A DNA stretch of 64,000 nucleotides from Protoeuglena noctilucae (Eukaryota), in the NCBI GenBank assembly GCA_958009085.1, contig OY253685.1:248001-312000 (forward strand), given 5' to 3'. Positions 1-64,000 of the stretch are shown here, in pieces (within the stretch, counting starts at the first letter, position 1; every line of letters starts with the position of its first letter). A program made the position numbers and the translations under genes. A model generated the notes under the pieces. The model was not told the origin of the DNA and did not search any database. It worked only from the letters and a program-made list of their open reading frames with translations.

Positions 1-421
1 TTGTAAACGCCGTGGTTCACGTGCCGGCCGCGGCTGGCGGCACACTGGCCGATACACGCGTCCAAGCAATGCTTCATACATAATGACTGCATCCGGCGCC
101 GCGAACTTCCCCGTCGCGGGTCCCACGCACCTTCCAGCTGGCCGAGTAGCGCTGGGACCCCAGAGCGTACAGCGTCTTGAACAACGTCTCTCTCGCGCCG
201 CCCTCCTTTGTGAGTATACTGCCCACCCCATCTCCTTTCCTCGTGAAGACGGCATCGTCCGCGGTGGTCTCGGTGATGCCGGACGTGCCTGCGAAAGCAT
301 GCCAAAAAATCAGGCGCCGGCGACGCATTGGGCGGCCGCACCTATCCGAGCCGGTTCCCACTAGCAAGATGAGCGCGACATTACGCTTACCTGACACGCT
401 GGGGGCCCTGGATTCGTCCAT
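1..421 (-). CDS. Partial (5' part) spliced gene of unknown function running off the window start
   Basis: ATG at 421 (MDESRAPSVS), donor GTAAGC at ~390, exon ...ETLFKTLYALGSQRYSASWK then donor GTGCGT; no recognisable motif. Confidence 0.4.
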
Positions 422-1073
422 GGCGGCGCGGCCAGGCCTGCGAGTGTGGGGCACCCCTGTCTGCGCGCGGAAGCAAGCGCCGTGCCGTCAGTTAGCCCCT
501 GCTACATCAAGACATAACATCATGGCGAAACAGACCCTCTTTTCGCGTGTCCATCGACGCGCGAGTTTTCCCAGCGCGCCGGCGTTAGGCAACAGCCCGG
601 CGCGCCACGCGGACACTTCCGGGCCCCACGCTCGAGCAGGCGGGTCCATTACAACTACTACATCCGACGGTAGCGTCGAATCGGAAAGCGAGGGCCCGCA
701 CGCGCGAAGTTGGCCGAGAAAAGGTACCAACATGCGATGCCGCGCAGCGATGCGGGAATGCTCCTTGCAACGCCTTCTTTGCAAAAGGTTGCTCACCTAG
801 GGGGAGCTGTGCACTCCGCGGGCCCGCGGCGGGCGCCGACCGGGCTCTCCTTTTCCAACTGCTCAGTCAAAGCAATCTTATTTCTGGACTATAACGAGCT
901 AATGAGAGGTCAGGCCGAACACAGGATGAACACAGGATGCGTCTCTGAGGCGCGCGGAGCTGCTGCGGTCGTCTTGCGAGGCATGCGGCGGCCCGCCAGC
1001 TGATGCGCCAGAGCATGTGCCTGGCGTCGATTTCCGGCTCGCCGCAGGTTCTTCAACAGGTCGACAACATCAT

Positions 1074-4000
1074 TCAGTTCTCGCCGGACACGTGGGCGGG
1101 GTACTTGGCCTTGGCCTCGTCCCAGGTCGACTGCGCGCTGCAGAGGGCCGACAGCAGGGGCACGAGCTCCTCCATCGGGACGCGGATCTGCGCCATCGAG
1201 TCCCGCTCGCGCACCGTCACGGTGCCGTCCTCGATCGTCTGGAAGTCCACGGTCACCGCGAAGGGCACGCCGATCTCGTCCGTCCGGGCGTACCGCTTGC
1301 CGATCGAGGTGCCCGTCGTGTCCACGATGCTCGACAGGCCGGCCTTGCGCAGCCGGTGGCACAGCTCCGTCGCCGGCTGGTTCAGCGCCTCCTTCTGGAC
1401 CAGCGGGAACACGGTGCACTTGACGGGCGCGATGATGGGCGAAAAGCGCAGGACCGTACGCACATCGCTGCCATCGCCCTCGCGGGTGTAGTACGCGTGC
1501 TCGAACAGCGAGTACAGGACGCGGCCCACGCCGAAGGACGGCTCCACCACTGCGCGGGGATCGAGCGGGGTGCCGGCGTGAGTGGGGTACCGGCGCTTGG
1601 CGGCAAGCCCGCGCCCACAAGCCACGCCGCTGCGCTCACCGGACGGGATGAAGGTCCGCCCCGACTTCTTGACGGTGACCCGCTCGATCTTGACGTGCTT
1701 GTCGGTGACCTGCAGGGCCCCCGCCTCGGTCTGCACCTCGGCCGCCCCGTCCCGCTCCATGCGTGCCTTCAGGTCCAGGGCCTGCTCCTCCGTCAGCGCC
1801 TCGAGGGCCGTCGTCAGCGCCTTGGCGTCCTTCTTGAACTCCGCGCCCACCGTGCGCTTGTCCGGCACCACCTGGTGAGGCAGGGGGCGAACGAGCGTGG
1901 AACCCGAGTGTGTCGAGACACCCGCACGCGACACGCAGGGTCGTGCGGTCCCAATGCCAGCGCGACCCGCGCCCGATCGCGCTACAGCCCACGTATTAAC
2001 AGAGTTGCTTACTGCCCGTTTCCCCGCGTCCCCTCACCCGCAGCTCCTCCACGGTGATGGGCTCGTCGAACGCCTCGAACGCCGAAAGGTCCACCTTCGA
2101 TGCCTCCGAGTGCTTGGTCAGGTCGTACGCGGACCGGTCCGCGAGGCCGCAACACTCGACCCAGCCGTACGTCGTCTCGATCTCGCCGTCCCAGCAGTCG
2201 CATGCGTAGTGCGCCATCTCGTGGGCGAGGTGCTGGCGGAAGCGCACGCGCGCGGGGTCGATGCCCACCTGCGGAGGGGACGCGACAGATGCGCGGGATG
2301 GGTGGGAGATGGGCTGCAGTCCGCTGCAGTCCTTCAGCGGACACCTGGACAGCGTGCAGGGACGGGACACGACAGGTGCGCTTTCGCTCGTAAATCCCAT
2401 CGACCATTCGCAGCGTGCGCCCGCTCTCACCATGCAGAAGAACTGGTACGTCCTGCCGATGAAGTAGCCCAGGGTCTGGTTGGCGATGATGCCGCGCTCG
2501 ACCGCCTCGCCCAGTGCCATGCGCGTCGGCCTCCGCTGCTCGGACGTCAGGGCCATCTGGTTCTCCCTCGCGTACAGCGGCAGCACCACGTCCTTGACGG
2601 AGTGGAACTTGGGGTGGTCCTTCTTGTCCGGGTGGCAGAAGTGCTCGATCTCCGCCTGTTGGAACTCACGCACGCGGAGGAGGCCGGCACTGGGGCGGGA
2701 CGGGTGGGGTGGGGGTTGACGAAGGGGGTGAGTCACAAGGAGTGGGAGGGGAGGCGTGGTGCGAGGCATGGGTGCGGAGCAGGCCAAGGGGTGACAGGTG
2801 GGGTACGAGGGGCTATGTCGGATGAAAGGAAGGCGAGGGTGTCGTGCATCCATAGAAAGAGAGATTGAAAGTCTGGATGTTCTGATCCCACACTCGGTCG
2901 GTCTCACCGTGGGGAGATCTCATTGCGGAAGGCGTTGCCGATCTGGGCAGCCGCAAAGGGGAGCTTGCCGCCGTTGAAGTAGAGCAGGTCCTTGAAGTTC
3001 ACGAAGATGCCCTGGGCCGTCTGCGGGATGAGAAGATGCGGAACGGTGATACACGAGGTTTTTAGATACCATCTACAACCACACCGATGTATGTGGAGAG
3101 CACGTGCTCGGAAGGGACATAAAAGCGCTCCCTCATCCTGCATCCATGCGCAACATGCCACCCTGCCCGCTCCCGCCTCACCTCGGGGCGCAGGTACCCC
3201 ACGAGGTCCCCCCGGGGCCCGATGGACGTCTTGAACATGAGGTTGAAGGGGAAGGGGTTGGTGATGTCGTTGCCCGTGTCGGGGGCCTTGGCGCCGTACT
3301 GCTTCAGCTTGGCGGCCAGGGTGTCCCTGAGAGAGACAGGGGCGAGGAGTGACGACATGTGACACTTCCACCTGTCCCTACCATCCACCACCCTCAGCAC
3401 CCTCGGCCACCCCACCCACCACATCTGAGTCACCCTCCCTCATCTGTCCACCCCACCCACTGCATCTGAGCCGCCCTCACCTGTCCATGCCGTCCACCGC
3501 CTCCAGGTCCCTCTCCGCCTCCTCCTTGGCGTCCCCCCGCAGCGGCGCCTGGGGGTCCTCGAGCATGGCCGTGATGCGCGCCTCCAGCAAATGGTCCGCA
3601 CGGTAGCAGTCCTGGGAACGTGAGACGACGCAAACGTGATGTGGCACAGACATGAGGTCACACCATCACTGCCGACAAGATGAGCGCGAACAGCAAGTTC
3701 ACAACTGGCCGCACGTTTGGCGAAGTCGGTGCGACAAAGTCACTCGTCATATAGACAGAAAACACACACAAAACACATCCGCAACAACCGTAACTCCTCA
3801 CCTTGGTCTCCACGTCCGAGACCATGTAGTCCTGGAATCGGTCCACGTGGCCGGACGTCTTGAGCACGATCTCGGGGGTCACGGCTGGGCACTCGATCTC
3901 CAGCATGTTCTCCTCCACCACGAAGTGCTGGCGCCACGCCTGCGCTATGGGGTGGGTAACAGCATTGTCGGACACCGGGATGTCAGCCCTCCTGCGCCAT

Positions 4001-4973
4001 GCGCTGCACGATGACTGCGCATGGCACCAGACGCTGGGAGGGCCCGCCGCAAGCACAAACCCACCCACAGCAGCGTCATCACTGGCATGTCGCAGAGCAC
4101 GGCAGGGACCTCGCCTGCAGGAAGTTGGACTTGACGGCGCAGCCCGGTGGGCCGTAGTCATAGAACCCCGCCACCGAGCCATAGATCCGGAAGGAGGGCA
4201 CGTAGAAGAGACGGCGCTCCAGGGTGTTGGCCACCTCCTTGCGAAATGCCTCCTTGTCCGCCGACGACACCTGCGGGACGCCGCGGAGGGCCGCCGGCGT
4301 CAGGGGCGTCCCCCCAAAGCACCGAGGGACGGCCCCGCCACGCCTCGCACCTTCCCCGTCGCCGCCTGGTACGCCTTCTGCGCCTTCTCCAGCTCCACCT
4401 TGCAGTTCTTCAGCTGAGCGATCGCCTCGTCCACGGCGGCCTGCGCAGCGGACCAGAGAAAGCGGCACCGCCTCGCTGCACTAGTGGGGGCCCGCCCGCG
4501 CGCTGGCTGGCAGAAAGCGCCTCGGAGATTCGACAGATGTCGTAGGCAAAATGCCGGCCGTCATGGCGGAAGACGGCTGCCCCCAGCCAGGGGCCGTCGC
4601 GGGAGCTGGGCCGCGGAGACGTCGTGCCGCGCGCGGGATCGCAGCGGCCAGGTGGTGTCCCGAGCGGCCCCATCCTCCCGCGACCGGTACAGACACGTAG
4701 AGAAGCAGGCAAACGTCCTCTTGGACCTGCCCCCCGCGATCGAGAGGGGCCGGGAACGGCCAACAGACAGCTAGCCCGCCCGAACCGAGAAAAGCGCGAA
4801 GACGGGCGAACGGCGGGTTTGATAGAGCGGCCCGCCAGATGTGGAGAATCAAAACTCACCCGGTCCACCTTGCCCTCCTTCAGATCAGCCTTCAGCGCGC
4901 GGACGCGGTCGCCCTGCAGGGTCGCGGCATTCTGCGCCGCTTCCACGGCCGCCTGCAATTCCTCGGCGGTCAT
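1074..4973 (-). CDS. GARS: Glycyl-tRNA synthetase (eukaryotic alpha2 type, N-terminal WHEP domain), multi-exon
   Basis: Spliced motifs: QGDRVRALK (WHEP), [82 protein letters not shown]. Confidence 0.96.
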
Positions 4974-5192
4974 CGATGCCCCAGATGCACGGAAATCGCG
5001 AATTACCAGGGTCTGGAGGCGAGCGGGGTGGTGAGCGGCCCTCTGGGCTCGGATCCCGTCTCGCCAGCCCGACCGATGCTGCAGCACAGGAACTTTGCGA
5101 CAGCTCTCACGCTATTCTGCCATCCCCAAGCATGGACCGCACGCGACGCTTCCCCTGTGCCCGGGCGCGCTTGCTCTCCCAACTTCAACGCC

Positions 5193-7368
5193 CTACGCAC
5201 GCATGTCGAGCACATGCACCGAGCCATCGGCCGTGGACGCGGCCAGGAAGTTCCCCGAGGAGTGCCATGCGACCTGGTACACCCGGGTCCCCGCCTTGTA
5301 CGCGCGCTCCTGCGCCCCGCCCCGCGCCGACCACACCAGCACCTGCCCGTCGAACCCGCCCGTGGCCACGTGCCGCCCGCACGGGGAAAAGGCCACCCCG
5401 TACACGGGCTCCCTGTGGCCCGACAGCACGCTCGCGCACGCCCCCGTCCACCCGTCCCACACCCGCACCGTGCCGTCGTTGGACGCCGTCGCCAGGTACG
5501 TGCTGGGCGCGCCCGCCGGCGTCCAGTCCTCCGCCATGATCTCCTTCCGATGGCCCTGCGAGCGCAACCACCGTCACGTCGCTGCATCCTCCCGGCATCC
5601 CCACCCTCCAAGTGCCACCCAGTCAAGATGCAGATCCACGCCTGGTGCAGCGCGGCTGTGAGGGTCCGTTTGCATGTGGCTCACCTTCAGGGTGTGGAGT
5701 AATTGGCCCGTGTCGGCGTTCCATATGCACGCCGTCTTGTCGTCGCTGCAGCTGGCCAGCATGGACATGTCGGCGCTGAAGCGCACGCAGTTGACGTCCT
5801 TGGCGTGCCCCGACATGACGCGGAGGGGCTCGGGGGACCCAACGCGGCACAGGGCCACGCGCCTGTCCTGCGGGAAGACAACAAGAGGCGCGGCGCGGGT
5901 CGGTCAGGGCAGGGCTGCTGCACACGTGCTGTGCGACAGCCGCGACCTTGCGTCGTACCTTGGAACAGCTGGCGAACTCGGTTTCGTCCCGCCAGCACAG
6001 GTCCAGCACGGCGTCCTGGTGCGTTCGGTACTCCTGCTTAATCTCCCCCTCGTTCAGATCCCACAGCACCACCACGCCGTCCGCGCCCCCGGACACGAGC
6101 GAGGACCCGTCCTGGCACCACCGGATGGCGAACAGCGCCCCCTCGTGCCGCTCCAGCGTGTGCACCAGCTCCCCCTCCGCCGCCCACACCTTGATCACGC
6201 CGTCGTAACCCCCTGTCGCCAGGTGCTCCCCGTTAGGGCTCCACGCCACCGTCACCACGTCCTTCTTCTCCGCGGTCCGCCCCGCGTGCCCAAAACGCCG
6301 CGGCTTCTCAGATTCGACGTAACGCGAGAAATCGGACGGCACCTCCCAGAGGCGCGCGCTGCCGTCGCCCCCGGCCGCCAGAACGTGGCTGGACTGGGGG
6401 TTCCAGAGGCACGTGAACGCCTCCGCCTGCATCCCCTCCAACACCAGCGTGCGCTTCTCCTCGAGGCCCTCCATGTCTTCCTCCATGGGCTCGGGCCCCG
6501 CCTGCAAGCACGAGCGCCACGAGGGTCGTGTGCATGCACGCCACGCCGGCTGCCCATGTCATCCAAACGTCGGCTGTCCGCCACTCCACGCGTTGTCCAG
6601 CTCCGTCGCCTTCGTACTCCCTTCCTCTTGCGTCACTCAGCCACTGTGTCAGACTTGCGCCGCCCACCTTTGCCTTGACGTCTTCGTCCATCTGCTCCCG
6701 CTTGGCACGCACGAGGGCCTTCAAGTCGTCGATGGATTTCGTTAGGAGATCCCGGGGCGTGAGAAGGGAGAAGTCGCCCTCGATGTCTGCGTCCCAGCCA
6801 ACGATCGGGGCGGCACCGGTAACAATGCGAGCGGCCGGCAGAGGGCGGGCGCCAGCGAGGGCACCGGGAGCGGGGAACAGACGCCGCGCAGCGAGGGGCG
6901 AGGACCGCCGCGAGGCCCAGGGCCGGCGCCAGCGCGCGGAGCCACTCACCCGTGGCGCTGTCCTTCAGGTTGGCCTCGAGTTCCAAGTACTGCATGCCCT
7001 TCTGGATGAACGTGATCAGCGCGCCCGGCGGGACGTCGTTCGGGTTCATCTTCACCTTCTGGATGCTCGACTCGAAGCCGAAGGTGAAGGCCGCGTGGTG
7101 GAAGCCTGCGCGCGTGCGGGGCGCGCAGTCGGCCGGGCAAACTTAAATGCACGCGCATGTAGCGGGCGCTGGCCAGGGTCAGCGCGTGAAGGGGCGAAAT
7201 TGAAAGCGGCGGAGGGCACTCGCGGCCCCGCAAGCGGCGCCGAGGCGCTCCAAATGCCGCGCGAAGCGGGGCCGGGCCACGCGGTGTTTCTTTTCAAACC
7301 TGCCGGTCACCTGACTCCTGGAGGTACCGGAACACCAGGTAGTTGACCTCATCGGACGTCAGCGCCAT
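5193..7368 (-). CDS. TBL1: TBL1/HOS15/Sif2-type LisH + WD40 co-repressor subunit
   Basis: N-terminus MALTSDEVNYLVFRYLQESG|FHHAAFTFGFES and PPGALITFIQKGMQYLELE (LisH region), followed by multiple WD40 repeats. Confidence 0.9.
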
Positions 7369-7777
7369 GGCTGAGCCCGGCCCACCGCGCCGTGGCCCCA
7401 CAGGCCCGTCTGGCGTCCCAGCAAAGGCGTGCCCCTGGCGGCCTGACCCACACCCCGCGCTAGGGCGCCTCGCCCGCTCCTCGCTGGGCTCCTCAAGAGC
7501 GGACTCGGGGGCAGGCAGCCTCAGGAAGGTGCTCGAGAGGACCTCGCAACCAGGGGGGCACAAGGGGGCTGAGGCCAGCTGGCCGGCCGTCGCGATTTGC
7601 AAGGCACCGCGCTCGGGGCCGGCAATTGGCCGGCAGACGTGCCCTGCGCTCCTCGGGTTCGACTGACGTCAGGTGTTTCTGACGCGGGCCGCCGCCAGAG
7701 CGCCCGCTTTGGGTCCCCGGGCCCCCGGACGCCCTCCCTCTCTCGGGGTTGGGGGTGTCGCTACAAGGTTTGCCAGG
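7369..7777. promoter_or_regulatory. Short divergent promoter region between TBL1 and RPL12
   Basis: 409 bp between two opposite ATGs; contains the palindrome CTGACGTCAG (CRE/bZIP-like) at 7663-7672. Confidence 0.4.
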
Positions 7778-8718
7778 ATGCCGCCGAAGTTCGACCCCAG
7801 CGAGGTCATCGAGATCTTCCTCAGGGTGACCGGGGGCGAGGTCGGTGCGGCCTCTTCCCTGGCCCCGAAGATCGGTCCCCTGGGTCTGTCGCCCAAGAAG
7901 GTCGGTGAGTACCGGCGCACGGGGCGGGAGGCGGACGAGGCCGGTCCCCCGGTCGGGCCGGGCGCACGGCGGGGTGCCCCGCTGCTCGCTCGCCGGATGG
8001 ACGCTTCCGCGAGATGTTACTCGTGCCGCCGCCGAGGTCTGGCCGGCTGCGGGCGCGCCGCGAGCTGCAAGTGAGCCCGTTTCCCCCCGGCGCGGCCCCG
8101 GCGCGCAGGTGAGGACATCGCCAAGGCGACCGCCAAGGACTGGAAGGGGCTCCGTCTGACGGTGAAGCTTACCGTCCAGAACCGTCAGGCCAAGGTCTCG
8201 GTCGTGCCCTCCGCGGCGTCCCTGGTCATCAAGGCCCTCAAGGAGCCTCCTCGGGACCGCAAGAAGGTGCGTGGGCCTGTAAGCTAGCTTGGGGCGATCG
8301 CGCGAGGGGCGGCGGACCCGCCGCGCTGCCCAGGGGCCCCGCCGAGTGCCTGGGGCTGCTCGGGCGCGCCGTGCCGCCGCGCCGGCCCTGCCAGCCAGCG
8401 ACGCGCGTCCCCAGCGCGTGCTGCATGTCGTGCCTCCGTGGACGGGGGCGCGGGGGTCGGGATGCGCTCATCCGATCCTGCCCGTGCGCACGGCCTCTGC
8501 AGGAGAAGAACATCAAGCACAACGGCAACCTGACGCTCAAGGACGTGTACGGCGTTGCGCGCGTGATGGCGGAGCGGTCGTGCGCCAAGACGTTCGCGGG
8601 GACGGTCAAGGAGATCCTGGGCACGTGCGTGTCGGTGGGCTGCACGGTGGAGGGGCAGGACCCCCGCGACGTGCAGAAGCAGATCGACGAGGGGGAGATC
8701 GACGTGCCGACTGCCTAA
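7778..8718 (+). CDS. RPL12: 60S ribosomal protein L12 (uL11), 3 exons
   Basis: MPPKFDP...[32 protein letters not shown]...[16 protein letters not shown]; stop TAA at 8718. Confidence 0.98.
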
Positions 8719-8860
8719 GTCGCCGCTGTCCGAGACGCTCCCCAACCCCAGCCCGCATCCCCCTTCGTGGCCGCCCCATTCCGTTGAAGGGCGGCGTGCC
8801 GATGGCAATGCGCTAGCGGCCCCGGGCGCTCGCCGCGAGGGCATGTCCAGAATGCGAGAT

Positions 8861-11293
8861 TCACAGCCCCCGCACGGGTGCTGCTCCCGTCTCTAGCTCC
8901 ACGTCCCGCTGCATCTTGCGGTTCTTCTCGCGGAGGGCCCAAATCTCCGCCTGCTCCTCCCGCGCGCGGTCCGACCGGGCGCCCGACTCGTAGAAAATGC
9001 GCCGGCCCTTCTTCTGCGGTCGGGGAGCCGCAGCGGGTGAGCAGCGGTCGCAAGTTGGCCCGCACACGTGGGCTGGCAGGTCGCGATGGCCTGCGCTGCA
9101 GCCGTCGCTCGCCTGCTTCTGTTTCTGCGTGATTTCCACCAGGCCACGTTTCTGCAAGCTCTTGTACCGGTCCACGGTGACCGCTGCGCAGGGCTTGATC
9201 TTGCGCAGCGACCCGCTCAGGTCGTCCGTAGTCATCACCTGCGGGCAGGGCTGGCGGTGAAGCGCATGACCTGGCGAGCTGGGCTCACTGGAATCGATCC
9301 CATCGGCAGGTCAGCTGCAGCCCGTCAGCAGCCCGACCAGCCAGCACCAGAGCTGAGCTGCTGCATGCCCCAGGGCCCCTGCAGCCAGCGCATTGCCAGC
9401 GACCCTCGCCTGCACCGGCATGTCCTCGAAGCGATGCCGCCCGAGCCGCGGGGGCTCCTCCAAGGCCCGCTCCTCCTTCACCGCCCGGTGCCTCGCCCTC
9501 AGGACCTCGCGCTGCTCCTCCTCCTCCGCGACCTTCCGCTCCAACTCCGCCAGATGCTCGATGTCCCTGCGCTGACGCTTCAACTCCCGCCGCGCCTCCT
9601 CCTCCCGCTCCATCTCCCGCTTCCGCGCCAGCCGGTTGCGCTCCGCCACCGTCTTCTTCTCTGCGCGACGCTGCGCCCGCCGCGACAGCGCCTTTCCCGC
9701 CGAAGCCTCCCCGCCCGCCCCGCCGTCGTCCTCCTCTTCTTGCTCAGAATCGGACAAGTCGACCACGAGGTCATCCACCCCGGGCAGCTGCCCCGGGACG
9801 TGCCGCACACGGTCCACCACCGCCTGCAGCAAGCAGAACGCGAAGCCAGGGGTGTCATGCGCTATCTCGACGAGATTTGACCTGACCTATGATACCAAAC
9901 TGGCCCAGGGAGACCCCCCTCGCATGCAACGCGAACGCTGCTGCAGCCAGCCGGGAATCCGCCCCGCGCTCGCTGCCCCATCCTCGCCTTTTCCACCTTC
10001 GGGCCGAGCTCCTTCCGCAGCTCTTTCTTCATCTCCTGCGCCACGGCCGCCGCCACCGCGTCCTGGTGGTCCTCGTACGTCGGATTGTACGACGACCCAG
10101 GCACTGCCACCTCCACCGCCGGGATGGGTGCGACGCGGAGGGCCTTACGACGCCTCACAACCACCTCCTGTCGCAGGACGCGGCGCGCCCTGTCCTCAAA
10201 GTCCTCACCGCCAGAGCCGGAAGGCCCAGGGTCGCCTCCGTCCCGGCGCTCGGCCCCCTCCGCGCCACTGCCCCATAAGTCCAATTCCTGCGGGGTCTGC
10301 GCGGACACGTCATTCACCAAAGCTCGGTAACTGTCCTTAAAAACCAGAAAGGCAGTCCAAGCTAATGAGGACGCATGCCTCCACTCCTGCTGCAGCAGTG
10401 AGGACGCACGCACCGCATCGCCATTGCCCTCTTCGCTCCTCAGGGCCACCTCAGTCCCAGCCGACGCGCGCCCTTCCTTGGACCGCTTCTCCGCCAGGTG
10501 CTCGTGAAGCTTCTGCGGACACAGACGCAATCGATTCGATCGTCAGCCCCCGGTCACCCAACACTGCCGGCCTGAGTCGCAGCCACGCCTTTCACCTTGT
10601 GCAGCTGCACTTGCTTCCTCTTGGCGCCTCGCAGCAGGGGCTGCACTGCGTCGCCCTGCTCCAGAATGGCCTGGGCCCGGGTCGTCTTGCGCCGGGCCGC
10701 CTCCCGGTCCACGCGCCTCCGCCGCACGCCACCCGAGGGCGGCAGCGACACGGACTTGTCTGCAGCAGAAGTTGGTGCGACTCTGCTTCGCGCTGCGACG
10801 GGCCCGGCGACCGCCCACCGGAAGCGGCAGCGGCACGCGGCGCTGCGCCCTGGGCACTGCGGTTGCTCACCGATTTGGAAGAGCTGCTCATCCTTAAGGT
10901 CGCTGACCTTGACTTCCCGAGATTCCCTGTTCTCTCGCTCGACGGCCTCGACGATTCTGCAGAGGAGGCGCCGCGCGCGGTGGGCAACTCGGCACGCCCC
11001 GGCGGCTGCCTTGTGCCTCGCGCGGCTGCCCAGGAGGGCGCCAGCGCCCGGGCCGCTTCTTTCAAGCTGCAGCGTTTGATATCGTCTGGCGGAAACCGTC
11101 ACCGCATCCCCCGCTTTCCTTTCAGCGAGGGAGCGGTCGAGGGCGCCGACTGCCGCGGCAAACGTCTGCTCTCGCAAGCGAAACCCGCCTCCTCCTGACC
11201 ACGCGTGGCGCACGCTCACTCTTTGTCGTCAATCTTCTTCCGCCATTGCTTCTTCCCCCGCCGGGAGGTCTTGGCCTTGACCCGCTTCACCAT
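8861..11293 (-). CDS. NOP53: Ribosome biogenesis protein NOP53 (GLTSCR2)
   Basis: SRRGKKQWRKKID, LFQID (AIM-like motif, formed across a splice), PGSSYNPTYEDHQ, DLSGSLRKIK, DRYKSLQKRGLVE; three GC-AG introns. Confidence 0.92.
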
Positions 11294-11524
11294 TGCTGCA
11301 CCCGCGGCCGCCCCGGGCCTCGCGTAACAGGACTTTGAGGTGACGCCGCGCTTCCAGTAGCTTCCTTGACAGTTCAGCAAGCGACTGGTCGGTTTGTTTC
11401 CGCCCGTGATGGATTCAAGAGGGTGGAAAGTGGGGAAACCCTACCCAATGTGAAAGAATGCGCCAGCGGTGGCAACGTGGGCCATGGCCCGAATCGCCGG
11501 CACTGGAATAAGCTCAAACACACG

Positions 11525-12920
11525 TTACTTGTCCGCGTCCGGGTCCGCCAGCTTGGGCTTCTTGGCCGCGCGCGTGTAGGAGCGCACGACCCACTCCACC
11601 TCCGCGTGCTGCTGGTCCATGGTGCCCAGGCGGATCTGGTACGGCCGCAGCTCGAAGCGGGGACCGACCTCCGTGAGCTCCAGGGACTTGGGGCCCCGGG
11701 GCATCGAGTAGACGTGGTGGCGGAAGGACACGTAGTCGTCCTGGTTAATGAAACTCATGATGCGCTTGCTGTCGTCCTTCGGCACCGGGAAGAGGTGCTT
11801 CAGGATGTCCCGGACACGCTCCCCCAGCTTGGTCGAGAAACCCTCGAAGATGAGGTGAGGGTAGGCCTGCGATACGGGGAAGGAGCCAACGGCCCTTCAG
11901 CGAGCACATGTGCCAGAGCGTGCCACGCCTGCGCCAACTTGGCTGCGCATGCACTTGCACCGGGCAGTCAGAGCCGCAAATCACCTCGGACATGGTTCCG
12001 ACCTCGCTCTTTGTCCCAATGTCGTGCCTCGTCACGACGTGGTGGATGCCAAAGTACGCCGTGGGGCCGTAAGGCAGGTGGCACACCACGAGGCCGTCTG
12101 GCTCGCCGCGGTGCTCGTGAACCACCACTGAGGGAGGAACGGCATAAGGGCAGTCCTCACTGACCATCGCAAATGCGAAGGTGCTATGCAAATCGCGAGG
12201 GCTGGAAAGGGAAGCAATTACTGTGGCTTACCCCAAACCCCAACAGTGGCACACATGCGCATGCAGGCTCTCACCCACGTCCGTGAAGTCGTGGCTGCGG
12301 CACGTCTCGACGAGCTCGCTCACGACCAGGCCACCGCGGTTCATGCGCTGTGCATTGGGGATGCAGAGCTTGAGCTCCTTCGCGAACTGGACCAACCGAC
12401 TGCTGGGCTCGCGAGAGGTCGTGATGAGGACCTTGGGGTCCCGCTCCCCCGCGTGCGCGTACTCATCGTCGACGTGCGTGCGCTGGACGGCTGCAGAGGA
12501 GTGAGGGTGGCAGGGCTGCGTTGGGCGCAGGCACTTCATGGCATCCTCGGCGCCTGCCTCGCGGTGCGGCGCGGCACCGCACCGGTGTAGTCATCGTCCA
12601 GCTCGGCCAGGTTCTGCAGCTCGTGGTGCCGTTTCCTCAGCTCCGTGGGGATGGGCTTGCCCTCCTGCGCTTGACAGCGACAGACGCGTACCGTCACCTT
12701 GGCAGCGGCGCGGCGCGCTGGCCTCGGGCGCGGCAGGGTCGCGCCTTCTCATCGAAGGCCGCCGCCGCGCTGGGGCCCGCTTGTAGGAAGGGGCGCCGGC
12801 GCGCCTCACCTCCAGCGCCTTCTTTATCTTGCGCTTTTGCTCATACACCTCCTTCTCCTTCCCCTCCAGGCTCTTGCGGTACAAATACTCGCGGCGGAGC
12901 CGCGCATTGCGCCGCAACAT
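11525..12920 (-). CDS. IMP4: U3 snoRNP protein IMP4 (Brix domain)
   Basis: [69 protein letters not shown]. Confidence 0.97.
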
Positions 12921-13448
12921 CCCGTCCCCCGCCCTCGCCGGGCCTCTCGGCCTCGCCCGGCGCCCAGCGACTTATTAGACCGTAACTGATACGCTAGCCA
13001 AGCGGCGGCGCGAAAGGTGCGCTGGGTCGCGAGCGGGTCTGGGCCCTCTTCGCGGTTGCGACGCTGCCCTGGGCGCACAGGCGGGATTACAGGCAAGGCG
13101 GAGCAGTGTCACCGCGAGTTTGCGTGCAAAGAGACACCGAATGTCACGAGTCATGGCGAGATGGCGCTGTGATATCGATGTCTGACACGTTGCCTGACCA
13201 CGGGGTCCTAATCTGCGGTGAACCCGCACGTCGCCTGGGAATTTCTGTCGTTTGATGACCCAGCTGTGCCATCGGATCGATTGCGCGCGCATCGCACCCC
13301 TACCTGCCGAAATCGCCGAGTTTGCCAGCCCGCGCGAAAAGAGGATTGCCACATCGCCCCTCGTCAAGTGCGCTGTCGGAGTTAGTCGGTGTCTGCGAGG
13401 GGTGGGCGGCTGCCCAGGATCGGTGCTCGGTTCAGGGCAGCTCGGAAG

Positions 13449-15294
13449 ATGGCGCGGGGCTGGTCCCTGGCCGCCTCCCCATGCTCGACTTCGACGGCGA
13501 GCGCGCCTGAGGTGTCTGGGTCCGCGCGAGTCCGGGCCGCTTTCCGGCATCGCCTGAGGCCCGGATTGTCCTCGCGCCTCGCGGACCGCCTCGCGCGCGC
13601 GACGGCCTCCGACGATGCGGATGACACGAAGAAGGGAGGTAAGTGCTCGCGGCCCCAACTCGCCCAGCCGTCTCGCTCCGGGGTGGGAGAGTTTTCATGC
13701 GTGCCTTGCCCGGGCACTGCCGTCACGCTGCAAGCTCTCCTGCGCTCTCTCTCGTCGCTGCGCTCAGCCCAGACGACTCTTCGCGTGCTCGGTCCTCGCA
13801 GCGCTCCAAAACCTGGTCGGCGCGATCACGACGCGGGTGAAGCCGCCCGTCACGATGCGCCGGACGGTGGGGGGCCCCGACCTGGTGGCCTTCATCGTCG
13901 GAGGGGCCGCCGTCATCGTCGGGATGCTCGTCTGGGCGTCCGGGGCGCGCGTCTTCAAGAGCGGCCGCAGCTACCAGGCCATCATCGAGTTCCCCCGCGC
14001 GTGCGGCATCACGGTCGGGACGCCCGTCCGCATCCGCGGGGTCCGCGTGGGCCAGGCGGTCGCTGGTGAGAGCAACATGCGATGCTGCTGCTCCTCGCGC
14101 TGAAATGGGACCCGTGTGGCTTAAAACGGCGCCATCTTCGTCACGCACGTTGCCATTGCCCCATCCTCGCCGACCTGCCCTCCCTACCCTCCCTGCAGTC
14201 CGCCCTTCTTTGGAGAAGGTGGAGGTTGTGGTGGAGGTGGACGACGAGGCGACCGTCATCCCCCGGCGATCGGAGGTCCAGGCCAACCAATCGGGCCTCA
14301 TCGCCGAGCCCCTCATCGACGTCGTCCCCACGCTGCCCATCGCGCCCTTCTCGGCCCTCCCCACGCACACGGGCTGTGAGGCCGAGGGCGTCCTTGTCTG
14401 CAACCGCGGGCGCATCCAGGGCGAGCCCGGCGTGGCCCTTGACGACCTCGTGTACATCATGACCAAGCTCGCCAATCAGATGGACATGGACGGCTATTCC
14501 AAGGCCCTTTCCACCGCGGAGGCCGCGCAGGCGGCCATCCTCGAGGCGCGGCCGCTCCTGCAGCACGCGGCCGCGCTCACCCGGGAGATCCTGCCCCTCG
14601 TGAGGGAGCTGAGGTGAGGCGTGCTTGACGTGGCGGGGATGCGGTGCGCGCTGGGTCACAGGTTGAGGCCCGGGTGAGGGAGAGGGGGTTGGGAAACAGA
14701 GAGTGAGGATGGATTTTCTGCATCAACGGGATTCAGGGTTAAGCAGGGGTCAAGGACTCTGCACCCTTGGCTCCACGCACCCCGTCACCCACCCCCGTAC
14801 GAACACCGCTGTGCCCTGGACACCCCACGCAGGGACAGCGCGCTGGTGAAGAACGTGGAGAGCCTGTCCGCGACCACGGCGGCGGCGGCCAACGACATCC
14901 ACAAGCTGAGCCGGGACGTGCTCACGCCCGAGAACGTGGCGGCGCTGCGGGACAGCGTGGTGACGCTGACGGAGGTGCGTGGGGCGAATAAGAGTGAACG
15001 TAAAGCATTGATGTGACTGGAAGAGGTGTCACAGGTTGTTGCTATGCGCGAGGCTCGCAGCGTGACATGCATAATGCGACGACCAACGACGCGTGCCCTG
15101 CCAAGGGCGAGGTGCCTGTCATTATCATGGGTGATCGATGGCTTCTTGGCGACCGCTCGACGCCATCTCTCCCCCAGACCCTGAAGCACTTCGAGAGCAT
15201 ATCGGCGGACATGGGCAAAGTCACGAGCGACCGCCAGGTGCAGGCCAGCGTGCGGCAACTGGTCGAGGCCCTGTCGCGCCTCGTGTCCGAATGA
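13449..15294 (+). CDS. TGD2: TGD2-like MCE/MlaD lipid-transfer protein, plastid
   Basis: Ser/Arg-rich transit-like N-terminus, single TM helix, EFPRACGITVGTPVRIRGVRVG, NQSGLIAEPLID, GEPGVALDDLVYIMTKL. Confidence 0.9.
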
Positions 15295-15569
15295 CACCAG
15301 ATGTGTAGACGATGAAAGACACTTTTTCTGTTCCCTACTAACCACCTGAGCCTTGCATGCATTTCTGCGAGCGCTCGTCAGCCTTGCCGCTCCCTCGTGC
15401 TGTGCGTTGATCAGCCGGCCCTCTCCGCGGCCCCGCGACGTTTGAACGGCGATCAAGACGTGGACTGTTCAGCAGGATTTGTTTTGACGTCATGTCTGAG
15501 AAAGACAGCTGGGTCGTTCGGGTGCAAATCTGCCTGCGCCTCCCGTGGCACATTCAACGGCCTCTCAGG

Positions 15570-17667
15570 TCACGCCAGGGCCTTGCCCGTTCGAAATGGG
15601 TGCTCTAGGCACGCCTCTACCGACGGCCGCGCCCGCCAGTCCCTCGCCATCATCTGGCCCAGCAAGTCCCACCCTGCACCGCCGCCCTCCGCAAGGAACT
15701 TGCACGGCTCCTCCCACCGGTCATCCGCCTCGCAGTACTCTCTGTGAGGATCGGTACATGCAATATTCGAAGCCATGACCACGATATGCACCACGGGGGC
15801 ACCTCCACCCCCCTATAACACGCACAGACGGACGTGCGACAGCTCCACGTTTTACACCTATCCTTCCACCCGCACTCCTCACCGGAAGGCCTCCATGTCG
15901 AGCCGGAACGTCCCCTCCACCAGGCGCTGCAGCTCCCCCGCAGAGGCGTCCCCGGGCCTCGTGAAGGGTACGAAGCACAAAAAGAGACCCAGCAGTCCCG
16001 CGGCATACACGTCGTCCGCCTTGCCGAACTCTCGCCGCTCCCTGCCGTTGTCTGCGCCCTCCGCTGCCGCCCGCGCCCACAGCCCCTTCGCCAGGCCGTC
16101 TCGAGGGTCCTCACCGCCCCCAGAGATGCCCTGCAGCCCCGCCGACCCCGGTCCCTCTCGCCCGCTCGACTGCGCGTCCCATAGCTCTGCCAGCGTGGAC
16201 CCCCCTAAGAGCGTCTGGTCCGATACGTCCACCGCGAACGCCAAGTCTCGCAAACGCACCCGCAGGAAGCGCATCTCGTTCTCATCCACTGCGACGGCAG
16301 AAGCACAGGGTTCCTTACAAGCAGAGCAAGCGAGGCACCCTGTCATGTCAGCATATGTCGACCGTTCGTGGCAAACGCGGCACTTGCCCATCATTCATAG
16401 CCAGTTCCAGTTCCTCTCCTACGCAGCCAGGACCTCACCTGTATCCATCGTCACGCTGGTGGGTCCCAGCGACTGGTGCAGCCAGTTGCACCGGTGGATG
16501 AAGGCCAGCCCCTCCATCGCTCCCCGCCACACCCGCAGCACGGCAAGCCTTCTCCTGGCCAAGGGCCTCTTGGGGTCCAGGCGGTCCCAGAACTCCCCGT
16601 CTCCCACGGCGCGCCCTGCAGCGAACGCCTCAGACGCCATCCGCGCGTACTGGTCCGCCGTGTACACGCCGTCGTTCCTGCGGTGAGGCGTCAGAAACAT
16701 CAAAGCGTGTGTTGCGTCAGAGCGCAGGGACGTCGGCTCAGGTGGACTTAGGTGGACAGGACGGATGGAGGACGAGCCTGCGTTTATCACGGTTCACATG
16801 AGCGTGGCATGGTGGCTCACCGCAGCACCAGCCACTGCTCGCTCGCCCCCGGCGCCCCGACCGTGAAGGCCCCCAGGAGCTTGCACACGTGATCGCTGAA
16901 CGCCGGCACCGAGGGAGGCTGCAGGCTCGCAAAGGCCCTGGAAGGAGACGAGGGGATGGTGATGTCGGTGGGTATGCGTCATGCCACGTCACACTCTCAG
17001 CAGCGTGTCGCATCGACGTGGTTGGACCACAGATTGACGGTGACCCTGACGGTGCGGCTGCCGACCGCACCTGAACTCGTTCGCTGCCATGACATCCGCG
17101 TCGCTCCGTGCCTTGCTGAGGGGGTACGCCTTGAGGATGCACCGGGTGCCCGACAGCGGGCCCCGGCGGCAGACAGCCTGGTACAGCTTGGCCGTAACTG
17201 CGGGCGTGGTGAAGACGGGACGGTGTCCATTGCAGAGCCTCTCCTGAGCCCAGCGAGCCAGCATCCGGGTTCCTCGTCGCTCACCAGCCCCTTCTTCAAT
17301 CTTCTGCCCCGCCATCTGCTGCAGATCGCGCAAGTCGAGGCCCAGGTCCTGGCCACCCAGACCCTGCACGCGCAAACAAGCCTCGTGAGGTGGCTATCGT
17401 GCGGCTCATCACGCGCGCATGGCTCCGGTGATTACAACCAATAATCACCTGTGATGTGGGCCTGTAGGAAGAGACGCTGAGGAACCCGACGCTCCCGAGG
17501 AGCCGCTCAATCTCGAAGTCCCCGGCCGAGAAGGCGCTCACGCGCGCCGCGACATCCCGATGTATCGGCCGATGACGCGAACACGTACATCCGCGAGAGA
17601 CAGTGGCCACAGCGGAGCAGGAGCGGCCCAGCGATGGCCCTCGGGAAGGGATGCAGCGCGTCGCCAT
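15570..17667 (-). CDS. Plastid-targeted Ser/Thr kinase-like protein (probable pseudokinase)
   Basis: Kinase-fold exons GLAFIH..LHQSLGP, LRDLAFAVD, DDVYAAGLL, GWDLLGQMM..RPSVEACLEHPF; transit-like N-terminus; start approximate. Confidence 0.75.
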
Positions 17668-18072
17668 TGTGGCTACTGGGAGGGCCGATAGTCGCGCACA
17701 GTCCCGCGCACAGCTTGACGCCTTCGCGGCTGCACAAGGGCAAGCTAAGGTACGGCTCCAGCCAGTGTGTGGCCTGTACAAAGCCAGCTGCTGTCCTCTA
17801 GAAGGATGCTGAACGAGCTGTAGCCTCGTGGCTCCGACGCAGGTGAGCTCCGAGAGCCCGGCTTGACGCTGAGGAGGGCCGTGCACGATATAACTGGCCT
17901 GGATACGAATCCGCGAGGGTTCTGTCTGTTTCACACGAGCGTCAAACGACTGTCAGTTGTCAGGTTGCTGCCAGAGCTGCCAAAACTACCAAAGCTGGAA
18001 ATGGGGGACGGCTGGACGCTCTGTGTCACGCCGGTCAGCTGGCTGAAGGCATGCTGCTCGACATCACACGGC

Positions 18073-19661
18073 TCAGTTCCCGCTAGAGTTGTTGCTGCTG
18101 CTGTTGCTGCTGTTGTTCGCCAAGTAAGGCTGAAGCCTCTGCGGGGACAAAGGCAAGTATCGATGGCTCAATAGGGCTGCTTGGGCGATATGAATGTCAG
18201 CCACAGGTGCAGTGACCACCCTGGCATGGCGCCCTCACCCTGGCGAGGGCCTTCAGCGACCGCGTCTGCACAAACACGAACTGCTCCGTGGAGGACTCGT
18301 TCGTGAAGAGGATGGCAAAGCCCTGCGAGCAGGTTGCCAGAAAAAGCGTACCAGATATCCCACTCATCCACCCATGCCGCGCCGTCTCATGCGAAGCGCA
18401 GCTGCAGTCGTCCAGACCCCTCACCTCGCCCGTGATGCAGCTGCCCACGACGGTGTCCGCGGCCTTCGTCAGCGTGTACTTGAGACCCGGGTCCTGGGTC
18501 CACCCCAGCACGTACCCGTTGTCGAACTTGCGCGACTCGCCGGGCTGCAGCACGTACTTGGCCAGCGAGCCGAAGGCATTGAAGAAGATCTTGCCGTGGC
18601 CACGCGCCCTGCGACGAGTCACAAGCGTTTGTTGTAGTAAGCGCGGCCCAGCCCGTCACACACATGCCAAAATGCCCGGTCTCTCGCCCTCACCTAACCG
18701 CGCAGCAGGTCCCCGTCGCGCAGCAGCCCGCCAGGCCCAGGCACGTGGCGTGGATGGACACCGTCTCGTCGGCAGCCAGGAACGCCCGGGGCTGGAACCG
18801 GACCTCAGCACCCTCGCCGACCGTGTACACGCCAATGTCGCCCGAGAGCTGCGGCGACGAAGCGGAGGGGCTGGGCTGGGCGTGACGCTGTTGTTGTTCC
18901 CGGCCAAGTCCGGGCCCTGCGCGTTTGCTACGCCGTGCTATGCACACCTCGGGGGCGATGAGGACGTCCGCCGAGGCACCGCCCTTGGGCCTGTAGTGGT
19001 TGAACCAGCACGTCTCGCCCAGCAGGGCCAGGAGGCACCCGTTGCACGACCCGCCCTCGCACTCGGCCGACAGAGACATGTTGGGGTCGATCGTCAACAT
19101 CGTTCCCCCGACTGACTTCACGCCCACGTCGCCGGGTTTAAGCTCGACCTGCGTGCGGCATGTGGTGGGCATGTGGTGTGCTGTGGTGGCACCCAAGAAT
19201 CGCAGCTAATATCTCGGCGCTGCGACTCGCCTGGATGCAGGGGTGCGCGCCCGGCAGCGCCAGGTAGTAGCGAGAGTCGTTGGGGTCGATCTGCGCGGGC
19301 ATCGCACGGCGTGGCGTCGCGGCACGCATGGCTGTACCGCTGCACCGCCCCTATGCATGCAAGGCAGCGGGATCTACGACACGGTCGCCCGCGCAGGCCA
19401 CATACCTGCACCATCCGCTGCTGCAGCGGAGCAGAGGCCACGGTTCCGCCCGAGAGCGGGATGCCCATCGGCACGAGCTGGGCTGCAGGGGACGGCGAGC
19501 CAGCGACATTGCAGCCGGGCAGGTGGCGGGCGCAAGGGAGTCGATCACTCCAACACATACAGGCTGTAGAATCGACGTTCTGCGGCAGAATGCGTCCCTT
19601 TGGTTTTTGACCTTGTGCGCTGCGCCCTCTCACCGGAGGAACCCGTGCCATTCTTGTCCAT
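18073..19661 (-). CDS. AIM24/TRAP-like domain protein
   Basis: VELKPGD..GTM, GETCWFNHY, PRAFLAA, GHGKIFFNAFGS, LQPGE..FDNGYVLGW, VFVQTRS; C-terminal poly-N/S encoded by a GTT/GCT microsatellite. Confidence 0.75.
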
Positions 19662-19923
19662 GGTATCAAGAGATCGCAGCAGCCTAAGCGTGGAAGTGAA
19701 TTCTGCCCCCCTCCCCGTCCAGCCATCGCTGAGGAACACGCAGAACAATGGGTAGGTTTTTGCCAGCAATGGCCGTCAGTTTGCCTTTTGTCGTGCCATG
19801 TCTTGAATGAGATTGCAATCCTTTGATCGTCAGGAGGACGCGTGGGTCGCGATAATCGCGTTTCGACTGCAGGGCAAGCCATCAGTGTGTCGCACGCACG
19901 ATGCCTCGGCGGGCCCGCGGAGG

Positions 19924-21865
19924 ATGAGCCTGCGCGCCGTGCCTCCGAACCGGCAGCTGTGTGAGATGCAGAGCGACGCGGAGGCGCCGGGGACGTCGAG
20001 GCACGCGGCGCTCGCGAGGCTCAAGCGTCTGCGTTCGGATTTCCACAGCCTGCTGGCGCAGAAGGCGAGGGTCGTGGGAGCCCGCGTGCTGCGCATGATA
20101 CGCGTGTGCAATGACCGATATCCAGGCGGCGTCGCGCGCGCAGAGGGAGGTGCTGGCGTCGGTCCAGGAGGCCACGCACTTCATCGCGCAGCAGGCCACG
20201 GACAGGAGCCACCGGTGAGGCTGTTGGAAAGGGATGTGATGTGCTGGCAGGCGCTCATACATGAACGCTGTTTGTGAATTTCTTCTACCCAGGCCCCACC
20301 CTCGCCTCGTCACGCACGCGGCGGTCGCGGGCTTCGTTCCCTCAGCGCCCAGGCGAGCCAGCAGTGACCTGGAGCCTATTCACATGCGGTTTCCTGGGCC
20401 TAAGAAGCACCGAAGCATCCAGCCGTGGTTGGTCCACGCAGGCCTCCCTCTTCGCTGGAGACGTCGATCGTGTCGGCGTTCCACCGGCAGCCGGCCAAGA
20501 GAGGCGAGCGCACGGGGCCATCAGGTCCCCGTCCCATGTCAGCCTCGTGGGTGGAGGACGAGGGACGGCGCTCGTGGGACCGCGGGGCCGAGGGGGCGGT
20601 GCCGGGTCCCTTCGATCGCATTGACAGGGCCCTGCAGCGCCGCGCGGCGCTGAGGGAGTTGCGCGTGCGGGTTGGGGCGCGGAGCCCGGTCGTAGAGCCA
20701 CCCAGAGTGGAGGCCTCTGTTTCGGAGAGAGACGAGGGCCACGCCAGCGATGGGGAGGTGGCAAGCGACGCTGGGGGACCGAGCGAGGGTGGTGGCGGGC
20801 AAGAGGAGCCCTCAGTAGTGGAGGTGCCACCTCGCGCGAGGTCGGTGGGGGTGCAGGCGGGGGAGCAGGAGGAGGCGCCAGACAGGAGTGAGGACATGGC
20901 AGCACAAGCCGTGTCTTACTTGCGAGCCCGCACGGCGCGGGCCGTGCTGGGGGCGTGGGCGGGGTGGGCGCGGGCCCTGGCGACGGCGCGGCTGCGGGCG
21001 ATCCGGCGCGAGGAGAGCTGGGGACCTGCGGCCTTTCTGTGGGCGGGCGCCGGTGCGTGCGCGGCGGGGGGCGGCGCTGGAGAGCATGCAGGTCGATGTT
21101 TGGGGTCCGATGCAACTGCCAGCTGTGCCGCCCATGCATGCAGACCCGTCCTGGTCGCGGCTGGCGAGGAGCCAGGGCCACACGGCGCTCGCGAGGGAGT
21201 TCTACCGCCGCATACTCCTGGCCAAGGCCCTCGCGAGCCTGCGCCGCTCGGCGCTCTTTCCAACGGGAGGGGCTTTGGTTGTCAGCAATGGTAGTAATGG
21301 TGGTGGTGGTTCGTCAGGGTCGGACGACGGCGTGGCTGCGGTGGGTGTGCAGGGGCAAGGCAGCACGTGGGAGCTGCGGTCGGAAGCCGAGAGCTCTGCA
21401 AGGTCCTCGGAGCTGTCAGAGAGCAGCAGCAGCACTTGCTATGACCGCTACCAGTGGAGTGTGCCGCGGGTGCCCCTGTCCCGAGAGTGGCTGGAGGGCC
21501 TCAAGGGCGCAATGCGGGCTTTCCCCAAGGGCCGTGGGGTGCTCAGAGCGGGGGGCAGGGGAGAAGGGGGATGTACCCAGGGCCAGGCGGGCTCTCGGGC
21601 GCGGTGGTGGAAGGGGCGGTTCCGGGTGCTGGCGACGGCGGCAGCGGGGGCGCGGGGTGATGATGATCGAGGGGAAAGGGGGGGCAGGAGCGGTGGGGTC
21701 GGGGAGGCATGGGTTGAGAAATGCCCCTCCAGCAGCGAGGGCGAGGGCGGCTGGGGCGCGGACCAGCGGTTCGCCGCGTGGCTCAGGCGGCGGCGACGCG
21801 GGGCTGGCGGTGGGGAGATGGTGGGTGATTCATCGTTTGGGTTGGCAATATTGAAACGTACGTAG
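19924..21865 (+). CDS. Hypothetical spliced protein (coiled-coil/low complexity, a few Trp-spaced helical repeats)
   Basis: Consecutive long ORFs joined by plausible introns (e.g. GTGCGT..CATGCAG at ~21053-21143); no firm family. Confidence 0.45.
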
Positions 21866-22052
21866 GTTTGCAGGCGGTCCCTGGGCAGGCCTGAAGTGAG
21901 TCAGAATTTTGCCAGGGATTGGCTTTTTCTCACTCACCGACGGGTGAGGTTGCTGCCTACTCCTCCCCTTCGACCTCAATTCACATACCTAACCAATCGA
22001 TAGCGTTGTGAGGTTCTAAGGGCCTTTCGGCCCGGCAATACACGCCGGCAGG

Positions 22053-23312
22053 ATGGCGCAGGGCCTCGTTGCGGATGCGTTGGGCTACGTGTGGGACAAG
22101 CTCTTGACTGCCGCCCTAACGGCCGTATTCACGGCCAGCTTTTTGGGACTGACGCTGAGGGGAGCTCTGTTTACGAGGCCCGGGCGGCTGCTGTTCAAAT
22201 GCTGCGTGGGCTTTAAATACACTATTTTGGTGTTCATGGTCGACGACAAGGCGAATGAGGGCGTGTTCCGCAAGGTAACTGGCGTCATACAGCACGTGTG
22301 TGGCGCTCCGCCGCGCATGCGTCCTCCGAGCGCGTGCTTGGCCGCCGGGCATGGGTTGACTCCCGGCATGGGGCAACATGGGCAATCGTGGGCCTTACTG
22401 CGCAGGTCATGATCCTGGTTGACGAGACAATAAATGGCTGCTGCCTGAAATGCAGCTGCATGCCGAAGTGGTGGTTCCAGCCTGCGGAGCTGTGCGACCT
22501 CTGCGCGACTCTCTGCGGGGTGCTGCCGCGAGTCAATGGTTACCGCCGAAAAAGGGTGGTCGAGATTTTACTGCCCTGCCTTCAGAACGGGAAAACAGGG
22601 GGGGGCGTTGCGAAGACCATCTTAACTTTCTTCTCTGCCAAGCCACAGCAGGAATCATGGCCTTCAGATGTGTCTCGTCTCCTCGTACATTCGTGCGTAA
22701 GGCTGATTTCGCTACGGGGCTACATAGTGTCCCTGCCGGTTCCGGAGGCCCGGTCAGGATGCTGCCGTACCTGTAAATTACCACCGACAGCGGGAGAAAG
22801 GCAAGACAAGACTTCGGAGAAGCTTTTCGTCATGATGAGGAAGGCCATGCAGTCTTGTGACTGGACTTCAGAAGGTGTGGCGGATGGCATGCAAGGCACG
22901 ATTGTTTAACTGTTGTTAATTTGTCTAACTGAGGATTGCTGTCTGCATTCCTGCAGACTTGGAGATCGAAACGGAGCTTGTCACAAATCTTCTCACTTCT
23001 TCGAGCTGGTTATTGACGAGCGCACTTGACACAATGACTGTTTACGTCCGTGCCCGCTGCATCGAAGCTGTGTGGGATCTGGCGTGGCGTGTCGGCTTCG
23101 ACATGATGAACTCTGCTCGAGACTTCTTAGTGACGATTGTCAGCACGAGGGTCGACGATTGGGAGCCTCAAGATTTCTCCACCAGACCTGGATTTTCTGA
23201 TCCCTTTTGGTACTTCAAAGGAATCCAAGTGAAGATCCTTGACAAGTACCCAACTATCTTATCAAGAGAGGGAGTATCAGGTGAGTTGGCACGAATATTT
23301 CATGGCAGTTAG
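22053..23312 (+). CDS. Orphan spliced gene with N-terminal hydrophobic helix and Cys cluster, in a lower-GC segment
   Basis: ATG 22053, canonical introns (GTAACT..GCGCAG; GTAAGG..CGACAG; ..CCTGCAG), stop TAG 23312. Confidence 0.6.
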
Positions 23313-23374
23313 GCAGCTCGGCACATTGACAGATTAACATTAACCACCCACCTTACAAGCAGGGCAGCAATCTT

Positions 23375-23394
23375 CCCCCCCCCCCCCCCCCCCC
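23375..23394. repeat. C20 homopolymer
   Basis: 20 consecutive C, counted directly. Confidence 0.95.
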
Positions 23395-23913
23395 GGCCAC
23401 CTTCACGACTAAACAGGAGAGTTCATCCCGACACTGTGGACGAGGTGAGCAGCGAGCCCTGAGTAAATGCGCCCTTGCACACAATGCCCCCTCACAAGCG
23501 GCTTGCTGCGTCGGTTTATGCAGACTTCCAGAAATCCCAGAGATGCGGGTGGAGCAAGTCAAGCACCCTTCGCCCTGTGTGCGCAAAGTGACACCCCCGA
23601 TCCAGTACAATCGGCTCACTCTTTTCTTGGGCCGTACCACATTGCAGGCGCTACCTTATGGCCAAGTGACTTCACAACCTAACCCCAGACAGGCCGGGCC
23701 TGTCCAGCACACCGCAACCGACCCCCGCCCCGCAGCCGCCCCAAGCAGTAGGAACCCAGCGCGCGCCCCTTTTCGCTCTCGTTTCAAGAAACGCACCACA
23801 CCACACCACCACTACAAGGCCGCAGCAGCAGCAGCTATGCCCAGCGCGCCGGGCGCAGACCCGCAAGCGACCGCGCAACTACTGGCACAACTCCCCTATG
23901 CTCCCTCGGAGTC

Positions 23914-26900
23914 TCAGAGCTTGTCCTCCCACTCGCTGAGGGGCGGGGGCACCTCCTTGAGCCCCTTGCGCTTGCGCACCTCGGCGACCATCTTGCCGGC
24001 GAGGGTGGAGGGCTCCATGGGGTCCTGGACGATGGTCTCCCAGTGGTCGAAGACGAGCTGGGGGAAGGCCTGACCGGAGGTGGCGGCGCGGAGGTCGCCG
24101 GTGAAGCCAAAGGACTCGGCCACGGGGAGGTGGGCCTTGATGTTGTACATGGGCGTGCCGGGGCGCTGCATCTCCTCGAACACCTGCCCGCGCTTCTGGT
24201 TGATGCACGAGTAGATGCCGCCGAGGGCCGACTCGGGGGCCTGGATCTCGACCAGGAAGATGGGCTCCTGGATGCGGGGGGCGGCAGTGAGCTGGGCGGC
24301 GTAGAGGACGCGGCGGGCGGTGGGGATGATCTGGCCGCCGCCGCGGTGGATGGCGTCGGCGTGGAGCACCACGTCGTGGAGCTGGAAGATGACCCCGCGC
24401 ATGGGCTCGTCGCAGATGGCGCCCGAGGCGGTGGCGTTCTGCATGCCGGCCACCACGTTGTCCTTGATCTCGTTGAGGAACTGCACCCCCTTGGTCACGT
24501 CCACCACGAGGTTGGGGCCCGTGGTGTCGGGGCCGAAGCACCAGATCTTCTTGGCCTCCTCCTTGTCCCAGCCGTAGTCGTCCACCATGCGCTTCTGGCG
24601 CTCCTTCGGGTCGTCGCGGGGCGTGATGATGCCATCCTCGATGGCGTCGGCGAGCTTCTCGTCCATGGGCACGGCCTTGAAGTAGAGGCGGTTGTGCTTG
24701 TTGGGCGACTTGGCCATGACCACACGCACCGACTCCTCCGTGACCGTCTCGCGGAACGGCACCACAGGGTCGGACACCACCAGCTGGGCGCCGCCCATGA
24801 AGTCGTCCTGGAGGTCCTTGAGGCAGATCTCGAGGTGGAGCTCGCCGGCGCCGGCGATGATGCACTGCTTGGTCTCCTCGTCCGTCAGGCACTGGACCAT
24901 GGGGTCCGAGCGCGAGAGGCGCTTCATGCCCTCCACCAGCTTGGGCAGCAGCGCGGGGTCCTTGGTCGTCACCGCCACGCGCACCACGGGCGACACGGAG
25001 AACTTCATCGGCTTCATCGGGAAGCAGTCCTCGTTCTCAGCGTCCGTGATGGTCGCCGTCTGCAGGGGCAGGGTGGGCGGGGGCATGTCAGGGGCGCGCT
25101 GGAGACACTGGGCAGGTGCACATCTCCATCGCTGCAGCAGCCCGGGCGCCAGGCCAGCCACGCGGCTCATGCGCAGCGCGCAGCAGCCACAGCCGCAGCA
25201 ACGCAGCCGCGCAGCCCCATGCCTGCCAGCCGCCAGCGGCACTCAACGCAGCCGCACGCACAGCCCCTATTAAGATAACCCCCCAGCCCCAAGCAGCGTC
25301 ACCTTAGCGATGTACTGGTCGAGGCCGACCAGGGCGACGGTGTTGCCGCAGGGCACGCTCTCGACGGCCTCCTGCTTGCGGCCCATGCAGAGCACGGTGC
25401 GCTGGATGGCCTTAGTGTAGAGGTCCTTCTTCTCGCCGTGGACGTAGTTGGAGCCCATGATGCGGCACTTCTGGCCGCCCGTGACGACGCCCGAGAAGAC
25501 GCGGCCGAAGGCGATGAAGCGGCCCGTGTCGCCGATGGGGATCATCTTGGAGACGTACATCATGAGGGGGCCGTCCTGCTTGCACGCGCGCAGGGCGGCG
25601 GCGTAGCGGTCGTCCTGGGGGCCCTCGTAGAGGGTCTCCGCGCGGTAGACCTGGGCCGTGGCCGGGGACGGGAGGTGGTAGACCATCATGTCGAGGAGGG
25701 CGTCGGCGGCGGGGAGCCAGTGCTGAAGGACGCGCTTCATGAGGGCCTTGCCCGTGAGCTCCTTGTCCTCGTTCTTGAGCTTGACGTTGAGCTTGTCGAG
25801 CATCGCAAAGAGCTGGTCCTTCTTGTCGTTGATGGCCAGCTGCACGATCTGGTTGACGGGCTTGTAGATGAAGGACACGAAGCCGCGCTCGGCCCCCTCC
25901 TTGGCGCCCTTGTACCACTTGTTGGACGAGCGGTCGAAAAAGGAGTCGCCCCACAGGCGGTCCATCATCTTGGACTCCTCCACCCCGAACTTGGCCGCGT
26001 ACATGCGCGCGAACGTCGACAGCGTGAAGGCCCAGCCGTGGAGACCCGCCGAGAAGCACACGGTGCCCTTGTCGGGGTACACCTGCACGTCGCCCATCTT
26101 TTTGTCATCCGAGTACGTCGCCAGCACCACGTTGACGTTCTCAATCACCTTACGGAACGTGTCGTAGGCCTCCTCGGGGTCCATCTGCGCCGAGAGGGGG
26201 AGGGGCCAGGGGCTCAGCACTGGGCGCTAAGCGGGGCTGGACGCGTCACTTGACGCAGGGCGCGCGCAGCGCAGCAGCGCACCGCAGGCGGCGGTCGGTC
26301 AAGCAGCAGTAGCATGTACCGCGCACGGCTCGCTGTCGCGCTTACGCGAGCACCTTTGGCCGCCTGGCCATGCGCCAGCCGCCCCTGCAACGCACCAGCC
26401 GCCGCAGCGTCTCACCTGGAGCTCCAGGAAGCAGCGGTCGAGCTTGTTGACCGTGAGCACGGGCTTGATGCGCTCGCCGAGCGCCTGGCGGAGCACCGTC
26501 TCCGTCTGCACGCACACGCCCTCGATGCAGTCCACCACCACCAGCGCGCCGTCCGTGATGCGGAGGGCAGCCGTCACTTCCGACGAGAAGTCCACGTGTC
26601 CGGGGGAGTCGATCAGGTTGATCAGGTAGTCGTTACCGTCACGCTGGCCTGTGACAGGGCGGGGGGGAACCAGCGGGTGAGCGGTGCTGGTGGGATGGGA
26701 TCGTCCGCCGGGCCCAGCTCTGTGGCGCTGTCAACTCTCACCCTTGTACTCCTTGAGCTTGGCGTCGTCGATCTGGTAGTACAGGGAGATACCCGTGGAC
26801 TTGATCGTGATGCCGCGCTCCGCCTCGTCCGCGCGCGTGTCGGTGAGGCGCACGTCGCCGGCCTGCTCCATCGCAATGATACCCGCCGCCGCCACCAGCG

Positions 26901-27848
26901 AGTCGGTCAGCGTCGACTTGCCTGCGCGAAGGAACCGGATCAAGGGTCACGCAGGGACGGAAACATCGCCCCGCCCGGTCCCGCGCGGCCCACGCCGCCC
27001 CCAAACCCTTGTGGTGGCCCTGGCGGCCGCGACAGGACGCCGCGCGGGCCGCATCGCATCGCCACAGCTGCAAAATAACCCCGTGCAAAGAAAGGGATCC
27101 CATGGACGGCCCGGGTGGCGCGCTGGGCTCCCGAAAAAGGGCCGCGGGCTCGGCAGGGAAAGCGAGACCACATAGCAGCTCTGCCACATCGCCACCACGC
27201 ACAGAAGAGACCATGGAGCACGCTTGCCGCGTGGGCCGGGCGCCAGGGGCTCGGGCGCGCCTCCCCGACGCCGCTCACCGTGGTCGACGTGGGCGATGAC
27301 GGACATGTTCCTAATGTTGTGGGTCCTGCGAGCGACGGAGGAGGCGGGGGCATCGGCGGGCGCGGTCGCCGGCGGCTCCAGGGGAAAGCGGCACGAGATG
27401 CCTCGGGCCGTCGCAGCGCGCGGGAGGAGGGCGGGCGCCCTGATCCCGATAGCCCAGCAGCGGCGACGGGGCGGAACAAACGTCCGGGTGACGCGGCGGC
27501 CCCCGGGGCTCCCGGCTCGGGCGGCGCGGGGGCTCCCTGGGGGCGCCGCTGGCCAGGAGCCGGAATCTCCCCGGGAGGGCCGAGAGACCCATCCCGACGG
27601 ATGTTCGCGTCGACATGCAACCGGGGAGGCGGCGTGGGACCCCGCCGGCGTCGCCGATCCCCCGGACTCCCGGGTCACCGCCCGGCCAGCCAGGGGCCGC
27701 AGCCGCGGGCACCTCGTGGCCGGGCGGCCCCCCCGCCCCGGCCACGAGCTACCGGACACGAAACGCAGGGAATGGGATGCAGGGGCGGCCACGCGCGGCC
27801 TCACTTGTCCATCAGGGTACGGATCTCGTCGATGGTGAACTTCGGCAT
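23914..27848 (-). CDS. EEF2: Translation elongation factor 2 (eEF2), multi-exon
   Basis: [56 protein letters not shown], diphthamide loop [21 protein letters not shown]. Confidence 0.99.
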
Positions 27849-28152
27849 GTTCCACCCTCCTTCTCGAGACGGTCCCGACAGGGAGAGGGCAGGACAGGCA
27901 GGACCTGCGCCCCGGAGGCCCCCCTTGGGCGCGGGGGCTCGCTGGCTGCCGGTGTCACTGACACGGCTGACATGCGTGCCTGGCGGGGAAGCAAGGGACC
28001 CCGCCAGCGCGACCCTGCGTCACTCGAGCGCCGAAGCAGCCGCGCGTCGCCCCGATCCCTCTGCTAGCCGCCCTCGCTTGTCCGCCGCCCGCCCGGATCG
28101 TCCACGCAGCCCCCGGCCGAGCGCGGACCCTCGATCTCGCCCGATCCGAGTC

Positions 28153-29709
28153 ATGAGCGCGGTGGCGATGCGCGCGTGCCCGCTGGCGCGGGGGACGGGG
28201 TGCTCCCGCGCCTCCCCTGCCCCCGCTGCCGCGCGCGCGGTGCATCCCGCGCCCCGCCGCTGCGTGGCGACGAGGGCGGCCGCGCTGGAGAAGGAGGTCG
28301 TGGACTCCAGCAGCATCTCGCCCTACCTGCGCGTGTCCATCCTCTCCGAGGCGCTGCCGTACCTGCAAAAGTTCCGCGGCAAGACGGTCGTCATTAAGTA
28401 CGGGGGTGCCGGTGAGGGAACGCCGGGGGCGTGCCACGCGAACGGCGCCTTCGGGCGCGGCGGGGCTGCGCGGTGCGCGCGCTGGCCCTGTACCTAACCC
28501 CGCCCCTTGCACGCCCCCCCTGCGCCTCGATTCCCCGCGCCCCGCCCCCTCTGCGGACGCTGCGCCATCTGCGATGCCGTTTGCGCCAGGGGACGGCCCC
28601 GCGGCTCGCGCGCGTCGCTCGGGCGGACGCGGGACCCTCGCACGTGCGTCGCAGCCATGAAGGACGAGAAGCTCAAGGACCGCGTCGTCTCGGACGTCGT
28701 CCTCCTCTCCACCGTCGGCATCCGGCCGGTTCTCGTGCACGGCGGCGGCCCAGAGATCAACAGCTGGCTGGGCAAGCTGGGCATCGCCGCCAACTTCAAG
28801 AACGGGTGCGGGGCGTAGCGGCCGCTTCAGTGGCGCGGGTGCTGTTCGCGCCGCTGCCGCGAGCTCCCCCGCTGCGCTCCCCCCGCAGTCTGCGCGTGAC
28901 GGACGGGCCGACCATGGAGGTCGTGGAGATGGTGCTGGTGGGCAAGGTCAACAAGTCGATCGTGACCCTCATCAACCAGGCGAGCCTTGGCGCGGGGTGT
29001 TCAGTGCTGTGGCAATCTATGGTTGGTCTTTCTGTGCGGCATGTCAATGAACCGTGGATGCACATGCCCTCCTGCAGGCTGGCGGCTCTGCGGTGGGCAT
29101 GTGCGGCAAGGACGGGCGCCTGCTGGTGGCGCGGCAGATGGTGGAGGAGGAGCTGGGGTTTGTGGGGGAGGTGACGTCGGTGAACCCGACCGTGCTCAAG
29201 AACATCATGCAGGACAACACGATCCCCGTCATCGCCACCGTGGCCCAGGACCACACCGGGCAGGCCCTGAACGTCAACGCCGACACGGCCGCGGGCGAGA
29301 TCGCCGCGGCGGTCGGCGCCGAGAAGCTCATCCTCATGACGGACGTGCCGGGCGTGATGCGCAACAAGGACGACATCAGCACGTTGTTCCGCAGCCTCAC
29401 CATCCGCGAGGCGCGGGAGCTGATCAAGGACGGCGTCATCGCGGGCGGCATGATCCCCAAGGTCCAGTGCTGCGTCCGCTCCCTCTCCCAGGTGAGACGC
29501 GCAGAGCTGAGCGCCCAGAGCGGGGCGTGAAGCGTTGCGAGTGGCCGTGCCTTCCACGTGCGTGTGTGGCAACGTCTCACAGACAGTTTGCTCCTCTGAC
29601 TGGCACGCAGGGCATCGGGGCCGCTCACATCATCGACGGGCGCCAGCCTCACTCGCTGCTGCAAGAGCTCCTCACCGACTCGGGCGTGGGCACCATGATC
29701 ACGGGCTGA
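28153..29709 (+). CDS. NAGK: N-acetylglutamate kinase, plastid
   Basis: [65 protein letters not shown]. Confidence 0.97.
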
Positions 29710-29932
29710 GCGGGTGCTTGGCTGGCATGGCGATTTTAGACTGGCAACAGCCGCGGCCGTTTGGCAAGGCTCGTCCGGCTCGTCCGGACGCTAGAGTCCC
29801 CGCGTGCGTTTGAAGTGACCGCTGATCGGTACGCTAGGTCGCTAGGAGAGAAAGGATACGAGGAACTGGTATGGACAGCGCGCACATGCAGCTGATGAGT
29901 CAAGCGCACGCCCCGCAGCGCCCCGTGCTGCT

Positions 29933-31657
29933 TCACACGTCAACCAGCTTGTCCAGCTCTTCGCGGATGCGCTTCTCCGCCTCGCACAGGCGCAGGTGCT
30001 GGTCCTGCAGCGCGCTCGTCACGGCCGGGCCCGAGAGACCCTGGTCCTCGTACTTGTCAAGTAACTCCAGCGTGTCCGTCTCCGCCTTGATTGCGCACTC
30101 GCGCTGGTCCAGCTCAATCCGCACCGCCTGCGAATCCAAACGGTGCAGAAACGCTCTCAAGCACCAAACGTCACGCATTGTCACGGTGAGGCACGTGGGT
30201 GGGAGAGAGACAACAAGAAGCCCGCACCTCGAGTCCCCTGGGAATGCGCGAGTTGTAGTCGAGACGAGTGGCGAAGTCCCGATCGCTGAAGGCCTTGGGG
30301 GGTGGCACGCCCGTGTAGACTTCCCTCAAGGGCGCCTTGTACGTGTTGATGTCCACCCTCTCGTCGTCCAGCATGATCAGCTCGTCTGCAAACGAACGGC
30401 ACAGAACAGTCAACTCGCTACGCCGAAGCTGGTCAATCAGCCGCCCTTCTAACCCTGCAGGCATGCGTTTGCTGGCCATGCGCATGGACACCTGGGGCTG
30501 CCTTGAGGATGTCGAACTCCTCCCAGGACTCCTGGGTGCCATGCCCCAGGTTGTAGACGAGCGTCCACTGGTTCTTCGTCGCGTCGAAATCCGAAACCAC
30601 GGCCTCATGCCACCCACCCTTCTCGGGCCAGTACCGCAGCATGCGCCTGCCAATCAAGTCCAGCCCGACCTGCGAGGTGGACTCTTGGGCTTGACAGGCA
30701 ACGAGGGCGCATGCAGGAGGGTAGAGCGTGGCCAGCGCGGGCGGGGCGCTCACCTGGAGCATCGGGTTGGCGGCCGGGCCGGCCTGGAGGGCGGGGGGCG
30801 CCGTCTGGGGCGTGACCGGGGGGCCCGCGCGCCGGGACGACGCGGAGCGCGGGGTGGTGGAGCCAAAGATGGGGGAGTCTGCGATCATGGCCTCGACCTT
30901 TGGCCGCGCGGGGCCCTTGCTCCTGGGGCGGGGCGCGGCACGCGGCGGGGGCGGCGGCATCGCAGCCTCGATGGTGAGGGGCCGCGGCTTGGACGATTTG
31001 GGGCGGGCCGCGGAAGACGACTCTGCGGCGCACGGAGCAAGGTATAGAGAGAGCGTTTGCACAGATGGAGGATGCTATTGGAGGATGCTATGGCGACGCC
31101 GCACAGGAAGCCCCCGCAGCTCACCGACGCGTTGCTTCTTGAGCGGCGGCTGGCCCGTCAGCTGGGAAAGCTCGTTATCGTGCTGTGAGCGGAGCGGGGC
31201 GGGTCATTTGCGCGCGGAAGGGGCGGGAGCTGCTTCTCAACGTCCCAAGCGAAAGAGGCCCGGCCGCAGGCATCCAGCGCCTCGCAAGCCCGGGAGCGCC
31301 AGGCTCGCGATGCATTACAGCATGTTCTTCACCTTGAGCTCTTCCAGCACGTTGATGTGCGCATGATCGTCGATCCCCAGCGTGCTGCGCACCAGTGGCA
31401 GAAGACAGGTTTCGCGGCTGATGTGAGCCGATGCCGTCACGCCCTTCCCGGAGCAGCAAATATATAAGCTCAGTGAGTCGAGCACGGGCCGAGCGCGGCA
31501 TCTGTCGGCCCAACGAAGCGCGAATGGCTGCCGGCACACACCTCTTCACCAACCCGACCACGTATTCCGTCCTGAACCCCGAAAGCGTGCCTTCCTTGAC
31601 TTGAATGGCCTTCAAGATGGCCCTGAGGGCGTTGAGGGCCTGCATATCGGCCGGCAT
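29933..31657 (-). CDS. EML: EMSY-like protein (ENT domain + Agenet/Tudor + C-terminal coiled coil)
   Basis: ENT-like N-terminus (ALRAILKA...LGIDDHAHINVLEEL); Agenet-like LIGRRMLRYWPEKGGWHEAVVSDFD..WTLVY..ESWE. Confidence 0.7.
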
Positions 31658-32149
31658 GGCTCCTCACGCCCCCTTCGTCTGCCACACCGGACGCCGAGCG
31701 TCCCCTCCTCCTCCCTGGGGCCCGGAGCACGGCCAGCCAACGCTCCTTGCAATGACGAGCGAAAGGAGCCAGCTGGGGTCCAGCACGGGCCAGCGGCCAA
31801 GGTAAAATGCGGTGGGGTACCACGCCCGGCAGAATTCGGCGCCCCCTCTCAACGTTCTCGACCTCTGGAGGTGATGTACGGCGCACACTGCGATCCTGAG
31901 TCCCCGGCTGCGACTCATCGCACTCAGCGGCGCGCCTGCGGCTTCACCGACACAGCAAGCGCTGGCACCATTCGCTCTTCCACGGACTTGCCCGTGGCGG
32001 TAGCTGACGAGAGTATGCTGAAGCTAACGGGGCAGCACCCCTAGCAGCGGGTTGTGGAGGCTTGGACGCCTGAAGGCATGATGGTCTGCACGTGCTGAGG
32101 GCCCTGTCGCCCTCCATCGCGCTGGCGGTGAAGTCGCTGTGTAACATCG

Positions 32150-35100
32150 ATGTCGGAGGGTCCCGCCATCACGCTCCCACGCGTGCTGGACATCAAGGCA
32201 AGACGCCTTGAGTGGCGGCCGCCCGAGACCCGACGCGCCGCGCTCAGCAGACGACTTCGGGCGGTGTGACGAGGCGTCGCATCATCCTACACTAAATGCA
32301 AATCGGTTGTTGTAAGCCCTTTCGGCGCAGGACTTCGCGGCAGCGCGAGACCAAGAGGTCCGTGCCCTTCTGCAAGCGCTGGCGGGCCGGGAGTCCAAGC
32401 GGCCGCTTGGGTCCCTTCCGCGGCATCTCCGAAGACGGACGCATTCGCACAATCTGCGCAAGGCAAGGGAGGGACTTGGCTGAGACTAGGGGAAGCCCCA
32501 CAGGGTGCAGCTGTCTGCTGTCGCCTGCGGCTGGGCCAAGCGGTGGCGCCTCCCGCCTCTTCCGCAGCACCGCAAGCGTCCCAATCGCGTCCTGCGCGCG
32601 AAGCGAAAGGAAGCTGAGGAGCAGGCCGGCCTCGAGGCGTGGTCTGCTGCGCGGCACCCGCTGGAGCGCCCCCTCATCCGCGATGACGTCCTGCGAGGGG
32701 CGGGGCTCCCGCTGCTGCGCGCGGCCCGGCGCCGGCCGGAGAGGATGGCCATAGAGACGCTCCGGGCGCTTCTGGAAACCGCGGGTCCCCTTTCTGAAGC
32801 TCCGGAGAGGCCCGCCAAGCGCCCGACCGAGGCTGATGGCGCCACAGACGGCAGCGAGGGGCCTGCGAGAAAGCGGCGGAGGCTCGATACCGGCGATGCG
32901 TCGGCTGAGGATCGCCCGACGCCCACGCTGCGGCTGATGACCCACCGGTGGCACGCCAAGCGCATGCAGATGGGGCGGCGGTGGGGCATGAGCGTGTGCG
33001 AGGGTGCCGCGGGTCGCGGGCGGGGTTCCCGGGCCGTCCTGCAGTCGCTCTCTACCAGCTTTGTCCTGCACGATGCGTCGTATTACGAATGGGTGGGACT
33101 TAAGGGCCCGGTGGAAGCGGTGGGCCGCATGCTGCGTCAGTGTGGCGTTCCGAGCGCCGTCCTGGACGACCCAGAGGTGCTGTCGGGCGGGCGCGAGTTT
33201 CAAGTGGAACTCGGTGAGGGGCTGCGGGTGTGGTTGCAGTGGGGATGCTGCGGATGTTGCCAGGCACGCTGGTGTAACCGCTTGCAGCTGTCCCTTCTTG
33301 CTAACACGCACACCTTCACTCCCTCTGTGCCACAGTGCAGCCGGGAGGCCGGGTGGTGTGCCCTGCCACGCTCTTCTTCGCCCCTGCAGCTGCGATGGCG
33401 TCTGGTGCTGCCAAGGGAGATGCAGGATGCTTGTTGAGCGTCCACCGAGCCAGCTACCGCGCAGCAGTGCGCTTGCTATCGAGGACAGCTCAGGGGGGGT
33501 GCCGGACACAGCCGGCGATGGGAGGGGGGGCTCTGGATGCAGATGCGGTGGGGGTTAGGGGCGGAGGAGCGCGTGAAGGTGGGGCAGAGCATAACGTCGG
33601 CACTGCGAGGGCCTCTGAGCAGGAGGGGTCCGGTGTTGCACCGTCGGGTCGCCAAGCAGACCCTTCTCTGCTATCTGTCGAAGTGGTGCCCCTGGGTCAC
33701 ACGCTCTTCCGACTGGAGATGTGGGGCAAGCGCGCCCTCAGCGCCGTCACGGGGTCTCTGGTGCCCTCGTCTCACATGCCCCGCAAGGCAAGTTGCTGCC
33801 ATGGCTACTGGCCGGGTCCTGTCGCATGCGCATGAACACAGTTCAGCAATGCATGACGGTAGTCTAGTCTGTTGCCAGCCCTTGTCTCGTCTCTTGCGTG
33901 CCCAGGGCGATTCACAGTCAATCGACACGACCGCGACGTCCCCCGCCGCGTCGCTCCTCGCGATGACGAGGACCTTTGGGGCCGACGCGTGGCGCCGCGT
34001 GCCGCCCGGTAGCGTCCTCTCCTTCTCGACGCCGGATCCGAGGCTCGTCATGGCCACGCAGTCGGGGAGCGTGGGGTCAAGGAACCGAGCCAACAAGCAG
34101 GGAGGGAGCAGGCGTGGGCGTGTGGATGGTGGCAGCGGGGCGAACTCCATAAGGGGCGGCGCAGCGAGTGCCGGGACCAGTGTGGATAAGAAGGGGAAGG
34201 GTTTGGGGGCGCGCGTGGGGCGAGCCGTGACGAGGACCGCTGCACAGGTGGCACGAGGGGAGGGCGGGGCAACACTCACAGAGGGCAGAGTGGAAGGCAT
34301 GTGGGGGTTCCTGCAGGGTGCAAGCGGTGCACAGGGGGTGTGGTGAGTCGCAGGCATAGTCGTGAACTGCATGAGCAGGCCGTGGAGCTCAGAGGGTAGA
34401 AGTAATCCCGCACCTGTTTCCATGCAGGGACGGGCTGTGTGCGCCTCTTCCAGACAGCGCCGTGGCGGTGGTGCGTCGTGCGCACGTGCAGTCTGCCATG
34501 TGCTTGGGCAGCCGCTGGTGAGTGGCGAGGGGTGCATTAGCAGCGATTGGGAGGAGAGCGTTTTTTGTACCAGTCTGGGACATCTCTGAGTGAATGCAGC
34601 CTGCCCTTTGGCTCTGCAGGGAAGACGCCTTTGCAGACAACCGCGCCCCCTCTGCCACCCCTTCAACTGCTCGCAAGGGCCGCAGGGGTGTCGAGCGCAC
34701 CAAGGCCGTCGCGACGCCAGGTGAGCCCACCACTGCCTCTGCCAGTGTCCTTCTTAAGGGCAAGGTTGAAGTCAAGCGGGCAGGCGACCCCCCAGTCCAA
34801 TTCAACTCCCGCTGACTTCCTCAGCCCCCGCCTCTCCCTCAGAGTCGGTCGGGATGGCTCCATGCACCCCCGGCGCCTTCTCCCAGGACTGCCCTTTGAT
34901 GGTCTCGGTGCACCCCACAGGCACTGGCACCTACCCGCGAGTCACGGTCGTGGGTCCCGTGGCGTGGGCCGCGCCCATCTTCGCTGCGCTGGCCAGGCAG
35001 GGAGCGCGTGTGGCGGGCCAGCGCGAGTGGCGGTGGTGCCATGCCTCACAGGGCGTGCCTCTCTTCCCGTATGATTTACCGGGTACGGACGCCTTCGTGC

Positions 35101-35976
35101 GCACGCGGGCCGAGGATGGCAAGCGCCTGGGTGGGTGGGGGGCCGCGCGGCCGAGCGGGCGCGTGTCCCTACGCCGTGTAGCAGCGGTGCCAGTCAGCGA
35201 CGTTGGCAAAGTCGTCCGACTGGAGGGCGGGGGGTTAGGGACCACGGGTGTGCGCACGAGTCGGAAAGGCCGTGGTAGTGGACAGAGCGACGTGGGTGGC
35301 GGCGAGGGCGGGGGTGCTGGCGACGCAGGCGTGGACGGCGAGGGCGGCAGCGGACGGGGCCAGGGTCGAGAGCAACGCTCGACAGCGACGTCCGAGGGTG
35401 ATGGAGAAGGGAGGCCGGACCGTCGCGTGGCCCTGACCGACAGTCCCAGTCTCGTGGAGGGGCTGGTGAGTCACGCGCTATCGTCTCGTGTCTGGCGTGC
35501 CTGTGTTTTGCCAGCTGGGTGGTCTGTGCGATGTTAGAGACCCCTTGCGTGCCCAGATGTGCCATGTGGCGGCGCGGGGGGCCACGTCGGCGGCGGTGGA
35601 GGTCGGGGAGGCCCTGGCATCACGGCAGGTGCGCTTCCTGTCAGCCGGGGCCAGGGCCGGGGCGCTGGTGCCGGTGGCTATCGCACCCAAGCGCAGGGGG
35701 CGGCTGGAGGAAGGGGCGCGGGTGATGGTACGGGCGGGGCCGGGGCGTGCTCGCGTGGTGGGGGTGGTCACAAGCGCAGTCCCTGCCGGGACCCGGCTTG
35801 GGGTGGGGGCGTGTGCAGCGGAATGGCTGCAGGGCGCACGCGACGGTGCGGGTGCGGGTGCGGGGCGCAGGGCGGTGCGGGTGTTTGTTGAGGACAAGGG
35901 GCAGGGGGGGCGCCTGGTGGAGGCGAGCGTGTGGGCGGGGGACGCCAGGAGACGCGCTGTGCGGTGCGCGCGGTGA
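32150..35976 (+). CDS. POP1: RNase P/MRP subunit POP1
   Basis: LPRVLDIK|DFAAAR, LPRHLRRRTHSHN, THRWHAKRM..WG, LHDASYY, GQREWRW..FPYDLPGT (POPLD region); three GC donors. Confidence 0.88.
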
Positions 35977-36342
35977 CGGACTCGGGGTCGCACTCTCAAA
36001 GTGCTGCACAAATTCGTTTGTTTGAACGGTGCACGAGCTCTGCAGCATTGCTTGTGGCACGAAAGCACAGAGAGGTGCAATGCTGGCTGGCTGACACATA
36101 TCGTGGCGTGTTTTCTGACGCAAATTGTGGGAAGGGCGTGCCACAGCACCCCCACGCCACAGTCATCCAAATCTCGACCTGTCGTCTCGAGAGCGCACGC
36201 CCGGCCACGTCCCGCTCGCGTGTGGCGCACGCTGCCCCCACGCCCTCTCATTCCTCCCATTTTAACGCTCTTGCGTCCGCGGCGCTGCACAGCGTGCCTT
36301 CCACAGACATTCCTTGTCGAGCTTGCACCCTGTTGAGAGGAA

Positions 36343-37107
36343 ATGCTTCGCGCGTCCCCCCGGGCGACCCCGCTGGCCACGTCAGCGAGGTGGTCTGTTA
36401 GGCCCCTCCCTCTCGCTCCCCTCGTCGCTCGTCGCGCGCCGGTGACTCGCGTGGGAGGATCCTCAAGCGTGGGCTCGTCCGTCTCGCCGGCGAACCGGCC
36501 GATTACGATCACGGGTGCGTCCGCGCCACGCATGCACGCGTGTGGCCTGCGCGAGCTCGTGCCGCGCGCTCCCGTTCCGCCGACGAGCTCCAGCGACACT
36601 TTTTCAACAACGCTACCGACCAAGATGGCGCGGTGGCCCGTTCGCGCAGAGAATGCGCTGAAGCACCTCAACGCCCTGCGCGACGAGTCGGGCCGGAAGA
36701 CGCTCTTGCGGATGGGCGTCAAATCGGGAGGATGCGGAGGCATGTCGTACGTGATGGACTTTGAGGAGGAGGGGAACGTAAAGGTGGGTCCCGAGCTCTG
36801 TTTTCCTTGATCACGAAGCAGGTCTCTGGACCGTGCCCTCCCTCGCTTACCTGGGCCACTGGGTGGTGCTCAGTGTGGGGCGTTCGGCATGGATGCTGAT
36901 GGCACTGATCACTCCCGATCGCTGCAGAAGGAGGACATCGTGATGGAGTACGACGACGGGTTCACGCTGGTGTGCGACCCGAAGAGCCTCTTGTATCTGT
37001 TCGGCCTGCATCTCGACTACAGCAACCAGCTCGTCGGCGGTGGCTTCGTCTTCCGCAACCCCAACGCGTCCAGCACTTGCGGCTGCGGAAAGAGCTTTGG
37101 CATCTGA
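36343..37107 (+). CDS. ISCA: Plastid A-type Fe-S carrier IscA/SufA
   Basis: [40 protein letters not shown]; transit-like N-terminus. Confidence 0.95.
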
Positions 37108-37157
37108 GGTGCTTCTCCCTCTCCCTCAGACGCGTCTGTCGACTGCTGCCATTGCCT

Positions 37158-37270
37158 GCTGTCTAGCCGCGAGCACGGCCCATCCTTGAATGAAACGCAT
37201 CGTGCATCATGCAGACGCATCTGTTGCCTGCTGTCCATGCTGTCTAGCCGCGAGCACGGCACATCCTTGA
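37158..37270 (+). repeat. Short direct repeat (~31 bp, offset 81 bp) downstream of IscA
   Basis: GCTGTCTAGCCGCGAGCACGGC(C/A)CATCCTTGA occurs twice. Confidence 0.8.
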
Positions 37271-37482
37271 TGCGACACACGGCGACCAGCGGGTAGGCCC
37301 TGCATGTCCTGGTGCCACAAGGTGGATTGAGACGAGTAGCTGTCCAGCTAGGCGTTGGGAAAAGAGCCTGATCGTGGCAGATCTGGAGCCAATCGGCAGG
37401 GCTCGCTGCGAGCCAGTTAGTTAAGCTCGGGGCGCTCTGGAGAGAATCCTCGACCCTTGCTTTCATCGGGAGTCGATCGAGA

Positions 37483-40400
37483 ATGTCCGATCTTCGCGTG
37501 GGATTCGTGGGCCTCGGCGCAATGGGCGCTGGGATGGCGCAGGTGCGGCTTGCACATGGCCCGCGAGCATCGAGGCTTGTCGTCGAGCGAACGCGCGCGA
37601 TCGGGATTTCCGCAGGTCCTGCTGCGAGCTGGTTTCGGCGTCCGCGGTTTCGACGTCTGGCCACCTGCCGTCGAGAAGTTCGCTGCGGCCGGGGGCGCAA
37701 CCGCGACGGACGTAAAATCGTGCGCGGCGGGCGCCGATGCGCTCGTCCTGATGGTCGTGAGTGCCGATCAGGCCGAGGACGTGTTGTTCGGCGAACAGCA
37801 CGCCGGCGCGTCGGCTCTGCCGCGCGGGTCCGTCGTCATCCTGTGTTCCACTGTCGCGCCTGAGGCCGCGCGCGCCCTGGCTGCCCGCCTGGCCGCGGAG
37901 GGGCTGGCCTTCGTGGACGCGCCCGTGTCGGGTGGAGTGGCACGCGCTGCCGATGGCGCCCTGACCATCATGGCGTCGGGCGACGAGCACGCGATGGCCA
38001 AGGCGAGCAGCTGCCCGTCAAGCGTACTGGGCCTGGAATGTTGCCTCCCTAGCTGCCCCCGTGCTGGCCTCAGCGCACGTGCACGTCCCATTTGCAGGCG
38101 CGCCCTCTGCTGGAGGCCATGACGCGCAACCGAGGGAAACTCTACACGGTCGCCGGTGGGCCCGGGGGTGGGTCAGCAGTCAAGATGGTCAACCAGGTGG
38201 GAGCGACGCGCTGCGTGCATCGCTACATACATGTCCCTGCCATGCACATGTCCCTCCGCTACCCTGCCCCCCCATACAGATGCCCACACCGAGACCGTGC
38301 CCCCCCATGCACAAGCCCACACGCCCTCACCCCTCGGCCTCACCGCAGCTCTTGGCGGGCGTGCACATCGTCGCGGCCGCTGAGGCCATGGCCCTGGGCG
38401 CCCGCATGGGCCTCAACACCCACCAGCTCTTCGACGTGATTGCCAACGCGGCTGGCGCCAGCTGGATGTTCTGCGATCGCGTGCCGAGGATGCTGGGAGG
38501 GGACGCCACGCTCGACGCGCCCAAGTGAGAGCCCTTGGTGGATAGAGACAGTGGTCCAGTCAGTCAGCATTGTGGGAGCGCATCACGTGACGTTGTCGAC
38601 TTGACCATGCCTGGTCCCAGGACACTCCATGTCTGCATTTGGCATGCTCTTTGGCATGGCTCCAAGCTTCCCTCTCTCCTCGCATCCCATCTCCACCTCA
38701 TCACCTCGCTTCCAGGTCTGCCCTGGACATCTTCGTCAAGGACCTCGGCATCGTGCTTTCCGAGGGAGCACGCTCAAAGTTCCCTTTACCCCTCTCCGCG
38801 GCCGCGCACCAGATGTTCCTCATGGGCTCTGCCATGGGAATGGGACGCAAGGACGACGCGGCAGTGGTGCGGTGCTACCCGGGTGCAGACGTGGCGGTGG
38901 GCGAGGGGCGCAAAGCCATCGTGCCTAACGAGGGAGCGGGCGGGGGCGGTGGTGGTGGCGAGGCAGGGGATGGTCTGCGGGAGTCGTACGGGAAAGAGGA
39001 GGTGAGGGCGTGTGTGATGAGGCTGGGCGGGCTGGTCATGACTGCGGTCATCTGACGTAAGCGTGAGACCTGAGCTGGTCGGCATTGGCAGGCCACGCCG
39101 TCTCAATAGCTGCTTTCTCACACCCTTGCATGGTCCTGTGGCGATGGCATCACCTGTCACCCTGCTTGTCCGACCCCGCAGATCCTCGGCCCCCTGCCGC
39201 CCCAACGGCCGCTCACCGCAGCGGAGGTGGACGAGTGCCAACGACTGGCGCGGCAGCGCTTCCTGGGTGAGGCTGTGTCCAACTACCCTCGTACCTCCAT
39301 GCGACGGTGGATGAATGTTGGTGGTTGAGTGTAGCCAAGCTCGTCTTGTTTTCCGTTGCAATCGTCTCCCTCGCACCTTGCCGCAGTGGTGCTGGATGAC
39401 GACCCCACGGGCACCCAGACCATGCACGGGGTGCGGGTGCTGCTGGCGTGGGACGTGCCGACTTTGGAGAGCACCATCCGCCACCTGCAGGCGAGAAGAG
39501 AGCCGTGCAGGGTGCTGCGGCGTGTATGAAAGAACATGGTTACTGTTATGAATAACAGTAGGTTGCATTCAAGTCACGCTCATCTGTTCCCATGGCAACG
39601 CATCAACACAACGCACCTACAGCGCATCTCACTCTGATCACGTGACCCTCATCCACCGCAGTTGGACCGTGACGCCATCCCCGGCTTCTTCGTCATGACC
39701 AACTCGCGTGCCCTGGGCGCCCCCGCCGCTTCCGCACTCATGCGCGAGGTCTGCACCAACCTGGCTGAGGCCGCACGCAACGCCGACGCCGCCGTGTCGA
39801 TCGTGCTGCGCAGCGACTCCACCCTGCGGGGGCACTTCCCGCTCGAGGTGAGGAGAGAGAGGTCGATAGAGTAGTACTAGATGTCGACTTTGACTCGACA
39901 GTGCCCAGTCACACGGATCATAGACTGTGCTATGGTGTGTCCAACACACAAGCTTCCACATCAAAACCCTCCCGTGTCGCAGAACGACGTCGCTGCGGAG
40001 TGCCTGGGCCCCTTCCACCGCTGGCTCCTCTGCCCCTTCTTCTACGCGGGGGGTCGCTTCACGGTCGACGGCGTGCACTACGTCGCCGAGGGGGACAGGC
40101 TCGTGCCCGCGGGCAAGACGCCGGTGAGAGCGATGAAGATAGACTCACATGTATCTGCTGCAGGGCATAATTGTACGCAAGCAGATGCTGCTATGCACTG
40201 ACATGTCCCCTACCACTGCCGTGTTTGTTGGCCACCGCCCCGCCCACCTGGCCGACCACAGCACGCAAAGGTACACCTCATGTCTCTCTGTTTTGCTCTG
40301 CAGTTTGCCAGGGACGAGGCCTTTGGCTACCGGTCCTCTCGCCTGGCTGAGTATGTGGAGGAGAAGACGGGGGGCCGGGTGAAGGCTGGGGACGTGGCAG

Positions 40401-43400
40401 TGGTGGGGCTGCGGGCAATTCGGGAGGGCGGGGTGCAGGCGGTGGAGGACATCGTGATGGGCATGAAGGAGGGGGCAGGTGAGGGATGAGTGGATGGGGT
40501 TCATGTGGGGTGTAGTGGGGATGGGAGTGCAATGTGGTGAGGGAAAGGCTGGGTGGGTGCGGCAGTAAGTGTGCGGTGCTGGCGAGGGTTGGGCTGCGTG
40601 CTGTGGTGGGTGCCAGTTGCCATGGCATCTCCCAGCTTCCATCCGTGCCCTCCTGGCATGGGCTGACTGACTTGCGACTGCAATGCTCTCCCTCACACGT
40701 CCCTTGCAGTCTGCGTGGTGGACGCCGCCGATGACTGCGACCTCCACGTGGTGTGCCTGGCGGTGCTCCGGGCCCAGGCGCGAGGCGTGCGGGTGCTGTG
40801 CCGCACCGCCGCATCCTTCGTCAGTGCCTGGCTGCTGCCGGGAGAGGGGCCCAGGGCGCCGCTGGGGCCGGAGGACCTGCCCCTGCCGAAGGTGAGAGGT
40901 GGTGGGGCATCGGGGTTGGTGGGGCGACAGTTAGGGGAATTTGTCGTCAATGGTAAACCACCACCACCACTTCACTCCACACTCAACCTCCTCCCTGTCT
41001 TCTCCCTCACTCTCAGATCCCGGCCCCCACCCCCGCGGGCCTCATCGTCTGCGGCAGCTACGTCCCACGCACCTCCGCACAGCTCGCGGCCCTCACCGAG
41101 CGCGTGGCCTCCGCCGGGCTGCCCGTGGAGCTCGTCTGGGTGTCCGCCGAGCTGCTGTGCAAAGAGACGGAGAACGCAGCGAGGCTCGGGGAGCTGCGGC
41201 GCGCGGCGGCGGCGGCGGACCGAGCGATGACCGAGGGCCGCACGGCTTTGGTGGCGACGTCAAGGGGCGTCGTGATGGGCGGAGGGGTCGACGGGGCCAT
41301 TGGGGTGCAGGGGCGCATCGCGGATGGGCTGGTGGAGGTGAGAGCGGAGAGGGTGGGGCTGGCAGAGGTATGCGGGTGGAGCAACAAGGGGCTTTGGTTA
41401 CTCAATGTCATAGTCTCTTCGTCTCCCCAGATCCTCCGCGCCGTTGCCACGCGCCCCGCCTTCCTCATCGCCAAGGGCGGCATCACCAGCGCCGACGCTG
41501 CCCGGCGCGCGATGGGCGCGCGGTCTGCGGCGGCGGCGGACCGAGCGATGACCGAGGGCCGCACGGCTTTGGTGGCGACGTCAAGGGGCGTCGTGATGGG
41601 CGGAGGGGTCGACGGGGCCATTGGGGTGCAGGGGCGCATCGCGGATGGGCTGGTGGAGGTGAGAGCGGAGAGGGTGGGGCTGGCAGAGGTATGCGGGTGG
41701 AGCAACAAGGGGCTTTGGTTACTCAATGTCATAGTCTCTTCGTCTCCCCAGATCCTCCGCGCCGTTGCCACGCGCCCCGCCTTCCTCATCGCCAAGGGCG
41801 GCATCACCAGCGCCGACGCTGCCCGGCGCGCGATGGGCGCGCGGTCTGCGGCAGTGGCGGGGCAGGCGGCCCCGGGCGTGCCCCTGTGGGTGCTGGACGA
41901 CGAGTGCCGCTTCCCTGGTGAGTCAATGCAAAGCGAGGCGTCTTAGCTAACGGCTGCATGTGAGGATGAATGCTAGGTGCACTGCAAGGCTTGGCACCCT
42001 CCCGTACCGTCCATCCACCCCTCCGCTCACCTCTCCATTCCCAGGGCTCCCATTCGTCGTTTTCCCCGGCAACGTCGGCTCAGAGGCCACCCTGGCTGAC
42101 GTCGTGCAGCGATGGGTCACAGGACACCGCACTTGGCCCGCAACCCTGGCAGGGCCTGGCGCCGCCCCCCAGGCATCTGCGCCCCTCGCTGCGCGGGAGG
42201 GGCTGCGTGCGATGCTGGAGCGGGCGCGCAAGGGCGGATACGCCATCGGGGCGTTCAACGTCTACGACGTCAACGGTGGCGCGGCTGTCATCGGAGCCGC
42301 CGAGGCGTGCCGCAGCCCCGCCATCGTGCAGGCGAGAGATAGAGACGTCGTAGTCTATCCGCACCCTTGCACTTATCGCAGCCATGCTCACTAAGCCACA
42401 ATGGCTCCCTGCCAACAGCCAACCGGTGGCCGTTGCGCTGTGCAGCTCGCCTCCTGGCCAATCACGTCCACGATTCATCCCCACTCACAGTCCTTCTTAC
42501 CCCCTCTTTGTATCCCAGGTCCACCCCGCGTCCCTCCACTCCCCCGGCGGCGGCCCTCCCCTCGTGTCAGCCCTGCGGCTCCTGGCCCGTCGCGCCACGG
42601 TGCCCATCGTCGTCCACATGGACCACATGGCCCCCGACGACTGGCCCAGCGCCCTCTCCTGCCTGGCCGACAGCGCCATGGTGGACGGGTCGCACCTGCC
42701 TTACGAGGCGAACGTGGCTGCAACACGTGCGGCAGTCGAGGGGTGCCGCGCGCGTGGGGTGGACGTCGAGGGAGAGCTGGGCCGCATCGCAGGCACGGAG
42801 GACGGCATGACCGTGGATGAGATGGAGGCGTGCATGACCGACCCCGCCCAGGCCGCGGCCTTTGCGCTGGCGACCGGGTGTGCGGCGCTGGCCGTATGCG
42901 TCGGCAACGCCCACGGACCCTACCCACCGGGCGGGGCGAGGATCGACCTGCAGCGCCTCGTCTCCATTTGTGCTGCCGTGGACGGGGTCGCGGGTAAGGG
43001 CACGGGGCTGTGTGAGATGCCAGGCCATCTGAGAGGCAGGGCTGCCCTGGGCGGGTCTGTTAGCTATCGCTTGCAGCGACGATGCATGGACGCTGAGGTG
43101 CGCTGATGCCCTCTGATACCCCTGTGCGCATCGACAATGATGACGCTGATGGCTCTCTGAGTTTCTGTCACTCCTACTTGCAGGTCCCTCGCGCCCCCGC
43201 CCCGAGATCGTGCTGCACGGGGCATCGGGCCTCGACCCCGACGTCGTGCGGGCGTGCGTAGCGGCGGGTGTGTCCAAATTCAACGTCAACACCGAGTGCC
43301 GCGCTGCGTACGTGGCGGCGATGCGCGAGTGCGGAGGGGACCTGACCGCGATGCTGGAAGCGGGACGAGAGGCGATGGGCCGGGTGGCGAGGGGGAAGAT

Positions 43401-43431
43401 GGGCTTGCTAGGGAGCGCGGGGAAGGCGTGA
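37483..43431 (+). CDS. Three-enzyme fusion: beta-hydroxyacid (LtnD-like) dehydrogenase + four-carbon acid sugar kinase (DUF1537/OtnK-like) + class II ketose-bisphosphate aldolase
   Basis: GFVGLGAMG, VDAPVSGG, KMVNQ|LLAG, DIFVKDLGIV; VVLDDDPTGTQT, TNSR, RSDSTLRGHF, IAKGGITS, VFPGNVG; YAIGAFNVY, VHMDH, EGELG, GNAHG, VLHGASG, KFNVNTE. Confidence 0.92.
41206..41852 (+). repeat. Perfect 321-bp tandem duplication inside the fusion gene (exon part + 93-nt intron + exon part)
   Basis: 41206-41526 is identical to 41527-41847, with GCGGC microhomology at the junctions. Confidence 0.97.
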
Positions 43432-43755
43432 GCGCGGGCTTGCGATGGGAGACGTTCAGCTTGAAGATACTCGACACGCTGCATGCTGCACGCGCTCCCT
43501 GCGACGCCAATGCGTCCGATGGCGATGCGCCCGTGCCGGATGGACGGTGCTTTGAGGTTACATGGAAACAAACGTGATCGACGCCAGCAAAACGGGAGGC
43601 TCTCGAGGGCCGGGCGGGCGCCTCCTGGGGTCGGTGCCGTGCGGCGCCAGGAGGGTCTCCCCCGGCGGCCGCCGCCGGGTCCCCCGGCCTTTTCCCGGCC
43701 CGCGGCTGCCGGCGGCCGGGTAGGGCATTCCGCGCCCGCGACTCGATCCGCGACC

Positions 43756-43759
43756 AAAA
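43756..43759 (-). terminator. Pol III oligo-T terminator of 5S copy 1
   Basis: TTTT on the minus strand immediately after helix I closes. Confidence 0.75.
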
Positions 43760-43760
43760 G

Positions 43761-43880
43761 GCAAGCGGACACTGGAGGTTCCAGAGTGGTCCCCCACCTC
43801 CGTACTGATCCAGCCCAACCGAGCTTGACTTCTGGGTTCTGATGGGACCAGGTACTTTCTCGGTGGTTTGATCCGCTCAC
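43761..43880 (-). rRNA. 5S: 5S rRNA gene, copy 1
   Basis: 120 nt, GTGAGCGGATCAAACC...CCCATCAGAAC..AAGTCAAGC..GGGC..AGTAC..GGGGGACC..GTCCGCTTGC; helix I GTGAGCGGA/TCCGCTTGC, II CCACCGAG/CTCGGTTGG, III ACCTGG/CCAGAAGT, and IV/V all pair. Confidence 0.93.
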
Positions 43881-44494
43881 GATGAGGAGAGGTCGATCTC
43901 GCGGTACAGTATCCGCCGACCTCCGTCCCTGCGCATGCGCGCGCAGATGGGCACAGCCGCAGCCGCGCGAGTCGCGATGCCACCCGGCGTCGCACCCGCC
44001 ATGACCCCCAGACGCATCGCCAGCCGACCCCGCAGGCAGTCGCGGGGCGGAGAGTCACGGGGCTGGCTAAATGCGGTGCGGCAGTGTGGGCATCCTCTGC
44101 GGCACTGGGCGCCGAGGCGGGAGCGGAGTCGATGGTGCAGTCGCAGAGGAGCACGAGAGCAGGAGCGCAAGGGCCCGATGGAGGCGCGCGCGGGCGGGGA
44201 TCGCCGAGGCTGCGGCACACGCGGGCGGCATGCTGCTACACCCGGCGCGGTCGGGATCGCGATGCCGCGAGGATACACGGCACGGAGATGGTCACGTGAT
44301 GTCATCAAAGCGACTGTACGCGGTCCTGGCGTGCGAATGGAGGACTGTGAGGTTCGCTTGCAAGTCAATCGGTCGTTTGCATCGCTGACCGCGACCCCAT
44401 GCGTCATCGGGATCCTGTTTCAGCCCAGACACCCTCGCTCTCCTGCAGGCTGCTCGCCATGCCTCATGCAGGCACCTGCACCAAGTCAAGCTGC

Positions 44495-47400
44495 TCACGC
44501 TTCGCCGCCCTCGCTGTCGCTGCTGATTATGATGACTACCTCGCTATCTGCCTTCTTTGCCGGCAAAACGCGCGCGCTCCCAGCGCCCTGCTCCTCCCTT
44601 GCCGAAGCCGCGGCCGTCGCAGCCCCACCACCGCCACTGCCATTGGGGGCCCGCGCCAACACCCTTTGGATGTCACCCATGACCTCTCCCCTTCCTGCAC
44701 CCCGTGCCCGGCCCGCCCCTCGCCCTTTGCCACGCCCCGCGCGGCCCCCCGCTCTGCCCCTGGCTCCCCCCGCCTTCCTCCTTTGCCCCTCCTCCCACGC
44801 AGCCCACAGGTCGGGACAAGCGGCAGCCAACAGCCGTCCCCGCACCACGCAGAGGTCCCGAGCCTGATGCAGTGTCAAGTACTCCCTGCAGGAAAGGACA
44901 CAGGGTTTCTCAAATACACAAAAGTGAGGTGGCAGCAATGCAGCACCCTCGCCATGCCCCATGCTTGCGTAAGCCGTCCACGCCACTCACTGCAAGGGGA
45001 CGACTGTGCTAGAACCGCCCTTGTCGCCCGCATCGCCCTTCCCCACGTCAGCGCCGTCGTTGCTTCCCGCCCCGCCCGCAAACTTCCCATCACTGTGCCC
45101 GCCCTCTCTCGGAGATGCGGCAGCCCCGCCCTTGGACCCCCGGCCCTTCGTCGCCCCTCCCTTTCCCGCGTTCTTGTGGAGCTCCGCCACGTCCACGCCA
45201 CCCGCGCCCGCCACTCCCTTCGCGAAGTCCACACGCATCACGCACTGGAACGCAAAGGGAGCCGGCGTATCCCCAGCTCCGCTCCCACGCCCCGCCTCCG
45301 GCGCAACTGCGGATGTGGACGCTCCGGCGGGCGCAGGGGTTGCGTGGTGCGACGCGAATACAGGCCGCAGGAAGGCATCGATCTGTCGCTGGGATGCGCC
45401 GACGTCGGCTTGTCGGGTCGCGGATGAGCCTGGCTGGGACCCTTCTCCGGCAGTAGCGGCGACGCGGCCGTCCGCAGGGCCACCGGCACCGTCCCCGCCA
45501 GCACCGCCAGCCTGGTCGTTGCGTGGCCGCCAACGGAGCGGCATGCGTGGCCTGCCGATGGCGGACGGGAAGATGGCGGCTCTGGACACGGCGGGCCACG
45601 GCTGGGGCCGCGCGGCGGCTGGCGCTCCTGGGAGAGCGCTGGGGTCTCTGCAAGACAAGGGGCGCAGAGGTCAAACATCGACACAGTAGCAGAACCCGCT
45701 GCAGGTAGAACCTGAGCATTCGCGGTGCCCCAGCGACCGACCGACGGCAAAGAGGCACGAGCCCGACTCGTCACGAGATGGTAACTGCTAATGCCGCAGC
45801 TGGCATGCGCGCGTCACCTGGCAAACGCCCGGGAGCGAAGCGTGTACTCAACCAAGATGGGCACGGCCTTGCGGAGGAGCTTGCTGTCGCTCAGATGGAA
45901 GGGGAAGGCATCGGAGAGGGCCGAGAGATTGGGGGCTCTCACCCACCCCTGCGGAGGGAAAACAAAGGCGGCGTAACGCACCATCTCACGTTGCTATGCC
46001 ACTGTGGCTTTGCAAGCCCGAAACAGTGCCGGCCAGCGACTCCACCGCAAAGACGCACCAGGGATCTGCTTGCCAGGCGCTCCACGGCCGCCCTGGCCGC
46101 CCGCCTCTCTGCCAGAAACGCCTCAGCCGCTGCCAGGAGCGTCTCCACGCACGCAGGCGGGGCACTCGGCGCAGCAGGCGCACGAGCGCTGCTCCCGTGA
46201 TCCCCAGCTGCCCCAGCACCGTCCTTGGCTGTGACAGCCGGGGCCTGGCTCGGACCGGCGCCGCTGCCCTTCCTTGCGAACATGAAGTCCGGCATCTCTG
46301 CACCGCCCATGGCGACGCGCTGGCCAGCGACAGAAGAAGCCACGATCTCCACCGTGTCTGACTCCTGGGACGCAGGGAGATAGGATTGCGTCGGCTTGCA
46401 TTGCGCACGCGGCGGAGCGTGTGTCACCCGACGAGCTGGGGGTGACACTGCCACAGGCATGAGCGTAAATGGTCATGAGATCTGTGGGCATCATTGTAAC
46501 AATAACACTTCGCGTCCCTCTCCGCACCTGACGGCTCTCCTCACGCACGGGCTTCCCCTTGCCGGGACCAGGCGACGACCCCAGGAGCTCCTCACTGACA
46601 CCCCGTGGGACCATCTCTGCTGCCTCCCCGCCCTTCTCCTTGCCCTTCCCTGCCCGGGACTGCGACGTCTGCCCCCACACCCGCGCCACGACGCGGTGCA
46701 GGATGGGTCGGTCCGGGTCGACACAAAAGTCGCACTCGCATGTTGCTTCCGACGCGTCTGCGTCTTTCGCATTTCTCGATGCGTTTGCTGGGTGGGACGG
46801 GTCCGAGCGGTCCAGGCACCCCCGGTCCGTGCCGCACTGGGCACAGGGCCGTGCCCGCTGGTGCTGCTGAATGCGGCCCTTGAACCCCGCAGGCCGGGCG
46901 TCATGGCCGCACTTGCGGCACCCGGTGCAGGCGGTGGCGGGGGCGTCAGGAGACGGGCCTGCCCGCAGCAGGGACGTCAGCCCCTGCGGACGGATCGCAG
47001 ATAGGGAGTGCAAGACGGCTCAGTGTTTGAAACCACGCTCGACCGCCGAATGGAATGTCAGGACCCTCGAGCCATAGCCCACGCCTAATACGCACAGCAC
47101 CCACCGTCAGGACCCCACCGTCTCTTTGCTCGCCACGGCTCCTGGCCAGCGCCCCCAAAGCCCGGAACGCCTCCTCTGGACCAACGCCCTTGCCTCCCTT
47201 CTTGTCAAAGTCGTTGCCACACAGCACCGCAAGCGCCACGGCCGCGTCAGGTCCCTCGGATTCTGGCAGACCCAGGGCCTGACACAGGCGGGGGAGACGG
47301 AAAAGGGAGGCGCGGGTGTCGCAGGGCCTGGGGGAGGAGGCAGGCGTGCGGCGGGGTGGGTGAGCGTGATGGGTCACCGGTGGTATGGGACCATGCGAGT

Positions 47401-48435
47401 ATGAGAGGGCGTTAACAGCAGTCCAGCTGAGGAAAGTTATGGCACATGCCGTTGCAGTTGCGGGCTCTCACTCGCAGGGATGCAAGTCCAGCGAGCGGAT
47501 GACCATCCCCGCCCCGTACGCCAGGACGTCCCCATCGGCCGTGACGGCGCAGTCCACAAGCCCCGACGCGCACTGCGGGAGGAGAACTCACAGGACGCTG
47601 TCTTCTCTGCGGTAGTAGTACTGAAGCATGGGACATCGCACCAAGTCATGCCCAGCCTCGGGCCCGACCCTTGCCTCCAGTGCCCCTGTGCACCTCGCAG
47701 TAACCCTCGCCACTCACCATCGCCCCGCACATGGCCTCTGCTTCCCCCGGGGCATCGACCCAGGACAGCCCCAGGGCATTGAAGAGGCGCTGGAGGGCCA
47801 CGGCCGATGCCGACGTGCGGGCGAAGGAGCGGGCGGGGACGCCTTTGGACTCGACGCCCTGCGAAGAGCCGAGACACGTTTGTTGCAGGGCAGGGAAGCC
47901 CAGCAGCTGCGCGCTGCGGGACGGGCACCCACACGCGTGCATCGCTGCTGCCTGTGCATGCACCTTGCGCTGCAGCACCGTGTTGGTCTTGGCCGCCGGG
48001 GTCGGTCCATCGAAGACGAGGACAGGCGTCATGCCGTATCGGACCATGCTGGACACGCGCGCGATGGCCGTGTTCACCACGGCGTGCACGAGCTGCGTTG
48101 CGTCCAAGTCGGGACGAGCTGCCATGGCCTCGAAGATCCACACGGACGCGTCGACCGCCGCCACTTTCCCCTCCAACTCCTCCGCGAGTTGCGCGTGCCC
48201 TGCCGCGGTCGCCCCAGTGAGGTCCTGCGGAGGCAATTCAACCGGCAGGCTGACAACCGGCGAGGCGCGGACGCAAAGCAGCGTTCTGATGGCCTTACGC
48301 ATCGGATAGCATAGTTGGCATCGCAATGAGCAGGATCGAGTCAGTAACATCGCAGCCGGGTGTTTCGCCGCGCCGGGCACCCACCTCAAGGAGCCCACGG
48401 TGGGACAGCGCCCGCCACAAGCCGCGCACGCCCAT
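44495..48435 (-). CDS. GEN1: GEN1-type Holliday junction resolvase (XPG/Rad2 family)
   Basis: MGVRGLW, AVDAS, VFDG, GEAEAMC, TADGDV, LCGNDF..GVG (H3TH); GEN1-type Cys insert CRKCGH..H..CAQC..GC..CECDFC; PIP-like QRQIDAFL; 3' end approximate. Confidence 0.88.
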
Positions 48436-48807
48436 CTCTTGCTGATGATCATCCGCACGCAACGCAAAGAGGTAGAATTGCAACACGAGACTGCCGAGAA
48501 GCGCTACCTAGGTGCCGACAAGCACCATGGTCCCACGTCACGCGCGCTCCCTGCAATGCCAATGCGTCCGATGGCGATGCGCCCGTGCCGGATGGACGGT
48601 GCTTTGAGGTTACATGGAAACAAACGTGATCGACGCCAGCAAAACGGGAGGCTCTCGAGGGCCGGGCGGGCGCCTCCTGGGGTCGGTGCCGTGCGGCGCC
48701 AGGAGGGTCTCCCCCGGCGGCCGCCGCCGGGTCCCCCGGCCTTTTCCCGGCCCGCGGCTGCCGGCGGCCGGGTAGGGCATTCCGCGCCCGCGACTCGATC
48801 CGCGACC

Positions 48808-48811
48808 AAAA
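48808..48811 (-). terminator. Pol III oligo-T terminator of 5S copy 2
   Basis: TTTT on the minus strand directly after the 5S 3' end. Confidence 0.75.
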
Positions 48812-48812
48812 G

Positions 48813-48932
48813 GCAAGCGGACACTGGAGGTTCCAGAGTGGTCCCCCACCTCCGTACTGATCCAGCCCAACCGAGCTTGACTTCTGGGTTCTGATGGGAC
48901 CAGGTACTTTCTCGGTGGTTTGATCCGCTCAC
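48813..48932 (-). rRNA. 5S: 5S rRNA gene, copy 2 (identical to copy 1)
   Basis: Base-for-base identical to 43761-43880. Confidence 0.93.
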
Positions 48933-49624
48933 GATGAGGAGAGGTCGATCTCGCGGTACAGTATCCGCCGACCTCCGTCCCTGCGCATGCGCGCGCAGAT
49001 GGGCACAGCCGCAGCCGCGCGAGTCGCGATGCCACCCGGCGTCGCACCCGCCATGACCCCCAGACGCATCGCCAGCCAAGTTGGCAGTCAATTACCGGGC
49101 GGGAGCCATGCGGCTGGCTGGATGCGATGCGGCAGTCGGGGCATGCATCGGCCCTCTGCGGCACTGGGCGCCGAGGCGGGAGCGGAGTCGATGGTGCAGT
49201 CGCAGAGGAGCACGAGAGCAGGAGCGCAGGGGCCCGACGGAGGCGCGCGCGGGCGGGGAACACGCGGGCGGCATGCTGCTACACCCGGCGCGGTCGAATT
49301 GCGATGCCGAGGGGACGACTGATGTGGCTGTAACTAGAGTGTATTTTGTTTGATGCTGGCCGCGCTCATTTCGGCTCATATGGGCACAGAAAAGCTTAGA
49401 ATTACACTTCAAATGAAAGTTCTGGATATTATGACGGCGCCTTTGAGCACGACTGCCTGCCTGCCACTCATTATCTGCAGCTGACGCCTGACAGGGCCGT
49501 GAGCACCCCCACTCTCTGTGCCAGAGCTGTCTGTGCACCTGACACAACACCTGCCCTCACAAGTTTCTGCCACGGCCTATGTGATATCTGCCCCCAGGCC
49601 TCGCGAAGAGTCACACCAGGCCAC

Positions 49625-51537
49625 TCACGTACCCTTTCTTGCGCGCTTACCCCTCCCGCCACCGCCGCCCACCCCGTCAGCTGCGTTGCCCCCTGCAGCC
49701 TCCGCACCCACTCCGCGCTCCCCCTTTGTACGAGTCCCCACCTCCTGTTTGGCCACACCATCAGCGCTGCCCTCCCCGCCCCTCGTCCCCGCCCCACGCC
49801 CCCCTCCCTTGCCGCGAAATGAACGGCCCTTGCCCGCCACCCCCTCCGCCCCTCGCTCCTCGCCCTTCTCACCATTTGCACCTCCCCCATCAACCTCATC
49901 GTGCTCCCCCTTCCGCTTGCCCCGCCCCCGCTGCTTCGCAACCCCCAACTTCTCATCCGCACCCTCATCCATATCGACACGCTTCTCCTGCTCTTTCTCC
50001 TCGCTCTTGGCCCCCGCCTTCTTGGCCCCTGCCCTCTTCTTCCCCTCACGCTCGCCCCGCCCCTTCTTCGCCCCTCCGTTCGCGCCCCTCCCCTCCCCAT
50101 CACCCTCCTCACCCACTCCCTCGCCCTCTTCGTCGCCCTCCCCATCTCCCTCTCCCTCGTCATCGTCCCCGCCCTTGCCCTTCCGCCTCCGCCTCGGCTC
50201 ACCCCGCATCGTCTGCACCGCGGGCACTACAGCCGACGTGCGCCCGCCCACCGTCACAAACACGATGCGGTTGCCGTGCGCGTCCTGACCCGACTGCTTG
50301 CGTGTCCAGCGGAAGTGAAAGAGCCACGAGGGAGGGAAACGGTCTGGGGGAGCGAGGTGGGCGAGCGGCTGGTGTGGAAGGCGGGGTCGGTAGTCGGGTG
50401 CCAGACGCGCCATCGCGTCTGCTGTCATTGCAGCCACCGCAGGCAGTAATGTGTCACCTGAGTCGGCATTGACGGCACACGCCTCCCTGACGACGTAAAG
50501 CAGCTTGTCGTGGAGACGCTCGACTGCCGAGGACTCCAGGGCGGACGCGACGGACTCGGGATGGATGCCCGCCTGGTAGAGCACCTCGTCCGCCACTGCA
50601 GATGTGCGGGGGGATGGGGGGCGTTGTGGCGAAGATGAGGCATTGTGGTACACGACACGTCAATCAAGCCAGGCCATGTTCATTAAGAGCAGGTTGGAGA
50701 TTAAGACAACTCTTATACTCTCACCCCAGTTCCCGACCCCCGCTGAGAAGCTCTGGTCCAGCAACAAAGCTTTGATGGGCTTCCTGGACTTGGCCAGCGC
50801 GGCAGCGAAGGCGTCGAGGGGCAGGGGGTCGAGGAAAGGGTCGAAACCTGCATATGGGGATGACGAGAGGAGGTCAGGCGCAGGGATCAAGCACAGCTGG
50901 AGCGCTGGGCAACACAGCCCGCACGTGCTCACCCAGCTTGTCGATGGGCGTGGGTCCAGAGACGTGCAGCCAGATCTTGCCCAGTCGTCGGGGGTCGCTG
51001 AAGGCCATCGACGTGCCGCAATCCGTCGCGACCTGCATCTTGACGAATCGTGGCGGCCAGGACCCCTCCTCGTCGGCCTTCACGTTCACGTAGGCCACCG
51101 ATTTGGCGCCGCGGATGTGGATTGCGCCAGTCATTCCGAAGTGCAGGTACAGCGTGCATTGGTTGCTGCGTCCGAGGGTCGGGGAGCAAGCCTGGGTTGG
51201 GCAGACGCACAGCACCCGTGCCAATCGATGCAAATCCCCCGCAGCGCGCGCACCTGAGCCGCATCCACAGCACCTTCCCTTTCCTCCCGACATTTTCAAC
51301 AGTCAAACCGACCAGCTTCTTCGCTAGCTGCAAGGGAGGGGCGACACGGCGATACATACCGCCAACCGTTGATGCTGCGCATTGCGCGCGGGCTGCAAGC
51401 CGTCTCACCTCCTCTCCGGTGAGTCCACCCTGCATAATCTTGTCGTCCGTCTCAGCCACGACGGCAGAGATCCGCTTGCCGCGCAGGTGCTCCTCCAGCA
51501 CGCGCCGGGCACTCTCGACCTCCGGCAGCTCTGGCAT
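49625..51537 (-). CDS. FPG: Formamidopyrimidine-DNA glycosylase, plant/fungal zincless-finger type, with long K/G/E-rich tail
   Basis: MPELPEVE, GRKGK, LHFGMTG, FSDPRRLG, IKALLLDQ..AGVGNW|VADEVLYQAGIHP, FPPSWLFHFRW, TVGGRTSA; 3' end approximate. Confidence 0.95.
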
Positions 51538-51954
51538 GGCAGGGCACGCGCGATGAGGCGGAGGCGGAGCCTCAGTGAAATGTGTCGACGCCATCGTGGT
51601 GCGGCAGTGCTACGTTCCCATGTTATGACCTAGCCACGTTAGTGGCACTGAGTGGCACAGCTGCAGCACACGGCTGTGAAGCTCTCTCTCGTTCAAAAGC
51701 TGTTGGTGTTGGTGGGGACCGAAATCGCATGGGTGCGGGAATCGACGGTACAGGGGCCAAGCCAGCCGCAAAATCGCCTTGCCTCGCAGCGCCACGAAGG
51801 CCGCAACAAAAGAAATGCACCATGCTCTTATGCGCATGTAAATGTAGCTAGAAGCTAAAGTTGATGGAGACGTGCTGTGCAGCGTTAGACATGCAGCGCG
51901 TGCAATCAGTGGGCACGACAAGGGCGTGCCGTGGTGGTGGTCGGCCAAGCCAGG

Positions 51955-54840
51955 TCAGGCGTGCCTGGGACACATGACCTCCTGCGGCACCCCAAGGTTC
52001 TCAAAAGCCCGGATGCGTCCGGAGTAACCTGCCACCAGAATGACGGCGCCGTAGAGACCCAACCCCACACGCTCCCCCGCCTACTGGCCACCCCACCCCA
52101 TCCTGTGCACACAGGACCAAAGCCAGGACGCAGTGACACAGCGCCGCGGGATGGCGAGCAGCATCCACGCCCACCCCGCCGTGGGTGAAGGACACCATAC
52201 AGGGCACTAGGCTTCTCTGGGCTCACCCGAGCGGTGGCTGGGCGGCGTCCTCTGTGCGGCACCTGCTCAGCGTCCCGCTCGAGTCGCGCCGCGGCACCAC
52301 GGTGCGCTTGGGCGGGATGGGGGCGCCGGACGACTGCCGGAGCACATTGCCCTGCGACAGAGAGTCGCCAACCATCGTCCGTGTCTGCGATACCAGCAAC
52401 GATGATCATCACGCACCCGCCCCGCAGTGGAAGTGTTCCTTGCCTTGGCGGAGTCCTTGGGTGAGTGCCCCATCTCGGGCGTGGTAGAGGCGGTGGAGGA
52501 GGCCAGGGCACGGTGGAGCGCGGCGACGACGTGGCGGCACCGCTCGGGGGCAAAGATGGCGATCAAAGCCGTCTCGTCCAGGGCCCTGGGGGTGGCGCGA
52601 GTCGTGGATGAGACGAGGGCTGCCGTGCTGCGCAAGGCGTCGCAGGTGGCTGTGCATCCATGGGGCCACTGCTCAGCACTCACTGGAAACTCTCGTAAGC
52701 GTATTGCTTGTCGCGCCGGGCGTGCCCCAGCTCGTCCTCGCTGCCCCGCCCCGACGCTGTGCGCCACAGCATGACCTTCCCGTCGTCCGACCCCGACAGG
52801 ACGTACTTGCCGTCTGCGGGAGAGAGAACGCAGGGAGGTGTAGGGGCAGTGGCACTGTGGGGCTTGACCGTGCGGTAGACGGTGCTGCTGAGAGTGCCTG
52901 GCCTCAGCCCATGCGAACCTCGCCCGTGACCGACCACGCCCGTCAGCTGCGCAGTAGTAGTCACTACTGCGCCCGTCCGCACTCGCCCGCTGGTCCGGCA
53001 ATGGTCCCGCAGCGCACCCGGACTCACCCGGGGACGCCGAGGCGCGGATCTGGCTGTTGAGATTGCGGTGGCCCTTGAATTTCGCTCGCTGCGCATATCC
53101 CTCGAAAAGGCGCACGCGGGAGTCGTTCGAGGACACCAGAAGACGGGGGACGCAACTCTCGCCTGGCAGCACCTCGAGGCCTGGGGACAAGCACAAGAGC
53201 AGGTCAGGCCACACGGCAGCACTCGGCATGTGGGTGCACGTCTCTTTCGCAAGACCCCCCACCGCACCTGTGATCTTGCGCGCGCGTGCGCCCCGCGATG
53301 TGTTCTTCACTTCCACCTGGGTCGAGAGCTCCAGGCCCAGCCCCTTCTCGCCGCGCGCCTGGACGGCGTAGAAGCGGCACTGGCCCCGCATAGAGCCCAC
53401 GACGGCCTGGTCCCCGCTCGCCCCGAAACACGCGGACGTGACCATGTCGTCGACCTTGGTACCGTCCACGACGGCGCACTCGGGGACGCTCCACAGGTGC
53501 ACGCCGCCGTCCACGGTCCCTGCGGCGACGAGAGCGATGGCGGTGCGCTTGGGGTGGCACGCAGCACGCAGCATAGATCGGTGAGCATGGGTTGATCACG
53601 TGTTGCCACTCACCTGCCAAAAAATACCGGTGGTCTTTGGGGTAGAAGGCGACGCACGTGACGAAGTCGCCGTGTTCAAAGACCCGGAGGCACACGTCGG
53701 AAGAGGCGTGCCAGAGACGCACGGTGCGGTCCATACTGCGACAGGTGTGAAAGGAGCGTGAGAAAAGAATGAGACACAGAGTCACAGCACATGAGGTCTT
53801 ACCAACATGCGCATGGACCCTCGCCTGCTGGAAAGGAGGAACTCGCTCTCTCCGTTGGTGGCAGACCATGACAGGTCCAGGATGTCGGCCGTGTGGCCCT
53901 GGAGCTCCCTGCAGCCCAGCGACCGTGCGGCACATGTCATGCGTGTCGGCTGTGTGTCTTTTCAGGCGTGACAGAGAAGCACAACTGGGACGCGTGCACG
54001 ACTGTCCCATGGCACATGCGCAGCGCCTCGCCTGAGGGGCTGCTCCGACAGCACGGGCACGTGGGTCCGCCCCGGGTCGTCCCGACTGCCCACGTGCTCC
54101 GAACGGTCCAGCACGCCCCAGACGCGCACGACGGCGTCCTGGCCCCCCGTTGCCAGGAACCTCCCGAGGAATGAGAACTTCATCGCCCAGATGGCACCTG
54201 CAGGCATTGCTGGCACACCCTCAGCACACACGTACCCTGCAACCCGCCAATCCGTGCCAGAGGCAGGCTCAGCTCACCCTCGTGCGCCTTGATGTCTTGC
54301 ACGACCCCCAGGTTGCTCAGCTCCCTCTGACACTTGCGGAACACCATCACCGGCACCGAGTGGTCGTCTGTTAGGTCCGGGTCCTTTGCAGGCGGGGCCC
54401 GGCCAGGTGCGGGCGGCGGCCGCGGGTTCGCAGAGCTGGAAGCGAACAGTTTCCCGAACAGCGAGCGCAGGCTGCGGGGCCGCTGGCCGCGAAGTGGGGG
54501 CTGACCCTCTGCCTTGCCAACCTCGGCCTCCAAGCCCCGGTCCCGCGCAGGCCTCGTCACAGGCGCGGAGACGCGACGAGAGACGTCTTGCATGCTGCTC
54601 GTCCGCGGCAGAGCGCCCGCTGCGGACCACCAACAGGCTCGTTAGGCGCGTAACTGGACGCTAGGGTGTGTGCGCCCGTGAGGCCGCGGGCCCGAATGGA
54701 CGCGGGGCAACAAGCCAGGCGCACGCAATTACCTATCCGCTCGTCGCTGGAGTCGCTCCACAAACTCTCGGGGTCCTCAGAAACGCGCATTTTGGCCGGC
54801 GAGGGCCGCGCGTCGGCCTCCAGCCCTAACCCTCCCATCC
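51955..54840 (-). CDS. WDR44-like WD40 protein (5' end uncertain, may extend to ~55500-55800)
   Basis: QDIKAHE|GAIWAMKFS..LATGGQDAVVRVW, GHTADILDLSWS, SSSMDRTVRLW, FEHGDFVTCVAFYPKD..YF, LLVSSNDSRVR, C-terminal GAVILVAGYSGRIRAFENLG. Confidence 0.85.
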
Positions 54841-55861
54841 CTGCGCGGATGGCGTTGCGGACGAATCAAAATGTGTCACCGGTTGCTGCCCGTGAACACC
54901 CATGGACGCAGCGAGGTTCGTTAGTGCGAGGAGCACGAGGTTGCATGGAATGACCTCAGCGCAGTTGCTGTCCCAAGCATTGTATAGCGACCGCCCCACC
55001 CCAGCAAGACGTATCCAACACGTCAGATTGCCGCAGCGGCCAGACGCATCCCGCCCGGGGCCCACACGCAGTGCCCTCGCGCACACGCACCGTCTCGATC
55101 GCCCTTTCTATCGCCTGTCACGGCAACATGCGACACGGCCGGCCCCGCGGCATTCTTGTCCCCGTGTAAATCCGATAATTCCGATCAGGCGCTCGCAGTC
55201 GTGCGGCGCAGCCACTATCGGTTCCGAGCTGGTTTCACGCGATATCCCCTGCGAATCGGAGCCCTGCAATATCCCGAGAGAGCGATACCGCGTGCCGCGC
55301 TGCATCGTGCGTGGGGAAAACAGGAAAACAGCTGTCGGGGTGACACACGAGGGTTCTGGCATCAGAGACACGCTCTATCCGCCGATTCCCTTGCTTGATT
55401 GCACACTCTGACCGCTGCCGCACCTCCCTGCACGCGCGCACTTGCCTCTCGACGAGACTCGTCCTGACTTCTCAACCACCCTACCCCGTCGCTGCACTTA
55501 CCGAGTTTTGAACTGTGAATCCATAACCAAGCATCATGGCGGCCCGTATGGTCTCCGTCGCGATCGGGGAGGGCGTCGCTGGGCTGAAGGGCACCCGGTG
55601 AGCGGCCACGACGGGCCCTTGGGCTCCCGCGTGTTCATTTACGTGCCTGTGGGCTGCTGGTAGGAATGCTGTCTTGCCCCCACGGCCGCACGAGGGCTGG
55701 GAGGGCAGGTCCTGGATGGCTTGGTGGTCGTGTGGCCGGGGCCTTTTCGCAGCGCGGCCGCCCCCGATGCTCGCGACGGCGGTCGCGTTGACAACACCGT
55801 CATCACCCATGTCGAGTGACTTGCGCGAGGCCGCCCCAAGCGCTGTGGGTGCGCGCGGGGG

Positions 55862-56429
55862 ATGTCCGCACCAGCGACCTCAACCACGATGCTCCCCCTT
55901 GGTCTGTGGGCCCGCGTCGCCCGGCTTGCCCACCTCATGCGAGACACTGGATTCTTATCTGCCAACAGGAGCCAGAGGAGCCGGGTGGCGGCGGTGCGGG
56001 CGGCGTCCACGGCCGAGCCCGTGGGTGAGGCCACATCGTCCAAGGTGTCTTCCGTGTCCATCGAGTACCAGCGGCAACGGGCGAAGGAGATGACCAAGTA
56101 CTTCAACAGCCTCAAGGTGAGCCCCGCGATGGACGCCGCGCCGGGGTGGACGGCCTGCGCGCCTGTTGCCGAACGTTGCAGGCCTGGCCCGGGCCCCGCC
56201 GAGCGCGTGGGTCCCACCGGCATGTATTCCCACATCTGCGCAGTTTGAGAAGACTGTGGCGGACCAGCAGGTGTTCGGCTGGACGCGCAAGAACGAGATT
56301 GGCAACGGGCGATGGGTGATGATGGGCATTGCCATTGGCCTCCTGACGGAGCTTGCCACAGGGGTTAGCTTCCCGCAGCAGCTCGCTCTCATGGTCTCGT
56401 ACTTGGGGATTGCCGACATCTACGACTGA
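55862..56429 (+). CDS. OHP2: One-helix protein 2 (LHC-like, PSII assembly)
   Basis: SIEYQRQRAKEMTKYF..|..FGWTRKNEIGNGRWVMMGIAIGLLTELATG; start could be 55862 or 55889. Confidence 0.88.
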
Positions 56430-56488
56430 GAGGCCCACGTGGCGGTTTGAATGCGATGGGACGAGCGGTCTAGCACTGCGCCAGCCCT

Positions 56489-59400
56489 TCACAGTCCCGG
56501 GGCAGCGTCGACCTTGGCCCCCTTGCGCAGCACCCACAGCGCGTCCAGGTACGCCTCCACCCGCTCGTGGCCCAGGGCCGCCCGCACTGCGTCTTGCTGC
56601 AGAATCTCCGGGGACAGCCCGTGGGCCACCTCCATCAACAGCATCCACCAGGAGCTGCCTTCTGGGCAATCCTGGGGTCCCTGCGTGGAAAGAGACGGGT
56701 CAGTGAACCCATCAGCGTGGCTGGAGTACCACACACTGACCACGTGGATGCAGATGCTTTCCGCAGCCGCGGCGCCATCGCCCCTGAAAGCCTGTGTCCC
56801 TCGCTCACCCGCACTTGCGCGGCTGCCATGAGCTCCAGCACGGCAGCGGCGTAGGTGGCGCTGTAGGGCGGCCCGCACTGCGACAGGACGCCGTACAGCG
56901 CAAACTGGGCGTCGTCAGGCGCCGCCCTCCTTGCGAACGCCGACAGCCACTCCAGGGCCAGCCCCGAATTGTGCCTCGTAAGGACCTCCAGCACCAGCTC
57001 CACCATCGCCAGACGCGTGCCTGACTCGGTGCCGGGGCTGAGGCACACGTCCCTGCGTGCCAGGTGCCAAGCGTCACGTGGCAGGTTGCCGACGCATGCA
57101 GCTGAGTGACCGGACAAGCCTGTGGGGCATGCGGGACTGCACGCGCGCGCGCTCTTACCGGAACAAGGCGAGGACGTGGGCACAGAGCTGCGGCTGGGCC
57201 CCGTAGATGTGCTGGCCTGCCTTGCACATGGCCCGGGTGGTCGCCGGCGTCAGGAACTGCTCCCCTACCTCGTCCACGTGCCACATCATCTGCGTGAGGA
57301 TCATTGTGGGGTCTTGTGCGCTCCAGGGCTCATGTCGACGCACCAAGCAGGCGTGCGCCACTGCAGTCGCGTCACCTGGTGCAGCATGCCCGTGCACGCC
57401 GCTGGTAGAATGGTGGCCACTCCCAGGTCGTGGTCATGAGGCAGCACCCCGCTGATGGCCGCCCGCCCCACCTGCGCGCAATCGCACTTCGGTTTACGTC
57501 AATATACACACTGTCCGTCCCACAGTGTCTCTGCATCCTCGCCTGCCATGCCTGCCAGCAAACCAGACCGCTGCACCTGCACCCACACCAAGCACCTGTG
57601 CCGCCTTGTCAAGCACCGTCTCTGCCTCCTCCAGCGTCATCCGGAACGTCAGCTCCCCGCCTTCGCCACCGGGGTCGCCTGCATGCAAAGTCCACGTCAC
57701 GGGTGGACTGGGTGCTTTTGCGTCTACAGTACGGCCACAGGTACATATGCAGAGGCAGTTGCAAAAACCTTCACCGCCATACCCCTCCCTCACCTGCCCC
57801 CTCGTGTGGCCCTGCACCCCGCCCCCGCGTCGGCAAACCCTGCCCGTGTGTCCCCTCATTGCCGTTGGCTGCCCAGCCCCCTGGCGTCGCCCGGGCCGCC
57901 ACCGCAGCATGCTCCGTGTCTGGGTCGAAGAAGCAGTGAACTGGCAGTCGCGTCACACACAGCATGTGGCTGTATGGAACACAAGATGAGTTGCACGCTC
58001 ATCCGCCCGGGGGGACTGGCAGGGAAGCATTATTGATAAGACTGGACATGTAAGAGCAGAGCACGATGTCCACAGTCTGTATCCAGTAGTCTCGCGAACC
58101 CTTACCCGCACTGCACGCCAGCGCCAGGATCCTCCGTGCGCGCTGCTGGTCTTGCAGGGGCAGCTGCCTGGCTGGGTTGAAGAGCAGCGCCATGAGGTGC
58201 TGCAGGACGGGGAGGCGCTGGATGGCCGAGATGCTGGGCAGCGGCTGCCCACCGTCGCTGTGGGACGTGGAGGGGGCCTCGTCAGCAGCAACCTGCTGGG
58301 CACAACAGGGGCGTACACGGCATTTATGCAGGTATGCGATACGCAAAACACCCATGGTTGGTATCATCATCGACACCCACTGGCACGTCTGCCCCGCTGC
58401 TCTCACCGCGTCCCAGGCGCGTTCACGGTCGTCGGCCCTCCGCCCCTGTCGTGGGGTGCTGCCACGGGACCCTCGGCCCCCCCGGCCCCGCGGCGTCGGG
58501 GCTGCTTGCAAGCTCCCCGTGTCTGGGTCCGCGGAGGCGGTCGAGGGGAAGTAGAGGGACATGAGGCGTTGCAGGGGTCCGCTGGGGTCTGCAGGAGAGG
58601 CAAGGCCACGCGGTGCATCAAGCCAGGCCATGGACCATACCATGCAAGTCACGCAGGGCAAGCACGGGTGATGGCAACTTTCGGCGAAGGCCTCGCGCTC
58701 GCCTGCCCGGCTCTGCAGCAGCATGGCCGCCGCCTTGTGCGCTGCCCGGTCGACTTTGCCTATGTGCCGTGGCAGCAGCGCTGGGCTCAGTTGGCTGGCC
58801 TCCTGCCACACCCCTGGCCCCTGGGAATCCCCCACGGCGCGCTGAATGGCCGACGCCACCGCCCTGCGCGTATACAGAGAGGTCAGATGCCACGCCCGGC
58901 ATGCGCGGCACCGCACGCCCCCGTCGCCGCAGCTGCTGTGACTAGCAGTGTCACTCACCGGAAGGGACCCCCCAGTGGCATGTCCCCGAGTTTCGTCAAT
59001 ACCATGAGAGCGTATAGGTACGTGTGCTCGTCAGCCTTGGTCGCCATCTCAATGGCCGCCTCCGTGCCCAATGGGTCGCCGGACAGAGCCGCAGCCTCCA
59101 GGCGCGCCGCAAAGATGCGGCTGAACACATCGAAGAAGCCCGTCAGAGGGCCACCCACGCCGGCGACCTGCGAGGGCCAGGGAGCGCGGCGTGCACGACT
59201 GTCTGCCAAGCTGCCCTGGGCTGCTCAGGGCTGGGATGCCCAGGGGGGTGCCAAGTCTGCGCAGTCCAAGCTCTCACCTCTCTGGCGAAGCCAAGGGAGA
59301 GGATGCGCTGGATGGCGAAATTCAGGAGGAGGCACGTGCGATGCCGGCTGGACAGATCGTAGACGAGCTGCCGACCGTACGCGTCGTTCACGATCCCCTC

Positions 59401-60356
59401 GAGCCAGGGCGGCGGGCCCGATCCGCCCTTCTTGAAGATGCCCTTGAATACCCTGCGGCGGCAAGTTGGGAGAGCCGTGCTTCCAACTGCAATGGCCCAG
59501 GGGGCACGCGAGCAGCGGGCAGAGGGGCAGAGCAGTGCACTCACCGTGGGTCGAACTTCTCGAACGCCATCTCCTCGAGCATCGCAACCAGAAGGTTATT
59601 GCCAGCCTGCATGTTGAGGGAGTGCAATTGGATAAGCCTTTGCTGCGAGATTGAAGCAAAGGCCAGCTCTCGGCTGGCGCAGCTGGCGGAGCTCGATGCA
59701 GGCGTCTTGGAGGGACGAGCGCTCGTAGGCGAAAGATCTGCAAAGTATGTCAGGCCACGGTTGAGGAGGTCTGCGGGTGCGTCCTCGCCTCGGGGCTGTA
59801 GACGGCCTCGGGCGGGGCCTCGCCGGTGGCCAGCGCGAGCCACTGGCACGTGAGCTGCGCCATCTGGGCATACCCCACGTAGGAGTCCGCCAGCAGCTCC
59901 ACTGCTGTGTCGGGCTTGCCCCCGCGCTGCACGTATTTCCGCAGGACCTGCGAGGTGCGGTGCCCGTGCGCCCTGGTACCACGGACAGGCAGCATCCCGC
60001 CGCCCCTGGATCGCTACGGTGGTTACATATGCAATAGATGTATGCGTTGCAATGTTGCACGGCGACAAAGATCTGTTGCCGCGTCAGCGGGGATAGGCGT
60101 GCTTTGTTGGCCCCTTCCCTAACCTCCCTGCCGGCCCGGGAGCCGCGAAATCCACAGACATGGCGCGACAGGATAGAGCACGCGTCGGTGAAACGTTTTT
60201 CCCCCGTCCCTTCGCACAGGGCGCCCGGGAGCGCTCTGCATCGTGACGCGAACGGGCATGGGCGCATCTGCTCGCCTGGAGAATGTCGGGCTCCATGATG
60301 CAGTCAGGCTGACGCATCTGCTGCTCCAGTTGGAGCAGCTCCCGATCCGCGTCCAT
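56489..60356 (-). CDS. NELFCD: Negative elongation factor subunit C/D (TH1 family)
   Basis: PDCIMEPDILQ|VLRKYVQRGGKP..VELLADSYVGYAQMAQL..QWL; PPPWL..RQLVYDLSSRHRTCLLLNFAIQRI; HTYLYA; LPVLQHLMALLFNP; PPYS. Confidence 0.85.
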
Positions 60357-60796
60357 CGATTCGCGCCCTGCCGCGCCCGGGGGCTGCCCGAGAAATCTCC
60401 ACAGTGGGGGCGACACGCAAGCGGACGCGATGAGGGCGGGGCGATGTTGTGTGATGGATCGAAGCAACAGTCAGGCCATGGCATATCTTGTGCTGTCCCG
60501 GGTCCCGGGCTGCATGTCTGGCGCGCGCCAGACCGCCTTGTCTGGCGCCGTCGTGGCTCGGTTACAGCGTGCGCCACACTGCGGTATATGCGTCAGTCAC
60601 TTGGCACGCTGCCTGGGTCACGCGGAGGTGCCCAGCGCGGCGTTCCTTTGCTCCCTGAGTGTTTGCACATGTGCACATTATTTTGCCGATGCTCCTGCGA
60701 GTGTAATTTGCAACCGCCATCACTTTTGATAGCAAGGATGTCGACTCCTCTTGCTTGACGCGGGGACGGCCCCAAGCTCTCTTGGAAATTCACTCA

Positions 60797-63700
60797 TGGC
60801 GACCGCTGCAGTCGCGGAGGGCCTTGCAGCGGGCTCCGATGGCAAGGCCGACACGCCGGCGTCTCCGCTGCCGATGCTGATCCCCGGCTCGGTTGCTCCA
60901 GCGACGTGGCGCGAGGTGGAGGGACAGGCGCCCCCGCGGCGCACCACGGGAGTTCCATTGGTCGGCCCCATTCGCGTCCGCACGTCTTCGCTGCCAACGG
61001 AAGCTCGCACGGGTGCAAAAACGCGACCTCTTTACTCCCACAGGCGAGCGGGAACGGAAAGCGTGTCGAAAAGAAGCCGTGTAGCTCATTCCAATGGCTG
61101 CCTCTCACGCATGCGCACCCACACACTCGCAGGGCTCTGGCCCACGCCGACAAGGACAAGTTCGTTCTGCCAGAGACGCGAAGCTTCCTGGACATTCAGG
61201 GCCAGCCCCCTCACCGTGTGGCCATGCGGCACGCCCGCTCGCCCGCCCGGCCGGGGACCATGGCGTGGTTTGGCCTCCTGGGTGCGACCATGCCCGCACC
61301 GGAGGGGCACGCGCGCACAGACTCCGCAGGCAAGGGCTTACGCATCATGGCTCAGCAACCACTGCGCAGGGCATGTCGCAGTGTCTTTGGGAACAGCCAG
61401 CTCCCCAACCTCGCCTCACTGCGCCTCTCCTGGTCTCGTCCCCCGCAGCTGCAGCCCCGGCGCCCTCCCCTCCCAAGAAGCTGATCACCCGCCGCGTGTA
61501 CCACATGCCCTCCGAGAACCCCATGGTGCTTGTCATGGGGTACGAGTCGAAGGACTACGGACCTAAGGTCGACGCTGGGAGGCCCGCCAGTCCCCCGCGA
61601 GTGGGGGAGGTGCGCCCGGCCCGGACGCGGTCGGCCGCGGCGGTGATGACCCAGCCGCACGTGGCGCGCGACTCGGCAGCATATGAGCAGATGATTAAGA
61701 GGGCCTACGAGGCGCCGAAGAGCGGGGGAGGAGCCCCCACGCCCTTCATGCACCGCATCCTCGACCGCATGGCGCACCCGGGACTGGCGTTCCAGGTGGG
61801 CAAGGTGGAGCTGTCAGGTTTCCACCCTGTGCCGCACATCATCATAAGAGTCCTCGCGACCTCTCTCGCCACCTCTCTGGAGTCCCTGCCGCCCGCAGAT
61901 CTCCAAGCGCAGTGGGCGTCGCTTCAAGTACACGACTGACGTGGACGAGTACGCGACGCAGCACCGCGCCCACGTGCCCCTGCGCCCCGCACAGCCGGTC
62001 GCAGTGGCGGAAGAGGAGGGCACCCCCGACTGGGCCAGCGCCAACACCGACCCATTCCGCGTGTCGCTGACACGGCACTTCCTCACGGGCGGCAACGAGC
62101 GGCCGAGTTCGCCCTCATCTTACGCGCGATGGGACGGGAGCGGGGCGCTGGGGCAGGGAGAGGCGAGCGCGGAGCGGCCGGCTTCCCCACTGCTCCCGGC
62201 CGCCTTCCTGGGTGGTGACGGGGCAGAGGACGCGCCCACGACCTCGTTGCCTGACCCTGGATCAGAGACAGCCACGGGGTGGGCAGCGACGGGGCGTGAG
62301 GCACCGGCAGCTGCGGGGGCGACGGCGGGACTGGGGGTGGACGTGAGGGGGGCGTCGGCGTGGCGTTGGGGCGCGCAGGGGGCGGGGAGGAAGGAGGGCG
62401 AGGGCGCGGGAGATGGCGACGTGGTTGGGGCCGAGGTGCAGCTGGTGGAGGAGATGCGATTGGAGGACCCCAAGGTCCGCGACGAGGGGCTGAGGAGGGC
62501 GCGGTCGCAGGCGAGTGGAAAGGGAGGGTTTGACTCCTGGTTGGAGAATGACAGGGGAAGTGTAGCTGGCGGTACTGCGTTATGTCACGTGGTGAGCCTG
62601 CTGTTTCTTGTGGTCCAACACCCCCTGCCGAGCACCTGTCAACAATGATGAGAGGGCCACTCAACCCGCACATGCTTTCCGGTCCTCCGCAGACCTTCAT
62701 CATGACGCCCCCGGCGTCCCCCGGCTTCCTCCGCCTCTCCGCCCAGCAACTCAACTACGTGGCCCAGGCCGATCCCGCCGACGCGTCGCCAGAGCGCGTG
62801 CCAGAAATGCAGGGGGACCTCTACCCCGGGACAGGCGCCCTGGACCCCGCCCGGCTGCTCCCCGACTCGGCGCAAGGCTCGCGCGCCTCGCCGACGGGGG
62901 TGATTAGCAGAGGACACCCCACCGCCTGGCGACGCCCGATGTCAGCATCCAGCCTCAGCCCCACCCGCCACGCCTGGCCGGCGTCGGCCCCCGTCCGCAG
63001 CCGCGTCCCCGCTCCGTCCCGCCCCTTACCCGACGTGACCCTGGGCGCCGTCGACGGGGCCGCCAGTCTGACGGACGTGGCGGTGCCAGAGAGCGCCAGT
63101 CCCATGGGCAGCGATGCGGACGCCGCTGACACGCGCACACCCGACAGCCAGGGACAAGAGATGGACGGTTTCGGTGACGTGGCTGGGCCCATGGCTGCCC
63201 AGTCACGGCCGCAGTCGTCCGGCGGCCCACGGTCACGGGCAAGGGCCCTGCAGTCGCAGTGGGACCGGGGGACTGCCTCGCCGAGCGCCGTGGAGTCGCT
63301 GCAAGGGGAGGGGATGGGCGGTACGGAGGGAGTGGGTGTGGTGGGAGGAGCGGTGGGGCGCGGTGGGGGGGCGTCCCGACTCAGGCGCCCCTGGTCTGCG
63401 GCGGCAGTGGTGGACCGGGAGAGGAGTCGGGAGAGCGCAGACCACAAAGATGCAGCGGGGGGTAACGGTGAGGGGCGTGGCAGGACGACCGAGTGCTTTC
63501 CTTGCTGACTCCGCCCAATCTCTTCCCTCTGTCATTCCCATCCATCTGCGCCGCCCCCGCAGTCGCCGCAAGCGCCTTCCGGCCCCGTTCAGCCCAGCGC
63601 CCCGCCCCAGCAAAGACCTCCGGCGATGCATCCCCGTCCGCTCTGTCCAGGCACCCGTCCTGGCCCCATCGAGCCCCACACCGCGCGAGCCAGGCAGGGG

Positions 63701-63821
63701 CCACCACCTCACCACCTCGGGCCAGAAGCCCCCCGGCGTTCGGACTCGCATCGGCGCTGTCACCGAAGGAGAGACCTGGCAGCGGGGGCATCCAACGGGG
63801 GATCGAGACGGAAAGGATTGA
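60797..63821 (+). CDS. Hypothetical large low-complexity spliced protein
   Basis: Chain of long + strand ORFs joinable by GT-AG introns (e.g. AFQ|ISKRSGRRFKY); no recognisable domain; both ends uncertain. Confidence 0.4.
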
Positions 63822-64000
63822 GGGGCGCGGTCCGATGCGAGTGTCGGCGGCGAGCGTGCTGGAGGGCGAGGGGGCGCGGGTGGGGGACGCAGGGGGCCCC
63901 GTGGAGGGTGGAGTGAGGACGGGGGTGACAGCAGAGCGAGAGATGGGGCAGCCTGATCGGGGCTCGCCGGGCCGTGGAGTGGGCCGGCAGGAGGGGGGCT

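Follow-up and report, generated by a model that had tools for sequence, protein, structure and literature searches.

GC-AG introns are enriched in a 64-kb stretch of algal DNA (hereafter, the window: the whole stretch that was analyzed) by about 10-fold or more over their usual share of ~1–2% of introns. In a hand-curated set of introns predicted across the window, 22 of 124 (18%, about 1 in 6) begin with GC and end with AG. We consider it likely that these are ordinary U2-type GC-AG introns, compensated through pairing with U1 and enriched by GC pressure. A sequence-only reading of the window had listed 16 GC donors and put their share at about one intron in ten, a roughly 10-fold over-representation. 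The enrichment is confirmed; the share of one in ten errs, if at all, on the low side, and the first count was probably too small. Each of the 16 donors has, on the strand given, AG as the last two exonic letters and then GCGAG or GCAAG. Ten of them have independent support, five are backed by the gene parser (9112, 9987, 19230, 20065, and 39491), and one, 33788, is weak (Table 1).

Introns were predicted with a self-trained gene model (the parser), and the contribution of an individual GC donor was expressed as the score lost, in nats, when that donor is forbidden. The parser recovers 13 of 14 introns shown by RNA and 15 of the 16 previously listed donors. Its uncurated output contains 140 introns, 26 of them GC-AG; removing 16 suspect introns by hand gave the curated set of 124. 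Sixteen GC donors are retained even when the prior for GC is lowered to 0.001.

Table 1. GC-AG introns in the window. Positions count from the first letter of the window; a donor position is entered where the sequence-only reading had listed it, and the remaining introns are additional.
Intron	Strand	Gene	Listed donor	Evidence	Score loss (nats)	Grade
3940..4114	-	glycine-tRNA ligase (GlyRS)	4114	profile	9.7	
9014..9112	-	NOP53	9112	parser only; 99 nt, in frame, stop-free	6.4	
9239..9409	-	NOP53	9409	profile abutment	4.9	
9824..9987	-	NOP53	9987	parser only	4.2	probable
19149..19230	-	AIM24 family	19230	parser only	8.3	
20065..20143	+	unknown family	20065	parser only	6.7	probable
20353..20441	+		additional	parser	0.5	possible, weak
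28980..29077	+	acetylglutamate kinase (argB)	28980	RNA and profile		
32198..32330	+	POP1, after first coding exon	32198	homology	9.1	
32463..32567	+	POP1	32463	profile and homology; absent from parse		
33788..33905	+	POP1	33788	parser only	0.4	possible, weakest of the 16
38003..38097	+	fusion gene, dehydrogenase part	38003	profile	9.6	
39491..39661	+	fusion gene, kinase part	39491	parser only	7.9	probable
42332..42518	+	fusion gene, aldolase part	42332	profile	5.6	
52352..52443	-	WD40 (WDR44-like)	additional	protein P0001		confirmed
53736..53824	-	WD40 (WDR44-like)	53824	protein P0001		
53909..54031	-	WD40 (WDR44-like)	54031	protein P0001; 123 nt, in frame, stop-free	12.2	
58589..58702	-	NELF-C/D	additional	parser only	5.1	probable
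59607..59788	-	NELF-C/D	additional	parser only	9.0	probable
59948..60275	-	NELF-C/D (TH1)	60275	homology	10.4	
61330..61448	+		additional	parser	0.1	possible, weak
62511..62692	+	unnamed gene	additional	parser only	4.9	probable

All 22 listed introns start with GC and end with AG, and the ends of four are fixed by RNA or by a transcript-derived protein, giving direct evidence of removal from mRNA. At 28980, metatranscriptome contigs from two runs, X1 and X4, lack 98 nt of the genomic sequence, joining 28976 to 29075 with 5 ambiguous letters. Among the six equally fitting cuts, only 28980–29077 (+3) has GC..AG ends and none has GT..AG; the argB profile abuts across this junction at 88|89. The other three introns lie in the WD40 gene, whose spliced translation is identical over residues 40–541 (502 residues) to P0001, a protein from a JGI contig of 1818 nt. 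P0001 reads FLLSSSMDRTV across 53824, where 53736–53824 alone among the protein-compatible cuts has GC..AG. It reads SEQPLRELQGH across 54031 and KDSAKGNVLRQ across 52443, and at both of these the GC..AG cut alone fits.

For seven further introns, colinearity with profiles or homologous proteins points to removal. The exons flanking 4114 abut at positions 45|46 of the GlyRS profile TIGR00389, and the sole in-frame GT alternative there scores -7.6. Those flanking 9409 abut at 371|372 of Pfam Nop53; a GT 6 nt upstream would cost two residues and has a flank score of -0.3. In the fusion gene, the L-threonate dehydrogenase profile NF043037 abuts at 147|148 across 38003 and at 177|178 across the next junction (the 33-aa exon between them matches the profile at an E value of only 0.021), and class II aldolase profiles abut across 42332 to within ±1 position. 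The spliced POP1 product at 32198, LPRVLDIK|DFAAARDQEV, aligns without gaps (72% over 18 aa) to the related POP1 loci L002 and L008–L011, in which the matching stretch is uninterrupted. At 32463, the exon 32331–32462 matches POP1_N 1–46 to its final residue (E 1.8e-8), a 22-aa match to L002 crosses the junction without gaps, an in-frame GT is absent and a stop lies 18 nt past the donor. This intron may be partially retained, because one X2 contig reads through 32525–32567. Finally, blastp alignments to six homologs (P0006, P0022, P0056, P0012, P0020, and P0033) run gapless across residue 27|28 of NELF-C/D at 60275.

The five previously listed donors backed by the parser lose 4.2–8.3 nats when forbidden. 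Donor 19230 has no in-frame GT alternative ahead of the next stop, and GT alternatives within the intron at 20065 score -3.7 or less. At 9987, an in-frame GT that could be used instead sits 9 nt upstream, in the context aag|GTGGAA and with a flank score of 0.9. The intron at 39491 contains stops and is 52% GC; Pfam SBD_N coordinates are compatible with its removal, with ~6 extra residues remaining, and PDB searches at this site returned no matches. The candidate introns lack codon periodicity, as at 9112, where GC content is 0.73–0.75 in all three frames. The C at +2 of 9112 is not a local sequencing error: the genomic read-through ORF P0059, found on 17 independent contigs, has GCG at this donor and is mute on splicing. 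The genomic ORF P0004 likewise reads GCG, with C at +2, at 59788 on another contig. The additional NELF-C/D donors and 62511 are retained at a GC prior of 0.001; the homolog alignment stops at the 58702 junction, and the 59788 junction falls in a region where homologs vary in length. The sequence-only reading had called 20065 its weakest site, a place that belongs to 33788 by score loss. There, no in-frame GT alternative scores above -1.8, GC3 periodicity favors coding at 33700–33787 and 33906–34111 in differing frames, and a homology search found nothing.

Restricting the census to introns whose ends are fixed by RNA or by P0001 leaves 4 GC-AG introns among 23. At least 11 of the 124 curated introns are GC-AG with support independent of the parser, a count that has a probability of 4e-5 if the true rate is 2%. 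Among the 15 of 45 RNA joints listed, 14 are real, and one of the 14 is GC-AG. Base composition is even, at 63–69% GC along the whole window; intron interiors are 64% GC, and exon GC3 is 0.84–1.0. This census covers one 64-kb window, whose share probably mirrors that of the whole genome.

GC donors are set apart by their context. The full AG|GC[GA]AG context is present in 22 of 22 GC donors, and the equivalent AG plus RAG in 25 of 102 GT donors, a contrast that is partly due to parser bias; this detection bias concerns the sites backed by the parser alone. The 47 donors with perfect context are thus 22 GC and 25 GT, and among the 77 with imperfect context none is GC, a biased figure because the parser penalizes GC and calls it only with strong flanks. 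Flank scores of GC donors range from 4.3 to 6.3, against a median of 3.8 for GT donors. C occupies +2 in 47% of the perfect donors (interval 32–62%), compared with 61% C/(C+T) in intron interiors; the deficit would fit some remaining selection for T, although neutrality also falls within the interval. Acceptors of GC introns (20 GCAG and 2 CCAG) resemble those of GT introns, with canonical AG. None of the 124 introns matches the U12-type donor (RTATCCTT) or branch (TCCTTAAC) consensus.

GC donors are classically compensated by an otherwise strong donor, and the pattern in the window equals that rule. In the explanation we favor, the introns would be ordinary major-spliceosome introns in which C has replaced T at donor position +2, a change that would be pushed by mutation bias and/or GC-biased gene conversion and would be frequent because the genome is very GC-rich. 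C would be tolerated provided that all other donor positions are optimal, and GC donors would be spliced correctly because the remaining positions (AG|GCGAG, AG|GCAAG) pair perfectly with the 5′ end of U1. Composition, together with the analogy of other lineages, suggests GC pressure as the cause, and the standard U1/U2 machinery appears to be in use. The sequence-only reading had proposed a relaxed recognition of +2, perhaps through a variant U1/U6 or GC-biased drift. Drift fits the composition of the window and its introns. Relaxation through a variant U1/U6 is not supported: the confinement of GC donors to the full context, partly biased as it is, follows the compensation rule instead of showing a general loosening, and a variant U1/U6 is unnecessary to explain the pattern.

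A change in the splicing machinery itself (U1 5′ end, U1C/LUC7, U6, or Prp8), by which C at +2 is read almost like T and relaxed recognition, beyond mutation pressure, raises the share of GC donors, nevertheless deserves weighing and seems unlikely. It would account for GC being nearly as frequent as GT among perfect-context donors and for the use of the GC donor at 52443 despite an in-frame GT 27 nt downstream with a fair flank score of 2.4. Against it, GC donors were found in perfect contexts only (subject to the parser bias noted above), as the classical compensation rule has it. The window contains no snRNA gene, so nothing there favors a variant, and other GC-rich algae have similar or higher shares that their authors credit to GC content rather than to altered snRNAs. 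It is likewise improbable that C at +2 is effectively neutral in optimal donors because the spliceosome (U1 5′ end, U1C, U6/Prp8 contacts) has adapted to GC. If it were so, the 22 C and 25 T found at +2 of perfect donors would lie close to the mutational equilibrium, and the lineage would be an intermediate toward the GC-majority state of Emiliania huxleyi.

That the enrichment is local, reflecting a region of strong GC-biased gene conversion or of atypical genes in a genome with a share much nearer 1–3%, is also unlikely. In its favor, the window spans only 64 kb and GC donors are unevenly shared among genes: the WD40 gene has 3 among its 9 donors, and NOP53, POP1, NELF-C/D, and the fusion gene have as many as 3 apiece. 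In addition, four well-expressed genes contribute 13 GT joints and no GC joint to the RNA joints listed. However, GC donors are spread over at least nine genes, 56 kb and both strands, and GC content is uniform across the window. Least credible, and very improbable, is that most of the donors are modeling artifacts, with chance AGGCRAG motifs in GC-rich DNA lying beside real GT introns. The motif is indeed frequent, with 46 occurrences in the window of which 24 lie away from predicted donors, and the parser did err elsewhere: it missed 32463 and 54620–54732, mis-set 33214 and merged neighboring genes. Yet the parse improves by 159 nats over its GT-only version once GC donors are permitted, whereas 14 decoy dinucleotides bring far less (1.5–48 nats), and most of the in-frame GT alternatives fall short of the 5th percentile of scores for real GT donors. 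RNA, P0001, profile abutment, or gapless homology fixes 11 GC donors, and for these sites the artifact reading is refuted.

A high GC-AG share is a known quirk of GC-rich algae, already published for others. GC-AG introns usually make up ~1–2% of introns, with splice-site GC correlating with genomic GC (Frey & Pucker 2020, PMC7072748), and ~1% in human (PMC3167603). In the haptophyte E. huxleyi, ~55–65% of donors are GC, attributed to a genomic GC content of 65% (Feldmesser et al. 2014, BMC Genomics, PMC4028052; PMC7779022); the same texts describe verification by RT-PCR and RNA-seq and mis-annotation by GT-biased predictors. Like E. huxleyi, the organism here, probably a marine chlorophyte green alga, is GC-rich, with canonical AG acceptors and GC donors far above 1%. 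However, GC is the majority donor in E. huxleyi and a minority donor here (about 9–18%), and both the genes present in the window and their closest named homologs point to a chlorophyte. The dependence on donor context is shown for this window and is not drawn from the E. huxleyi paper. The pelagophytes Aureococcus anophagefferens (14–17%) and Pelagomonas calceolata (~14%) have very similar GC-AG shares, attributed to high GC content; a lower-GC relative has 0.32% (bioRxiv 10.1101/2024.10.30.620910, 10.1101/2021.10.25.465678). Pelagophytes are stramenopiles described there as having 0.1–0.9 introns per gene and some introner elements, whereas the window is intron-dense (~125 introns in 64 kb), and no family of repeated introns was noticed in it. 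In animals, fungi, and plants, U2-type GC-AG introns (about 1% of introns) share the GC..AG ends and the need for an otherwise strong donor; they differ in being ~10-fold rarer, and here C nearly equals T in perfect donors. A limited literature search found no published report of such a share in a green alga. In its GC-AG share, this alga ranks above ordinary eukaryotes (~1%) and below E. huxleyi (>50%), and the window offers a clean, quantified case of splice sites that have probably drifted under GC pressure, with GC confined to contexts of perfect U1 pairing.

The sequence-only reading had also warned that GT-only predictors would mis-annotate such genes, and this is borne out: the GT-only parse shifts or replaces these donors. 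Prediction restricted to GT, or biased toward it, would displace, truncate, or fuse exons at about 1 in 6 introns. This genome and related metagenome-assembled algae should therefore be annotated with GC donors enabled. In the window at least nine genes are affected, including those for GlyRS, acetylglutamate kinase, POP1, NOP53, and NELF-C/D.

GC-AG introns make up 17.7% of the curated introns of this window (22 of 124, the other 102 having GT donors). Sixteen parsed introns, five of them with GC donors, had been dropped manually because they merged genes or looked implausible, and 32358–32567 was swapped for 32463–32567. When the GC donors with independent support are counted alone, they amount to 11/124 (8.9%; 95% interval 4.5–15.3%), and if the true rate were 2%, at least 11 would be expected with a probability of 4e-5. 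Among introns fixed by RNA or by the transcript-derived protein P0001 alone, 4/23 are GC-AG. The sequence-only reading, which put the share at about one in ten, was thus correct on the over-representation and slightly understated it. At all 16 donors that it named, read on the appropriate strand, the exon ends in AG and the intron opens with GCGAG or GCAAG.

Donors, introns and other features of the window
Feature	Position	Strand	Remark
GlyRS	4114	-	claimed donor
NOP53	9112, 9409, 9987	-	claimed donors
AIM24	19230	-	claimed donor
Further claimed donor	20065	+	
argB	28980	+	claimed donor
POP1	32198, 32463, 33788	+	claimed donors
Fusion gene	38003, 39491, 42332	+	claimed donors
WD40 (WDR44-like)	53824, 54031	-	claimed donors
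WD40 (WDR44-like)	52443	-	new donor
NELF-C/D	60275	-	claimed donor
NELF-C/D	59788, 58702	-	parser calls
In-frame, stop-free introns	9014-9112, 53909-54031	-	
Unbroken X2 RNA contig	32525-32567	+	intron interior into POP1 exon
Fusion gene, extent	37522-43431	+	~17 exons parsed
Tandem duplication	41206-41860	+	321-nt period; 334 nt at 99.4% identity
5S rRNA genes	43761-43879, 48813-48931	-	93 bits each in Rfam
Dispersed repeat, ~780 bp	43491-44267, 48543-49309		94% identity, ~5 kb apart
Match of X2 loose end	48513-48542		upstream of second repeat copy
NELF-C/D (TH1) homolog, extent	56489-60356	-	
Dropped introns, list 1	289-1084, 5013-5219, 17364-18238, 21825-21873, 22275-22747, 22753-23647, 33228-33542, 33579-33718		
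Dropped introns, list 2	34112-34619, 35927-36649, 45307-45942, 45949-46219, 48225-49650, 49693-49741, 51531-52278, 60441-61132		

P0001 (541 aa, on a 1818-nt JGI contig) was retrieved with the exon beside donor 54031, and its residues 40–541 are identical to the spliced translation of the WD40 gene. For each intron, we enumerated all cuts of the genomic DNA that yield the identical peptide; the only splice ends among them were GT..AG in five introns and GC..AG in three (donors 54031, 53824 and 52443). The N terminus of P0001 adds the GT-AG intron 54620–54732, and with its introns tallied, three of the nine in the WD40 gene are GC-AG. Retention of the in-frame introns that start at 9112 and 54031 would lengthen the protein by a peptide and not cut it short; the latter is excised, according to P0001.

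Marine metatranscriptome runs contain 32 to 47% of the sampled words of 29000–38999, which fits spliced exons, and runs of "organism A" contain all of them. Four RNA runs were aligned to 24001–44000. Among the 15 of 45 joints listed, 13 are GT-AG, one is GC-AG and one was dismissed as spurious (GG..TG ends, with just 21 letters on one side); six other claimed sites of this interval lie outside those 15. The GC-AG joint, 28976>29075, comes from runs X1 and X4; five of its letters are ambiguous, and of the six possible cuts 28980–29077 is the sole one with splice ends. Local signals of the RNA-confirmed introns are G/GTGAG or GTGCG at the donor and GCAG/ at the acceptor.

We also translated single exons and compared their coordinates on protein profiles. 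In GlyRS (TIGR00389), exon 4115–4270 ends at position 45 and exon 3802–3939 begins at 46, and the GT junctions of this gene abut as well as the GC one. The exons meet at positions 88 and 89 of the argB profile (28980), at 147 and 148 of L-threonate dehydrogenase (NF043037; 38003), where the middle exon matches just at E 0.021, and at 371 and 372 of Pfam Nop53 (9409), while class II aldolase profiles meet to within one position at 42332. The POP1 exon 32331–32462, as originally proposed, covers POP1_N 1–46 and is matched to its final residue, with a stop 18 nt on. Related POP1 loci from metagenomes, which are 36 to 43% identical overall and informative for N-terminal junctions only, have unbroken stretches that align without gaps across 32197/32331 (18 aa, 72% identity) and 32462/32568 (22 aa, 55% identity). 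An RNA contig from run X2 continues from within intron 32463–32567 into the next exon, which may reflect, at low depth, a retained intron or unspliced pre-mRNA. NELF-C/D relatives numbered 55 in an exhaustive representative search, and at 60275 (residues 27 and 28) the spliced protein aligns gaplessly to P0006, P0022, P0056, P0012, P0020 and P0033. Because the 59788 junction falls in a length-variable region of the homologs and the alignments stop at 58702, these two donors stay parser calls. No match was found for the POP1 middle region by tblastx against the related loci, for the POP1 exon among longer homologous proteins, for an exact 34-mer from a NOP53 exon, sought in metagenome contigs (0 matches), or, in Pfam at E up to 10, for the short exons round 19230, 20065 and 33788; PDB searches with the 27-aa NELF exon and two kinase exons returned nothing relevant.

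GC3 in the coding frame is 0.84–1.00 in confirmed exons as against about 0.5–0.75 in introns, a contrast seen window-wide (e.g., exons 24001–25059 and 29078–29491), so that frames and exon limits are legible from composition alone. We wrote a two-strand Viterbi gene parser that models intron lengths explicitly; the RNA-confirmed exons and introns served as its seed, and five rounds of self-training followed. At a GC-donor prior of 0.1, 140 introns were parsed, 26 with GC donors; at 0.001, 16 GC donors were kept, 13 of them claimed. Of the 14 introns shown by RNA the parser recovered 13, and of the 16 claimed donors it recovered 15; forbidding each claimed donor in turn cost 4.2 to 12.2 nats, with the exception of 33788 (0.4 nats). 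Allowing GC donors gained 159 nats over the GT-only parse. Decoy controls with 14 dinucleotides gained 1.5 to 48 nats and 2 to 16 "donors" each, a gain that includes a share from approximating true GC introns. Among its errors, the parser merged neighboring genes, chose GT 32358 over GC 32463, missed intron 54620–54732 and put a POP1 donor at 33228, where the RNA piece ends at 33212/33214.

In all 22 GC donors the exon closes with AG and the intron starts with GCGAG or GCAAG, whereas AG and RAG occur together in 25 of 102 GT donors; the zero count of GC donors in weak contexts is biased, since the parser cannot easily call such donors. Within the perfect context, GC accounts for 22 of 47 donors (interval 32–62%), and C/(C+T) of intron interiors is 0.61. 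AGGCRAG has 46 copies in the window, 22 at donors, and AGGTRAG has 34, 25 at donors. GC donors have flank scores of 4.3–6.3, as compared with a median of 3.8 for GT donors. Most in-frame GT alternatives fall under the 5th percentile of genuine GT donors; better scores belong to those for 9987 (0.9), 32198 (1.0), 62511 (2.1) and 52443 (2.4), the last being refuted by P0001. Sequencing error at +2 is ruled out by P0059 (on 17 contigs) and P0004, genomic read-through ORFs that contain the C and translate GCG at donors 9112 and 59788; called on genomic DNA and reading through introns, both were discarded as evidence of splicing. The candidate introns lack codon periodicity and end in GCAG or CCAG, as GT introns do, and a U12-type identity was rejected, with zero U12-type motifs. 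The canonical U1 5′ end is ACUUACCUG, and the canonical U6 box is ACAGAGA. An altered U1 or U6, as the sequence-only reading had suggested, is not required for the enrichment.

Published comparisons put GT-AG at ~98% and GC-AG at ~1% in animals, fungi and plants, and describe a positive correlation between genomic and splice-site GC (PMC7072748, PMC6310983). E. huxleyi has RT-PCR-verified GC donors at 56 to 65%, attributed by the authors to a 65% GC genome (PMC4028052, PMC7779022). GC-AG reaches 14 to 17% in Aureococcus and ~14% in Pelagomonas, with 0.32% in a lower-GC relative (bioRxiv 10.1101/2024.10.30.620910; on these pelagophytes also 10.1101/2021.10.25.465678), and introner elements of Pelagomonas and Micromonas use GT or GC donors. 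We found no comparable report for green algae in a limited body of literature. E. huxleyi was dismissed as the source of this DNA, since 13 of the 14 real RNA joints listed are GT-AG and the window has genes and homologs of the green lineage. The window is 63 to 69% GC throughout, with zero N. The high GC-AG share is a fresh case of a known phenomenon, and its mechanism is probably the known one, in which U2-type GC-AG introns have compensatory donor strength and GC pressure raises their frequency. Its main use is as an annotation warning, and quantitatively it falls between ordinary genomes and E. huxleyi.

Besides the dehydrogenase-kinase-aldolase fusion, the window contains an MlaD-domain gene and encodes a chlorophyll a/b-binding domain; among the NELF-C/D relatives, P0006 is named as belonging to Pedinophyceae sp. 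YPF-701 and P0016 to Auxenochlorella (protothecoides). This gene content and these relatives would indicate a chlorophyte green alga, and the NELF-C/D (TH1) homolog is found in an apparent green alga. The fusion gene joins L-threonate dehydrogenase-like, four-carbon acid-sugar kinase (SBD_N and NBD_C) and class II aldolase parts. Its tandem duplication repeats a single exon-intron unit from the C-terminal domain of the kinase, with ~76–107 residues present twice in the parsed protein, and is either a true in-frame duplication or an assembly artefact. An Rfam scan of the window returned two 5S rRNA genes only and zero snRNA. These genes lie within the copies of the dispersed repeat, between protein-coding genes. 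Loose-end strings of the RNA contigs are mostly without a match in the window, and one matches the 5S repeat; the loose end of an X2 contig before 43491 matches sequence directly upstream of the second repeat copy.
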